The translations under genes were made by a program, and so were the position numbers. A stretch of DNA of 64,000 nt from Candidatus Obscuribacteraceae bacterium (GTDB lineage Bacteria; Cyanobacteriota; Vampirovibrionia; Obscuribacterales; Obscuribacteraceae): positions 256,001 to 320,000 of the forward strand of contig JBGAHS010000009.1 in the NCBI GenBank assembly GCA_044226015.1, in the 5' to 3' direction. How positions within the stretch are numbered: position 1 is the stretch's first letter; each line of letters starts with the position of its first letter. Under the pieces are notes generated by a model. The model saw only the letters and a list, made by a program, of their open reading frames with translations, made no database searches and had not been told where the DNA came from. Below, one piece after another: positions 1-64,000 of the stretch.

Positions 1-927
1 AACTTCAGACTTGAACTTGGTGTGTGGCTTGATGCTGCCTGGTTTAGCGATAACTTGACCACGTTGAATGTCGTTCTTTTCAATACCTCTGAGGAGGATA
101 CCGACGTTGTCGCCAGCCATTCCTTCGTCAAGGGTCTTTTGATACATTTCAACACCAGTTACGGTTGTCTTGCGGGTGTCGCCGAGACCAACGATCTCAA
201 CTTCTTCGCCAACTTTAACTTTACCGCGCTCAATTCTGCCTGTAGCTACGGTTCCACGACCTGTGATCGAGAACACATCTTCTACTGCGAGCAAGAATGG
301 TTTGTCGATTTCACGTTGTGGGGTTGGGATGTAGCTATCAACTTGCTTCATGAGTTCATGAATTTGTTCTTTAGCTTTTGCATCGCCTTCGAGAACTTTC
401 ACAGCTGAACCGCGAATGAACGGAATATCGTCTCCTGGGAAGTTGTACTTAGCGAGCAATTCGCGAACTTCCATTTCGACGAGGTCGAGCAATTCAGGAT
501 CGTCAACCATGTCGCACTTGTTGAGCCATACTACGATGTAAGGAACACCTACCTGACGAGCAAGAAGGATGTGCTCACGTGTCTGAGGCATAGGACCGTC
601 AGCAGCGGATACGACGAGGATTGCGCCGTCCATCTGAGCTGCACCGGTGATCATGTTCTTGATGTAGTCAGCGTGTCCAGGGCAGTCAACGTGGCTGTAG
701 TGACGATTTTCGGTTTCATATTCAACGTGAGCTGTGTTGATCGTGATACCGCGAGCCTTTTCTTCTGGTGCTGCGTCGATTTCATCATATGCTTTGAACT
801 TCGCTTTACCTGCTTCAGAAAGAACCTTTGTGATTGCAGCGGTCAATGAAGTTTTGCCGTGGTCGACGTGGCCGATGGTGCCCACGTTGACGTTGGGTTT
901 GTTACGCTCGAACTTTTGGCGGGCCAT
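1..927 (-). CDS. tuf: Elongation factor Tu (3' end outside window)
   Basis: Minus strand from ATG at 927 reads [33 protein letters not shown]...DCPGHADY...NKCD. AAGGAG RBS upstream. The frame stays open to the window edge, so it is missing from the ORF track. Confidence 0.99.
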
Positions 928-1028
928 TTCAACTCTCCTTGAAGTGTCGTTTTTTTTAGGTCACAGAACGCGGGGTTCTGGGTATCTCACATGGTGCTGG
1001 TGCTTGTGCCGAACGTGGTCCAGGGAAA

Positions 1029-1103
1029 TGGAGCCAATGACGAGGCTCGAACTCGTGACCTCCCCCTTACCAAGGGGGTGCACTACCACTGTGCTACATT
1101 GGC
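1029..1103 (-). tRNA. tRNA-Thr (GGT)
   Basis: Reverse complement GCCAATGTAGCACAGTGGTAGTGCACCCCCTTGGTAAGGGGGAGGTCACGAGTTCGAGCCTCGTCATTGGCTCCA; anticodon loop TTGGTAA; CCA encoded. Confidence 0.96.
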
Positions 1104-1254
1104 AAATGTTCAGCTGCTACACCAAATCCATGAGCTATACAGGAGCACATATTTTAAGGCCCCTATCAGCAAACCTGGCAACATATTTAGTTTGTTTGCA
1201 GGTTTTGAACTCAGTACTCCCCGTTTACGTTCTTTGACACGGATCCAATAAAAC

Positions 1255-1286
1255 TTCCGTCCCTCTTTTAGAAGGAACGGAAAAAA
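1255..1286 (-). terminator. Probable intrinsic terminator after tRNA-Tyr
   Basis: Imperfect stem TTCCGTTCCTTCT / AGAGGGACGGAA on the minus strand, followed by GTTTTATT. Confidence 0.55.
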
Positions 1287-1369
1287 TGGGCAGAACTGGG
1301 TTCGAACCAGTGTAGGCTTACGCCAGCGACTTTACAGGCCGCCTCCTTTAACCACTCGGACATCTGCCC
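1287..1369 (-). tRNA. tRNA-Tyr (GTA)
   Basis: GGGCAGATGTCCGAGTGGTTAAAGGAGGCGGCCTGTAAAGTCGCTGGCGTAAGCCTACACTGGTTCGAACCCAGTTCTGCCCA; long variable arm; anticodon loop CTGTAAA; CCA not encoded. Confidence 0.96.
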
Positions 1370-1374
1370 AAATT

Positions 1375-1446
1375 AGCTGGTGATGGGATTCGAACCCGCG
1401 ACCGACGGTTTACAAAACCGTTGCTCTACCACTGAGCTACACCAGC
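1375..1446 (-). tRNA. tRNA-Thr (TGT)
   Basis: GCTGGTGTAGCTCAGTGGTAGAGCAACGGTTTTGTAAACCGTCGGTCGCGGGTTCGAATCCCATCACCAGCT; anticodon loop TTTGTAA; CCA not encoded. Confidence 0.96.
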
Positions 1447-1496
1447 GTTTGTCCTGAGCACATGACTCAGGGAACGGACCAGTTATTCTACCATCG

Positions 1497-2522
1497 TCAT
1501 TTCAGTTTGCACTGTCTGACAACTTCGTAGAACATGATACCAGCTGCCACCGAAGCATTCAGGGATTCAGTTTTGCCCAACATTGGAATCTTCAGTAACA
1601 GATCGCAATGCTCCTTAACCAAACGGCTCACTCCGGATCCTTCGCTGCCAACCACTATGACAAGAGGTCTGACAAGGTTGGCTTCTGTGTACATTTCTTT
1701 GCCTTCCAGGTCGAGAGCAGCGACCCAGAATCCATATTTCTTCAAAGTCTCAAGGCATTGAACAATGTTGCCTACTCTGACTACCGGCAGTGTCGCAAGT
1801 GCTCCCGCGCTTGTTTTGGCGACAGTTCCAGTCAAGCCAGCAGCTCTGCGTTGTGGAAGAAAGAGTCCTTTGACACCTGCAGCTTCTGCCACTCTTATGA
1901 TGGCACCCAGGTTGTGTGGGTCTTCAACACCGTCCAGAAGCGCCAACATGTACCCATCCATAGATTGTCCATTTAGCTCTCGCTGAATGCGGTCGAGCAC
2001 CAACTTCTGCAAAAACGTATCCAGCCGCCACATTTCCGCAGGACTGATAAGTGCTATGACACCCTGGTGGCGCCGTTGTGGACCAGCGAGTTGATCTAGC
2101 TTTTTTCGATCGCAATCCTGTAAAGGAATGTGTTGATGTTTGGCAAGCGAACGAATCTTGCGAATTCGACCATCATATTCAAGACCTTCAGCCATTAGAA
2201 TTTTGTTGACCCTAACACCCTGCCCTGGGTCAAGCGTGGGTCTTGCAGGCAATTGTAGTCGAACGTCTTGCCGGCACTGCAAAAACTTCACTGCGTCCCG
2301 AATTACTTCTTCCAGAGCCTCGATGTCATCAGCTTCCGCATGCTTAGCGGCCTGACTGGCTCGCTCAAGAGCTTCCTGCACTAAGGCGTTGTGAATGGTC
2401 TTGTGTTCTTGTAGGGAATCATCTTGCTTGTCGTACTCTTCAAGAAACGAGAGCACTGCATTCTTGCCGAAGATTAGTTCTTCGTTTGGGAGTCCGTTAT
2501 TTCCGTCGTTATTGTCTCTCAT
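1497..2522 (-). CDS. rlmB: 23S rRNA (Gm2251) 2'-O-methyltransferase, SpoU/TrmH family
   Basis: SPOUT motifs LDGVEDPHNLGAIIR, VGSEGSG and IPMLGKTESLNASVAAG; N-terminal IFGKNAV and HQGVIA motifs. Confidence 0.92.
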   Translation of the reverse strand: MRDNNDGNNGLPNEELIFGKNAVLSFLEEYDKQDDSLQEHKTIHNALVQEALERASQAAKHAEADDIEALEEVIRDAVKFLQCRQDVRLQLPARPTLDPGQGVRVNKILMAEGLEYDGRIRKIRSLAKHQHIPLQDCDRKKLDQLAGPQRRHQGVIALISPAEMWRLDTFLQKLVLDRIQRELNGQSMDGYMLALLDGVEDPHNLGAIIRVAEAAGVKGLFLPQRRAAGLTGTVAKTSAGALATLPVVRVGNIVQCLETLKKYGFWVAALDLEGKEMYTEANLVRPLVIVVGSEGSGVSRLVKEHCDLLLKIPMLGKTESLNASVAAGIMFYEVVRQCKLK

Positions 2523-2821
2523 TGCAAACCACTTTATCAGGCTGTGGGCATCGTCCCATAGACATGCTTGATTTCCGATGTTTTATTGATAATGTCCCAT
2601 TTTGGCAGAGTTATGCTCTTTGATCTCTTCTTTCTCGGATTTCCGCTATGTGCAGCTGTGTGTCTGCTAATTGTCGCTGTGAGAGAAGCAAGTGCAAAAT
2701 TCTGGCATTGCGCTTTTTCCTTCCTCGCGTATTGCGCATTTTACCTCGCGGGTGGCAGAGATGTTCTCTTGTACATAATAAGCGGAATGTGCATCGGCGG
2801 CGGCTGGTTGTGTTTGCCGTT

Positions 2822-3073
2822 TTAGCGCGACTTCTTTTTCGGAGCGACTGGAGCTACGGTTGCGTGCCTGTTTTGCTGCGCCTCTGCAAGAGTTCTCATC
2901 GGAATGTCATGCTTTTTGAGCCAGCGTGAGATTGTGTTGGGATCGCACCAGCGATTCTCTTGCTCTCTGTAGATTCTTGCTATTTCAACAGTGCTGAGTT
3001 TGTCCTTCACGTATTTTTCGTAAAGCCAATCCCTGTCTTGATATAGTGTTTTCGTTCTCAGGGTTTTGCCCAC
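2822..3073 (-). CDS. Small helix-turn-helix-like protein (83 aa)
   Basis: GTG start with GGGAG RBS; pattern WLYEKY...LSTVEIA...TISRWLKKHDIPMR fits an HTH; basic C-terminal tail. Confidence 0.65.
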   Translation of the reverse strand: MGKTLRTKTLYQDRDWLYEKYVKDKLSTVEIARIYREQENRWCDPNTISRWLKKHDIPMRTLAEAQQNRHATVAPVAPKKKSR

Positions 3074-3174
3074 AACTCAACTCCCGCACACTCCGAACAA
3101 AATTCATATTCCACCGCGCTGCAAGATTCAAAACTGGGAATCTACAAAGAAGCAGCCTTTGCGGGAGAGAGAAT

Positions 3175-4563
3175 TTGCAGACACGTTTGCCTCAAGTCGA
3201 TAAGTTGCTTCGGCATCCGATAATAATTGAAGCTCTGGAATTCTATAAGAGGGATGCACTTCTGCGGATTTTGCGGGATCTTCTCGAGCAGCTTCGAGAG
3301 GAGAAGAAAGCCCTGGAAGCTGATGAAATCGCTGTGATGCTCGCTGCACTTTTGAAGGAATTGTCTGCGCCCCAGCTTCGGAAGGTAATCAATGGAACTG
3401 GTGTAGTCTTAAACACAAATCTGGGAAGAGCACCGATTTCAAGCCGGCATCTACAGCAGGCAAGTGAAGTCGCTGAGGGCTACTGCAATCTTGAAATCAA
3501 TCTTGAAACAGGTAAGCGTGGGCAGCGAGCTTCGCGGATGGACAAGATGTTGCGATTTTTGTCAGGGGCCGAGGCAAGCATTGCGGTGAACAACAACGCA
3601 GCAGCTTTGGTGCTGGCAGTGAATTGTTTTGCGCTCGGAAAAGAAGTGATTGTTTCCCGCGGCGAACTCATAGAAATTGGAGGCAGTTTTCGTTTGCCTG
3701 ATGTAATCGAGTCTGCAGGCGGCAAGTTACGAGAGGTTGGAACTACAAACAAAACACGCTTGAGTGATTTTGAAAAAGCGATTGGACCATCCACTGGTTT
3801 GGTAATGCGCTGTCACCGATCGAATTTCGAGATAAAGGGCTTCACCGAAGAAGTGAAATTGTCAGAACTTGTGAGACTCTGCAACGCGCACTCAGTGCCA
3901 CTTCTAGATGATATGGGCAGCGGTGTGTTGATGAATTTGGGAGACTTGGGACTCAAAGGTGAGCCGACTCTCGAAGAAAGCATTTCACTTGGAATTGATC
4001 TGGTGACTTATTCGGGAGATAAATTGCTTGGTGGTCCACAAGCTGGTTTGATTTCTGGCAAAAAAGAGTATGTGCAGAAACTGGCTAAACATCCGCTTTA
4101 TAGAGCTATGCGTCTTGACAAATTGCGCTTGTCATTGCTTGAGCAAACTCTGTCATCTTTTTTCACGAAAAATCCTGAGCAGTATTTGCCCGCACTTGAT
4201 CGAATTTCTGAGCAGCAAAATGAAATTGAAAAGAGAGTTGAAAAGATTTTGCATGCTTCGGAAGTAAAGAAGTTCACATCATTTGAATTGGAGAAAACCG
4301 TTACGAACTCTGCAATTGGAGGTGGGTCGCTTCCTGGGAGAGAGACTAATAGTTGTGGATTGGTTTTGAAAAGTAATTACAAAGCAAATCGAATAGCGCA
4401 GATCTTGAGATCTTGCAAAACACCAGTAGTTGTAATTAGCAGAGAAGAAGACAACATAATTGATTTTAGAACTGTGTTTCCAACAGAAGAAAATCGCTTG
4501 CTTGAATCTCTTGAAGAGCTTGATGCAATCCTGATTGCGTCTGATAAGCAATTGAGGATGTAA
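3175..4563 (+). CDS. selA: L-seryl-tRNA(Sec) selenium transferase
   Basis: Motifs VINGTGVVLNTNLGRAP, VNNNAAA, SRGELIEIGGSFRLPD, EVGTTNKT and PLP-lysine SGDKLLGGPQAG. Start moved from 3046 to the in-frame TTG at 3175, which has a GGAG RBS. Confidence 0.95.
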   Translation: MQTRLPQVDKLLRHPIIIEALEFYKRDALLRILRDLLEQLREEKKALEADEIAVMLAALLKELSAPQLRKVINGTGVVLNTNLGRAPISSRHLQQASEVAEGYCNLEINLETGKRGQRASRMDKMLRFLSGAEASIAVNNNAAALVLAVNCFALGKEVIVSRGELIEIGGSFRLPDVIESAGGKLREVGTTNKTRLSDFEKAIGPSTGLVMRCHRSNFEIKGFTEEVKLSELVRLCNAHSVPLLDDMGSGVLMNLGDLGLKGEPTLEESISLGIDLVTYSGDKLLGGPQAGLISGKKEYVQKLAKHPLYRAMRLDKLRLSLLEQTLSSFFTKNPEQYLPALDRISEQQNEIEKRVEKILHASEVKKFTSFELEKTVTNSAIGGGSLPGRETNSCGLVLKSNYKANRIAQILRSCKTPVVVISREEDNIIDFRTVFPTEENRLLESLEELDAILIASDKQLRM

Positions 4564-4640
4564 TTTGCTTATGCATTTCCTCGTTAAGGGGGTATAATTC
4601 GGCTGGCGATGGTTGTATGCATATATGAGGAATGGATTTT

Positions 4641-4952
4641 ATGGCAGATGATAGTGAACTCGCAGCGCTCCGCACTAAAATTGAAAAGGAAGCCCGATTC
4701 ACAAGAAGTCTTGTAGTTATTTGCACAGCAGCAATTTTGGGAGTGAGTCTTGTTCCTGTAAAGATCATGCTTACCGATCTTCCAACAGTTATTACTAATG
4801 ACTTCGAAGGAAAACTCGAACAGATTCATGACCACTGGGCTATTCTGGATAAGACGATGAACAATCGTCATGGTGGCGCTCCAGCTAATACGGAAGCAGC
4901 TCCAGCAGCAGCTCCTGAAGGCGAAAGCAAGCCAGCTGAAGAAAAGAAATAA
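4641..4952 (+). CDS. Small single-pass membrane protein of unknown function
   Basis: ORF 4632..4952; GAGGA RBS spacing favours ATG 4641; one hydrophobic helix (LVVICTAAILGVSLV); followed by a terminator. Confidence 0.7.
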   Translation: MADDSELAALRTKIEKEARFTRSLVVICTAAILGVSLVPVKIMLTDLPTVITNDFEGKLEQIHDHWAILDKTMNNRHGGAPANTEAAPAAAPEGESKPAEEKK

Positions 4953-4970
4953 TCCGACTTATTGCTAGTG

Positions 4971-5011
4971 AAAAAAAATGGGGCAGATCAAACGATCTGC
5001 CCCGATTTTTT
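4971..5011. terminator. Bidirectional intrinsic terminator
   Basis: GGGGCAGATC-AAAC-GATCTGCCCC (4980-5003) flanked by A and T tracts, between convergent genes. Confidence 0.9.
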
Positions 5012-5058
5012 ATTTAGCTATTCTGTGTTGAGTCCCGAATTTTTTCAGGACGAGCTAA

Positions 5059-7203
5059 CTACTTGTTTAGAAGTGATTGACGTCGTTTGACTTCTGATTC
5101 GACTTCTTCCGGGCTAATGTTGTTGACTTGCATTGGACCTGCGCAAAGTTCTCGCCATTGTGCACCGGCAAGAGCCTGTCTCACAATTACTTCGAAAACC
5201 TGTTGTCTTACTCCCATGCCATAGCTGCCTGACTGAGCGCCATTGGCGAACTGTGGTGTTGTCGGTGGTGCCATAGCAGGTTGTGGTCTTGCCGGTTGAG
5301 GAGCTGGAGCAGGTGTTGGTGCAGGCATGTTCTGGTGCCCGAATGAAGGCTGCGCAGGAGGCTGGAACTGTGGTGCCTGCGCTTGGAATCCTTGTTGGAA
5401 TCCCCCGGAGTTGAACCCGTCGCCAAATTCATTGCTCGTTAATGGTGAGTCAAATCCCGAACCAGGGTCACTTGCAAATACTCCCGGTTTTACTCCCGGA
5501 TTTGGTGCAGGAGTTGCTTCGAACAAGCCAGGTCTGGCGCCAGCCGCTACTTGCTGAGAGTCGAAAAATCCCTGGTTGTTTGCCTGTGCCGGCTCGTGAT
5601 GCTGAGGCGGCGCTGGTGCTTGTTGAGTGTGCAGATCGCGAAGAGAGAGCATCTCTTTTTGCAAATCTCGAACCATTTCTTCGGTGTTAGAGCGCAGCTC
5701 TTCCATTTGATTGCGAAGCATGTTCAGTTCGGCGTCTTTCTCGATCAGATCCATGTCTTTGCTTTCAAGAGCAGCTCTGAATTCTTCTTCTCTTGAATTG
5801 ATAAGATCTGCTGCCTCTGAATAGCGATTGTTGAGATCTTCCATTCGCTGATTGAGTTGTTCTTGAGCACTCTGCAATTCAGAGTCTTTCTGGCTCAGTA
5901 ACTGAGACAATTCGTTTTCACGTTCGTCCATGCGGCGTTGCATTTCTCGATTAGCTCTTTCAAGACTTTCGAGCTGAGCGCGCACCGCCTCATCTGTGAT
6001 TCCGCCCCCGGTGAACTCCGACAATGTTGCACCATAAGAAGTTCGTGGTGGGGCTTCTGCAGCTTGTACTGCTTCATATGCCGCACGGAAGAGGTCTCCA
6101 GAAATGCGTTGTTGACCTAATAACTCAACTAATCTGTGCAGCAGTTCTGCAGGTGGATCTGATGGGTACACTGCCATGTACGCGCACTTGAAGGTCCACG
6201 GGTCGATGAGCCCAGCGGACAGTTGGTCGGCAAGGCTTGTCACAAGCTGATCGGGAGATAGTTTCTCATTCTCTTGGGCTTCTTTGCCTTCCAGAGCCAG
6301 AACGAGCGAATCTAGCGCTGGAACGAGTTCGCCAATTGCTTTCATTGGCTCAAGTGCTGCTGTAAGAGACTCTGTAAGACTGTTCAAGTTCAAGCCGATT
6401 TCCATCAGCGTTTGATTTTGCAAAGTCTGAGACAGTCCTCGCAACACACCGGTTTGCTCTCCTGCCAGATTTTGTAGTGCGGCCAGGTTAGTTGCGCATA
6501 TGTTTAATGACTGATCAATGCTTTCGACTAGTTCAGCAGTTTTTTCGGAAACCACAGGAAGTGACTCATTCTGGCTTCTAGAGCTAGTCGCCGGAGTCGG
6601 AGCTGTTGTTTCGAAGATAGATGATGCTTGTGCTGAACTTTTCTTGGATTTCTTGTTTGAAATCGGAGCAGGAGCCGGTTCAGGTTCTGGTTCTAGTTGT
6701 GGCTCTGGAGCGGATGTTTCATCAATCTCTTCGGCTTGACTGCCCTCCAGCGCTGCAACTGCTTCATCAATGCTTTCAGCAGTGATCGGAACTCCATAAA
6801 CATTTACTGGTTCCGTATTTTGTCCATAATCGAATGAAGTTGCATCATAGTTTGCTGCGACCTGGGCCATCGCCTCAAGGTCGTAGGGGTCGCTCTGCTG
6901 ACCATACTGCTCGGTAAAATTAGGATCTTGTTGTTGTTGATAGGTTTGAGCGTTTTGCGGATCTTGTTGTCCGTAATTTTGTCCGTACTGGCTCTGTGAA
7001 TATGGGTCATTCTGCGGGTCACCATACTCGTCAGGAGGTGGAGCCGCGAAAGGGTCTGGGTAGGACGTGTTTCGTCCGCCGAGAGCACCCCTTAACTTAG
7101 CTCGTCGTGCTTGTAGGGATGATGCAGCATCCCCAGAACTATTTCCAGAACCGTTATCCACAGCTTCTGTAGCTTCCTTTTTTTTCTTGTCCGTCGTTCC
7201 CAC
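5059..7203 (-). CDS. Coiled-coil protein of unknown function (714 aa)
   Basis: Long ORF, GTG start with GAGG/AGGTG RBS; Q/P-rich disordered ends; central E/Q/L/R heptad region; compact C-terminal domain GVRQQVFEVIVRQALAGAQWRELCAGPMQVNNISPEEVE. Confidence 0.85.
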   Translation of the reverse strand: MGTTDKKKKEATEAVDNGSGNSSGDAASSLQARRAKLRGALGGRNTSYPDPFAAPPPDEYGDPQNDPYSQSQYGQNYGQQDPQNAQTYQQQQDPNFTEQYGQQSDPYDLEAMAQVAANYDATSFDYGQNTEPVNVYGVPITAESIDEAVAALEGSQAEEIDETSAPEPQLEPEPEPAPAPISNKKSKKSSAQASSIFETTAPTPATSSRSQNESLPVVSEKTAELVESIDQSLNICATNLAALQNLAGEQTGVLRGLSQTLQNQTLMEIGLNLNSLTESLTAALEPMKAIGELVPALDSLVLALEGKEAQENEKLSPDQLVTSLADQLSAGLIDPWTFKCAYMAVYPSDPPAELLHRLVELLGQQRISGDLFRAAYEAVQAAEAPPRTSYGATLSEFTGGGITDEAVRAQLESLERANREMQRRMDERENELSQLLSQKDSELQSAQEQLNQRMEDLNNRYSEAADLINSREEEFRAALESKDMDLIEKDAELNMLRNQMEELRSNTEEMVRDLQKEMLSLRDLHTQQAPAPPQHHEPAQANNQGFFDSQQVAAGARPGLFEATPAPNPGVKPGVFASDPGSGFDSPLTSNEFGDGFNSGGFQQGFQAQAPQFQPPAQPSFGHQNMPAPTPAPAPQPARPQPAMAPPTTPQFANGAQSGSYGMGVRQQVFEVIVRQALAGAQWRELCAGPMQVNNISPEEVESEVKRRQSLLNK

Positions 7204-7452
7204 TCACCTACCTCGGAGGTCCAGCTGCAAATAACTTCCTATCAGTAGATCTGTTCCACTTTGGACCGGAAATAACACATCTTCTGAAGCTGTAGCGTCT
7301 GATATTTGCGGGCTTTTTAGCTGTTTAAGCTTTCCTCTTCTGGTCTGTGTTTCTTGCCTTCTAACCTTCCTGTCAAGCTCCCCCCAAAATCAGGCGGACC
7401 TCCTGATACTAGTATAGCCGAAAAATACCGTCCGGGAATAGAATCCCGGCGC

Positions 7453-7481
7453 TTGACAAGCTCCTTCTGCAAATGTACCAT
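7453..7481 (+). promoter_or_regulatory. Sigma70-type promoter upstream of first coupling-protein-like ATPase
   Basis: TTGACA (7453-7458), 17-bp spacer, TACCAT (7476-7481). Confidence 0.7.
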
Positions 7482-7645
7482 GCTTTGTGTCTGAAATACA
7501 ACTTAAATTCAGGCTTTTACCAGGAAGGGGCTAATTTGAATTTGGCTCCAGGGACAAAAATATTGGCAGCGTTTTGTCCTCGTGAAATTTGCCGAAAAGC
7601 GTTATTATCAAAGAGGAGACTCTCCGCTAGCCTTCATTCAGGTAC

Positions 7646-10600
7646 ATGAGTTTGGAACTTTTAATTTGTCAAACCTGCGGAATTATCATTCGCGGCCGGA
7701 GCAAGACTTGCACAGGCTGCGGCGCAGTTATGTCAAAACACTCGCCGACTGTTGTGAACAATGCATTGATCGGAGCTACTGCACTTGCCGTACCTCTGCA
7801 GAATGATCCACTCGTTCTTGAGCGAACCGTCAACCATGTGATTTATGGACGAAACATGGAAGCTGACTCGAACGGAAATGGCAACGGAAACGGCAGTGGC
7901 AACGGGCATGATGGAAATGGTGCCTTCCTTTATAGCGAATCTGATTTGGGCAAGGTCGTGTTTCCTGCTAGTGAGGACGGACCTGCTTTTCAGCCGGATG
8001 AAGAGTCAACTCAACTTGAGTCTGAACCAGAACCAGAGCCCATTCCGAACGAAGCGCCACAGTGGGAGCTTACGAGCACTGGCACGCGTTTGCCGATGTT
8101 AGGAGCTGCAGTAGGCACTCCCATGGCTGCTGGTGCAGCTCACGCCCTGGCTAGTTTCAATGCTCAATCGGCCCAGTCCGCTGAGATGGCAGCCGCTGCA
8201 GCGCCGCCAGTATCAACTCCCGCCGTAGCCGAGGCATCATCTGTCGCAGCTTATGCTCCTCCGGCGAGCCCAGAATACGCTGCTCCACCAACCGCAGACG
8301 ATCCTGATGATTTCTTTTCTGGTCCAGCAGCCGCTGCTGCCTCTGGTAATGGTGCTGGTGTTCCGTCCACCGGTCAGGCTGATTCGTTTGATGCCGCCCC
8401 GCCAGGAAGATCAGCGCCTGATCCTCATACACGTGCGCCCGAACCGGAGCAACGTGAGGCCGCTCCTGTATCACATACAAACAATGCAGCTCCCGTTCAG
8501 TCGGAACCTACCCATTCAGCTCCTTCCCAAACTGCTGGTCCTATCAGCGAACCGATTCACTCCCCTCCTGTAGCGACACCTTCTACTGCTCAGTCATTTT
8601 TGAGTGCTCCGCCGCCAGGTACGTTCGCTCCTACATCAGAATCTGCCTCAGCACAGACCGACACCGCTGTGTCGACACCAGGCTTGATGGCAAACTTTTC
8701 GACTCCGTCGTCATCGCAGAATGTGAAACCGACATCGGCGCATGCTTCTTCACGTCCTGGCATGATGGACTTTTTCTCTGCAACCTCAGATTCACCTGCA
8801 GCTGGCGGAACAACCGGGACCAATGAGGCGCAAGCAAGCTCTCCACAAACGGATAGTTTGTCACCTAGTTTTATGTCTGGGGCTCAGGCGAGCATCATAC
8901 AGAATGCAATTAACGCTGCAGCAAATTTGTCGACTTCAACCAAGACAGATGTAGAGCTTCGTGAAGCTGAGCCAGAGCCAGAACCATTGAAAGCCAAGAA
9001 AAAGAGTGTTGGCAAAAAGAGCTTGCGACCTAAGCCAGTTGAGGAAGCAGAAGATGAAGAGGATTTCGCTCCGAAGTCGCTCGACAAATTTAAGAAGAGC
9101 GGACGTTCTTCTTTGACCAAGATAGACAAGGACAAAACTTCCAAAGACAAAACAAAGTCTAAGCCTGCTCCAAGCAGCAAAAAGAAATCAGGTTCGAAAT
9201 CAGCTGAAACCGAGAATTTTACTGTCGGCAATTTTAGCATTCCGATGAAAACCGCTAAAGTAGCTGGTTTGATGATTGTTTTTGCTTTTCCTGTAATGGT
9301 TTTGATCGCGAATGTGACAAGTATTATTGGTGGACTTGCCGGTGGTAATAAAGACGGCAGTCTTCCAGGTATGGCAGCACCAGCTCCATCTAGCGGACTT
9401 AATGGTGATTGGGAAATTGCTTTCATGAATCCCAGTGGTTCTGTAGGAACCGGGGTTATGACACTCAATCAGAATGGAAACAGCATTGATGGGTATGGTG
9501 CTGATAAAGGACAGTTTCAAATTAGAGGCACCGTAGATGGTGACAAAGTTCAATTCAACAAACAATATGTGCAGAATGGACAGATAGTAGGAAAGCCTAT
9601 TCTCTACGCTGGAAAAATCGATTACATGATTGATCAACTGCCACAAGGGCAGAAGTATTTTGTTCACATCTCGGGTATTTGGCAGCTGACTAAACGAGAA
9701 GGGTACAGCTGGCGTGCACAAATCAAACAGTTTCAAGGCAAGTGGGAAGGTGGTCTGACCAGAAGAGGCACTGGGACGGGCACGATTGCAGCTCATTCCG
9801 GGCCTCAGCAAGGTCCGCAAGTGTCGAGTCCTAAAAACCCGCAAGCAGCGCATGGATTCTTCTTGCAAGTTGCTCTGGGTATCATCGGAATTGGTATAGG
9901 GCTTGCCTTAGTTTCGCTGAAATTCTTTGGACCCTCTGGACTGCTGAACATCTGGGCTAAAAAGGAATACATTCCATCGCAGTTCAAAGCTCAGCATTTC
10001 AAAATGGTCGCAGAAATGGGCAAACCTCTGCGTCCAGGTGGTGTACCTCTCGGAACTCGCAGCGACTGGGGCATCCATCAGTGGTGGCGTCCTCGAAAGC
10101 TGAATATGACGCCTGAGTTGAGAGAGTCAAATCCTCATACTCTAATTCTTGGTGCTGGTGCAAAAGGCAAAAGTCGTCTGATGGCCAGCATGATTGCAAA
10201 TGATATTGAAGGCGCAGAACGTGCTGTCGTTGTTGTCGACTCTGATGGAGCGCTTATCGACCTTATGATGAACTGGATTGCAGCGCATCCTAAGGGCAAG
10301 CAAATGGCAAAACGCGTTATTGTCATTGACCCTACATATGATGGCGAAACCATTGGCTATAATCCACTGGAGTTTCCTGAAGATGGCGATTTGCAGAACG
10401 CTGCATCATCTATTGTGTTTGGATTTAAAGCAATCTATACGGAGCCTCCCGGTTCACAGAGCCAATGGAACCAGCAAACGGCAAACATTCTGCGTAACTC
10501 TGCTGTTCTGCTTATGGCTAATGGAAAGACTCTCACAGACTTACCAGTTCTTCTCTCCGATAATGATTTCCGCGATATTTTGCTGGAAAAAGTTGAGAAG

Positions 10601-11479
10601 ATTAAACACGAAAAGAGCGAGTACACCACGCTTATCGATGCCTGGTCAAACTATAAGAGACTGGCAAGAACAGACCAATGGATCAACTGGATTGAACCAA
10701 TTCTCAACCGAGTTCAACCTATGTTGGGCGACCCGCGTATTCGTCCTATTTTGACTCGAGCGAAAAGCGACCTAATTCTCTCTGACATCATCAAAGAGAA
10801 GAAAGTCTTGTTTGTGAAAATTCCGCAAGGACAACTCGATCAGAACGGTAATCTGCTGGGCAGTTTGATGGTCACTGGTATTAAGCAGGCCGCTCTGTCT
10901 TTGTCTGTTAAAGGTAAAGAGAAGAATCGCGCTTGTGCGTTATATTTGGATGAGTTTGATACCTTCATTGAGAAAGAAACATTTGATGCCATAACTTCTG
11001 AGACTCGAAAGTTCCAACTGGGTTTTGTTGGCGCAAGCAAGACATTGCAAACATTGCCTGAAGATTATCGAAACCAGCTCGTTATCAACGTTGGCATGAT
11101 GGCTATCTTTGCACTTGCTAAGAAAGATGGAGATATGCTCGGACCTCAAATGTTCCGTGTGGATGGTAGAAAAGTAAAACATCAGACCATTCAAAACGTT
11201 TTCAACAAAGTCAACTCATCTCCTCAATTTGAACTTATTTCGGACGAAGAAAAATTGAACATCGACCGCGTTGTGGGGCAAGAGGAGCGTACCTACTTCT
11301 GTTACCGAGTTGGTACAGTTGCAGGCGTGTTTAACATGCTAGCGCCCGAATTTAAGGATGTTCCAGAGAAGGACATCAACCAGGACCTCCTGGATGAAAT
11401 GTATGAAAATCGTTTGAAACATGAAGACGACGATTATGAAGAAGACGAAGATGAGGAAGAGGAAGACGACGAAGATTAG
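7646..11479 (+). CDS. Membrane-anchored VirD4/TrwB-like (FtsK-HerA superfamily) ATPase, paralog 1
   Basis: N-terminal CxxC-x10-CxxC; long disordered linker; two TM helices around a beta-rich domain; then HTLILGAGAKGKS (Walker A), VIDP...GYNPL, LYLDEF (Walker B), ETRKF; acidic tail. Confidence 0.85.
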   Translation: MSLELLICQTCGIIIRGRSKTCTGCGAVMSKHSPTVVNNALIGATALAVPLQNDPLVLERTVNHVIYGRNMEADSNGNGNGNGSGNGHDGNGAFLYSESDLGKVVFPASEDGPAFQPDEESTQLESEPEPEPIPNEAPQWELTSTGTRLPMLGAAVGTPMAAGAAHALASFNAQSAQSAEMAAAAAPPVSTPAVAEASSVAAYAPPASPEYAAPPTADDPDDFFSGPAAAAASGNGAGVPSTGQADSFDAAPPGRSAPDPHTRAPEPEQREAAPVSHTNNAAPVQSEPTHSAPSQTAGPISEPIHSPPVATPSTAQSFLSAPPPGTFAPTSESASAQTDTAVSTPGLMANFSTPSSSQNVKPTSAHASSRPGMMDFFSATSDSPAAGGTTGTNEAQASSPQTDSLSPSFMSGAQASIIQNAINAAANLSTSTKTDVELREAEPEPEPLKAKKKSVGKKSLRPKPVEEAEDEEDFAPKSLDKFKKSGRSSLTKIDKDKTSKDKTKSKPAPSSKKKSGSKSAETENFTVGNFSIPMKTAKVAGLMIVFAFPVMVLIANVTSIIGGLAGGNKDGSLPGMAAPAPSSGLNGDWEIAFMNPSGSVGTGVMTLNQNGNSIDGYGADKGQFQIRGTVDGDKVQFNKQYVQNGQIVGKPILYAGKIDYMIDQLPQGQKYFVHISGIWQLTKREGYSWRAQIKQFQGKWEGGLTRRGTGTGTIAAHSGPQQGPQVSSPKNPQAAHGFFLQVALGIIGIGIGLALVSLKFFGPSGLLNIWAKKEYIPSQFKAQHFKMVAEMGKPLRPGGVPLGTRSDWGIHQWWRPRKLNMTPELRESNPHTLILGAGAKGKSRLMASMIANDIEGAERAVVVVDSDGALIDLMMNWIAAHPKGKQMAKRVIVIDPTYDGETIGYNPLEFPEDGDLQNAASSIVFGFKAIYTEPPGSQSQWNQQTANILRNSAVLLMANGKTLTDLPVLLSDNDFRDILLEKVEKIKHEKSEYTTLIDAWSNYKRLARTDQWINWIEPILNRVQPMLGDPRIRPILTRAKSDLILSDIIKEKKVLFVKIPQGQLDQNGNLLGSLMVTGIKQAALSLSVKGKEKNRACALYLDEFDTFIEKETFDAITSETRKFQLGFVGASKTLQTLPEDYRNQLVINVGMMAIFALAKKDGDMLGPQMFRVDGRKVKHQTIQNVFNKVNSSPQFELISDEEKLNIDRVVGQEERTYFCYRVGTVAGVFNMLAPEFKDVPEKDINQDLLDEMYENRLKHEDDDYEEDEDEEEEDDED

Positions 11480-11493
11480 AACGTAAGTTTTTC

Positions 11494-11522
11494 TTGACAA
11501 GGTCGAAGGGCCGGCTTATATT
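11494..11522 (+). promoter_or_regulatory. Sigma70-type promoter between the two ATPase paralogs
   Basis: TTGACA (11494-11499), 17-bp spacer, TATATT (11517-11522). Confidence 0.7.
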
Positions 11523-11729
11523 ATTCGTAATTTAGTAGTAAAAACTTCAAAGCCAGCAGAGTGAGCGAACTTGAGTCATCGCCGGGGTAATACTGGCTGG
11601 GAAGTTATGGAGGAGAACAGGCAAGCAGTCTTACGAGCTGGTATCGCAATTGATACCATTTCCATCGGATTTTAGTTCGTTGCTTAGTCGTTAGCCCTTT
11701 TATTTCGCCTTCGCTCAAAGGTTTAATTC

Positions 11730-14700
11730 ATGAACTATTTCGTTTGCCCTTCTTGCGGAGGGCTGCTTCGCAGCGCCGCGAGCAATTGTCAGAATTGCAG
11801 AACTTTTGTAACTAAACACTCGAGTACTGGCGTGGCTCATTTAAGTGCTTCTCTGCAACCACATGCTGTGGCATTGAAGGACCCATCGCTGAAAGCCGAA
11901 ACGATGATTTTGCAGCTTCAGGCTGCTGGAGTAAATGGCAGCTCAAATTTACCCAGTCAATTGCATCAGGAGTGTTCAGCTCTGCCTGCACAAGATTACG
12001 TTGATGCTCTTGCAAAGCAATCTTCTGTTATTACAAATGACTCGAATCATAATTTTTCACCAGAAGAGTCCTTACCTTGTGCTGAGTTTCCGTGGAATCC
12101 CACGCCATCTCCCGAAGCCATCGAAAGCGATTCAGCTCAAATCGATGTTCCTTCTGTTCTTCTTGGTGGTGCTGCGGGATTCGCTGCTGGTGTCCTTGTA
12201 AGTAATGTTTTTAACGCAAAGGCAGAAGTGTCTGAGAATCTTTCAAAAGTTAGAGGGAGCGTTGTCGATAAGGAAATTGTGCCTTGCGCGAATGCTGCGA
12301 CTATTGATTCGATTTACGAGAATTCGCCTGCCGCGCCTTCTCTGATTCAATCTGAAGAAATCGCTGTTTCTGATAGTGGAAATGACCTGCGCCAATTATT
12401 GTCACAGGTTGAGAGCAATCGCAGCGAGCCAGCCATTGGGCGAGACTTTTTTGCTGACGCCAATCTGAACCAGTCTTTTCTGAGGGTTGAAGAAGGTTCA
12501 TTCCAAAAGCAAAACGCTTTTTCAACCTATTTTGAATCACCTGAGCTGGCGGATGGTGCACGTGCTGAGCAATCAGTCTCAGTGGGACCCAGCGTCGAAC
12601 TTAGCGATGAGCAACGCAATCGATTGATTCAACGCCTTGTTGATGCAAATTCCAATGGCGCGGGCTCTGCTTTGCCGGAACTGTTCGAAAACTCAAATGT
12701 AGCGCCGACTCAGCCTAAACGCAAGCGATCGATTAGACGTCGACACGAGCAGCTGAGTGAAGAGAAAAGTAGCAGTGACTCGAATGTGCTTAGTTTGCTG
12801 AAAGGGCTCGCAAAGCCGTTGCTGCTATCCTTAAGTGCTCTCATTCTTTGCTCTGTTCTTGCAGTATTTGCGGTTTTGTTTGAATCTAAGAGCGAACATC
12901 TAACTGCCGTTGGCTTTATGGAAGGTCGCTATCTGACCTCGTTTCAGGATGGTTTCGGACAGGCAAACAGTGGGCAGATGGACCTGCACAAGTTTGGTGA
13001 AATGATTAAAGGAACAGGGAAGGATTTGCTTCCCGTCCCGACAGCTATCGGACAACGCTACCGCAGCTTCGAAATAAGTGGAGCCGTTTCGTCCAACGGT
13101 ATCACTCTGGTGAAGCGCTATCTACCTGAGGTTAATAAGGCTAAGAGTCCGCCGATTGTATTTGAAGGAAACTTCACTGATGTCAGTCAGAAGTTCATTT
13201 CTGGAACTTGGCACGTTCAGCGCAACGGAAAGAGTGCAGCAGGAAATTGGAATGCTCGCTTCGTCGAGACTCCGAAACTCTCAACTATGAAGTGGGGCGC
13301 CTGGCGAAACAAGCAAAATCCTATGAATTCGGCAGCTCCCACGGAGCCTGTCAAAGAGGATCTCTTTAGTAAGTATGTTTGGAATGATAATGAACCATTG
13401 CCTTCGCGTTTTGGCAAGCTGCTTTGTCTTTGTGTCCTGCTAGGTATTGCTCTTGTTCATCTATCTGCCAGATTTTTCGGGCTGCATGGTCTCCTTAATA
13501 CATGGGAAAGAGAGCGCTATGTCCCGGTTTCGCTTCGCCCCCAACAGCGAAAGATAATGAAGGAATTAGGCAGGGGAAAGGCGTCCGGTTCGCTTTTCAT
13601 GGGCACTCGAATGGATTGGCATCTGGGTGAGATATTGCTTCCACGCAAGTTGTATCTGACCAACGAGAGACGAAGCCGCAACCCGCATTTTCTTGCCATT
13701 GGAAATAGTGCGAAAGGCAAGACCAGATTGCTTGCAAATATGGCGATGCAAGACATCAGGAGTGACGACAGAGCTGTAGTCATCGTTGATTCCGAAGGCT
13801 CTCTTTGTGATCTCGTTTTGAGGACCATGGCAGCAAGTGCTGACGCCAAAGAACTTCTAAGCAGAGTTCATGTAATCGAGCCCTGCCGAACAGAATGTGT
13901 TTTGGGGTTTAACCCATTTCTTTGCGCTGATTCTGAGAATTTGCTTTCTCTAGCCAACAGTATTGTGCTCGGCTTCAAAGCCGTTTATACAGAGACTCAA
14001 AATCAACAAAATCAGTGGTCTCAGCAGACCGCGAATATTCTTCGCAATTCGGTGCTCTTGCTGATTCTAAACGGAGAGAACCTTGATGCCTTGCCGAAGC
14101 TGCTTTCAGATAACGATTTTAGAGATGTCTTACTTGAAAGTGTCGAACTGCATCACGCTGCTGAATGGAAAACTCTGATCGATGCATGGTCGAATTACAA
14201 GAAATTAGCACGTACTGATCAATGGCTAAATTGGATAGAGCCAATACTTAACCGTGTGCAACCGCTCTTGTCAGACCGTCGCATCAGCCGATTATTGAAT
14301 GCTTCAGATAACAGTGTTGACCTGGAGCAGGTATTGAAGGAGAAGCAGGTGTTGCTTCTGCGTGTTCCAGAAGGACAACTGGAAAAAGGAGGAAGTCTTT
14401 TAGGAAGTCTTATTATCACAGGTTTGAAACAAGCTGCATTGGCGCGGTTCGAGCGAGGGCGAGACGAGGAGTCACCCTGCGCTCTGTACGTTGATGAGCT
14501 AAACAATTTTATGGATGCTGAATCTTTCGATTCGTTTTGCGCCGACTCGAGAAAATTGAAAGTCGGCTTGCATGCCTCTCTCAAAACATTGCATGACTTG
14601 CCTGAGGATTTTAGAACTAAGATTCAAGTTGATTTTGGAAGCATTGCTGTATTCGCAATATCCAAGAAGGATGCTGATGTCCTCGGACCTGGAATATTCA

Positions 14701-14969
14701 AGGTAGACGGTCGCAGTATCACTAAGATACGACCGGCCGATATCATGAATCCATTTAATTCCGCACCGAACATGCGCATGGCTTCGGACGAGGAAAAGAT
14801 GAATACAAATAGATTTGTCGGTCAAGACGAAAAGACATTTTTCTTCCATATCATGGGCACAGAAGCTGGAATCTTCAGAATGACTGCACCAGAATTCAAA
14901 GACATCCCAAGAGGAGACATCAATTGGGATTTGCTGGAGTCAATTTATGATGAAGATTCAGGAGATTGA
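11730..14969 (+). CDS. Membrane-anchored VirD4/TrwB-like ATPase, paralog 2
   Basis: Same architecture as 7646..11479; HFLAIGNSAKGKT, LYVDEL; near-identical peptides such as TLIDAWSNYKKLARTDQWLNWIEPILNRVQP. Confidence 0.85.
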   Translation: MNYFVCPSCGGLLRSAASNCQNCRTFVTKHSSTGVAHLSASLQPHAVALKDPSLKAETMILQLQAAGVNGSSNLPSQLHQECSALPAQDYVDALAKQSSVITNDSNHNFSPEESLPCAEFPWNPTPSPEAIESDSAQIDVPSVLLGGAAGFAAGVLVSNVFNAKAEVSENLSKVRGSVVDKEIVPCANAATIDSIYENSPAAPSLIQSEEIAVSDSGNDLRQLLSQVESNRSEPAIGRDFFADANLNQSFLRVEEGSFQKQNAFSTYFESPELADGARAEQSVSVGPSVELSDEQRNRLIQRLVDANSNGAGSALPELFENSNVAPTQPKRKRSIRRRHEQLSEEKSSSDSNVLSLLKGLAKPLLLSLSALILCSVLAVFAVLFESKSEHLTAVGFMEGRYLTSFQDGFGQANSGQMDLHKFGEMIKGTGKDLLPVPTAIGQRYRSFEISGAVSSNGITLVKRYLPEVNKAKSPPIVFEGNFTDVSQKFISGTWHVQRNGKSAAGNWNARFVETPKLSTMKWGAWRNKQNPMNSAAPTEPVKEDLFSKYVWNDNEPLPSRFGKLLCLCVLLGIALVHLSARFFGLHGLLNTWERERYVPVSLRPQQRKIMKELGRGKASGSLFMGTRMDWHLGEILLPRKLYLTNERRSRNPHFLAIGNSAKGKTRLLANMAMQDIRSDDRAVVIVDSEGSLCDLVLRTMAASADAKELLSRVHVIEPCRTECVLGFNPFLCADSENLLSLANSIVLGFKAVYTETQNQQNQWSQQTANILRNSVLLLILNGENLDALPKLLSDNDFRDVLLESVELHHAAEWKTLIDAWSNYKKLARTDQWLNWIEPILNRVQPLLSDRRISRLLNASDNSVDLEQVLKEKQVLLLRVPEGQLEKGGSLLGSLIITGLKQAALARFERGRDEESPCALYVDELNNFMDAESFDSFCADSRKLKVGLHASLKTLHDLPEDFRTKIQVDFGSIAVFAISKKDADVLGPGIFKVDGRSITKIRPADIMNPFNSAPNMRMASDEEKMNTNRFVGQDEKTFFFHIMGTEAGIFRMTAPEFKDIPRGDINWDLLESIYDEDSGD

Positions 14970-15226
14970 TTCTTTCGTAGTGATTTTTTGTCCGTTAAAC
15001 TGATCAGGGGCTGATTAAGCATAGTTGTTCGTTGAACAACTGCTGGCTCAAGCATTGACTTACATTTCGCTGCCTGTTCGGACTGCGGAAACGGCTGCAC
15101 GCCAAGAGGTGTGCCTATATCTTGCCGCGTAATAGCGGACTTAATTTGAGGATAAAAAAATGAAAAACGGGTATTATCTTAAGCAAGCACGCGCCCATAG
15201 CGCTATATTCAGGGGTCTCGTATAAC

Positions 15227-18200
15227 ATGCAAAGTGGTGGACCAGGTCCCAGGAACATCTGGGAGGAAAAGATAGGCGACCTCCGTCGTTATGATCTTGA
15301 TCAATTAGAGCAAGATCCGTTGCGACCGGAGGACATTGAAAGCTGGCCAATTCCAGGTTTGGCATTTGTGAGAGTTGATGGCATTTTGCGTTCTTGGGAC
15401 ATTGAACAAGAAAAGCAACAGAGAAACCAGCAGCCCCAGCAACAAAACGATCCCAATCAACTGCCAAAGCGCATGTACTTGATGGAAGATGCTCTAACTG
15501 GCTTGAACAGCCAGAAGGCATACGTTGCATATTTAGTTCTGGGGAACAGAACCGGCGTTAAATACTACATGGGTATGTCACTGCAAACAGCTCCTGATGG
15601 CTTGGAAGAAAGCGACCTCGCTGAGATTTGCTATAACATTCAAAAATCAATTCTTCATAGCGTATACAACGGCGTAGATATTCACAAGGATATTTACTCA
15701 AGTGATGATTTGAAGCAGCTGATAGCGCCGATGGCTGCTAACGTTGGCATAGTTACTGGTGTTCCCTCCTTAAAAAGCACCGGTGGTGACACTCTAGAGT
15801 CTGAGCAGATTGAGCGTATTGCTAGCGGTTTGCAAGGTCTCGACTTTGGTATGTTGATACTTTGTGCTCCGGTGCCATCAAAGATGGTGTCAGAAGAAGA
15901 GTTTATTATTCTTGACCAGGTGCAGCGTGCTCAAGAAAATGAAGATGCCGAAAAGAAACGGCGTATCAAATACTACCTGGAGTTGCAGGATGCTTACTTG
16001 AAGCACGTGCAGTTGGGGCAAGCCATTGGGCACTGGCAAGTGGGTGTTTATTTCTTTGCTCCTAAAGCTGACGTATTTGTTCGCTTAATGTCATTGATCA
16101 AGGCTACTTACACAGATGAAGGTTCTCGCCCGACTCCATTGCGCACTCACGTGTTCAAGGGGCTGAAAAAGCATCTTCTCGATTTTGGATTGTTGCGTAA
16201 TCCGAGAGCAGATAGCAACGGTCATAAGCTCTTTAACTTCCGCTTTCTCTCACCCCTGAACTCACGTATGCTCTCATCGTTTGTTCATCTGCCTAAGCGA
16301 GAGATGGCTGGGTTTAAGGTGCGACGATCAGCAGAGTTCAGCCTTGCAGCACCAGATGTGAAAAATCCAGAAAGGACAATTGCTGTAGGAAATATTCTCG
16401 ACAAGAATATAGATACCGGTAACTTGTATCACGTGGATGTCGACGCCCTTCAAAAACACACCATCATCTGTGGAGTAACCGGGGGTGGTAAGACTAATAC
16501 ATCATTCTATTTGTTGAATCAGTTATGGCGCTACAAGATACCTTTCATGGTAATTGAGCCTGCTAAGTCTGAGTACAGGTACATGCTTCTCACTTCGGAC
16601 AACTTCAAGGGAATTGGGCAAGCATTCTCACTTGGGGATGAGACTGTTTCGCCCTTCCGATTGAATCCATTTGAAATCATGAAAGGGGTAAAGGTACAAA
16701 CCCATCTCGATGCGTTGAAGTCAGTATTCAACGCAAGTTTTGAAATGTATTCTCCAATGCCTCAGGTTCTGGAAAAAGCGTTGAACCAGATTTATGGTGT
16801 ACGTGGGTGGGACCTCGTTCAGAACAAAAACAGGCGACTTCCACCAGGGATGAGCGTGGGCGACCCTGATTGTCCGCCTGAAATCTATCCCACTATGAAA
16901 GACCTTTTCGAAATTATTGACCCCGTTGTTGAATCTTTCGGATATTCAGAAAGAATCGGTCCTGACGTACAGGCTGCTCTGAAAGCCCGTATTGGTTCTT
17001 TGCTCATCGGTGGTAAAGGACAGATGCTCAATACGCGCAGGTCTATTCCTCCAGAGATTCTCTTCCAGCGTCCAACTGTTGTAGAACTAAAGATGGTGTC
17101 AGAAGACTCTGAAAAATCCTTCTTAATGGGAATGCTTCTTGTGTTTCTCTACGAGTTTAGAGAAGCTCGAGGACCGCACGATGAGCTACAACACGTTATG
17201 TTGGTAGAAGAGGCTCACCGACTCTTGAAAAACGTTCCGACGGGGCAAAGTTCTGAAAGCGCAAACCCGGCAGGTAAAGCGGTTGAATTCTTTACGAACA
17301 TGCTTGCTGAAATTCGTTCTTACGGTCAGGGATTCATCATCGCGGACCAAATTCCAAACAAACTCGCTCCTGAAGCTTTGAAAAATACGAACTTGAAGAT
17401 CATGCACCGTATTGTGGCGGTCGATGACCGTGACTCTATGGGTGGTGCAATGAACCTTGATGATGTTCAGAAACGCCACGTTACAGCACTTGGTCAAGGG
17501 CGTGCAGTAGTTTACGCTGAGAAAATGGAAACCCCATTCCACCTTGCTATTATGTTCGACAAAACTGCAGCTGTACCACCTCCAGAAACGCCAGAGGAAG
17601 GCGACCAAATCGTGCGTGACGCGATGGCCGGTTTGAACATTGTTCAGACATTCGACAGGCATATGGGATGCAAATTCTGCTTGCATCGCTGTGATTCTGC
17701 CATCCTCGATACTGCAGTGATGGTTGCTGACGACACATTGTTCAGGCAAGTCTATAACCGATATTTGCTTTCTACACTGAAGGACTTGACACAACTTGTT
17801 CACTTCAGGGCGCAAATTATTCACGAAATTCAGCGTGTAATCGGCGGACGAGCTCGTTCAGGTAACCTTACGGGGATCACATGGTGCGCTCTGACTCAGG
17901 CAACTGAGAGATATTATGAGAGAAAGGGCGAAGAAAATTATTGGTATTATGACCAGGTAAAAGAGCAGCATTTACGGTGGCTGAACTTGTTGCGTCCAGC
18001 CTTCCAGCCAAGCGAAGTAAACCGCAGGCTTGATATAAGTGTATTGCGCGAATGGAGAGATGATTTCGTCGAACTGCATAAGCGCGACCAGGGACCTCAT
18101 CCTACATGCGGACCTTGCACAGCGAAGTGCTTGTACCGATTTGAAGTTTCGGAAATCGTGCGCGATCCGAAAATCAAGTTTGACTTCAACTCGTCAATCA

Positions 18201-18430
18201 ACCGTAAAGACACTGCTGCTTCCGACTCTGCTGCCTGGTTCTGCCGTTTGTTGACAGAACGAATGATTGGACAGCCAGACATAGATTTGTCGTACTGTCT
18301 TGCAGTACATTTGATCAAAGATCAGCAGCTATCCACCGATGCGCAGCTTGTACTATTGCACAAGGTACGAACAGCTCTGGAAAACTTCCAGAATGAGGCT
18401 GAGGAAGGTGGTGGCGAGGGTGGTGGCTAG
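15227..18430 (+). CDS. HerA/DUF87-type ATPase (FtsK-HerA superfamily) with Cys-rich C-terminus
   Basis: KHTIICGVTGGGKT (Walker A), VIEPAKSEY, FRLNPF, LVEEAHRLL (Walker B), EIRSYGQGFIIADQ, NTNLKIMHR; two HxxCxxCxxxC motifs near the C-terminus. Confidence 0.88.
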   Translation: MQSGGPGPRNIWEEKIGDLRRYDLDQLEQDPLRPEDIESWPIPGLAFVRVDGILRSWDIEQEKQQRNQQPQQQNDPNQLPKRMYLMEDALTGLNSQKAYVAYLVLGNRTGVKYYMGMSLQTAPDGLEESDLAEICYNIQKSILHSVYNGVDIHKDIYSSDDLKQLIAPMAANVGIVTGVPSLKSTGGDTLESEQIERIASGLQGLDFGMLILCAPVPSKMVSEEEFIILDQVQRAQENEDAEKKRRIKYYLELQDAYLKHVQLGQAIGHWQVGVYFFAPKADVFVRLMSLIKATYTDEGSRPTPLRTHVFKGLKKHLLDFGLLRNPRADSNGHKLFNFRFLSPLNSRMLSSFVHLPKREMAGFKVRRSAEFSLAAPDVKNPERTIAVGNILDKNIDTGNLYHVDVDALQKHTIICGVTGGGKTNTSFYLLNQLWRYKIPFMVIEPAKSEYRYMLLTSDNFKGIGQAFSLGDETVSPFRLNPFEIMKGVKVQTHLDALKSVFNASFEMYSPMPQVLEKALNQIYGVRGWDLVQNKNRRLPPGMSVGDPDCPPEIYPTMKDLFEIIDPVVESFGYSERIGPDVQAALKARIGSLLIGGKGQMLNTRRSIPPEILFQRPTVVELKMVSEDSEKSFLMGMLLVFLYEFREARGPHDELQHVMLVEEAHRLLKNVPTGQSSESANPAGKAVEFFTNMLAEIRSYGQGFIIADQIPNKLAPEALKNTNLKIMHRIVAVDDRDSMGGAMNLDDVQKRHVTALGQGRAVVYAEKMETPFHLAIMFDKTAAVPPPETPEEGDQIVRDAMAGLNIVQTFDRHMGCKFCLHRCDSAILDTAVMVADDTLFRQVYNRYLLSTLKDLTQLVHFRAQIIHEIQRVIGGRARSGNLTGITWCALTQATERYYERKGEENYWYYDQVKEQHLRWLNLLRPAFQPSEVNRRLDISVLREWRDDFVELHKRDQGPHPTCGPCTAKCLYRFEVSEIVRDPKIKFDFNSSINRKDTAASDSAAWFCRLLTERMIGQPDIDLSYCLAVHLIKDQQLSTDAQLVLLHKVRTALENFQNEAEEGGGEGGG

Positions 18431-18445
18431 TTATCACACTAATTA

Positions 18446-19804
18446 CTATTTTGTTCCTTCAGGGGAGAGCATTTTGTGAATTGCTCTGTCGGTGTCGGTC
18501 CAAGTCCTTGCTTGCACTTTCTCTACAAAACCTTCTCCTAGTTCTTTCTTGACGAACTGTTCCCATTTTGAAGGCGCTTCTGACCAAAACTGAAATGGTT
18601 TGTCAGGCTGGAATTCTTGCCATCGCCCTTTTTCTTGAGCTACTAGATTTCTAAAATTAACGGAATGAGCCAACTCTCTCAATGCTGCTTGCCCTTCAGC
18701 TGTGTTCGTTAGACTATTTAAATGAGTCTCCATACCTGCTGAAGTCACTTCTGTAAACCGTCCCATACGTAGAGGCATATCCTGAAGTCTGCAGGGACGA
18801 GTAAGTGCAGGCATATCAGACGTATGAGGTAAAAGTTCTGACAATGCTGCGTTCCTTGTAGCAGATTCAGGTTCTGAGTAAAGAATATATCTTATCGGAG
18901 GGGTAAGTTTAGCAGCTTCTCGAGCAGCCTGTAAGGCAGGATGCAAATGAGCGCCCAGATCTCCCTGCGCAAGATCCACTACATTTGCCTCCGCAGCACT
19001 CGCGGCTGTTTGTTCTGCGTTTCTTGACACAGCCTTCAAGTCGAAATTTCCTGTTAAGGCAAGGTGATCCGAAAGGGCAATTGATCTTGCTGAAAGGTCA
19101 GGATGCAGATGCGCTCCAAGGTCTCCATCTACAACTGTTTGTTCGATAGGCGCGGTTCTTGATGCTATCGGATCAATGACTCTAAGCTTGCTCATTCTTG
19201 CTCCTCCAGGTGTCCTTCTTTTCAGCCATTCACTGTGTTGAAACAATTCCGCCGTGTCAATGTGCGACTCATGTCCTCCAAAAAGCATATTGCCGGGGTC
19301 TTCTGGTGGGGGAAAGTCGAAGTCATTACCTTTTCCAAGATGATAATCACGAATCCGAGCAGATTCATGGTCCAATCCCCCAGGACCAAAATTGAAGTCG
19401 CCACTAATTACATGTCTCGGTACTGTAGATTCTTGAGCAAGTATGTCTGACATCTGGCCAGCCTCAGCATGCCCGCCGTAAACGATTTCGGCAGGCTCTC
19501 CGTTGGCTCCTGGTTTAAAGTATGCATTTGCAAAATCACGATTTGTCCTGGGGGTGTTTTTCAAAAAATCACCAAATTCGGCTTTCAAGTTAGCAGCAAT
19601 ATCTTTTTCGCCCTGGCGCATACCGACACCCGCTAGCTTGCTCGCGTTATACAGTCCCCCTACAATGGCTGCTCCTGCCACCACAGTTTCAACAGGATGG
19701 TTTTTCATGAAATCAACAGCCTCTGAGAGAAGGTTTTGATGGGCTGCTTCTTTGCCTGAGTCATGTGATAGCAGTTCTGATCTTGTTAGGTGTGAGTTAT
19801 CCAT
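18446..19804 (-). CDS. Hypothetical protein with N-terminal hydrophobic helix and a partial EEP (DNase I-like) domain
   Basis: 452-aa ORF; VVAGAAIVGGL helix; ordered motifs YGGH, VISGDFN, HID, LSDHLALTGNF; duplicated GDLGAHLHP. Confidence 0.7.
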   Translation of the reverse strand: MDNSHLTRSELLSHDSGKEAAHQNLLSEAVDFMKNHPVETVVAGAAIVGGLYNASKLAGVGMRQGEKDIAANLKAEFGDFLKNTPRTNRDFANAYFKPGANGEPAEIVYGGHAEAGQMSDILAQESTVPRHVISGDFNFGPGGLDHESARIRDYHLGKGNDFDFPPPEDPGNMLFGGHESHIDTAELFQHSEWLKRRTPGGARMSKLRVIDPIASRTAPIEQTVVDGDLGAHLHPDLSARSIALSDHLALTGNFDLKAVSRNAEQTAASAAEANVVDLAQGDLGAHLHPALQAAREAAKLTPPIRYILYSEPESATRNAALSELLPHTSDMPALTRPCRLQDMPLRMGRFTEVTSAGMETHLNSLTNTAEGQAALRELAHSVNFRNLVAQEKGRWQEFQPDKPFQFWSEAPSKWEQFVKKELGEGFVEKVQARTWTDTDRAIHKMLSPEGTK

Positions 19805-20014
19805 TTCTTTTGTTCTCTGTGAAGTTGATGGCCCGATGTTGCGAGGCTAAATTTTTTAGTGTGATTTCTTCGTGAATAGATAGCTCTGGCTTCGTATTCC
19901 GCGCATGGAATGCGGCTGTGGGAATCTACAGTGTATTACCACATGGATCTCCATCGAGCAATTTTTGTAGTGGTGAAACACAGAACAGCTTGTGTTCTTA
20001 CTCTCCATCTTTGA

Positions 20015-20050
20015 ATGAAAAAGGAGCAGCTCATTGCTGCTCCTTTTCAT
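20015..20050. terminator. Intrinsic terminator downstream of giant gene 1
   Basis: ATGAAAA AGGAGCAGC-TCATT-GCTGCTCCT TTTCAT inverted repeat. Confidence 0.85.
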
Positions 20051-20074
20051 GATCTATGTTTGTTCTTTCTTTTC

Positions 20075-23000
20075 TTAGCTGATTGCTACATTGTTTGATT
20101 CAGCGTATTGACGCCAATTCTTCGTAATGTCATTCTCAGCCATTTGCTTCGCGAGTCGTACTGGCAGATTTATCTGCTTTCCTTTTCTAGAACCACTGGT
20201 GGTGGCTTCATATCTCCATGATTGGTCAGCGTTGATTTCGTATGTCACAACTGCAACCCAGGTGTTGTTCTTTTTGATTTCAAGGCTGATCGTAAATGGA
20301 ACAGAGCCGCCCTTGGCTTCTCCTTTTCTGCTGATTCTGCATCTTTCGGCTAGAACTGTGTATTGATGTTCGTCTTTCTCTTCGTTCTGGATTTGAACGC
20401 GCATCACACGAAGCAAGTTGTCCACTTCTGGTTCATATTCTTCGATGTCTGGACGAACCATTTCCTCCGCGGAAGACGACTCTGCGTTAGCATCATCGGT
20501 GATCGGCGTCGACGGAACAGAACCCGATGCTGGTCCTGATTGCACGCCTTCGCTCGGAACAGATGACACTGGTCCTGATGGCACGATTTGAGGAAGTGTC
20601 GGCTTCCGCTTCTTACCACGATTTTTGTAGTCTTCTATTTCTTGAGTCAGCGGCAGTCGCAGCTTTGTGTTGCGAGAGAGCACTACCACGGGATGTCCAA
20701 AGTCATCCATTTCTGTCGAGAGACCATTCAGTTCAGCAATGAGTTTCCAGAGGGTAACGTCTTTCAACGCCGGGTGCCTCAAAGCGATGGAGCGTAAAGT
20801 GTCTCCCAACCTGCAGGTGTATACAATGCGGTCGTCATGGTACTCGTCAATCTGCGAGGCTTCATGTAGTTTTCCAAGCACATTTTGGATGTTTGCCCGG
20901 CGACGTTCGGACAGATCAACAACATTGTCCTTGTTGTTATCTCTGCCGTTGAGACCCGTCTCTCTAGCTCCTACATTGAGAATATTGAGCAAGCTGAATT
21001 TTGGCTTCTTGGTCTCGCCGGAATTGTTGGTATTAGTTGTGCTTTCGTCATATTCGAAGGCTGGCTTCTTACCAAACATTCTGTTGTTGAATCGTTTGAT
21101 TTCTGACTGTGTTGGCAAGAATATTATGGTTCTTGGCTTCAGCTGCAGTTTTCGTTTGCCATCTTTCATTACCGATGGAATCAATGATCTGTTGATTTCG
21201 TAGATCAACGTAGCCAGTCCGCGATTGTAGAACATTTTTTGTGCGATGGACTCGAGCGTGTCTCCTGGTAGAACGACGTATTTTCTTCGCATTTCGCGTT
21301 GCAGCAGTTGCTCTTGCATCATTTGTTTGTCTGCAAGTTCTTTCTGTGCAGCCTGTCTTATTGCTGCCATCATTGCGGCAGCATATTCTTTGGCTTCGAG
21401 TTCAGCTTTTGCACGTAGCGCTCGCTCGCGTTCCTCTTCTTCTCTTCTTTGATGTTCAGCAAATTCCTTGTCCTTCTGCTGATGCAAGAAGTCTAGTGGA
21501 CCGTGATGCTCTGCACCTTCAAGGTTAGCCATGATGTTTTGATCAAACACAGGGTCAACCCATGCGGTGTTCAGCGGGTCAAGGCTGGCTTGAAGTTCGC
21601 TTTCCAGACCGCTGTCCTGAGAACGGTCCTCAGCCATCAAAGTGTGGATGAACTGGTCGAATATCGTTTCGCCACCTTCCGTTGCACCATTGATCCAATT
21701 GCCTGGTTGGTTCGGATCGTTCATCGGGTTGTTGGGATCTTGGCCGAAGACCATAGAAACCAGAGAGGACGGGTCTGGAGCATTGTTGTCGTTGAACGGA
21801 ATAAACGATTCGTTTGCTTGCTGTATCACATTCATGATGTCGAAATTGCCATCAAGGAACGCAGTTGTTTCAGCCATACTTCCGCTACTGAAGATTTCGC
21901 TCAATGAGTTAGCATCCCAATGAACAGCGTCTTCTGTGCCCTGCAGAGACCTGACGAAGTGCAACGCTTGATCAACAAGTCCCTCGGAAATAATGTTGCC
22001 TCCGGCATCCACGAAATGACGGGAGATGATGTTTCCAAAAGCGTCACGCACGACGATAAGTTCGAAGACGTCGCCGTTGGGAGCTGTGAATACTTGTTCA
22101 ATGGAAGAGATTGTTTGAGCAATACCGTTTTGCAGAAGCTCTGCCAGTACGTTCTTCTCAGCTGTTTCAGCTGAACCCTCTGCGTGCTCTCCTGCGAGCT
22201 GCTTTTGAATCATGCTCAACAAGGTTTCTTCGGAGAACGGGAGTTCGCCGTCTTTGAGCTGGAGTCCAAGTTGCTCTGCAAGTGGTTGCAGCATTTCCGG
22301 CAAAAGTTCAGAAAGCGCTTTCTGTGCTTGTTCCGCGTTAATAGCGGTATCGCCTTCTTTCTTTTCCTTGGATTGCTCGATTACGTCGACTCGCTCCTTC
22401 TTATCTTCAACGTTCCATCCAATCGCACCGGTACCGGACCATAGTCCGTTGAGGGCTTCCAACATAGCGATATCCATTGCCAGTTGTTCGGCTGGTGTCA
22501 AAATTCCATCATTCGGATTGTAAGTGGAAACGTTGTCGTTAGGATTGAAATCAAGTCCGCCTGTTTGATTTCCAGTGTTAGTGTTGTCATTGCTTGCGCT
22601 TGGGTTTGCATCGTAAGAAGCTGATGGATCTGTCGATTTACCATCAACGATGTCATAACCATTTCGATCTGTCTGCGATAACACGTTACCGTCGGAGTCA
22701 GCCACCGTTGTGGTGCCCTCCTTATCGACATAAGTTTGTGTACCATCTGGTTTGACTGTAAGTTCGCTTCCATCTGAGAAGTAAGTCTTTTCTGTGCCGT
22801 CCGGATACACAGTCGTACTACTTCCACCATCAGGAATACTACCCGAGGATGAAGAGTCGCTTGACGAATTAGTTGTCGTAACCGTTCCATTCGGTTCGAA
22901 GGTGCTTGTTGTTGCACCGTCTTGGGAGATTGTAGTTCCATCCGGTGTTTGTGTTACTACAGTTCCATCTGGGTTACTTGTTGTTGTTGAGCCGTCATTA

Positions 23001-26000
23001 TTCAACGTGGTGCTCGAACCGTCTGGATTGGCTGCTGTGCCGGTGTTAGAGAGGTCTGGTAGATTAGAAGTCACGGAATTCCATGTATCAGCTACTGTCG
23101 GTCCGACTGCTGCACCAATGGTTGCACCAGTGGTGACACCAACCCCTGTAACAAGTCCTAGTCCGCCACCCACTCCCGCTCCTATCGTAGTGGCATCCCA
23201 TCCGGAATCTGAATTGTTGCTTCCTGTGTTGTCGCTTCCACTTCCCGTAGGAGGTTGACTGTGGTCGGTATTGATTGGACCGTTGTTAGCAATTGTGCCA
23301 TCTGGAAGGGTGGTGACAAAGCCCGCATCAACATCATGCTGAATGGCGTCATTAGTTATTCCTGGAGAACTTGGTGGTTCAGAGCCACTACTGATTGTTG
23401 TGCTTGGTTCGCCGCTGCCTCTGGTGCCCTGAATAGGTTGATCGTCAAAGCCCATGCCTGGGTCATTTATGCTTGTTCCAGTTCCACCGTTGCCCATTGG
23501 TGTTCCGACAGGGCTAGATGTGCTGTCACCAGATTGAGTGTCAACGTTCTGTCCATTTTGATAGTCAGCTTGGCGCTGTGCTATAGCATCCAGCTGAGAG
23601 TCGGTCATCTGGTTTTGTCTTCCCTGCTGATTTTGTTGTGATACAAAATCTGCAGCGTCCGTACCTCTGGAGTTTGAAGTTGCAGCATAGTTTGGATCAG
23701 ATGTTACTGCATTGATTGAGTCAGTGCTTGAGTTATCGGCGGTTGATGCTGTTGCTTGCGCATCAGCTTTGTCAGCCTGGTAATCGGCCTGTCTTTGGGC
23801 GATAGCGTCAAGCTGGGCGTCGGTCATGTTTGCCGCCCGCGCATCCTGATTTTGTTGAGATACAAAATTTGCCGCATCTGCTCCTCGTGAATCAGATGTG
23901 TTGGCAAGAGTGTAATCTTGGGTTTGCATAGAGCCATCTGCTGCAATACTTTGAGTATTTGCTACTGCAGGGTCGCTCTGTATGTCATTCGCCATCAAGC
24001 TATTTACGTTCTGACTTGCGCTTAGTTGATAAACGCCGTCAGAGTTTGGACTGTATGTAGCGCTGTCGAATGTGCCATCAGTTGGCGACGACGTGCCAGT
24101 GCTGCCCGTGTTTGTATAAATCGGAGTGTCAGGGTAGCTTGAGGAATATCCTGAACCGGAGAGATCTGTACCATTATATGTATTGTTTGAGCTTGAATCG
24201 TAGCTGCCAGAGGATCCACTCGAACTCGGAGGCGTGTAGGTGTCCGTTGGATAGTTCGAGGTGCTGGTGCTACCACTTACGGTTCCGCTGTCATAACTTC
24301 CACCACTGGAAGATCCCCCGATGCCAATTGTTATGTCCACAACTGGCGTGTGGAGAGTTGCACTAGCCCCGGAAGAACCAATGTCGACCGAGATTGATCC
24401 CGTGTCGCTCGGTGAACCAGATGCGCTTGAGTGTCCACCGCTTGTTGTTGGTTTGGTGTGGTCGCTTGGTTTGGTAGCATCGCTTGCAGTGGTGCCGGTA
24501 GCCGGAGCTGTTGTAGCATCGCTTGCAGTGGTGCCGGTAGCCGGAGCTGTTGTAGCATCGCTTGCAGTGGTGCCGGTAGCCGGAGCTGTTGTAGCATCGC
24601 TTGCAGTGGTGCCGGTAGCCGGAGCTGTTGTAGCATCGCTTGCAGTGGTGCCGGTAGCCGGAGCTGTTGTAGCATCGCTTGGTGGTGCCGGTAGCCCGGA
24701 GCTGTTGTAGCATCGCTTGCAGTGGTGCCGGTAGCCGGAGCGGTTGTAGCATCGCTTGCAGTGGTGCCGGTAGCTGGAGCTGTTGTAGCATCGCTTGCAG
24801 TGGTGCCGGTAGCCGGAGCGGTTGTAGCATCGCTTGCAGTGGTGCCGGTAGCCGGAGCGGTTGTAGCATCGCTTGCAGTGGTGCCGGTAGCCGGAGTTGT
24901 TGTATCGCTTGAAGTGGTGCTGGTAGCCGGAGCTGTTGTAGCATCGCTTGCAGTGCCGGTAGCCGGAGTTGTTGTAGCATCGCTTGCAGTGGTGCCGGTA
25001 GCCGGAGCTGTTGTAGCATCGCTTGCAGGAGTTGCGGTGCTTGAATCGATTGTGCTACTTGTAGATGGCGCTGTGCTTGCATCACTCGCGACAGAAGTAG
25101 CATCCATTGCAGCACTATCAACTACCGCCGCTTTCTCAAGGCTTGGCGATGCGGACTGCGTAGATGGTGCAGCATCAGCACTATCAGGTGCGTCCTGCTG
25201 TGCAGTCGAATTCAAAGCTACTGCATCCTGAGCCGATGCATCACTAACACTATTTTTTGCAAGTGTTTGAGATTTTGAGCTTCCACCATTCACACTGGAG
25301 GATGATGGATCCGTTGTCGATGAAGCGACCTGATTGCTTGTCGGATCTGTATTGATTGACGAGTTTGCGCTGGACACGTCTTGAGTGCCATTGCTAGCAC
25401 TGCTGGCAGTGTTGCTTGTGCTCGTGGTGGCATTAGGGTCGTTAGAAGATTTTGCTAAAGTCGCATTTGCATTAGCTGGGTTCGCTTGAGCGTTGGGATC
25501 GTTTGCCGCATTAGGAGCGTTATTGACCTGATTTGGCTCATTGTTTTGTCCGCCCTTCTTGGCACTGCCGCCCCCACCAGAGCCACCTTTGCTGCTGGCA
25601 CCACCGCCAGCGGTTGCTGATTGTTTCTTTTCATCCAGAGGTTCGGCAGAGCGAGGACCTTTATCGCTGGAGCGCACTGGATCGAGCGTCATGTTACCCC
25701 TTGTTCCTTGAACATTCAGGGTCATCGCCTTGTCAGTTAGTGTGCTGGAGCGTTCGCGTTCAACCATCAACATTTTTGGTGGCAGAGCGATTTGATTACC
25801 GCGAGAACCCTGCTCAATCAGAACCTGTTTGTTTGCAGCATCTGCTGCACCCATCATCTGATGTTTCTGAGCCTGTTGATGCTCGAATGCCATGCTGGTG
25901 ATAGGCATGGCGCTTAGCGCCATCAAATCTTTGCTAGACAAGTCGCGTTGGTTCTGCCAGAAATTCTGAGCAGAATTGGTACTCGATTCTCTGTTTGAAC

Positions 26001-29000
26001 GGTTATTGCCGCTGAACTCGTCATGGGCTTTTCCTACGTGAGTGCCACGAGTGTCTAAAGACTGTGGAACTGCAAGATCTGATTTGTAATTGGCGCCAGA
26101 ATCTTTAACAGAGCCAGGCTCGAAGCGTTGAGATTCTGTATGTACTTTCTTGTCGGGGTCAAAATTCCCCCATTCATTTTTCAATGCAGCTGAATTGTTA
26201 CCTGTTAGTTTTTCTGCAAGGTTCAATCCAAGAGTAGCTTGCTCCATTGCTCTGAGCCCTTGTTCAGCACGTGCTTGTGCAGCCATCGCCTTTTCTGAAA
26301 GGTAAGATGAAGCTTCTTCACCCTTTCCAGAGAGCGATGTTCTCATGAAATCCATCTTTTCAGACTGGAATCCTTTTCCGCCTAATTGACCTTCACCAGA
26401 AGCCTTGAAGTCATTGGCGAACCTCGTTTCGCCTCCCGGGTGGAAGCTGTGTTCTTGTCCAACGTGTGATTTTCCACCATCATGCTCGATGCCGTGGAAT
26501 TCATGGGCGCTGACTTTGCCTTCGATCGCGGCCGATTTGTCGAATTTAGCGTCACCGCCTCTGGTATCAGCGCCGTGAGCCTCACCCTTTCCTTCGCTCT
26601 TAACATCACCCTTGATGTCGCCTTTTGCTTCTCCTTTGGCTTCTCCTTTTCCTTCGTTTTTCGAGTCAGCTTTCGCATTCGCGTCGCCCTTGATTTCGCT
26701 TCCACTTCCGTTGTGGTTGTCGCCAGCGCCACCTTTATCTGTTCCTCCTTTCTCAGCACCCTTAGGCTCACTGAAGTGTCTATCGCTACCTATTTCACTA
26801 GCAACATTTGATTTCTCAAGAGCAAGTTCGTTTTTGTTTACTTTTGCACCATCTTGAGCTGCTGGTAGCGAACCTCTTGCACCGCTTTCACCTGGATTTC
26901 CTGCAATTTCTGTTGAAGGAGTTTTTGAGCCTTTTAGGTCGGTAGCAACAGAGCTATCATTAGCAGCCAGTTTCTGTTCGGCGGCAGTTGAATTGTGTTC
27001 TGCATTGTTTACGGAGCCTCCGTCGGCTTTAGCGGAGGGGTTTTCTGCCTTAGCTGGAGAGTCGGACGCTCCAGGCGCTGCTGCCTTCTCTAGGGAGACC
27101 GGTGGTGTAGTGCTTGGGCTAGCGTTTGAACCCGTTGGTGGATTTGGCGCTAGAGTTGTCGAAGCTGCCGGTGCTTTTGGCGTGTTGTCGGATGCTGTGG
27201 TGCTGCCCGTCGAACCGTCAGCAGGGTTAGCCTTGGAAGGTTCTGTCGTTTTGAGAGTTTGATTGGCATTTCCTGCATCGGATGCCGCCGGTGTGCGTCC
27301 ATCGGATGGAGCTGGAGGCGTTTTTCCATCGCTTCCGGCTTGTCCGTTTTGGTTCGCCTGATTGTTCACTGGTTCGTGTGCTGTCGAGGCATTGTCGGAT
27401 GCACCCGAGTTAGGTTTGCCACCGTTGTTGTTATTGTTGTTATTTGCGTTGTTGTTATTTGCGTTTTCGTTGTTGTTATTGTTGAGTAACTCAGATCCTT
27501 TTTCTTGAGCCTTCGTTATCTCAGTCTTTGCGTCCTTATACTGATTCTCTAGGTTCGTCTTATTTGCATCAGCATTTGTGGCAGCTTGCGCGGCAGTTCC
27601 AGGCTGAGTGTCCTTGAATTGATTATACTTTTCGGTATTTACCTGGTCAGAAGTCTTCGCAGCCGTCTCTTGCTCTTTTACATGAGCGTCGGTTTGAGAC
27701 TTTTGATTCAAATTCGCGGCATCTCGTGCTTCAGCTTCAACTCTTTGCGCTTCAGTCGCCTTAACGTCCTTATCAATATTTTCAGCTTTGGTGTGATTCT
27801 CTTTGATTTGTTGTACTTGAGCATCCGCTGCATTCTTGTCAGCTGTTGCGTCTACCTTTGTGGTGGTTTCGCCAGCCTTTTGTTGATTGGCATTTTCTGT
27901 GGAAGCATTTACGTTTTCTTGCTGATTGCTTGCGGCATCTCTGGAAAGATCCGAATTTCTGTGTGCAACGTTTGCCTCATTTTTCTCATTAGTAGTGTTT
28001 CTGGACTGAGCATAAATTCCAGTGACGTTAGTGTTTGCAACAGTCGCTTTGGCTTTTGCTTCGTCTATCGACAGAGCTTGCCCGCCAGCACTTTCGGTCT
28101 TTGTAATACTACCGTTGGCACCATAGGTGTATGTAGTACTGTCGAGTACCTTTCCTTTGCTATCTGTATCTGTGATTTTTGAGGCTCTTCCAGCTGTGTA
28201 ATCTGTTTGGGTTTTTGTTCCATCGCTGTTATAGCGAGTATCAGACTTGATCGTACCGTCGCTGTTAAAGGATGATGATGATACCGCGTTGCCATCAGCT
28301 CCAAAGGAAGTCAGTTTGCTGATGTTTCCGTTAGCATCATATTCACTGTTTTGCACACGCTTTCCTGATGCGTCAAACTGATTCATCGTTGAAGTGCCAT
28401 CAGCTTTGGTGTAAGTGGCATTTTTCAGTGTCTTTCCATCTTCACGGTATACTTCTACAGAACTGCTACCGTCGGGGTTGAACTTAGAGAGCGAATCAAG
28501 CGTTTGTTTACCCGATTCATCAATACTGGATTTCGATACCACATAGTTTCCATTTGCATCTTCGTACGTTGTGGTTACACCAGTCGGCTTTTCACCGTCT
28601 TTGATCGGTAGACCGTTAGCTCCGGTGTAAACTGTAGTTGAATCTGCTTCCAATCCAAGAATGTCGGATTGTTTGCTCGACAGCACTGTTCCATCTTTTC
28701 CAAAATTAGTGGTGTTTGAGTGGAAGTCGTTATCGTAAGTGGTGACTGATTTGGAACCATCAGAATTGTAGGTGGTCTCTTTGCCTTCTAATCCGTCAAA
28801 GTGGCTTTCGTAAGACAAAACATCCTTACCTTCGCTATCTTTGATGTGATTGCCATTTTCATCAAGGGCATAGGATTTGCTGTCACTTACTCCATCTTTT
28901 TCAGTTTTCTCAGAGGCGAGTACAGGGTTGTTTTGGCTATCCTTTACTACTTTTCCAGACTCATCGAGAGAGTATGTTTGACTCTTACTTGTGCCGTCAG

Positions 29001-32000
29001 CGCTTACTGTCGTTTCGGAAGCAACAACTTTATTGCCTCCATCCAACACAACTTGACCCTTGCTGTCGAGCGAGTAATTTTTTGTATTGCTTGAGCCGTC
29101 CTTATTGACCGTAGTTTCAGAACTCACTACTGGTTGATTGGAAGAGTCTTTTACTGTCTGTCCAGTTTTGTCTATTTCATAAGTCTTGCTGGAGCCTGAG
29201 CCGTCTGCATTGGTAGTTCCTTCACGGGCTACAATGTTATTTCCGCTGGAGTCTTTGACGTTGTTGCCCGAAGAGTCTATCGAGTAAGAAACACTCTTGA
29301 CTGACCCACCCGCATCGAATGTGTCAACCTTCGAAATTCCGCCGGCTGACGTTTTGTATGTATCGGTGCCGGAACCATCCTCTTTGAAAACAGAGACTCG
29401 TGTTTCTTTTCCATTTGAATCGTAGTATGTGTCTGTTCCTGAGACGCCATCTGCACCGAATGTACTCTTCTTGGTGATTTTTCCGTTTGCATCAGTGATT
29501 GTTTCTGTGCCTGCAGAGTTTTGCAAGTTGTCGTAAGTCTTGACCGAGGTTGAACCATTATCCAGTTTTGTGGTGATGGTCTCCTGACCCTCAGCTGTAA
29601 CGATATCTTTGACTCTCTCGTTTCCGTTCTTATCATAGGTGATACTGGACGATGAATTGTCATTGTTCTTTTGAATAACCGTGGTCTCGCCATCGGCAGA
29701 ATAATATTTGCTTGTGACCCCCTTGTCGGTGAAGTCATTTTGCTGGAATATCTTGCCGCTGGCATCTTTGTAGTCCTGGTGGCTTATGTTGTCGCTTCCA
29801 GGAGGATTGAATGTATTTTCCGTTGTTCCCAAAACAGTTCTTCCATCAAGATCGTAGATGGTTGAATTTGATTTGCTACCGTCTGCAGAAAACTCGGTTG
29901 ACTTCATGAGTTTACCGGCGGAGTCGTAATCGTTGCGCGACTTTAAGACGCCGTTTTCAGAGACAGTAGTGTCCATAATGACACCTTTATCGTCATAGTC
30001 GGTTTTGGTTTCTTTTTGACCTTCTTTTGTAGTCTCTGTGACCTTGTTGCCGTCTTTGTTGTACTGAGTGATGGACTGACCGCCGTTGCCAGTGTTGAAC
30101 TGGGTGACCGTTTTGCCGCCACTGGTGTCATATTCTGTTAGCTTATCGGGCGTTCCGTTCTTACCGAAAGTGGCTTCGCTAACGAGTTCTCCTTTTGCAT
30201 TGTAGTTCTTTTCGCCGTATGAACCGTCGTCAGCTTCGGTGGACTTGGTCATGCTACCAACAATGTTGTCGTTTGCATCCTTGTAAGTCTTTGTGAACGA
30301 ACCATCGGCTTCGAATTTTACGGTTTCTTTTGTGCCATCTTTGTTTGTATAGGTCGCATCAATTTCTTTTCCGTCTTTGTCGAAATTTTCTACTGACGTC
30401 TCTTTGCCAGTAGTGGTATCGTATCTGGTGACGGTGCTGGCTTTTCCGTCTGTAACTGTTGTCTTCTCTGCGAGCTTGCCGTTGGCATCTAGCCTGCTTA
30501 ATGAGCCGCTGCCGTCTGGATTGGTTACCGTAACAGTTTTGCCACCATCAGTGTTGTAGGCGGTGTTGGTTTTGACCCCGTCCTTGATGACAGTCTCGTC
30601 TTTGAGAGTGCTGCCATCTGCCTGATAGTTCTTTATGTTTGTTACGTTGCCGTCTTTATCTAGTGTGCTTTCGGTAGTCTTTGTCTTTCCATCAGGACCA
30701 AAGTCCGTGATGGTTTTATTGCCGGTTTTCTCATCGATAGTTTCAGTTTGTGTTTTCACACCATCTTTGTTGAAGTTATCGATGGTAGGTGGTTGAGTAT
30801 TTATGTCTGTAGTCTTCGTGCCGTCTTCAAATGTTGAACCTGAAACTGGATTTCCGCTGGGGTCGAAGTGCGTTGTTGATTCTGGTTTGCCGGTAGTGGG
30901 ATCGATTTTTGTTTCATCGATGCTCTTATCCTTATTCAGAGTGGCTGTGTCGATTGTATTTCCATTAGCATCTTTGGCTACTGAGCTGATGCTGCCGTCC
31001 GGGTTGTAGGTGGATGCCGTCGGTGGCTGAGTGGTGCTCGTATCGATTGCTTTGCCGGTCGAGTCGAAGTGTGTTGTGTCGGTAGGTTGGCCGTCTTTGC
31101 TATTCGTCAGTGTGCCGCTGCCGTCAGCGTTTTCTTGGACTTTGGTATTTGCTGTTTCGAGAGACTTGCTACCGTCAGCATTGACATTGACGTCTTGAGT
31201 GACATTGCCCTGACCGTCGTATGATTTCACGTTTAGATCGCCGTTAGCGTTCTGCTCGGCAGTTGTTTCCGGAACGTTATTCTTGTAAGAAGCTGCCTCT
31301 GTTGAGTTCTTTGAATAGTCAATTGAGCTAACTAGCTTGTCGTTTTCGAAACTGTTCTTGCTTAGAACTTTTCCTGCATCATCAGTGTTTGTGACGGATC
31401 TTAGCTTGCCTGCTCCATCGAACGAACTGGTGTAGTTTGTACCATCAGGGTTCTTGCCTGATTGCTCAGTGACCTTGCCCATCGCGTCAATTTTAGTGGT
31501 GCTGTTCACTTTTCCAGCGTCGTCAAACTGCTGTACTGTCTTGCTTCCATCCTTAGCGATTTCTGCAGAACTTTGTATAGATTGACCGTCGCCTTTGAAA
31601 GTTGTGACCTTCATAGAACTGTCAGTATTATAGTTTGTGGTATCAGTGGCGACACCATTCTTGTCGTAGTTGGTTACAGAAGCCGTCGTACCATCACTGT
31701 TGTAGCTCGTCTTGTTAACAGGCTGAGTGCCCTGAGCATTGTAATTGGTGAGTGACGTTGGTGTTACGCCGTCATTCGAAAACTCTGTCTTCGACTGCTT
31801 GCTGCCATCTTCTCTGTGATCGACAAGTGACTCCGCCGATCCATCTTTGCGGAAATTGGTTATGGTGTCTGGTGTCTTTCCGTCTGCCTTGAAATCGGTT
31901 TCGGATTGTGGATTTCCTTCCTTATCGAATTCTGTTTTCGCAATTACGGTATCCCCATCACTTGCGTAATGAGTTTCGGTCTGAGGAACCATGTCCTTTG

Positions 32001-35000
32001 AGTACACGGTTTCAGAAACACGTTTGTTATTCTCTGAGTATTGTGTGTCTACAATAGGCGCTGCAGCATCAGTTTGTTGAGCGGTTTCAGTACTGACATC
32101 CTTCGCCATGTCTTTCGAAGGCGAGGCATCAATCACATTTGCGTTGCTTTCCTGCTTAGCCATGTCCGGGGCTTTACTGGAATCAGCGACTCCTTCAACT
32201 GCATCTTTTGCCAGGTTTTCGTTAGATGCTGTTGCCGCTCCTGCAATTCTGTTTGCATCACCGAGAGACATTGCTTTGTCTACACTTTCAGCAACAGCGT
32301 TTTTGTTATTTTCTGGTTGCTTAGAATCACCGGCTCCGGCTTCTGACTTCGTCGCGTCGGTGCCCTTCGAGCCACCAACGGAAGAGGCTTCTGCCTTCGG
32401 CGCTTGGTCAGCTGTACTTGCTGGTGTCGCCTGGTCTTTGTTTTCCTGTTCTGGTTTTGGAAGGGCAAAGGCTTTGTTTTGAACGTCAGGGCTAACTGCG
32501 TTGCCAAAGATATCTTTGCTCGGGTCGGCGCCGGATCCGCTTAGTGACTTGCCACCGCCTACGGAGTCAATTTCTTCTTGAGATAGAGGTTTGACTTTCA
32601 TCATGCCTGAAGGGGAAGTAACGGCTTTGCCATCAGCTGAGAAAGAAGTTGTGAACTGCCCTGTAAAAGACTGTTCTCCCGGCGTCAAATTGGAAGCTTC
32701 AGATATTGGAATGAAGTGGTTCTGACCTTCGATATTACGAATAACGCAGGTTTCTGTCCCTTTGTCTTCATTGTTCGATTGAATAGTTGTTCTTGCAAGA
32801 GAGCCTTGCTTGTTGGGGTTCTTAGTGTTTGTAATGTCGCGAGACATGGTGGCTTCAGCAGATGTGGCACCTTGCTTTGGATATGGACCACCGTTACTCA
32901 ATAAGTTCATTGCTGCTTGCGAACTCATCATTTTCTCTTCGGCTGCCTTGTCGTCGCCAGCGTAAAGTTGCTGATGCGGAGAACCATCTAGACCGGTAGG
33001 TTTGCTTGCAGTGGATTTCTCCAAGCCCATCATGTTCTTTTCTGCAATAGATTTGTTTGCATTCGCATTGGCAGCAGTCGAACTGGACTGAGCTTGCGCA
33101 GCCAGTGCTGCATTCGCCATGTCTGCGGCTGCTGCTGCGAAACGTTGCTCATTCGCCTTGGCACTGCTGTTTGTGTCGGACGTTCCGTCGTTTTCTCGAC
33201 CGGCTATGCTCTTCTCTTTGCCCTCGCCACTGGCAGTTTTCGCATCAGCTTGATTGCTATTCTCAGCATGTGGCACTACAACTGCATTGCCAGAACCATC
33301 TGTGCTGGCTTTCCCAGCGCCTTCTACGCTTGCTTTTCCAGCTTCATTTCTTGTTGGGTCCGCTGCTGAATTTTGCAGCTCTGCGAAGGCGCTCTTTTCT
33401 TGCTTTTCTGCTGCTGGTTTCTCTGCGGATTCGGAGTCGCCACCATGCCTAGTTTTACTTGCTTCCTCAGCTCTCTGCAGCTCATTCTGTGTATCAGCTT
33501 TTTCTGGATGCTTCTGCTGCTCTGTTTGAGTTGCGTCTTTTTCGCTCTTCTCGACTTTGTCGAGGTTCTCAGCTTTTGGAGTGAAATCAGATTGCTCTTT
33601 TCTCTTTTCGTTATCTCCGCCATCTAGTTCGTTCTTCGCATCCGCTGAATTCTTAGGGTTTGTCTGATCTTCTACCTGTGATTTTTCAACTGAGGCGTCT
33701 GACTTGCTGCCTTGTGGTTCGCCACTGGACCTCGAAAAAATTTCTGTACTTTCGCTTGCGCGCTCTGCGACACCTGAACCTTCGCTGTGGCTAGCGTTAG
33801 TTTCGTTTCCGCCACCCGAGTGCGTGTCTTCGTGATACATCGCACTTGTTTCAGTAGCACCGGCCACAGCATTCGACTGAACGAATGATTCTGGTCTAAG
33901 TTCACCTGTGGCTTCAGTTGTTCCTTTCTCAGTGTTGACTCCTTCTTTGGCTGCCTCGGCACCTGCTGCAGCGGCTGCTTTCGCGCCGCTGTTTTCAGCA
34001 AACTCGACTTTTGAACCACCTTGACCGTCGTAGGTGATTTTGTCTCCATTAGCAAGGGTCGTGCTTTCAACTGAACCGTCTTTGTTGAAGTTGACAGTCG
34101 CACCCCCATCAGTTGGAGACATTTGTACGCTTGATACGTTGCCGTCAGTGTCAAAGTTGACTTTGCTTCCATCAGCGTTTTCAACACTAGTTGGGCGACC
34201 TTCGGTGTCGAAGTTTGTAGTGCTACCGCCTTCGCTTGGAGAGTTCGTAATGCTGGAGATTCTTCCCTGGTCGTCGTATCTGGCTTCGCCACCGTCTGCC
34301 GTTTTGATGCTAGAAATGTTGCCGGTTTCTGGATTGTAGTTGACAGTTCCGCCACCATCTTCAGGGGCGTTTGTCACGCTTTCGACTCTACCCTTATCGT
34401 CGTAACGAACTTCGGCACCATTTTGCATCTGAACACTGGTGGGATTGCCAGTTTCAGGGTTGAAATTGATTCTAGAGCCGCCATCTTCTGGGGAAAGTGT
34501 GACGCTGGTAACTCGTCCCTGGTCGTCAAGTCCAACCTTACTTCCATCGTCCAATTGTACGTCCGATGGCTTGCCAGTATTGGTGTCGTAGTTAACCGTG
34601 TCGCCGCCGTCCTTCGGGGCGTTCTGAACGCTGCTCACGTTGTCATTCTGGTCGTAGGTTACCTTGCCACCAGCTTCAGTTTCCACCTGCTCGACGTGTC
34701 TGTCGGCTCCATAAGTGACAGTGCCACCGCCATCATCAACTGAATTTTTCACTTGATTGAGTTGACCGTTGACGAATGTGGCTTCCGCACCATTATCGAG
34801 CGTGGTCTTTGTAATTTCACCATTCTTCAGTTCTACTTTGCCACCACCATCTTCAACGGAATTCTGAATCAGGCTTTCTTTTCCTTCGTTGTCATAAGTC
34901 ACATGGCCGCCATTAGCAGTTGTGACGTCTGCAACTTTTCCGTCCTGATAATTGACGACACTGTTGTCTGGGTTGGTTGTTTTGACAGGATTGTCGTTAC

Positions 35001-38000
35001 CGTCGTATTCGACCTTACCGCCATTGGCAGTGGTTTGCGAAACCACCTTGTTCTGGTCATCGAACTCTGTTACTGCACCGTTTGTCTTATTGGTGAGTGT
35101 TGATTCTCCGTTGGTACCGAATTGCAGTCGTGAATTTTGAGATTCAATGGACAGCAATTTGCCAGCTTCATTTCTTTCAACTTTGAGGTGCCCGAGTTCT
35201 GCTGCGTCACCCTCAGCTATTGTTTTTCCACTCTTATCTTGAGTGAATGTGGTGCCGTCCGCGTTGTAATACTCTTTGTGACCCTTACCATCCATGTAGA
35301 CCATGCTTGAGTCTGCATTGATTACGGTTCTTTCCTTTGGTTCTTTGGAGCCGTTTTCAAAGACAACTGAGCCGTCTTTGTTCTCGACCATTGTTGTGTC
35401 GCCGTATTTGGATACCGTGGTGCCGTCTGGGTTTACAGTTTCCGTCGGTTTTCCATCACTGCCGTATGTCGTGGATGACGGTTTGCCGCTTTCGCCGACA
35501 TCCCATGAGTTCACAACCTTTGTTGTGTTGTTGTTCTTGTCGGTTGTGATGGTCGAAGCATCATAAGTCGTAACGACCTTTTCGTTCTTGTTTTCCTTAA
35601 CAGAACTACCATCTTCATTTACTGTTTTGGTATCACTGCCGTCCTTGTTTGTTGTGAAGGACCCTTTGTTATCGGCGAGAGTGTATGTTGTGGTGCCGTC
35701 AGGATTCTCGGTCTTAGCACCAGATTTTAAGGCTGCCTCTCTTGTCGCGGCAGCTTTCTTTTCAGCATCAGCACCATCTTGTTTTGTTAAATCAGAGAAT
35801 TGATTGGTGAGATTGGCACTGAGTCTAGTATCAATTGTTTGCTCAAGTGTTTTTGCGTGTTTTTCGTCAGTGATGTTGGCTGCATCTTTGACTTTCAGGT
35901 AGAGTGCATCGCCCTTCGGTATAAGTTCCTGGCGCTGCTTTTGTGCATCATGACGCAGGTTGGCTGCGTCGTTCTGCGTGGTAACTGCGAGCGACTGAGC
36001 TTCTCTGCCTTCAACGGCCGTTTTATCCAGCGCTACTTTGTTGGTCTTATCAACCGCGGGAACTGTCTTATCGGTTGCTACCTTTCTAACATCACTAGCG
36101 TCACCCTTGGTGGTGTCAGCTGCCTTAACAGCGTCAAGACCCTCTACTTTCTTGTCGTTCGAAACAACTACTTCATCCCTCGCTGCAGCCTCCGTTTTTG
36201 GAGCTTGCTCTGCAACTTCGGTTGCTGCTTTAAGAGTTGCTTCGTTGTGTTCTAAATTCTTAAGCGCAGTTTCTTTCGGGGCATCCGCTTTCGCTATTTG
36301 ATCGGCTGCGTTCTTGATTGCTTTGTCTTCGAGCTGTTTGTCTGGTGCTGTTTCCTTACCCAGCTCTTCTGGCTTCTTGTTCAGGTCTTCTGGTTTAGCT
36401 GATTCTTGCTTAGCGGTTGCGTCCAGGTTATTTTGAGTCTGTCCATCTTTTGAACCGTCAACAGATGTTTTTGCTGTGTCTGTAAGCTTCGCGTCAGCTG
36501 CCATTCCATCTGCATTTTTCTGATTTTCTGTACCATCGGCGGATTTTCTGGCTGCCTCGGTTTGTTTAGTGTCAGCAACCGTGCCATCAGGGTTCAGATT
36601 TGTCGTTGTGTTATCTAACGAGCCATCGGCAGATTTCTTTGCCGCGTCGGTTTGTTTTGCGTCAGCAACGGTTCCGTCTGGGTTAAACTTCCCAGTCGTG
36701 CTAACGTTCGCCCCATCGTTGCCCGACTCTCCATTCTGTGCCTTAGCCTTTTCTGCTTCGGCTTTTTGGGCTTCCGCTTTCTGAGCTTCAGTTTCTGCTG
36801 CAGCTTCGTTCTCGTCAGACTTTTGCTCTTTTGTTTCCTCTGTTTTCTTTCCGTCGACCGGCTTGCCTGAAGCATCTGCAGCCTGAGATTCTTGATCTTT
36901 GTTCTGCTGATCTTGAACTTTGGCGTCAGCTTTTCCCGCGTCTTGCCCCGGGCGATGTTGTATGACAGTGCCACCAGCTATCGTCGAGTCGTCTGCACCT
37001 GCTTGCTTTTGCTCAGCGGCTTTCTTGTTTTCTTCCTCTGACTTCTTATCTTTGGCTTCTTTACCAGTTTCACCTGGTTTTTGTTCTGCCTCCGTTATGT
37101 CCTTGTCTTTGTTCTTGGCTTGACCTGGTTTATCTTTGTTTGCGTCGTCTTTCTGTGCGTCTGTGCTCTTCGGCTCGGTGTCATTGGCGTCAGATTCATT
37201 CTTTTCGTTTTTCTTGCCTTCGGCTTTAGCTAGAGCTTTGTCTTTGTTTTGACCGGACTTGTCGGCGTCGGTGTCGTTTTGTTCTCCAGCAGCTTCTTCT
37301 GCAGACTTAGCGCTGCTAGGTTTGCCCTTGTCGTTTGATTTTTTTGCATCGACATCGGCATTGTTTGTCTGCCCATCGGTGCTCTGACCTTCGGTTTCTC
37401 CGGATTCTTTGGAGTCTTTCGAATCCTTGCCTTTCTGATTTGCATCTTTGTTTGCAGGGTCTTTGTCGTTGCCTTCTTTGCCAGCTTCGTCTTTCTTTCC
37501 ATCAGCGCCGCTGTTCTTTGCCGGATCTTTATCGCTCTGATTTCCAGATTTGTTTTCCTGGTTTTTGTCCCCTTCTCCAGGATTATTTTCCTGGTTCTTA
37601 CCGTCTTCTGCAGTTTTGTTGTTTTTGTCTTTTCCAGCTTTGTCTGCGGTGGGATCTTCGCCACCTTCAGCAGTTTTGTTTTCGCCGTCTTTGCCTGCTT
37701 CTTTGGATTTCTTGTCACCTTTTGGTTTCTTTCCGTCAATTGCAACGTCTGTCAGACCGGATGCATTCTCGCCACCCTGCATCGGCTTACCGGTGAGGTC
37801 GCCTTTCTCGACCTTTCCAACAATTGACGGAGCTCGACCCTGGTCGATCTTCTCCATCGTCTGGTTGTTTTTGGCTTCGTCGGCGCGAGCGTTGTTAATC
37901 GCTTTGTTATCCTCCGGTTTTATCTCAACCTTCGGAGCTTCTTGCTGTTGCTCTGAATGTTTTTCGGAGGAATCTGGCTTTTTGTTGTCGATTTCATCTG

Positions 38001-38004
38001 CCAT
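20075..38004 (-). CDS. Giant repeat protein 1 with C-terminal tandem LysM domains (about 5976 aa if the frameshift at ~24681-24697 is repaired)
   Basis: ORFs 24331..38004 and 20075..24340 join through the TTASDATTAPATG repeat. One unit lacks CA and has an extra C (net -1). The downstream frame is open back to that point. Contains YD/NPDG beta-hairpin repeats and LysM motifs YVVLPGDTLESIA and YTCRLGDTLRSIA. Confidence 0.85.
24474..25029. repeat. 39-bp coding tandem repeat, about 14 units (TTASDATTAPATG)
   Basis: Unit GTAGCATCGCTTGCAGTGGTGCCGGTAGCCGGAGCTGTT repeated head to tail with no spacers; the unit at 24669-24706 is 38 bp. Confidence 0.95.
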
Positions 38005-38248
38005 GACGATTGCCCTTTAGTCTGTGACGAGCGTGCTGATAGCGCTAATATCCGGATTTACCGGTAATTTCGCGGTTTTGGACTTCCATTTGGACTAGTA
38101 AATTCAGAGTTTTGCAGCCTCGAAGTGAGACCGACTCTGAAACCCCTCACGAAGCCATCAGCGGCTCGTGCATGTAGTCCTGAGGCATTTATTCCCGCTA
38201 AGTGGGGTAGCCTGAGGGCGGGGTGCCAGCATAGTTGCCAGCAGGTCA

Positions 38249-38277
38249 ATGGTAAGTTAAAGTATCTCTAATGTCAA
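38249..38277 (-). promoter_or_regulatory. Sigma70-type promoter of giant gene 1
   Basis: Minus strand TTGACA (38277-38272), 17-bp spacer, TACCAT (38254-38249), about 245 bp upstream of the ATG. Confidence 0.7.
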
Positions 38278-38414
38278 TGAAAAGGCAGGTTAAACGTGGG
38301 TTCCGAAGCTTAGAAAGTTGTGGAATTTCTGTTAGAGCTGACACTGATATACGTCAAATCTGCCTGTTGACAACTCGTGTCCAAGCACTATTTAGTCGAG
38401 AATTAATCTTAAAT

Positions 38415-41400
38415 TTAGGCTGAAACGCTCTGTAAGAAGACCTTTAGATACTTCTGCCAGTTCTTGTTCAGGTCATTGTTCGCCAATTGGCGACATTGGG
38501 CTAAAGGAAGTTGAATACTCTTGGTGTCTTTTGTGCCATCCATCTTATATTCGTGTCTCAAGGAAGAATCTTGCCCCACTTCGTAGAGAACGACAGGCAG
38601 CCAGTACTCATTTCTTCTGTATTCCAGTCGCAGCTTAAATCCTGCTTGTCCATCAGTGTTGTTAAAACTAACCAGTCGGCAGTCATTAGATAGATCCTTG
38701 ATTTGGTTTCTGTTTTCGCGGCTCGTTAAGCGCCGGTCGCCCGACCCTGTATCGTCAGCTAGTTCTTGAGATAGAGGGGAAGAGCTAGGTCCCGATTTTG
38801 GAGTCTGTGCTTCGTCAAAGGTCTGCCGTGTATTTTTTGCTTGGGCGAGGTAGTCTCGTGCGCCAGCAAAAATACGGGAATGGGTTATGTATTGGCTATC
38901 TTCGCTATCATCGACCGCTGGTAGCTCATCTTCTTCTATCCGTTCTGATATCACGGGTGGTGCTAGCTGAATCGGCGCTGAAGATGTTTGACCTGTTTTT
39001 GGCGAGCCATCGAACTCATAGTTGCATGATGCGCAAATTGGCGAGTTAATGCGGCACATCCTTGAGCATTGTGGACATTTCTTTTTGTTTGCCAAATCGG
39101 GCTTCGGCAGTGATAGCGAAATCTTCTTCTGCTTTTCCCTGAACGCCGCTATCTCCTGTGGCAGAGGTAATATGAGGGTTGCACCGCGCTCTAGTTCCGC
39201 AACCGGGTTGCCGCCCATATCTATCTCAGTGGATAGTCCGTTCAACTCTGCAATAAGCTTCCATAGAGTTGCATCCTTGATGGCTGGGTGCCGCATAGCG
39301 ATGCCTCTGAGTGTGTCGCCCAGGCGACAGAGGTACCTGATACGACCGTCGTCGACTTCTTGTTCGGGAAGCTTGCCCAGTGCCGCTTCCACGTTTGCCT
39401 TTCGCTTTTGCTCCGCAATGCTAAACTGTTTTGGAACCGAAGCTGCTTTCGCTGAAGGTTTTTCTTCGAAGTCGAAATCATATTCAAAGTTTTCTTGTTG
39501 AGTTCCAAACCAGCGCGTTTGGAATCGCTTCACTTCCATCTGGCTTGGCAATTGCAAAATCAATTTCGGCTTCAATTGTAAATAACGTTTCTCATCACGA
39601 ACCGTTACGGGAATGCGCGACTTGTTGATTTCGTAAATTAAGACTGCAAGCTTTTTGTTGAACAGTTTCTTCTGTGCAATAGACTCAAGAGTGTCTCCCG
39701 TTGCGACGACATAATTTTGTCGTCGCTCTAAATTCAGAAGGTCTTTTTGAGCTTTAATGCGATTCGCTTCTTCCTGAGCTTGTCTGGCTTTCAGCGCAGC
39801 CAGCATAGCGGCTGCATACCGTTTGGCTTCTTCTTCTCTGAGGCGGTCTTCTTGCTCTTTTCTGTCTTTCTCTGTTTCAAGATCTTTAGCCTTCTGCGTT
39901 CTCATTGCTTGATCGAGATCTTCTAGTTTTTCGACAAGCTGGTTAGGATCGGCTACATTGAGAGCGCTGATTTGCTCTGCAAAACTCGGATTAGAGATAA
40001 CTTCGGCAACCTGTTCACCTAGATTGATAAATGATCCAGCAGAGCTGATTTCGTCCGCTGCACCTGATATGGTGCCTTCGCCGTGCATATTGCCTGTGAC
40101 AAGTCCATTAACTATTTCGCCAGCAATGGGGGAAATCGCTGGAGAATTCTCAGCAATCATCGGAGCCAATGCATCTGCGATCGTGTTGGGCAAGTCTTGC
40201 TTAATGGATGGCGGAATATGGCTGATTGCCTCCTGCACGGAACCGGATAGTGGCGGGGCATCATTTGCTATCGGCAGGTGCGCGCTGGGCGCGTCAAAGT
40301 CAGATCTCTGAATTACGGGATCGATTAGCGGCGCTATGAAGTTTTGAATTTGGAAGCTAGCCTGGCTCGACTGTTCGATTACGTCTATGTGCTTGTCTTC
40401 GCTACGCGAGATAGCATTCTGATCTGCTTCCAGTTGTTTGATTAGGTTCAGATTCGTCGCAATTTGCTCTGCTGAGGTCAGGGGCATGTTCTCCGCTTGA
40501 CCATGCTGTGCTTGCTCGGCTTGATGCCCGCCTTGCGGTATCGCATGCGGTGGCTGATGGCGGAACTGTTCCAGAAGCGACTCTACGATGAACTCACTCG
40601 TTGGATGTTGCGCCTGCTGCGTCGGATGCTGAGACTGCTCGTGCTGAGCAGCATCGGCATCGTCTCTGTGGCTTCGGGTATGCCTTTCCTCTAAATCAGT
40701 TTGCAAGTGGCTACCGTCAGTGCGAGTCGAAGTCTCAGCAGGCTGTGTATTCGGCAGCCCTTGAGATGATGGGCTCTGAGTAGGAGACTGCTCTAATTTG
40801 CCAGGCTCTGTACCCGAATTTGTGCCATGCCCACCCTGGTTCGAGATTGGTATCTCCTGTGGTGGCAAGCTTGTTGGTGGGTGCTCAGGAGGCACTGGCA
40901 TACCAGGCAACGGAGTCTTAGATTCGTCGTTGTGGTTGCTGCTGGTAGCAGGAATATCCGGATTCACCGGTTTCTCGATTGGAATCGGTAAATCTATTGG
41001 TTCATGAGTCTTGTCTTTGTCGATCGGTGTGCTGTCAGGACCCTGCTGTGGATGGTGTTCGCGGTCTGGAAGCGGATGCTCCGGAGGTTTTGGTCGTCCA
41101 TCGGGCTTCGGTACCGTCTGCTCGCCATCGTTTGTCGTTGGACCCGGAGTGGGTGGAGTTCTGTCTGTATCCCTATCGACTGGTCCATGCTGAGGCTGTG
41201 TTTGGGTATCCTTGTCCGTTGGTACATGTGGATCTCTGTCCGTTGGTACACGTGTAGGATGTGTCTGTGTATCCCTGTCCGTCGGTACCTGGGGTGCTTG
41301 TGTCTGTGTATCCCTGTCCGTCGGTACCTGTGGTGGCTGTGTCTGTGTATCCCTGTCCGTTGGTAGATGTGTAGGCTGCGTTTGTGTATCCCTCTCCGTT

Positions 41401-44400
41401 GGTACACGTGAAGGCTGTGTTTGTGAATCCCTGTCCGTCGGTACCGGTTGAGGCTGTGTCTGTGAATCCCTGTCCGTCGGTACCGGTTGAGGCTGTGTCT
41501 GTGAATCCCTGTCCGTTGGTAGATGTGTAGGCTGCGTTTGTGTATCCCTGTCCGTTGGTACACGTGAAGGCTGTGTTTGTGAATCCCTGTCCGTCGGTAC
41601 ATGTGGAGGCTGTGTTTGAGTATCCCTGTCCGTACCATGAAATGGAATCGGCAACTCTTTGGGTTCGGGACCATGTATAGGTGGCGGCAAATCTCTGTTG
41701 TCTGGACCATGAGTCGGTACGGGCATGTCTCTTCTATCGGGCAATTGACGCGGTACCGGTAGCTCTATTCTGTCTGGTCCAGTTCCGGTCTCAATAGGAC
41801 GACCAGCGCCTTGATGTGAGGCAGCCGTGTCTGTCTTGTCTGCTCCCTGCGGTGCTGGCAGCGGCAGATCCTGTACCTTCGTGCTCCATGAATCAAGACG
41901 CTCTGTTACTTGATGGGCACGTTCGCCATCAAGATTCTTGTGGGACTCTGGGTGTTCTGAAACACGTGGACTGAACGAACCCTCTTTTACTTCTTTTTGA
42001 ATGTGCTCTATAGGTAGCGATGATGCGCTGGGTTCGGCGATGAATTCTGTTCGGCTTATGATTCCATGCAGTTTTGCCTGATTGGAATTATCACCTGTTT
42101 TTTGATCAAGGTCGCTGCTCAACTTTAAGTCAGGTAGAGGTTTGCCATCAGCTCCTAACTTGATTTCCTGAGCTTTAGTGTCACTCTGTTTGGAGTCTTG
42201 TGTCGATTTTGATTCAGAACCGTGTTTATCAACGCCAGGTTTAGACTCTGAGCTGGATTTTTCACCTGTCTTGCCGTCGACAAGTCGAGGCTCTCCTGCT
42301 TTTGAATCTCCAGCCTTTGACTCGATTACTTTTCCTTCTGTAGTTGAGGCTGTTTTCGCATCAGTGTTCTTCTGCTCGCCTGGCAATTTTAGATCACTCT
42401 GATGTCCTTTGGTTTCACCAGATTTAGATTCAGGAGCAGATAATGTTCTTGAGTCAGTGCTTGCTTTGGCATCAATAAGCGTGCCGGTCTTAGGATCGAT
42501 CTGGGCACCGCTCTTAGGATCAAACTGAGCGCCGGTCTTAGGATCGATCTGGGCGCCGCTCTTAGAATCAATCTGAGCGCCGGTCTTAGGATCGATCTGA
42601 GCACCGCTCTTAGGATCAATCTGGGCACCGCTCTTAGGATCAAACTGAGCGCCGGTCTTAGGATCGATCTGAGCACCGCTCTTAGGATCAATCTGAGCAC
42701 CGCTCTTAGGATCCACCTGAGCGCCTGTCTTAGGATCTATCTGAGCGCCGGTCTTAGAATCAACCTGAGCACCAGTCTTAGGATCTATCTGAGCGCCTGT
42801 CTTAGGATCCACCTGAGCGCCTGTCTTAGGATCAACCTGAGCACCAGTCTTAGGATCTATCTGAGCGCCGGTCTTAGGATCCACCTGAGCACCAGTCTTA
42901 GGATCTATCTGAGCGCCTGTCTTAGGATCGATCTGAGCACCTGTCTTAGGATCAACCTGAGCACCAGTTTTGGGATCTACCGAATGTGATTTAGGATCAT
43001 TTGTGGCATTGGGATCGTTTGATTGAGCTGATTTAGGATCATTTGAAGCCGCTTTCGGATCTACCGGAAGACCTGTTTTTGGATCCGTTCCGGTAATTTG
43101 GACTGAAGGTAGATTTGCGGGACCGACTTGCTGATTACCAGTTGCAGCTGGTCCTTGTGGATCGTTTGTTGGCTTCTGTCCTGCTGTGTTAGATGTATTG
43201 CCTTGTCCTAGCTGACTCAGACCTATACCAGGATCTTTCGAGCCTGCTTTTCCTCCAAGATCTGATGGGATATCAGCTCCTTTTTCGGGTTTACCACTTG
43301 GCGTTTCATTTCGTCCTTGAATGATACCGCCTGTAGTGACTGCCCCAGAGCCTTTCTCCCCGAAACTAATGGGCTTTGTGCTACCGAGAGATTCTCCGGT
43401 TTGCATTCCAGATTTTTCTGGAATCACAATCTTGCTATCGCGAGCATTTGGCTCTGTGTTTTTTCCACTGAGGTCGATGACTACCCGGCTTCCATCATTC
43501 TTAAGACCGCCTTCAATCGGTTTTCCTGTCACAGGGTCTACCGATCTATCTTGAGCTGCTTTAAGAACTCCACCATCAACTTTGCCATCTGCTTTAGAAG
43601 TTTCAATTGGGCGACCTGATGCATCTAGTTTGCCAGCATCGATGTTTCTTGAGCTTTGATCAGCGAGTCTGCCGTCTTTTGCGTTCTGCTCAATGCCTTT
43701 ACCCTCAATAGTCTTGGCGTCGACAGTTTTCAAATCTCCTGTCTTAGCATCAACTTTGGCGTCTCCCAGTTTTGCTTCGCCAATGTGAGACTTCGCCTCT
43801 GAAAGAATCTTCCCGAGGTTTACGGGGTCGCTTGCCGCGCTGTCTCTGGCGCGTTGCTCGTCTTTTCCATGTATTTCCAATCCTGTTTTTGCATCAATGA
43901 GCTTGCCGTCTGCAGTCTTGATGACGTCAACGGTTTTGACACTGTCCACAGATTTATTTTGTTCGGTGACTTTGGCTGAGTCCGAAGTCTTTTGAGCGTC
44001 TTGTGTTTTTGCGTCGGTGCTTGTTGAAGTCTTAGGGTCCTGTGCTTGTCCCTTGTTTTGCTCTTGAGATTTGGCAGGGTCTTGAATCTTCGATTCAGGC
44101 TGAACTTTTACATCGCCCTCAATTTTATTCTCTTGTTTGGGCAATGTGTCATTGGTTTGCTTGGGCTGTTCTGGCTTGTATTCTTGTTTTGATTGTTCTT
44201 GCCGAATTTGCTCTTGTTTTACTTCCTGTCTTACCTGCTCATGCCTTACCTGCTCTTGCCTTGCTTCTACCGCTTTTGCTTCCGCCATTTTTAAGGCAAT
44301 TTCGAAGGCTTTAATGTAGTCCAAGTTCTGGGAACCGCCACCATCTTTTCCTCCGCCGGTGGGTGGATTGGTTGTGCCCGTTGGCGTCGTTGTTGTTGTT

Positions 44401-47400
44401 GTCGTCGTGGTCGTCGTCGTCGTCGTTGTGGTCGTCGTAGTTGTAGAGCCGCCTTCCGCTTCTTTTCTCCTTTTTTCTTCTTGCCGTCTCTCTTCTGCAA
44501 TAGCCTGCTGAATGATTGATTCTGAAATAGAGCGACTCAAAACGATTGGAGGATCAGATTTTGGATCTTTGCCATCGCCGCTCACGGGTGGTAATTGTCC
44601 GCCAGGTAATTGTCCACCAGTTGCGGGCACGGGAGTTGCAGGTGCAGGATTCGGATTCGGATTCGGATTCGGATTAGGGCTTGGAGATGGAGTCGCTAAG
44701 CGCCCTTCTTCAGTGGTTTTGGCAGGGTCTTTGACTATGGGGTTGCCTGCCGGGTCCTTGATTACAATGGGGTTGCCTGCCGGGTCTTTAACAACGGGAT
44801 CTTTACCGGGTTCAATTTTTACAACTCCGCTCGGTTTTAATATCGAAGTACCGGTAGGTTCAGGAGTTACAATCGGCACATCAGATCCCTTCGGACCTGG
44901 CACCACCTTTTCACCTGGTAATCCCGGCACAGCCGGCACTGGGTTTTGCGCACCAGGAACCTGGTTTTGTGCTTTGTCACCGGGAACGTCTGGCTTTTGT
45001 CCTGTCTTGTCACCGCCCGGAGATTGAGGCGTCACTGAATCAGGTGATTTCTGATTTCTCCAGCCACCAATATTGATATCATCAACTCTATGTCCTAATC
45101 CACCCGGAACAGGATCAGCAGGCTTTGCCTGAGGATCGGCTTGCTTTTGCGGGTCTGCAGGCTTTTGCTGAACAGTGTCTGGTGGCTTTGATGGATCGGG
45201 GATTTTTGCCGGGTCAGATTTGCCAGGTTCAACTTTTGCCGGATCAACTTTTGGATCTTCAGATTTGCTGCCACCTGTACTCTGTTCTGAATTTCCTTGT
45301 TTCTGTTCTTGTTTTGGTGCTTGAGTATTTCCGTCGCCTGTCGGAGGTGGCGCTTGCTCTGCTTTCTGTGTCCACGTGCGCGCAGCTGCTAGTTGCTGAA
45401 TCTCCTTAAATTGCGGGTTTTGCTCCTGAAGTTCTCTATAGAAATTTGCTGAGCTGAGATCTCTGTCTTTACCTCTTTGCGCTATCATGCGAGAGAATTG
45501 AGCTGCTGAATCTCTATCTGATACCAGATAATCAGCTATAGCTTTTTTGTCTTGGGATGATAGCTGTTTATACAGTTCGTCTCTTGATGATTTAGTATCT
45601 GCTTTAGATAGTTTTTGGTAGAAGTCATCGTAGACTTCCTTTTGTGTTCGCTGTTGCTCTTGTTGTTTAGCACCGCTTTGCTGAGGCTGTTCTTGCTTGC
45701 CTTCGTTCTTCGCACCTTGCTCAATTGATCCGGTTTTGCTGCCTTGTTCTTCGCTACCTTTGGGCGCGGAGTTGCCGCCTTGCTCTCCTTTTGCCGGTTC
45801 GTTTTTGCCGCCTTCTGTTTTTCCGCCGGCTTCGCCTGTTTTGTTTTCTTTATTGCCGGTCTCTCCAGGTCGAGGTGCCGGTACTGGCTCACCAGTGGAG
45901 CCAGTATCACCCTTGGTGCCAGTCGATTCCAACGTTGGGTTTTTGTATGGAACACGGATAGCACCATTTAAGTCAGCGCTATTGGCATCGATAGCTGGGG
46001 CTCCAGCTTGCTTATTATGATATTCGGTATATGCTCGCTTCTCATCTGCACTTGCTGTTGCAAGCCAAGCATCTAAAGCCGAAGATGAACCATTGCTAGT
46101 TTTATCACGAAGTCTATCTACAAAACTATAATCCTTCGCTTCTGTAGCTGCTTTGTACGCTTTGTAGGCTGCCCACTGTTCTTTGCTTGCATTTGCCTGG
46201 AAGTTATTCCAGTTTCGATCGTTTACACGATCAATCATGCTCCAGTCGCCAGCGTCGGTTCTTTCTTTGAAAACTTTGTATCCGTTGGCGATATCAGACC
46301 AGTAATCTTTCGTGCCAGCTCGATACTCTGCTAGCCCGTCATCGGCAGTATTTTTCGGATCGAGCTTGTTCATTCTGGCGAACCAGTCGTCTTGAGTTTC
46401 TTTTGAATAGCGAGAAACGAAACTGAGGTCACCTTCATTTATTCTGTCAATGAAGTCCTTCAGATGACGGCGATCTTCAACTGATGCGTGAGCCTTCCAT
46501 GCGTCATAGTGCTCTTTGTCGAGCAGATAGATATGACTGTAATCACCGGCAGCCACTCTTTCTTGATAGGCATGGTATGAAGCAGCTTCTGCTTTGATAA
46601 GAGGGTCATTAGAATCCTTATATTTTGCAAGAAGTTCGTCTCTCTCTCTTTCTGGAAGACGATTTACAAAACCAAAGTCACCAACAGCCATTTTGAGCTG
46701 CCAGGTTTTATAAATGTCTTTTTCAGTTGGATGACTGTCTAGCCATGCTTGCTTTTCGCCTTTAGACAAAGTGTCAAGGCGCCGAAAATCATCAATATGT
46801 TCTCTGTAGGACTTTAGTTCCTCTGAATATGATTTGAAGTCGGCAGCAACGTTGACTGAAACTTCCTTGCCTTTACTATCAACTCCAAATCGAATGGTGC
46901 CGATGTCTTTTGGCCAGTCTTCTCTGGCTTTATCACGGAGACTTGTAATTTTGTCGGATAGTTCTTTGTCACTAGCGGTTGTCGGCAATTGATATTGCTC
47001 TTTCAAATTGCGTGACATTTCAGCACTGAAAGGAGGTGAAGGATATTTCTTTGACAGATAATCTTCGACGAAACCATAATTTCCAGACTCGACTTTAGAT
47101 CGAAACTCACGCAGTGCCTTGCGGTCTTCGTCAGAAGCGTTCTCCCACCATTTCCGTTGCATCGCTTCGCTTTGTTTTGTTACGAAGCTATAGTCGCCGG
47201 CTTCTTTTCTTTCCTGATAATCTTGGTATTTTTGTCTTTGCTCATCAGTAAATCTTGCTGGATTGAAGATGTTTTCGCGATTGCTACCATGCAATTTTTC
47301 AATGAACGAAAAGTCTCCAGCTTTCATGCGCTGTTGAAATTCGTTGAAAGCTTCTCTGTCCTGTCTGCTTGCATTTTTCCAGAAGGAACCTAAGTTGTCG

Positions 47401-49280
47401 TCATTGATGAAGCTATAGTCACCAGCGGCTTTGGCATCATTGTATTTTTCATACATGTTGAGCTGTGCATCGCTTGCGTTTTCCAACCATTTACGAAGCT
47501 GGTTGCTGTCCATTTTATCGACGTAATCTAGATAGCCAGATTTGTCATTGAGAACGAAGTTGTTGTAAGCGCTCAACTTTTCTGCAACTGTATTGCCGGC
47601 GGCACCATCCTTGCTGCGCAGAAATGCTGCCATGTAGGCATCGTCCGGATTCTTGCCCTTTAGTTCCAGGAGAATCTGCTTGTCCTCTGCCGAAAGCTTT
47701 GGATCTTCAAGAGTTTTCTTTAGCAAGTCTTCGCGCTGTTCTTTTCTTAAAGCTTCAAATTGTGAGCGAGTTTTTCCATAGTCTCCGAGTTCCAGGCGAT
47801 CTTTTTCAGTCAGCCTTTCAATCGGCGGTAATTTTTCAGCACTTTTTTCCAGAGCACCATCTGTGCGCCCGTTATCTCTTGCTACCTTGTCTTGCAAGTA
47901 CTCTTTCTGAGCTGCTGACCAGGGGTTCTCTTTGCTGGCGCGAGCATCAGATGCTTTGTCCCACCAGGCGTCTTTGTTTTGTTCAGTGGACTTCTGGATG
48001 CTATCGAAAAATGCTTTCTTTTGTTCTGCTGAAGCGTGCTTAAACCAATCGCTAGCCTCTTCTTTTGAACCTTTGAGCTGTTTGTCTAAAAGTGCTTTTC
48101 CATATGCTTCGCGGTCTTCTGCGGAGGCAGATTTTAGCCATATATCCAGAGTCTTGTTTGGCAACTGCATGTTTGCAATAGATTCATAGTTGCCAGAATC
48201 TTTAGCTTTCTCTAGTGCTTTTCTAGTTCGATTGTACTGCTCTAGACCTCGAAGCTGGTCGGAGTTTAGGTTGTCGTAGACATATTTGAAATCACCTTTT
48301 CGCGCAGGGTCTTTTGAGTCTTCTGCTCCAATTTTATCGAATACGCTGTAATCGCCTTTGCCTATGGCGTCATGATAGCTTCTGTATGCAGCCAATTGAT
48401 CGGGCGTAGCTGTAGCCATCCATGCGCGCTGCTGTGCCGCGTTCATTTGATCTACCTGCCCGAAATATCCGGTTTTGGTCAATTCCTGGTAGCGCGCATA
48501 GTCATCTTTTAGCTTCGCATTTCTGCCTTCGTTGCCTTTGAAAAATTCCTCACGTTTTTCAGGTGTCATTCGATCGAGAAATGCATAATCATGCATCTCT
48601 ACCATTTCTCGTTGTTCGCGCCAGTCTAGTTCTCCGCGCACTGGTCCAGCTACAAGAGACGCAATTCGAGGTTTGAAACTTCCTTCTTCCGGCGCTGCAT
48701 CTATCGCACCGCTATTGGTGCCATCTGTTTTCGGGGAACTATCACCCATGATGCTTGCGTAAAGTCCTGCAACCTTGTCAATGACACCCATCGTTGTGTC
48801 TGCAATTTTGTTGCCCTGATTTTTCAAGCGCTCTGTGGCTTCTGCGCTTGTACGACTGGATCTGTAAGGCGCTCCATCTACCTGACCCTCTGCGTCAATA
48901 GTATCTACAGAAGGTAGTTGCGCTGCCAACAGACCCTGAGCGGGTTTCTTAGCCGGTTTTTCTGTGTGGTCGGTCGGGTCGGACGAGCCAAATCTGCGTC
49001 CAATTTGACAATGTTTCAAAAAACTTGCGATTGCTAAATCATCAGCGGATTCTTCAAAATATGTACCAGAAGCCTTCTTTGGCTTTTCGCTTCCAGCAGC
49101 AGGAGCGGCTTCTGCACCAACAACAGGAACCTCTGGAAGCTTGCTGGTGTCAGTCTTTGGCTTCGCGAGGTCTTTGTTCACATCTGGGTTCGACAGATCT
49201 ACGTCGAATTTTGGTGCCTCTTGTTCCGGCTGTTTCTTTCCCACTTGTGACTCTGCTGAGTCGTTTTGTTTGTCTGTCAT
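38415..49280 (-). CDS. Giant repeat protein 2 with C-terminal tandem LysM domains and zinc ribbon (3621 aa)
   Basis: Uninterrupted ORF; LysM motifs YVVATGDTLESIA and YLCRLGDTLRGIA; CPQC-x10-CASC; several internal repeat blocks; no N-terminal signal peptide. Confidence 0.92.
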   Translation of the reverse strand: MTDKQNDSAESQVGKKQPEQEAPKFDVDLSNPDVNKDLAKPKTDTSKLPEVPVVGAEAAPAAGSEKPKKASGTYFEESADDLAIASFLKHCQIGRRFGSSDPTDHTEKPAKKPAQGLLAAQLPSVDTIDAEGQVDGAPYRSSRTSAEATERLKNQGNKIADTTMGVIDKVAGLYASIMGDSSPKTDGTNSGAIDAAPEEGSFKPRIASLVAGPVRGELDWREQREMVEMHDYAFLDRMTPEKREEFFKGNEGRNAKLKDDYARYQELTKTGYFGQVDQMNAAQQRAWMATATPDQLAAYRSYHDAIGKGDYSVFDKIGAEDSKDPARKGDFKYVYDNLNSDQLRGLEQYNRTRKALEKAKDSGNYESIANMQLPNKTLDIWLKSASAEDREAYGKALLDKQLKGSKEEASDWFKHASAEQKKAFFDSIQKSTEQNKDAWWDKASDARASKENPWSAAQKEYLQDKVARDNGRTDGALEKSAEKLPPIERLTEKDRLELGDYGKTRSQFEALRKEQREDLLKKTLEDPKLSAEDKQILLELKGKNPDDAYMAAFLRSKDGAAGNTVAEKLSAYNNFVLNDKSGYLDYVDKMDSNQLRKWLENASDAQLNMYEKYNDAKAAGDYSFINDDNLGSFWKNASRQDREAFNEFQQRMKAGDFSFIEKLHGSNRENIFNPARFTDEQRQKYQDYQERKEAGDYSFVTKQSEAMQRKWWENASDEDRKALREFRSKVESGNYGFVEDYLSKKYPSPPFSAEMSRNLKEQYQLPTTASDKELSDKITSLRDKAREDWPKDIGTIRFGVDSKGKEVSVNVAADFKSYSEELKSYREHIDDFRRLDTLSKGEKQAWLDSHPTEKDIYKTWQLKMAVGDFGFVNRLPERERDELLAKYKDSNDPLIKAEAASYHAYQERVAAGDYSHIYLLDKEHYDAWKAHASVEDRRHLKDFIDRINEGDLSFVSRYSKETQDDWFARMNKLDPKNTADDGLAEYRAGTKDYWSDIANGYKVFKERTDAGDWSMIDRVNDRNWNNFQANASKEQWAAYKAYKAATEAKDYSFVDRLRDKTSNGSSSALDAWLATASADEKRAYTEYHNKQAGAPAIDANSADLNGAIRVPYKNPTLESTGTKGDTGSTGEPVPAPRPGETGNKENKTGEAGGKTEGGKNEPAKGEQGGNSAPKGSEEQGSKTGSIEQGAKNEGKQEQPQQSGAKQQEQQRTQKEVYDDFYQKLSKADTKSSRDELYKQLSSQDKKAIADYLVSDRDSAAQFSRMIAQRGKDRDLSSANFYRELQEQNPQFKEIQQLAAARTWTQKAEQAPPPTGDGNTQAPKQEQKQGNSEQSTGGSKSEDPKVDPAKVEPGKSDPAKIPDPSKPPDTVQQKPADPQKQADPQAKPADPVPGGLGHRVDDINIGGWRNQKSPDSVTPQSPGGDKTGQKPDVPGDKAQNQVPGAQNPVPAVPGLPGEKVVPGPKGSDVPIVTPEPTGTSILKPSGVVKIEPGKDPVVKDPAGNPIVIKDPAGNPIVKDPAKTTEEGRLATPSPSPNPNPNPNPNPAPATPVPATGGQLPGGQLPPVSGDGKDPKSDPPIVLSRSISESIIQQAIAEERRQEEKRRKEAEGGSTTTTTTTTTTTTTTTTTTTTPTGTTNPPTGGGKDGGGSQNLDYIKAFEIALKMAEAKAVEARQEQVRHEQVRQEVKQEQIRQEQSKQEYKPEQPKQTNDTLPKQENKIEGDVKVQPESKIQDPAKSQEQNKGQAQDPKTSTSTDAKTQDAQKTSDSAKVTEQNKSVDSVKTVDVIKTADGKLIDAKTGLEIHGKDEQRARDSAASDPVNLGKILSEAKSHIGEAKLGDAKVDAKTGDLKTVDAKTIEGKGIEQNAKDGRLADQSSRNIDAGKLDASGRPIETSKADGKVDGGVLKAAQDRSVDPVTGKPIEGGLKNDGSRVVIDLSGKNTEPNARDSKIVIPEKSGMQTGESLGSTKPISFGEKGSGAVTTGGIIQGRNETPSGKPEKGADIPSDLGGKAGSKDPGIGLSQLGQGNTSNTAGQKPTNDPQGPAATGNQQVGPANLPSVQITGTDPKTGLPVDPKAASNDPKSAQSNDPNATNDPKSHSVDPKTGAQVDPKTGAQIDPKTGAQIDPKTGAQVDPKTGAQIDPKTGAQVDPKTGAQVDPKTGAQIDPKTGAQVDSKTGAQIDPKTGAQVDPKSGAQIDPKSGAQIDPKTGAQFDPKSGAQIDPKSGAQIDPKTGAQIDSKSGAQIDPKTGAQFDPKSGAQIDPKTGTLIDAKASTDSRTLSAPESKSGETKGHQSDLKLPGEQKNTDAKTASTTEGKVIESKAGDSKAGEPRLVDGKTGEKSSSESKPGVDKHGSESKSTQDSKQSDTKAQEIKLGADGKPLPDLKLSSDLDQKTGDNSNQAKLHGIISRTEFIAEPSASSLPIEHIQKEVKEGSFSPRVSEHPESHKNLDGERAHQVTERLDSWSTKVQDLPLPAPQGADKTDTAASHQGAGRPIETGTGPDRIELPVPRQLPDRRDMPVPTHGPDNRDLPPPIHGPEPKELPIPFHGTDRDTQTQPPHVPTDRDSQTQPSRVPTDRDTQTQPTHLPTDRDSQTQPQPVPTDRDSQTQPQPVPTDRDSQTQPSRVPTERDTQTQPTHLPTDRDTQTQPPQVPTDRDTQTQAPQVPTDRDTQTHPTRVPTDRDPHVPTDKDTQTQPQHGPVDRDTDRTPPTPGPTTNDGEQTVPKPDGRPKPPEHPLPDREHHPQQGPDSTPIDKDKTHEPIDLPIPIEKPVNPDIPATSSNHNDESKTPLPGMPVPPEHPPTSLPPQEIPISNQGGHGTNSGTEPGKLEQSPTQSPSSQGLPNTQPAETSTRTDGSHLQTDLEERHTRSHRDDADAAQHEQSQHPTQQAQHPTSEFIVESLLEQFRHQPPHAIPQGGHQAEQAQHGQAENMPLTSAEQIATNLNLIKQLEADQNAISRSEDKHIDVIEQSSQASFQIQNFIAPLIDPVIQRSDFDAPSAHLPIANDAPPLSGSVQEAISHIPPSIKQDLPNTIADALAPMIAENSPAISPIAGEIVNGLVTGNMHGEGTISGAADEISSAGSFINLGEQVAEVISNPSFAEQISALNVADPNQLVEKLEDLDQAMRTQKAKDLETEKDRKEQEDRLREEEAKRYAAAMLAALKARQAQEEANRIKAQKDLLNLERRQNYVVATGDTLESIAQKKLFNKKLAVLIYEINKSRIPVTVRDEKRYLQLKPKLILQLPSQMEVKRFQTRWFGTQQENFEYDFDFEEKPSAKAASVPKQFSIAEQKRKANVEAALGKLPEQEVDDGRIRYLCRLGDTLRGIAMRHPAIKDATLWKLIAELNGLSTEIDMGGNPVAELERGATLILPLPQEIAAFREKQKKISLSLPKPDLANKKKCPQCSRMCRINSPICASCNYEFDGSPKTGQTSSAPIQLAPPVISERIEEDELPAVDDSEDSQYITHSRIFAGARDYLAQAKNTRQTFDEAQTPKSGPSSSPLSQELADDTGSGDRRLTSRENRNQIKDLSNDCRLVSFNNTDGQAGFKLRLEYRRNEYWLPVVLYEVGQDSSLRHEYKMDGTKDTKSIQLPLAQCRQLANNDLNKNWQKYLKVFLQSVSA
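41165..41633. repeat. 39-bp coding tandem repeat, about 12 units (PTDRD[ST]QTQPxxV)
   Basis: Visible in DNA (GAATCCCTGTCCGTCGGTAC...GGCTGTGT) and in the protein; one unit is shortened. Confidence 0.9.
42474..42977. repeat. 24-bp coding tandem repeat, 21 units (DPK[TS]GAQ[IVF])
   Basis: Counted from the translation; DNA unit similar to ATCTGAGCGCCGGTCTTAGGATC with synonymous variation. Confidence 0.95.
44385..44444. repeat. Poly-threonine tract (20 Thr) in giant protein 2
   Basis: 20 consecutive NGT triplets on the + strand (ACN codons on the minus strand), using all four Thr codons. Confidence 0.9.
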
Positions 49281-49795
49281 ATATCATCCAGTGTGCTCGC
49301 CGCTGCGGAATGCACGGCACGGTTGTACGACACCGTCAGACTTCCTTGAACACGTGGGTGGCATGCCAGGAGCTTCCGATAGGGGCACCCGCAGGCGCCT
49401 GTAGTAATTTTTCCACCACCTTAATATGCAATAACATCAATCAGGTTAATTATGATGTCAAGCGGAGCGCCAATCTCAGCCATTTCTAGGATGCAGGAAT
49501 GATCACTCGTTTTTCGGGGTGTCCAAAACAAGTGAGCTCTCAGCGCCTTTTCCGGTAGGAGTCTTTCCTGCTACTCCAGCCTTTGACGCTGCTAAATTGT
49601 CTGTCTTCTGCTTAACGGAGGTCTCAAATGAGTCCCTGCACCAACGCAAGCTAAAAAATGATACGTTACTAATGGAGTATTGTCAATATTTATGGCAACG
49701 AATTGGAAAAATCCGTGTAGTGGCGGCTATCCTTGCGTTGCAAGAACTGTTAGTCTCTTTTAGCTCCTCGTTTGCAGGATAATTCTGTCAGTCTG

Positions 49796-52393
49796 ATGAC
49801 CCTAATTTCCACTAAAACGTCAAAAGAAGAGCACGTTGCACCGAGCATTTACGCTCGGTCAATGTATCTTTTTGAACAGCAGAAGCAAGCTATAAGCGTA
49901 AGAACTGACCGCTTGTTTGCAGCGCTGTTTTTTATTCAGTGGGCAATTGCTATTGGGTGGTCACTTGTTGCTAATCCCCATAACTGGGACGGAACTAGCT
50001 CCAGGGTTTTCATGCACGTGTGGCAGTGCGTCGTACTGGGCGGCGTGATAATTAGTGTCCCTCTGTTTTTCATAAACAAGAAACCGGGCAGCGCCATTAC
50101 GAGGCAAATTGTTGCAGTTGCTCAGATGTTCTGGTCTGGTCTGCTTATTGCAGCTTCGGGCGGAAGAATCGAAACACATTTCCATATTTTTGGCTCTCTG
50201 GCTTTGCTTGCTTTTTATCGAGATTGGAGGCCGTTAGTCACTGCTTCAATCATAACCACGATTGATCATATGGTGAGAGGTGTCTATCTGCCTGATACTA
50301 TCTATGGTGTTAGCTATGCTGAACCATGGCGTTGGGTTGAACATAGTGGATGGGTATTTTTCTGCGATATATTTCTCATAGTTTCAATTAGATATGGGCT
50401 TCGCGACATGCAGTTAAACTGTCAGCGCCAAGCCGAACTAGAGGCTTCAAAAAACTCAGTTGAGCAAGAAGTCATCGCGCGAACTGCTGAGTTGAAGAAA
50501 TCAGAACAAAACTTGCGCGATAGTGAAGCCACATTGCGAGCTATTTTTGAAACAGCTGCCGATTCAATCATCACTATTTCTGAAAACGGCTCAATTGAAA
50601 CTGCTAACCAAACCTGTGAGCAAATGTTTGGCTATCAGTTTCATCAAATATTTGGCAAACACATTTCGTTTCTTATTAGCAAATTTGCTGAGGAAAATTG
50701 CGATCAAGATAGCTGGTCAAAGCTGCGTGATATGGGCAAGTTTCGCACTGAGGCTGTTAGAGTCGAAGGCATGGGCGTCTCGCGTGTTCGCGCTGAATTT
50801 CCAATTGAAATTTCACTGAGCTACGTTGATTTGAAAGGTCGTAAATTAATCACTGCGATAATAAGAGACATTTCTGAACGAAAAGAAGCAGAGAAACGAG
50901 TCTCAGAGTTCTATTCTATTGTTTCGCATGAACTACGCACACCTCTTACTTCCATACGTGGTTCTCTTGGATTGGTTGAAGGCGGACTCACCGGTGAGCT
51001 CACTCCTGAGACAAGCGAATTGGTCGGCATTGCAAGGGAAAGTTGCGATCGACTGATTAGACTTATAAACGACATTCTCGATTTAAAAAAACTCGAGACA
51101 GGAAAATTTGATTTTCATATTGCGGAGATTGACCCTGCGAAGCTGATTCAATCCACAGTCTCATACACGCAGGGAATGGCGAAAGAAAGGAATGTTCGCC
51201 TGGAAGTAGGCTGGATTACGCAACAGCAAGTATCAGCCGATATTGACCGGCTAAATCAGGTTTTGGTTAATCTGGTATCTAACGCAATCAAATTCTCACC
51301 TAAGCATGGAGTGGTCGAGTTAGCTGCTACCACTAGCGATGGCATGGTCAAATTTTCTGTCAGAGACCACGGTAAAGGAATTGCGAAAGACCAGCAACAC
51401 AAGCTGTTCGCCAAGTTTCAACAACTTGACTCTTCTGACCAGCGTCAGCAAGAAGGCACAGGGTTAGGACTGGCAATCTGTAAAGCCATCGTTGAACAAC
51501 ATGCTGGTCTTATCGGGCTAGAATCTGTCGCGGGTGAGGGCGCCACTTTCTGGTTCAAGATTCCGATTGCGGGTAGGGAAAATTTTGCTGCGTCATCAGA
51601 AGAAGCTGGAGTTAGCTATGTGATAGTTATTGAAGATGAAGTCAGCACTGGTGATAAGTTAAGCGATATACTAGGCTCTCACTTGCTATCTGGGCGTTGC
51701 GAAGTCTCTCATGCAATAAGCAGCAGGGAAGCTGCTTACATGATTGCTAAGCAAATTCCAGACCTGGTAATTTTCAACATCTCTGAGCCTGATGAGTCTG
51801 ATTTTGAGCTGCAAGAGCATTTGCGTACCTTGAACTCTGCACATGGTCGCCCTGTGGTTTTGCTTTCTGCACCGGAAAAAGGTTCACCCCCACTCGTTCT
51901 AGATTGGCATACATCGCCGGTTAAGGAAGAACATATTCTCAAGAATGTCAAACGTGCTCTTGAGTCCGGCTCATGCCCTGTCGTACTGGTAGTAGAAGAT
52001 GATTACAGCACCAGAAAAACTGTAGTTCACCAACTTGAATCTCACGGAGTGAAGTGCCTTGAGGCTGCCGATGGAGAGGTTGCTTTGAAGATGGTTGAAA
52101 CGGAATCTCCTCAGTTGATTGTGCTTGACGTGGGTTTGCCCGACATGGATGGATTTCAGTTTGTTCAGCATCTCAAAGAGGGTCACTCAAGCTTGACTCC
52201 ATTATTGATTTACACGGGAAGAGACTTATCCGCTGATGAACGAAAGAAACTCACGATAGGCTTTACTCGCTATTTGACTAAGTCGAAAGCTAGTCAGGAA
52301 GACCTTCTTAGTGCTGTTGATGAACTCCTGCAGCAGATGCAGTCGCGGCTTAAAACAGGGGCAGTTGCCTCAATTTCAGAGCAAAACAAGTAA
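49796..52393 (+). CDS. Hybrid sensor histidine kinase (membrane sensor, PAS, HisKA, HATPase, two receiver domains)
   Basis: Multi-TM N-terminus with IETHFHIF...YRDW; PAS ending RDISERK; H-box SHELRTPL; NLVSNAIKF, DHGKGI, GTGLGL; C-terminal VVEDD...LDVGLP. Start could also be TTG 49772. Confidence 0.95.
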   Translation: MTLISTKTSKEEHVAPSIYARSMYLFEQQKQAISVRTDRLFAALFFIQWAIAIGWSLVANPHNWDGTSSRVFMHVWQCVVLGGVIISVPLFFINKKPGSAITRQIVAVAQMFWSGLLIAASGGRIETHFHIFGSLALLAFYRDWRPLVTASIITTIDHMVRGVYLPDTIYGVSYAEPWRWVEHSGWVFFCDIFLIVSIRYGLRDMQLNCQRQAELEASKNSVEQEVIARTAELKKSEQNLRDSEATLRAIFETAADSIITISENGSIETANQTCEQMFGYQFHQIFGKHISFLISKFAEENCDQDSWSKLRDMGKFRTEAVRVEGMGVSRVRAEFPIEISLSYVDLKGRKLITAIIRDISERKEAEKRVSEFYSIVSHELRTPLTSIRGSLGLVEGGLTGELTPETSELVGIARESCDRLIRLINDILDLKKLETGKFDFHIAEIDPAKLIQSTVSYTQGMAKERNVRLEVGWITQQQVSADIDRLNQVLVNLVSNAIKFSPKHGVVELAATTSDGMVKFSVRDHGKGIAKDQQHKLFAKFQQLDSSDQRQQEGTGLGLAICKAIVEQHAGLIGLESVAGEGATFWFKIPIAGRENFAASSEEAGVSYVIVIEDEVSTGDKLSDILGSHLLSGRCEVSHAISSREAAYMIAKQIPDLVIFNISEPDESDFELQEHLRTLNSAHGRPVVLLSAPEKGSPPLVLDWHTSPVKEEHILKNVKRALESGSCPVVLVVEDDYSTRKTVVHQLESHGVKCLEAADGEVALKMVETESPQLIVLDVGLPDMDGFQFVQHLKEGHSSLTPLLIYTGRDLSADERKKLTIGFTRYLTKSKASQEDLLSAVDELLQQMQSRLKTGAVASISEQNK

Positions 52394-52500
52394 AGATGAT
52401 CAAAGGATGAGAGATTCCAAGAACAGAGTGGGTGACAGGCGTGTCAAAATGCCAACAGTGTTAAATAGTGAATTCGGGCAATTTTTGAAGTATTGAGAGT

Positions 52501-52887
52501 ATGACAATAGAAAGAGTACTTCTTGTTGATGATGACCCGCGAATCAGGAAGATCGCGCAAATTAGTCTTGAAGGCGTCGGGAAATGGAAAGTGACCCTGG
52601 TTTCGTCTGGGTTTGAGGCAATCGATGCTGCTGTGAAAGAACATCCTGATGTGATATTGCTTGATGTAATGATGCCTGAAATGGATGGACCAACAACACT
52701 TGCCAAAATCAGGGAAATTTCGGAGATCGCTTCGATTCCTGTTATTTTCTTTACCGCAAAAGTACAGAAGCAAGAACTTGATTCCTATCTCGCATTGGGA
52801 GCAGCTGGAATTATAAGTAAGCCCTTCGACCCTATGAAGTTGCCCAGTGAAATTCAGGAAATTGTAAATAACAATCGGGCAGAATAA
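52501..52887 (+). CDS. Single-domain response regulator (CheY-like)
   Basis: LLVDDD, LLDVMMPEMDG, FFTA and KPFDP motifs. Confidence 0.95.
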   Translation: MTIERVLLVDDDPRIRKIAQISLEGVGKWKVTLVSSGFEAIDAAVKEHPDVILLDVMMPEMDGPTTLAKIREISEIASIPVIFFTAKVQKQELDSYLALGAAGIISKPFDPMKLPSEIQEIVNNNRAE

Positions 52888-53140
52888 AGCTTGATTCTTT
52901 CATGCTTGGCTTTGCACCATATCTGATACCACTGCTTAACTTGTTCTTGTCCTGCAAGAATTCCTTTTGCTTGAACGCTGGTGAAGTGCGTGCCACCTCA
53001 GTGCTGCTGTTTCGCTTGGTTCTGTAGCGATTTTGCGCTCAGGGTGCATTTTCTGCACGCTTCTTTCGCTCAGTCAGCTCCATCGCTTTCGTCGAGAAGC
53101 GCTTCTAGACCTGGTTTCCTGAACTGGAATGTATTTAAAA

Positions 53141-53175
53141 GAAAACACCCCGGAAGAAACTTCCGGGGTGTTTTC
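53141..53175. terminator. Intrinsic terminator (perfect 16-bp stem)
   Basis: GAAAACACCCCGGAAG-AAA-CTTCCGGGGTGTTTTC, between convergent transcription units. Confidence 0.85.
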
Positions 53176-53445
53176 GGGCTGGCTATCAGGGTTCGGTGTC
53201 GGCTTATCGCTGACAAATATAGATTACGAAATTGCTGCGAAGCTTCATATGGATAAAAATGTGATTCCTACTGTGGAATTGTGCAGTGTCCTGTAAGAGG
53301 CTTGCCCAGCGCGTCTTCGCTAGCAACCTTGTGATATTGCGAGTCTGATTTCATCGTTTCTCTGCTAGTACAGGTTGTGGATTTTGCAATTTTCAAAAAC
53401 TACACTGCACAAACTCTGGGTAAGCGTCTGCACAAATGTGCAGTG

Positions 53446-54966
53446 TCACGAATCGGAGAATACAACGTCTTGGCGGCGCACATCTCTTGCCGCCTCCGCC
53501 AGGCGCTTGATTCCCACTTCGAGGGTTTCGTCCTTCAGACCGGCGTAATTCAGTAAAAACTCGTGCGGGGGTGCATCCTGGAGATAAAACTGTGAAGCCT
53601 TCACAAGCCCCACTCCAAGCTCTCTTGCGCGTTTCAAGAATTCATCGTCGTTAAATCGTTGATGCAAGCGAATAAGCATATTGATACCCGCGTTCTCGCC
53701 TTTTATTTCAACGCTTTCTCCGAACTCACGTTTTAGAGCTGCAATCACAAGTTCTCTTCTATGCTCGTAAAGGGTTCGCATCCTTCTTATATGTCGTTCT
53801 AAATGGCCGGCTTTTATGAACTCGGCAAGAGTCTCTTGATAGAGAAGTGGAGAGTGACGATCTGCAAGGAATTTAGCTCGACTGAACACATCAATTAAGC
53901 TAGTTGGAACAACCAGGTAGCCCAGTCTCAAAGCAGGTAGAAGAATCTTTGAGAACGTACCTATATAGATGACAGATTCTGAATGGTCCAAGCCCGCAAG
54001 ACTTGGTACCGGTCTTCCAGAATATCGATATTCGCTGTCGTAATCATCTTCGATAATGAAAGTGCCCGTCCGCTGTGCCCAATTCAGAAGCTCTAGCCTT
54101 CGGGGAAGGGACATAACAACTCCAGTCGGAAACTGGTGAGAGGGAGTCAGGTATATTAACTTCATATTTGCAAGAGCGGGGTCTTGCAGTTGGTCTAAGA
54201 CAATGCCTGATTCATCTACAGGAAAGCCGTGTAATTGAGCGCCCGCAACTTCAAATGCTTTCTTTGCCCCAATATATCCAGGGCTTTCTATTCCAACAGT
54301 GTCGCCCCGGTCGACCATTACGCGCGTTACCAGGTCGATTCCCTGCTGTGAGCCGTTTACGATGATAATCTGCTCTGGGCTGCAGGAAACTGCCCGAGAC
54401 TTGGAAAGGTGACCAGCAATTGCCTGTCTCAAGGGGAGATAACCTTGTGATTTACTGGGGCAGTCCAATAAGTGGAATTCTTGCTTTTTTACTACTTGAG
54501 CCACGATTTGCATCCATGCTCGCCAGGGAAATTCGTCCATATCAGGGCGTCCAAATGAGAATTGAATTTCGGGTTCGTCTTCTCCATAGGCGAACCATGG
54601 CTTGTCCCTTAAATAGTTTCCATATTTCGATAGGCGCTTTTGTGACTTCTTTGGCAGGGCGTTTTCAAGAGTCGCTCGGCGCTTGCCGTCTTTGATGTCG
54701 GTTCTCATCATGGCTTCTGGAAGCTGGCGGCAGACATAGGTTCCGGAGCCTGTAGCGGACTGGAGATATCCCTCAGACAAGAGGAATTCATAAGCCAATG
54801 TTACGGTAGCTCTTGAGATGCCAAGTGACTCTGCTAGTGCACGAGTGGATGGTACTCTCTGCCCTCTTGCCAGGCGCCCGGAAAGTATGGCCCGTCTGAT
54901 TTCTTCGTACAATTGGCGATGCAAAGGAACATGAGATTGGCTATCTAAAACTACTAATAAATCCAA
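53446..54966 (-). CDS. MocR/PdxR-family GntR regulator with PLP-dependent aminotransferase-like domain
   Basis: PLHRQLY...PSTRALAESLGISRATV HTH; YLTPSHQFPTG, IIEDDYDSE, GTFSK, LRLGY. Start moved to TTG 54966 (GGAG RBS), avoiding overlap with the divergent gene. Confidence 0.93.
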   Translation of the reverse strand: MDLLVVLDSQSHVPLHRQLYEEIRRAILSGRLARGQRVPSTRALAESLGISRATVTLAYEFLLSEGYLQSATGSGTYVCRQLPEAMMRTDIKDGKRRATLENALPKKSQKRLSKYGNYLRDKPWFAYGEDEPEIQFSFGRPDMDEFPWRAWMQIVAQVVKKQEFHLLDCPSKSQGYLPLRQAIAGHLSKSRAVSCSPEQIIIVNGSQQGIDLVTRVMVDRGDTVGIESPGYIGAKKAFEVAGAQLHGFPVDESGIVLDQLQDPALANMKLIYLTPSHQFPTGVVMSLPRRLELLNWAQRTGTFIIEDDYDSEYRYSGRPVPSLAGLDHSESVIYIGTFSKILLPALRLGYLVVPTSLIDVFSRAKFLADRHSPLLYQETLAEFIKAGHLERHIRRMRTLYEHRRELVIAALKREFGESVEIKGENAGINMLIRLHQRFNDDEFLKRARELGVGLVKASQFYLQDAPPHEFLLNYAGLKDETLEVGIKRLAEAARDVRRQDVVFSDS

Positions 54967-55029
54967 TTTCCTTACTCCAAAGTGGACTGGTATTAAAACA
55001 GTAAAGTGGCTCTTTTGCAATACCAATTT
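54962..55029. promoter_or_regulatory. Probable MocR-type operator (direct and inverted repeats)
   Basis: AAAGTGG at 54979 and 55003, flanked by inverted copies CCAATTT at 54963 and 55023, in the divergent intergenic gap. Confidence 0.6.
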
Positions 55030-55064
55030 AATTGATACATTAACGATGTCTGGAGGACAAACAA

Positions 55065-55397
55065 ATGTATTCGCTAAATTCAATCAAGAAATTCTGTGTG
55101 ACGGGGATGGCATCTTTGATGTTGATCTCGCTGGCTGCACCGAGCGCGAATGCAGTGGTAGATTCGAATATTTACTCGCAATACCAGGCAGTAAGATCTA
55201 GACTGGTTCTTAAAGAAAACAGCCTGCTCAAAGATTACGATGATGTGCAAAGACAAATCGATCTCTTGAACAGACAAAATACAGACCGGTCGCTATCACC
55301 TACGATTGATAATCTAAGTCGTACGCTCGATGCAACCTATTCTGACATCAAAAAAGTCCGTCAGGATATTAAGTCGCTAGACCTCAAAATGCTTTAA
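55065..55397 (+). CDS. Small secreted helical protein (110 aa)
   Basis: GGAGG RBS; signal peptide ending APSANA; coiled-coil-like mature region; followed by a terminator. Confidence 0.8.
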   Translation: MYSLNSIKKFCVTGMASLMLISLAAPSANAVVDSNIYSQYQAVRSRLVLKENSLLKDYDDVQRQIDLLNRQNTDRSLSPTIDNLSRTLDATYSDIKKVRQDIKSLDLKML

Positions 55398-55416
55398 TTC
55401 CCTGCATACAGCATCT

Positions 55417-55446
55417 AAACGGACTCCGAAAGGAGTCCGTTTTTTT
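55417..55446. terminator. Intrinsic terminator
   Basis: AAACGGACTCC-GAAA-GGAGTCCGTTT followed by a T tract. Confidence 0.9.
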
Positions 55447-56367
55447 CTATTTTTCAGGAAACTGAACAGCATCTTTCTTGCTAGCAGCCCATGTATCGAC
55501 GTTGTGGATTCGCTGTTCTGCGCTGGCATCGTCCTGTGCTTGCATTACTGGTGGTGGCAAAGGATTTTGAGGTAAGGGCAGACTTGGTACTGATGTCAAT
55601 TCGACATCAGTGTGCGGCTTTCCCGACGGGATCATCCTCGAGATATCCTTCACTGCTAAGGGAGAATGATCATTCTGGTTTCTCATTAAGCAATAAAGTT
55701 TGCCTGTTGCCATAGCGTTGATGAGTTTACCCGCATCTCTGGGACTTACTGAAACTGTGACGCAGCTGCTTGGCTGGGCATCTTCTACCCCAGCTTGTTT
55801 TTTGTAAGTTTGACCAACTGCAACTACCTGAACATCCGAAAGAATGGGAATTGCCGCTGATTCGGCGCCCGAACCTGTTTGCGAAAGAATGTCTACATAA
55901 GAGTCTGGATTGATGAAGCCAGCCACACCGGTGCTAGAGTCAACCGGGAACGTAATAGCCCTGTACCCTGGGCGAATTTTTGCTTCAAATCCTTTGGCTT
56001 GTTCTTGAACTTTCACTGATTGGGAAAGAATACACTCACCTGCACTGATTGGGACTCTGGCCTTCAAGCCGATTGCTCCACCCTCAGTGCTCAAGCTGTT
56101 AATTGGCACCTTGCTGCTCTCGATCGACTTCAGTTCCACTGCATCAGCGGTAATGAGTGCATTCTCAGCAATGTCTCGAGACGCTACCAGAACAGAAGCC
56201 ATCTCCTTCTTGCTCAGCCGGACCTTCTCTTGACGAAGCTTTGCCTCTTTGTTGTTTAATTCTGTTTGGACTAGAAAGCTCGCTCCAAGAGCTAAAGCAA
56301 GAACCACCAGCAGCATTAGCTTCGGAGGTATTCTGGCTGCAAGCAAGTACAGATTTGGTCCACCCAT
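55447..56367 (-). CDS. cpaB: Flp/Tad pilus assembly protein CpaB (RcpC)
   Basis: N-terminal TM helix; SAF domain VLVASRDI; PGYRAITFPVD...GVAGFINPDSYVDI; ILSDVQVVAVGQ; VTVSVSP; LMRN. Confidence 0.9.
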   Translation of the reverse strand: MGGPNLYLLAARIPPKLMLLVVLALALGASFLVQTELNNKEAKLRQEKVRLSKKEMASVLVASRDIAENALITADAVELKSIESSKVPINSLSTEGGAIGLKARVPISAGECILSQSVKVQEQAKGFEAKIRPGYRAITFPVDSSTGVAGFINPDSYVDILSQTGSGAESAAIPILSDVQVVAVGQTYKKQAGVEDAQPSSCVTVSVSPRDAGKLINAMATGKLYCLMRNQNDHSPLAVKDISRMIPSGKPHTDVELTSVPSLPLPQNPLPPPVMQAQDDASAEQRIHNVDTWAASKKDAVQFPEK

Positions 56368-56758
56368 GCCTCTTCCCTCAATATTCGTGCACCATTCTAT
56401 TTAGGCAGTCTTTCTTGACTGTCCACATAGATTAATCCCCCGGAACACTTCAGGGAAAACCCTAGAATTCTCAGGGCTGAAAAAATGGCACCACTGCTGG
56501 TGGCTTAGTAGTGTCTGTGGTGTTGTGATATTGGGGGTTGCGCCGATACGCACCCCTTCCTTTGTCAGTAAAGTATTCTATGATTCAAAACACTCGGCGA
56601 GCTGACTAATAGAGTCAAAGCTGCGAAATTTGCTTCCCGAACAGATAAGTTTCCCGCAGCAGTGCGATTTGCAGACGGTTTGTCGTGGTACGAATAATTT
56701 ATGGCATTTATATTAGGGCGAGAGGCAGAAGCTTCTCAATGGCGTTGGGAATCGGTTA

Positions 56759-59308
56759 ATGGCTGATACGGGAAATCAGAACAAACCTAATCTGAACAAA
56801 CCTCCAGCAAATCCAGTTAAGTCTGGTTCTGGAGGACTTCTTAATTCCTTGCTTCCCAGATTGCTGGTCTTATGGTTAATCGTTTTTGTTGTCTCTTACT
56901 TTGTTGCTTTGAAGGTGTTTGAGACCATTCAGCAAGAAGTCTTTGCTAGTAACTCTAGGGCAGTACTAGCCGCGCTGAACAACAAAAAACTAGATAGTGC
57001 TTCCCTCACCGATGTACGCGTTTCACAGGGGTTAGTCTGGGCCTACAGTACAGACAGCTCTGGCAAAATCGAACTGGGTTCATCATCTATGCCTTCTGGA
57101 TTGAAGCCTGGCAACGACAGCCGAGCTGTTGCAATTCAGGGTAACAACTTCTTTGAACAGGTTGTTTCTTTCGACAAAGAACACCAATTGCATCTCGGTT
57201 ACACTGTACCAGTGATGCTCTCCACGAACCTTCAGGCATCAGATCTTGCTCGCTCGATTCCTCTCGGCTTCAGTGCACTCTGGCTGTCTTTGGCTGGCGT
57301 GTTTACCTCTCTAGTTTTATTCCGCTGGATTTCTGTTCCAGCAGGAAGATTCGCCTCTCTGTCCGAGCGCATCTTGAGTATGTCTGGTGATGAACGCGAT
57401 GCATTGTTCTCCCAAAACAAGAGCATTTCAGAGATTCAGAACTTCATCTCTGCGTTGAATCTTGTTTGTTTGAAACTTGATGAGGAGAAAGCTGAAAGAC
57501 TCAGCCGTGAGCATGAGTTGAAAAAGCAGAAGATAGTACTGCAACAAGTTAACGAGCGTCTGCAACAAGATCTGCAGGAGCAGCAATTCCAATCACACAA
57601 GAGTATTTCGGAGCTGAGCTTTAAAGAGTCAGAAGAAGCTTTGCTCAAGTTGATCGACAGTGAAATTAGTAGCTGCAAAAATGTTTCTCAAATCTGTCAA
57701 AAGGCATTAGATAGACTTGCTGATAAATATCCTACGAGCATCAAATATGCATGCTTCTTTTTGCCTAGCGGTGACAGGGTCAAGCTTGAGGGTCATATTG
57801 GGCTGGACGACAATTCTCTGCAAGTTCTTCGCGGCATCAGTCATGATGATCTTGCTGCGGATCTTTTTCACAAAGGTGCCTCCGCTCTGTTATCTGAGGG
57901 AGACCTTGCACGTTACGACATGGGCGAACTTTCGTCTCGTCTGGGTTGGAAGTCGGCGATCTATGTGCCCATTGGTTTTGCGGATCGCTCACTTGCACTT
58001 CTTGCAGTGTTTTTCGATGAGCAAACTAAATCGTCAGCAAAAGATCGTCATAGATTGTTGAAGAACATTTCAGATCTGTTGGCTAGAACAATGCACAAAG
58101 TCGTTCTCCTTGCAGAAGAACTTGCGTCTGCAAGAACAGATGCTTTAACCGGTCTGTACAACAAGAAGTTCTTCCAGGAGTTTATGCCACAACTTCTTGT
58201 AAGAGCGAAGAACCACCATCCTGTTTCTATTTTGATGGTTGACGGAGATCATTTCAAAGACATCAACGACACCTACGGGCATCAGGTCGGTGACAAGATG
58301 CTAGTCGAATTTTCGAACCTTATGAAAGCTAACACGCGTCATGGCGAAGAAAAGAAAACAGGACGATTCAAAGACTACGTAATTCGTTGGGGTGGAGAAG
58401 AGTTTTTGCTTGTTCTCGATAACACCGATAAAGATACTGCATCTATGATCGCAGAAAGACTGCGCCGGAAAGTAGCGGAAAAAACTGATTGGCCGGGTGG
58501 TATTGCGAAGTGGACAATCTCGGTAGGATATGTAACCTTCCCGGGAGATGGAGATGATCTCGATGAGTTGATCAAGAAAGCGGACACCGCACTTTATTAC
58601 TGTAAACGAGAGCTTGGCCGAAATAAGATTGTTCATTATGCCGACATACCAAAGTCATTTAAGAGCAAAGGTTTTTCCAACTTGGAAGGAGAGCTTGGTG
58701 TATTCGATACACCTGCACTTTTGCAGTCGTTAGCTACGGCTCAAAAAACAGGAGTGCTTACAGTCTCAGCTCCTGATGGCAGAAACTTCTGGTTGCTTGT
58801 TGAGCTTGGACGACCCGTTCAGGCAAGGTTGGGTCGGCTTGGAGGCAGTTCAGCTGTCATCGAATTTATTTCAAATTTTGACGAAGGGAAATTCAATTTC
58901 TTAGAACGAACCGAAGCCAAAGCACGCAAAATACTTGATGATTCCTACGACGTGGACAGAGGGCTTGAGCGTTGTTTGATGGCGGGAGCTTTAGCTTCAG
59001 ACAATCTAGCCTGGGGCAGAGGCGTCTTAGCGGAGGCCGATGTGCCACTAAAGCTGGTGGACACAGAAGAACTCTCTCGTCGTTTGAAACAAATGGAAGA
59101 AGCTAGCGATATTGTAAGCCCTGAAGATATGAGCCTGGTGAGCATTGTTATAGGCAATCTAGAATTTGGCAGTACCAGTCTAAATGAGTTGGTAGATAGA
59201 ATCGGTTGCTACCCGACTGCAGATGTATGGCGCACTGTGGCTCTAATGTTGCAATATCAACTGATAAAAACGGTTAGCCAGTTCAATCTGGAAAAGATGA
59301 CGCTTTAG
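56759..59308 (+). CDS. Membrane diguanylate cyclase (GAF, GGDEF, C-terminal DUF4388/PATAN-like domain)
   Basis: Two TM helices, coiled coil, GAF-like region; TDALTGLYN, DGDHFKDINDTYGHQVGD, RWGGEEF with RxxD I-site (RFKD); C-terminal LEGELGVFDTPALLQSLATAQKTGVL. Confidence 0.92.
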   Translation: MADTGNQNKPNLNKPPANPVKSGSGGLLNSLLPRLLVLWLIVFVVSYFVALKVFETIQQEVFASNSRAVLAALNNKKLDSASLTDVRVSQGLVWAYSTDSSGKIELGSSSMPSGLKPGNDSRAVAIQGNNFFEQVVSFDKEHQLHLGYTVPVMLSTNLQASDLARSIPLGFSALWLSLAGVFTSLVLFRWISVPAGRFASLSERILSMSGDERDALFSQNKSISEIQNFISALNLVCLKLDEEKAERLSREHELKKQKIVLQQVNERLQQDLQEQQFQSHKSISELSFKESEEALLKLIDSEISSCKNVSQICQKALDRLADKYPTSIKYACFFLPSGDRVKLEGHIGLDDNSLQVLRGISHDDLAADLFHKGASALLSEGDLARYDMGELSSRLGWKSAIYVPIGFADRSLALLAVFFDEQTKSSAKDRHRLLKNISDLLARTMHKVVLLAEELASARTDALTGLYNKKFFQEFMPQLLVRAKNHHPVSILMVDGDHFKDINDTYGHQVGDKMLVEFSNLMKANTRHGEEKKTGRFKDYVIRWGGEEFLLVLDNTDKDTASMIAERLRRKVAEKTDWPGGIAKWTISVGYVTFPGDGDDLDELIKKADTALYYCKRELGRNKIVHYADIPKSFKSKGFSNLEGELGVFDTPALLQSLATAQKTGVLTVSAPDGRNFWLLVELGRPVQARLGRLGGSSAVIEFISNFDEGKFNFLERTEAKARKILDDSYDVDRGLERCLMAGALASDNLAWGRGVLAEADVPLKLVDTEELSRRLKQMEEASDIVSPEDMSLVSIVIGNLEFGSTSLNELVDRIGCYPTADVWRTVALMLQYQLIKTVSQFNLEKMTL

Positions 59309-59331
59309 CGCGAACATAATGCAAGGACAGT

Positions 59332-60492
59332 TTAGGTAGCGCCGTTGTTGGCACTCGTCTTTAACTTGTTTGAGTTCGGTTTCTGCTCTGAATCACTTTT
59401 GGCTTCTTTCTTAGAGTGGTATTTCTTGAGCTTCAGTATAGGATACTCAAAGAACTGCCAAGACAAAATACCAGTAAGCAAGGTGAGTACTGCAGCTACG
59501 GGAATGTTGATCCAATCAGGTGTAACAGCGTAGTAGAACTTTCCTCTCAGGTATGGCGCTAACACAAAGTAAAAGTTGTGCACCAGGTACATCATGTAGC
59601 TAATTTTTCCAAGATATCTTAGCGGTTGCACAGAAAGCGTGTTTATGAGAGGCTGGTTTCTAGTTGTTGCCAATCCATATATTGTTAACGCCATTGAAAT
59701 GTCTAGAATAAGCGAGTGTGATTCACCAATAAGTGCAATTCTCACACCGTAAATTACCATCATGATTATTCCGAGAACGAAAGAAATTGTTCCCATGTAT
59801 GGTTTGACTTTGGGTCCTTTTGCTTCGAAGAACGCAATCAAGCAACCAATTGCCATGGCTTTGTCTGCACAGCAGAGAAGCACGTTTGGCAGTGTCCCCG
59901 GAAGATTAGAGCTAATGATGCTTTGAATAATTGGTGAGCTGATCACCATCAGGCAGAGTATGGTAACTGTTGTTCTGGTGCTACAAGACAATACTATCCA
60001 CGGAATAATCAGATAGAACTGCTCTTGTACACAGATAGTCCAGAGGTGGCAGTATTGGTCGAGCTTCGCGTGCGCGAATATCTCGAAGTTGTAAGTAAAA
60101 GTGTAAAAAAGCAGCGGACAAGGCAGGAAATTTACCGCCAGAAGTACTGTCATCACAACATAATATGCTGGAAAAATTCTCAGCACACGATGTTGGTAGA
60201 ATCGCGAAATTTCGCCCCAGAAATCAGGACTCTTGTCCCTGATCAACGATTTAGTGATCAGATAGCCTGAAAGGGTCAGAAAATACCAGCCTGCTGCATC
60301 ACCAAAATAATGCAAGACTTTTCCCGGATCATATCCTAGTGAACAAATCTGGTGTTTAACGTATATGGTGAAGAATGCAATAAAGCGAATCGTGTCGAGG
60401 TGCTTTATACGATCCAATTGTGGGACTCCGGGGGGTTGATAGCGCTCAATAGTATATCGAATACTGCTAAGGTTTATCCATTTATAACTCAC
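59332..60492 (-). CDS. Acyltransferase family 3 (OafA-like O-acyltransferase)
   Basis: RIKHLDTIR, FLTLSGYLIT, FYQHRVLRIFPAY, HLWTICVQEQFY, LGKISYMMYLVH, FFEYP; multi-TM. Confidence 0.92.
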   Translation of the reverse strand: MSYKWINLSSIRYTIERYQPPGVPQLDRIKHLDTIRFIAFFTIYVKHQICSLGYDPGKVLHYFGDAAGWYFLTLSGYLITKSLIRDKSPDFWGEISRFYQHRVLRIFPAYYVVMTVLLAVNFLPCPLLFYTFTYNFEIFAHAKLDQYCHLWTICVQEQFYLIIPWIVLSCSTRTTVTILCLMVISSPIIQSIISSNLPGTLPNVLLCCADKAMAIGCLIAFFEAKGPKVKPYMGTISFVLGIIMMVIYGVRIALIGESHSLILDISMALTIYGLATTRNQPLINTLSVQPLRYLGKISYMMYLVHNFYFVLAPYLRGKFYYAVTPDWINIPVAAVLTLLTGILSWQFFEYPILKLKKYHSKKEAKSDSEQKPNSNKLKTSANNGAT

Positions 60493-60605
60493 ATCAATGT
60501 GTTACGGAATACGTGTTCTTTTCCAAAACTACGTGGAATTCTCATTGTTAGCTTTTGGCTTGGGTCTTATCTTGCATACAAATAGTGATTTGCAGAGGTC
60601 CACGC

Positions 60606-61853
60606 TTGGAACTTCATAAACTGAGAATTCGTCGGGTTCTGGTTCTTATATCACTTTTGCTTTGTGGAGCCGCATTCGCGCAAGAGGCTGACCCTCACCC
60701 CAGTCTTTCACAAATTCTTGCAACGCAACCGAAGTCTTACGAGTCCTGGCTGACGAACAACTGGCAGGCTTATCGCCAGCAATTCGTCGAAGCCAATGGC
60801 AGAGTCATCGAGCCTGGTGCATCATTCACCACCAGCGAAGCCGTTGGGCACGCAATGCTCATCTCCGTCTTTATGAAAGATAAGAAGACCCTTGATTCTA
60901 TTTGGTCATGGGCAGAAGAGAATATGGCGAATGATAAGCGCCCAAACTACGGTCCGTTTGCCTGGAAGGTTTATTTTGCCAACAACCCAGAGGGGGCAAG
61001 AACCCTCTATGAATCAGCAACGGATGCAGATCAAGATATTATCTTAGCTCTTGTATTGGCTCATTTTACCTGGTCAGATCCTAAGTACTTAAGTCGATCT
61101 CTCGAGCTACTCGATCGCCTCTGGGACCTGAATACAGTCGAAGTAAAAGGAGAGCGATACGTCACTGCAGGTGACTGGGCAAGCAAGTTAGCTTCCCCGC
61201 GCCTTAACCCCAGCTATTGTGCTCCTTACGCCTACCGAATCTTCGCGTGCGTTGATAAAAAACATGACTGGAATAAAGTTGTTGATAGCAGCTACAAACT
61301 GCTCAAAGAATCGGCTAAGGTAAGCCGTCTTGGTCTGCCACCAGACTGGTGCAACGTAAACAAAGAAGGTGTGATTTCTGTCAATCCCTACTCTTCTGAT
61401 GCTGCTTATTCCTACGAAGCTATGCGTATTCCATGGAGAATTGCTCTCGACTATCAGTGGTCGGGTGACAAACGTGCCTCTGAAACCATTGAAAGCTTGA
61501 AATTCTTACTGGATAGTTGGCGACTCACTAAGACTATAAATGCCGGCTATAGCCCAACTGGTGTGCTGGTAAAATCAGAAGAGCCCTTGCCAGCTGTAGC
61601 CTGTGCATTGCCTGCGATTAAGTACATGGATCGCTCTGCCGCTAACGAGATTGTCAAACTAAAATTACTGCCAAGATTCTCTGATAACCTGTACTCGCCT
61701 GCGAAGATTATCTACAATAACTCGTGGTCTTTCTTTTCGGTTGCCGCTTACTCTGAACAACTTGAAATGCCTAAACGGCTGAGTTCTCTTGTAGGGCAGA
61801 GCGAACGATCTCAAGAAATTTTGCTGGCGAAAGGTGGCGTTGCTACCTACTAG
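60606..61853 (+). CDS. Glycoside hydrolase family 8 (endoglucanase-like), secreted
   Basis: TTSEAVGHAML, SATDADQDI, LNPSY, GLPPDW, YEAMRIPWR; signal peptide ending AAFA from TTG 60606 with AGAGG RBS. Confidence 0.9.
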   Translation: MELHKLRIRRVLVLISLLLCGAAFAQEADPHPSLSQILATQPKSYESWLTNNWQAYRQQFVEANGRVIEPGASFTTSEAVGHAMLISVFMKDKKTLDSIWSWAEENMANDKRPNYGPFAWKVYFANNPEGARTLYESATDADQDIILALVLAHFTWSDPKYLSRSLELLDRLWDLNTVEVKGERYVTAGDWASKLASPRLNPSYCAPYAYRIFACVDKKHDWNKVVDSSYKLLKESAKVSRLGLPPDWCNVNKEGVISVNPYSSDAAYSYEAMRIPWRIALDYQWSGDKRASETIESLKFLLDSWRLTKTINAGYSPTGVLVKSEEPLPAVACALPAIKYMDRSAANEIVKLKLLPRFSDNLYSPAKIIYNNSWSFFSVAAYSEQLEMPKRLSSLVGQSERSQEILLAKGGVATY

Positions 61854-61877
61854 TGATATTGAACGTAGGAGTCCTAA

Positions 61878-63479
61878 TTGAGCCATACAACGGAAGAGCA
61901 TTCTGCACCTGTTAGAAGATTGCCTCTCATAACTCCATTTGGATTCGCTCTGATATTCCTGGCTCTGGCTGGCGTATTCTTCAGATTCTACAAACTTGAC
62001 CTTAGAGAGTTTTGGTACGACGAAACTATTTGCTGGCTTGCCAGCATGGGTCACGGCTTGCCAATCGAGCCCAATAGCTTTAGGGACTCAATGTCCATTT
62101 TTTCTGAGCTAGTAAGGGTACAGGATTGCGGACCTTCAGAGGTTGTCGATAATTTTTCAAGGACTCATACCTGGCACGTGCCACTGATTGGATTATTGAC
62201 CCATTACTGGTTAAGCCTGTTTGGGGCTACTGTTTTTAACGCCAGATTGCTGTGCGTGATTCTCTCGCTCTTTCAACTGCCAGCCGCTTACTGGCTAGGA
62301 ATAGCAATGACTGGAAAAAGGCGCGCTGGGCTCTGCTGTCTTGCTCTTGTATCCGCCTCTCCATTGCTTGTTTCTTATGCCCAAGAACTGAGTGATTATG
62401 CTTTGCTTTCGAGCACATTGATAGCTGCTCAGGCGGCTTTCCTTTTTGCAATTAGGAAACGAAAACTTTTGTTCTGGGCAATTTATGCTCTTGTTTTGGC
62501 TTTAGGTCTGGCGAACTCGCTTCACTTTGTTTTCTTGCCGCTAACCCAAATGGCTTACGCTTGTTTCTTAGGACGCAAGAGGCTCAAATTATTGCTCCCT
62601 TTATTGGCATGTTTGGCTCTTGCATTAGTGCTTAGTTCTCCATTGTGGATCAAAATCTTTTACTGGATGAATCATGCCCGAGCTGACATGGAATGGCTCA
62701 ACAAGAGAACTGAATTGCCGTATTTGCTCAAGGGTTTGATTGATAATCTCGGATTCACATTCCTTGATTGGAATACCTTTTACGAAAAGGGAAATGAGAG
62801 CCATACTTACTGGGATCTCTACGTTTTGATTCATCTCCTTGAGATATTGGCGATGCTGTTTTGTTTTCGAGGCAGATTCAGAGTCTTCAAGAAGCTGCTT
62901 CCTCTCTCATTTTTGAGTAACGTTGGGCCCTGGCTTTTGCTCGATTTAGTGCGCTCTGGTTTTCGAAGTTCGATTACCAGGTATGTTCTTCAAGCTTGCA
63001 TTATGCTGAACGTAGCTGTATCACTTGTTTTGTATAAGTTTTGGTCCAAGCGAGAAACGAGCAATTCCCATGCGGTCGGATTTTTGCTGCTCTTCTGTCT
63101 GCTGGCTTATTCTGAATTGAGCTCTTGTTATATTTTGTCTAACTCGCAGATGAGCCAAAATAGAGCTATTAAGAAAACGAGCTTGAAGGAACTTGCGCAT
63201 TTCCTCAATTCAATACAAAAGCCTGTGTGTTTGATTATTGATTTAGGTGTTCCAACAAATAAAATGCAGTCGGTTGCATTGTCTCGCTATCTTGAAAAAC
63301 CTATTAAATACTACTATTTTGGGGGAAGGCTACCAGAAAAATTTGACGCAGATACTGTCTATCTGGCGATGAATCCTCTTGAAGATACGCAGCAGCTCAT
63401 AAAGAAAACTATTGCTTGCCGAATGATTTATCCCACCCGAAGCAAATACATTTTTGAAATAGAGCCTCCGAGTTTTTAG
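61878..63479 (+). CDS. GT-C membrane glycosyltransferase (family 39/ArnT-like)
   Basis: FRFYKLD...FWYDE motif, HVPL, ARLL, SPLLVSYAQE; many TM helices. Confidence 0.85.
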   Translation: MSHTTEEHSAPVRRLPLITPFGFALIFLALAGVFFRFYKLDLREFWYDETICWLASMGHGLPIEPNSFRDSMSIFSELVRVQDCGPSEVVDNFSRTHTWHVPLIGLLTHYWLSLFGATVFNARLLCVILSLFQLPAAYWLGIAMTGKRRAGLCCLALVSASPLLVSYAQELSDYALLSSTLIAAQAAFLFAIRKRKLLFWAIYALVLALGLANSLHFVFLPLTQMAYACFLGRKRLKLLLPLLACLALALVLSSPLWIKIFYWMNHARADMEWLNKRTELPYLLKGLIDNLGFTFLDWNTFYEKGNESHTYWDLYVLIHLLEILAMLFCFRGRFRVFKKLLPLSFLSNVGPWLLLDLVRSGFRSSITRYVLQACIMLNVAVSLVLYKFWSKRETSNSHAVGFLLLFCLLAYSELSSCYILSNSQMSQNRAIKKTSLKELAHFLNSIQKPVCLIIDLGVPTNKMQSVALSRYLEKPIKYYYFGGRLPEKFDADTVYLAMNPLEDTQQLIKKTIACRMIYPTRSKYIFEIEPPSF

Positions 63480-64000
63480 TCTTGAACTTCTGGATTTCTT
63501 TTCTGCGGTTTTGATTCGGAAGAGTTAGGGTGCGCCTTCTGGTAGTGTTGTATTGATTTTTCCACCAGGGCCATCGCCTTATCAAACCTGCCTAGAGTGC
63601 GGAAGTTGTATGCTGATTCCAGTTCGACCTCCGGATCATCTGGGTAGAGCAGTCGGGCCTTCTTTAAGTAAGATTCTGCTGCAAGCTCTCGTCCTTCATT
63701 ATGAAGACTTCTGGCCAAGCCCAACAAGGCCGCTTTGTTTTCTGGTTCCTTTGCAATTATTTGCTTGAACTCTTTCTTTGATTGACCTGCTTTTCCTCTC
63801 CATGACAGCACTCTTGCATGATTTGCCAGGTCGTCGCTTTCGCCCGTTTCTTGATGGAGTTCTTTGTATAAGGCTAGGGCTTTGTCATAAAGTTTTCGCG
63901 ATTCGTAAGATTGTGCAAGCAGTCTCTTTGTTTCATTTTTGTCAGTGCTTGCGCTATTCAATTCGCGTTCAACAATTTGTGTCGCTTTTTCCTTTAATTT
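63476..64000 (-). CDS. TPR-repeat protein (5' end outside window)
   Basis: TPR-like helices (LAQSYESRKLYDKALALY, ALLGLARSL); the frame stays open from 63961 to the window edge (KLKEKATQIVERE). Confidence 0.8.
   Translation of the reverse strand, partial: KLKEKATQIVERELNSASTDKNETKRLLAQSYESRKLYDKALALYKELHQETGESDDLANHARVLSWRGKAGQSKKEFKQIIAKEPENKAALLGLARSLHNEGRELAAESYLKKARLLYPDDPEVELESAYNFRTLGRFDKAMALVEKSIQHYQKAHPNSSESKPQKRNPEVQD

Follow-up and report, generated by a model that had tools for sequence, protein, structure and literature searches.

VirD4-like and DUF87 ATPases beside giant LysM proteins in a conserved locus of Obscuribacterales: a possible coupling-protein-driven export module

Results

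A core locus of Obscuribacterales

The 64,000-nucleotide stretch of DNA analysed here (hereafter referred to as the window) carries a real gene block encoding a coiled-coil protein, a two-TM VirD4-like ATPase, a 1067-aa ATPase of the DUF87/HerA clade and convergently transcribed giant proteins without signal peptides, and this block has been passed on vertically as a core locus of the order Obscuribacterales. The locus is apparently undescribed and order-defining. We tentatively interpret it as an export module derived from a type IV secretion system (T4SS) and driven by a coupling protein, with the giants as the cargo that would be recognised, exported and bound to its target through LysM. 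Full-text searches, which covered few subscription journals and no supplements, returned no literature on this locus or on DUF87-linked secretion, and nothing on how Obscuribacterales interact with other cells. The genome carrying the window is 8.19 Mb in size and 92% complete, and the order is represented here by metagenome assemblies alone. The features of the window are as follows.

1497-2522, minus strand: SpoU-family rRNA methylase (Pfam); housekeeping flank (1497..4563), context only
3046-4563, plus strand: SelA (Pfam); same housekeeping flank, context only
5059..7203, minus strand: 714-aa soluble protein; the conserved regions are a helical middle part and a small C-terminal domain, with a coiled coil at ~aa 400-520
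7646..11479, plus strand: VirD4-like ATPase A, 1277 aa (TrwB_AAD_bind, E 8e-6)
11730..14969, plus strand: VirD4-like ATPase B, 1079 aa, tandem paralogue of A
15227..18430, plus strand: DUF87/HerA-clade ATPase, 1067 aa (Pfam DUF87, PF01935)
18446..19804, minus strand: 452-aa ORF, a local insertion with an N-terminal leader
20075..24340, minus strand: giant 1, 3' part, 1421 aa; acidic repeats, two LysM domains and a DUF7718-like domain
24331..38004, minus strand: giant 1, 5' part, 4557 aa, colinear with single-ORF orthologues in two relatives (G007 and G006)
24474..25028, minus strand: 39-bp tandem repeat, 14.4 copies, site of the frameshift
38415..49280, minus strand: giant 2, 3621 aa; helical repeats, Pro/Thr/Gln repeats and a LysM-LysM-zinc ribbon-DUF7718 tail

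The first gene of the window (1-927, minus strand) is one that we take to be tuf, its EF-Tu label coming from an N-terminal motif. The spoU/selA flank is the same in relatives, and in longer maps drawn for 15 relatives the locus again adjoins tuf and ribosomal genes. This fixed site, together with a GC content of 44-54% (47% for the contig), ruled out a mobile element. The ORFs of the block were recovered at the positions given by the first-pass annotation, the observations of which were borne out in part, with corrections for the splitting of giant 1, the N-terminal module of the giants, the 452-aa ORF and the T4SS genes elsewhere in the genome. Its interpretation likewise stood in part: the locus is chromosomal and non-mobile, whereas export is still a prediction.

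The ATPases

ATPases A and B are 41-42% identical. In A, an N-terminal CxxC-CxxC zinc ribbon is followed by a long Pro/Ala/Ser-rich linker, a TM (~aa 539), a small beta domain, a second TM (~aa 738) and a P-loop domain (aa 818-1255), and B is built in the same way, with a zinc ribbon, a low-complexity linker, two TMs around a beta domain and a P-loop. In most genera there is one full VirD4-like copy; the window genome has the tandem duplicate. A family profile built from 67 sequences gave HHalign probabilities of 86-89% with the true VirD4s of this genome and 7-13% with its VirB4. Walker A (G...GK) is invariant (67/67), as is the Asp of Walker B, with the catalytic Glu retained in 52 of the 67 sequences. 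VirD4/TraD NCBIfam matches were below the cut-off, and searching the PDB by sequence for the VirD4-like domain yielded nothing informative. Each protein has two strong hydrophobic segments and weak TrwB/VirD4 matches, consistent with the first-pass description of two membrane ATPases of this type, and the profile comparison identifies both as VirD4-type ATPases and predicted coupling proteins.

The third ATPase, previously described as HerA-type, does match DUF87 and comprises an alpha/beta N-terminal domain (~40-360), the ATPase core and a helical C-terminal domain bearing a Cys cluster that is conserved in 67-69/70 sequences (C961, C964, C968 and C1024). It is 76-92% identical across the family. 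The nearest NCBIfam models included CedD (E 3e-16), HerA and HerA_antiphage (E 4e-13), all far below cut-off, with HerA models scoring 31-49 bits against cut-offs of 800-970. A VirB4 HMM gave no match (HHalign 0.4-4%), and profile comparison of the N-terminal domain with VirB4 gave 0.4%. The predicted structure had a mean pLDDT of 62.9, with good terminal domains and a poor core. Its best Foldseek match was TrwK/VirB4 (~900 columns, E 2e-8, TMq 0.24, rmsd 18 Å, with the core poorly modelled), and HerA appeared at E values of at least 6e-3. We consider this protein to be a HerA-clade ATPase, possibly VirB4-like, because sequence profiles favour HerA/CedD and do not link the N-terminal domain to VirB4. 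The only ORF that might have supplied the adjacent nuclease or sirtuin of a HerA-NurA or anti-phage HerA system is the 452-aa ORF, which is not conserved.

This 452-aa ORF had been put forward as a possible nuclease-fold protein, a suggestion that could not be confirmed: it has no Pfam or NCBIfam match. Because it was detected in none of the 74 related loci, we rejected it as a nuclease of the system. Its leader is common to 12 proteins of the genome with unrelated C-termini. An HMM of these 12 leaders recovered 12 matches, with none in shuffled or internal controls and none in the giants. A genome-wide leader for signal-less proteins was also considered and rejected, as the motif L..[DE]A[WYF] was only about two-fold enriched (43/5722 vs 0.33%).

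The 714-aa gene is divergent from the ATPase genes. Its product contains an SMC-like coiled-coil-type segment (aa 405-519), in agreement with the first-pass label of coiled-coil protein, has no Pfam or ESM Atlas match, and is a candidate adaptor.

The giant proteins and their LysM tail

Giant 1 is one gene of ~5,970 aa, split at a frameshift in the 39-bp repeat into ORFs of 4557 and 1421 aa. One repeat unit of 14, at 24681-24718, is 38 bp long and carries the frameshift, the others measuring 39 or 36 bp. The orthologues are single open frames of 5788 (G007) and 6362 codons (G006). The split may be an assembly error or a real frameshift; an error is probable, because the short-read contigs from four runs all end inside the repeat and none spans it. 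The 4557-aa ORF has an acidic, Lys-rich N-terminus without a signal, long Asp/Gly/Thr beta-turn repeats and a Thr/Ala repeat, and the repeats of giant 1 have weak RHS-type matches. The 1421-aa ORF carries LysM domains at ~aa 1020-1075 and ~1172-1230 and a DUF7718-like domain at 1327-1414. The two proteins had been described as LysM giants sharing terminal modules at both ends. LysM and DUF7718 were confirmed at the C-terminus, with PF01476 (LysM) over cut-off in both giants and glycan binding predicted from this match, but the 4557-aa ORF has none, the tail lying in the overlapping 1421-aa ORF. The C-terminal module is indeed common to both (48% over ~230 aa and 40% over DUF7718), whereas a shared N-terminal module was not supported (BLASTP of the first 300 aa, E = 0.62) and was rejected.

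As stated in the first-pass annotation, both giants lack a signal peptide; they also lack TMs and have hydrophilic N-termini, and no lipobox or pilin leader was found in either. Among the 60 longest ORFs in this genome a Sec signal is the rule, being present in most of them, but the giants have none. No toxin family was matched, the C-terminus being constant rather than variable, and the window contains no immunity-like gene next to the giants. Searches of the ESM Atlas returned weak LysM leads or nothing.

The tail is the conserved part: outside the genus, similarity to the giants of the window is nearly confined to it. Relatives have an array of one to three tail genes encoding proteins of up to 6360 aa, except G022, which has none at the locus, and 11 proteins scattered through the window genome bear the tail or part of it. 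A CxxC zinc ribbon was present in 22 of 31 aligned tails, and the best match of the first LysM was the cytoplasmic protein Kbp (E 0.014).

Distribution and synteny

Distribution was assessed in 39 genomes of the order and 21 genomes of other orders. The LysM tail module was found in 39/39 and 0/21, respectively, the coiled-coil protein in 38/39 (some by the C-terminal motif only) and 0/21, DUF87 in 35/39 and 3/21 (weak, core only), and the VirD4-like domain in 33/39 and 0/21. For synteny, 67 of 74 loci were used, leaving out seven divergent second-family copies without either neighbour. A VirD4-like gene lay upstream of DUF87 in all 51 loci with enough flank, and a convergent LysM tail module within 3.5 kb of DUF87 in 45 of these 51. 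The coiled-coil gene was 9-10 kb or less upstream in 42/43 loci, and selA or spoU was near the locus in 30/43 (flank-limited). Co-occurrence and adjacency of ATPases and giants, on which the first-pass annotation had made its proposal depend, are thus seen in the main family, but the housekeeping genes selA and spoU also stay, and a background control over 400 kb of sequence from four other genera, in which 77 of 317 neighbour pairs had both orthologues in this genome, found 61/77 orthologous pairs still adjacent, including 3/4 convergent pairs. Adjacency within the family is weak evidence, because background synteny is high and related genomes do not count as independent cases. The link is lost in the second family: the three DUF87 copies have no VirD4 or LysM gene in their flanks (7 loci), and in G037 selA is still accompanied by the coiled-coil and VirD4-like genes, the three DUF87 copies and the tail gene being on other contigs with other neighbours.

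A small gene (165-210 aa), absent from the window, was matched in 49 of the 74 loci and comes after DUF87 in most genera, immediately so in those mapped. It is located elsewhere in nine genomes, in four of which it is ~1 kb or less from a LysM-tail gene, two different paralogues being involved; in the other five (one contig too short) it has no tail-gene neighbour. Part of this link could be due to one or two moves of a whole block.

Secretion genes elsewhere in the genome

A gene set at C10 (63-72 kb) comprises a PrgI-like gene, VirB4, a VirB8-like gene, VirD4 and Replic_Relax, and a second PrgI-like/VirB4/VirB8-like set lies beside Tad-like pilin genes at C1 (182-186 kb; by eye). The PrgI-like and VirB8-like genes have no Pfam match and were labelled by eye and position. 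The C10-type VirB4 is present in 36/39 genomes of the order, and one or other paralogue in 39/39, against 0/21 elsewhere. The VirD4 neighbouring the relaxase-like gene is that of C10, not those of the window, and this gene is absent beside the T4SS core in two of the four relatives mapped. There were four TrbI matches in the genome, all sub-threshold, and two secretin matches. At the locus itself, no channel gene (VirB3/6/8/10) or relaxase was found among the 20 window ORFs that were scanned or conserved in relatives, and the Pfam scan and the maps of relatives revealed no conserved relaxase, nuclease or integrase. The first-pass report that relaxase, VirB and WXG100 genes are lacking therefore holds for the window (20 ORFs, Pfam), but relaxase-like and VirB3/4/8-like genes exist elsewhere. 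It had also allowed that a complete T4SS with relaxase elsewhere might account for the ATPases, and half of this was found, namely a core with its own VirD4, VirB4 and Replic_Relax. Given this core, the locus more probably supplements a dispersed T4SS than works as a machine by itself, and, as the dispersed T4SS is order-wide, the ATPases of the window are best regarded as an additional module for receptor and motor functions.

For other systems, the genome had no match to VipB (T6SS sheath) or, at 92% completeness, to WXG100 (T7SS). None of its 22 HlyD (T1SS) matches was over cut-off and the giants have no Pfam match to RTX repeats, so that a T1SS export signal, named beforehand as an objection, was not encountered.

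DUF87 relatives beyond the order

The full-length DUF87 family comprises 2,920 clusters at 50% identity (E<=1e-30). Its context across phyla was drawn from plasmids and from one soil-metagenome scan ranked by the Streptomyces clavuligerus sequence (11/64 parts covered, best 80 loci analysed, ORF calls noisy at high GC). Relatives occur on diverse plasmids. Four distinct full-length ones (Streptomyces, Rhodococcus, Embleya; 32-36% identity) all have the order small membrane protein, DUF87, signal-less low-complexity protein, with a zinc ribbon in three of the membrane proteins. Two of the low-complexity proteins have Thr/Asp/Gly repeats resembling, by eye, those of giant 1. Two more distant relatives, one in S. 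clavuligerus and one on a Nocardia plasmid, lie upstream of a gene for an ADP-ribosyltransferase (Pfam E 2e-24) or a lipase-motif protein, and a small or ankyrin gene comes next. This polymorphic-toxin order (toxin, then immunity gene) was recognised, by eye or Pfam, in only some actinobacterial relatives. In P0171 the upstream partner domain and DUF87 form one fused protein (E 7e-5), as they do, by eye, in P0144. The S. clavuligerus-type partner was present in only 10 of the best 80 soil-metagenome loci, many of which had housekeeping neighbours or no clear downstream ORF. A Planktothrix plasmid locus has a different layout, and in a sample of 400 genomes of the phylum six other genomes matched, with short flanks. 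The S. clavuligerus-type upstream protein was suspected by eye of being a VirD4, a relationship not detectable by HHalign (0.1-6.5%), and no OB-like partner domain was found in the window genome.

Discussion

The locus resembles a coupling-protein export module, and its genes do not place it, as tested, in a conjugative T4SS, T1SS, T6SS or T7SS. In the working model, the likeliest of the readings considered, the VirD4-like protein would be the receptor for the substrate and would recognise the constant tail as its signal, the coiled-coil protein and the small gene (absent from the window but found in most genera) might provide adaptors, DUF87 would be a second motor, and the channel would be borrowed from the dispersed PrgI-VirB4-VirB8-like clusters of the order and TrbI-like proteins. 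Once outside, the giants may bind peptidoglycan or chitin through LysM, leading to adhesion or to contact with another cell.

Several findings argue for export: the matching distribution of the parts (33-39/39 in the order, at most 3/21, weakly, in others) and of VirB4 (39/39, 0/21); the closeness of VirD4-like genes and LysM tail modules to DUF87 (51/51 and 45/51); arrays in which little but the tail is retained outside the genus; the lack of a Sec signal in the giants and of any other non-Sec exporter over threshold; the proximity of the small gene to LysM-tail genes after relocation (4/9); the actinobacterial layout of membrane protein, DUF87 and signal-less protein; the fusion in P0171; and the missing relaxase-like gene beside the T4SS core in 2/4 relatives. 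The case is weakened by the location of the giants on the strand opposite to the ATPases, the unlinked second family and the high background synteny, by tail zinc ribbons (22/31) and a Kbp-like LysM suited to a cytoplasmic location, by the scatter of tail proteins (11 in the genome) and the rarity of the S. clavuligerus-type partner (10 of the best 80 loci), itself not detectably a VirD4, and by the weak fold match between DUF87 and VirB4 and the sub-threshold TrbI matches.

Background synteny (61/77) and the second family, in which the link is broken, would also fit ATPases that move DNA, in uptake, chromosomal transfer or repair, as Ced/HerA-type or non-canonical VirB4+VirD4 machines, the giants being neighbours through inherited gene order. 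CedD (E 3e-16) and HerA are among the nearest NCBIfam models, a Replic_Relax gene adjoins the other T4SS core, and, according to the part of the source available, VirB4+VirD4 pairs transfer DNA with non-canonical channels (PMC12857230). This explanation is nevertheless unlikely: no relaxase, nuclease or integrase is conserved at the locus, the relaxase adjoins the other VirD4, the small gene remains near LysM-module genes after relocation in 4/9 genomes, and actinobacterial DUF87 relatives precede toxin-like genes. The zinc ribbons, found in 22/31 tails and at the ATPase N-terminus, the Kbp-like LysM and the largely disordered Pro/Gln/acidic linkers suggest a different possibility, that the giants are cytoplasmic or inner-membrane scaffolds, the LysM and zinc-ribbon tail docking on the ATPase complex with no export. 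We consider this improbable, as VirD4-type ATPases normally feed a channel, and the beta-turn repeats of giant 1, with their weak RHS-type matches, would fit surface proteins better, as would the extreme length and sequence variation. The constant presence of giants with a conserved tail in one to three copies at the locus, and the lack of immunity-like neighbours in the window, would suit the view that the giants are not released but are subunits of an appendage assembled by the ATPases, for example an adhesive filament anchored by a T4SS; the lack of TM, lipobox or pilin leader, and fronts unrelated between genera, unlike typical structural subunits, make this quite improbable. An anti-phage HerA-type defence system, suggested by the HerA_antiphage match (E 4e-13, far below cut-off) and the plasmid relatives, is very hard to reconcile with an ATPase gene that, unlike defence islands, keeps the same site, is 76-92% identical across the family and occurs in nearly every genome of the order, and with the lack of a conserved effector nuclease.

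A broader and doubtful proposal may also be made: that the full-length DUF87 family is the motor of an unrecognised cross-phylum type of secretion (membrane anchor, DUF87, signal-less cargo), used for polymorphic toxins in Actinobacteria and merged, in Obscuribacterales, with a dispersed chromosomal T4SS exporting LysM giants and leader-bearing effectors. This would point to a host-contact or predatory lifestyle for Obscuribacterales. A set of T4SS-type ATPases that is order-wide, order-specific and located beside ribosomal genes, in company with giant LysM proteins of variable sequence, would be a sign of a contact-dependent lifestyle, paralleling those of Patescibacteria and of the predatory relative Vampirovibrio. 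A function would also be given to a very large family of ATPases (DUF87 with N- and C-terminal domains), and could be tested in cultivable Streptomyces, in which a relative lies directly upstream of an ADP-ribosyltransferase gene.

Among known systems, the HerA/CedD clade (PF01935) shares the sequence of the ATPase core with the DUF87 protein of the window, which differs in having extra N- and C-terminal domains and no NurA or Sir2 partner, and in scoring far below cut-offs. The effector T4SSs of Xanthomonas (XVIPCD) and Bartonella (BID) read a conserved C-terminal domain of their substrates. The window giants, with a variable front, a constant C-terminal module and a VirD4 nearby, appear similar in layout, the only level at which the likeness is drawn, but are 10-fold larger. 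VirD4 coupling proteins, such as TrwB and, in Legionella, DotL with DotM/N/Y/Z, resemble ATPases A and B as membrane-anchored P-loop ATPases with VirD4 profile similarity; in the available part of one account, such proteins recruit substrates, sometimes via adaptors (PMC12857230). Unlike VirD4/DotL systems, the window ATPases have a zinc ribbon and a 500-aa linker before the TMs and a beta domain between them, relaxase and channel genes are lacking from the window, and a DUF87 partner replaces the canonical VirB4. Polymorphic toxin systems, as far as described in the portion consulted of Zhang et al. (2012; PMC3482391), resemble the actinobacterial DUF87 loci in their carrier-toxin-immunity-like order; the window giants, by contrast, are constant at the C-terminus, and neither a toxin domain nor an immunity gene turned up in the window. 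From the accessible text of each source, the Vampirovibrio T4SS is T-type and partly plasmid-borne (PMC4451040), and Omnitrophota giants follow T2SS/T4SS-like genes, with no mention of Melainabacteria in that text (bioRxiv 10.1101/2023.11.21.568195). The T4SS of Patescibacteria (monoderm, MPF_FATA-like), as set out in the part available, is chromosomal, lineage-wide and mostly relaxase-free, with a PrgI+VirB4 core and many distant VirD4 homologues (PMC12102498). The PrgI-VirB4-VirB8-like-VirD4 cluster of Obscuribacterales is analogous to this system. It lies away from the window locus, and a DUF87 partner and LysM giants are not mentioned in that part of the source (PMC12102498).

Relatives of the main-locus genes and other loci in the source genome

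The small gene that directly follows DUF87 in most genera has an orthologue on contig C1, where it is divergent from the gene for an additional LysM-DUF7718 protein. The genome also encodes a third VirD4-like paralogue, distant from the main locus, and a 1097-aa protein in which no ATPase domain was detected. Two clusters of T4SS type (PrgI- and VirB8-like labels assigned by eye or position) are both order-wide; the VirB4 gene of the C1 cluster is split in this assembly. The 70-kb contig C2, which carries a relaxase and a canonical VirD4, is probably a plasmid or mobile element.

C1:47179-47742 (L132:11179-11742), small-gene orthologue
C9:476769-481106 (L122), third VirD4-like paralogue, 64% identity
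C10:411316-414606 (L127), 1097-aa protein with the zinc ribbon and beta domain of the VirD4-like ATPases
C10:63038-71720 (L121), PrgI-like/VirB4/VirB8-like cluster with VirD4 and Replic_Relax
C1:182288-186376 (L276), PrgI-like/VirB4/VirB8-like cluster beside Tad-like pilin genes
C2:2542-6035 (L126), MobA/VirD2-type relaxase and canonical VirD4
Window 55447-63479, Flp pilus RcpC/CpaB gene, GGDEF protein, GH8 glycoside hydrolase and PMT-family glycosyltransferase

The last of these sets lies downstream of the main locus and is not kept with it in the other mapped genera.

Other giants and leader-bearing proteins

Genome-wide, 65 ORFs reach at least 2000 aa. A Sec-type signal is present in most of the 60 longest, in many cases together with an RPG motif, and most also share a conserved K[TN]AA helix at the C-terminus. 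Examples are:

C12:174215-217387, giant ORF of 14,391 aa
C12:217947-250850, giant ORF

The Sec-signal giants are a family separate from that of the window, the helix being a possible lineage-specific sorting signal.

Window ORF 18446-19804 and 11 further ORFs of the genome (L261-L271) have a common N-terminal leader (L[ST]xxELL...L..EAW...hydrophobic). Their C-termini are unrelated to one another, with Macro, alpha/beta-hydrolase, PHP and receiver domains among them; the proteins look effector-like.

DUF87 relatives in other lineages

In the second-family genome G037, three DUF87 paralogues lie within 30 kb of contig C129 (L032-L033), facing a kinase-TPR gene and a giant of ~6,300 aa with a signal. 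More distant lineages contain the following operons:

L118:7950-13596, Planktothrix plasmid operon in which an AAA ATPase and a DUF87 relative are encoded together with five small membrane proteins, paralogues of one another
L159:5354-11418, actinobacterial operon
L158:5263-12830, actinobacterial operon
L160:1270-7974, actinobacterial operon

In the three actinobacterial operons a gene for a membrane protein is followed by DUF87, then by a toxin-like protein with an acidic front and an immunity-like gene; they are candidates for an unrecognised form of polymorphic toxin delivery.
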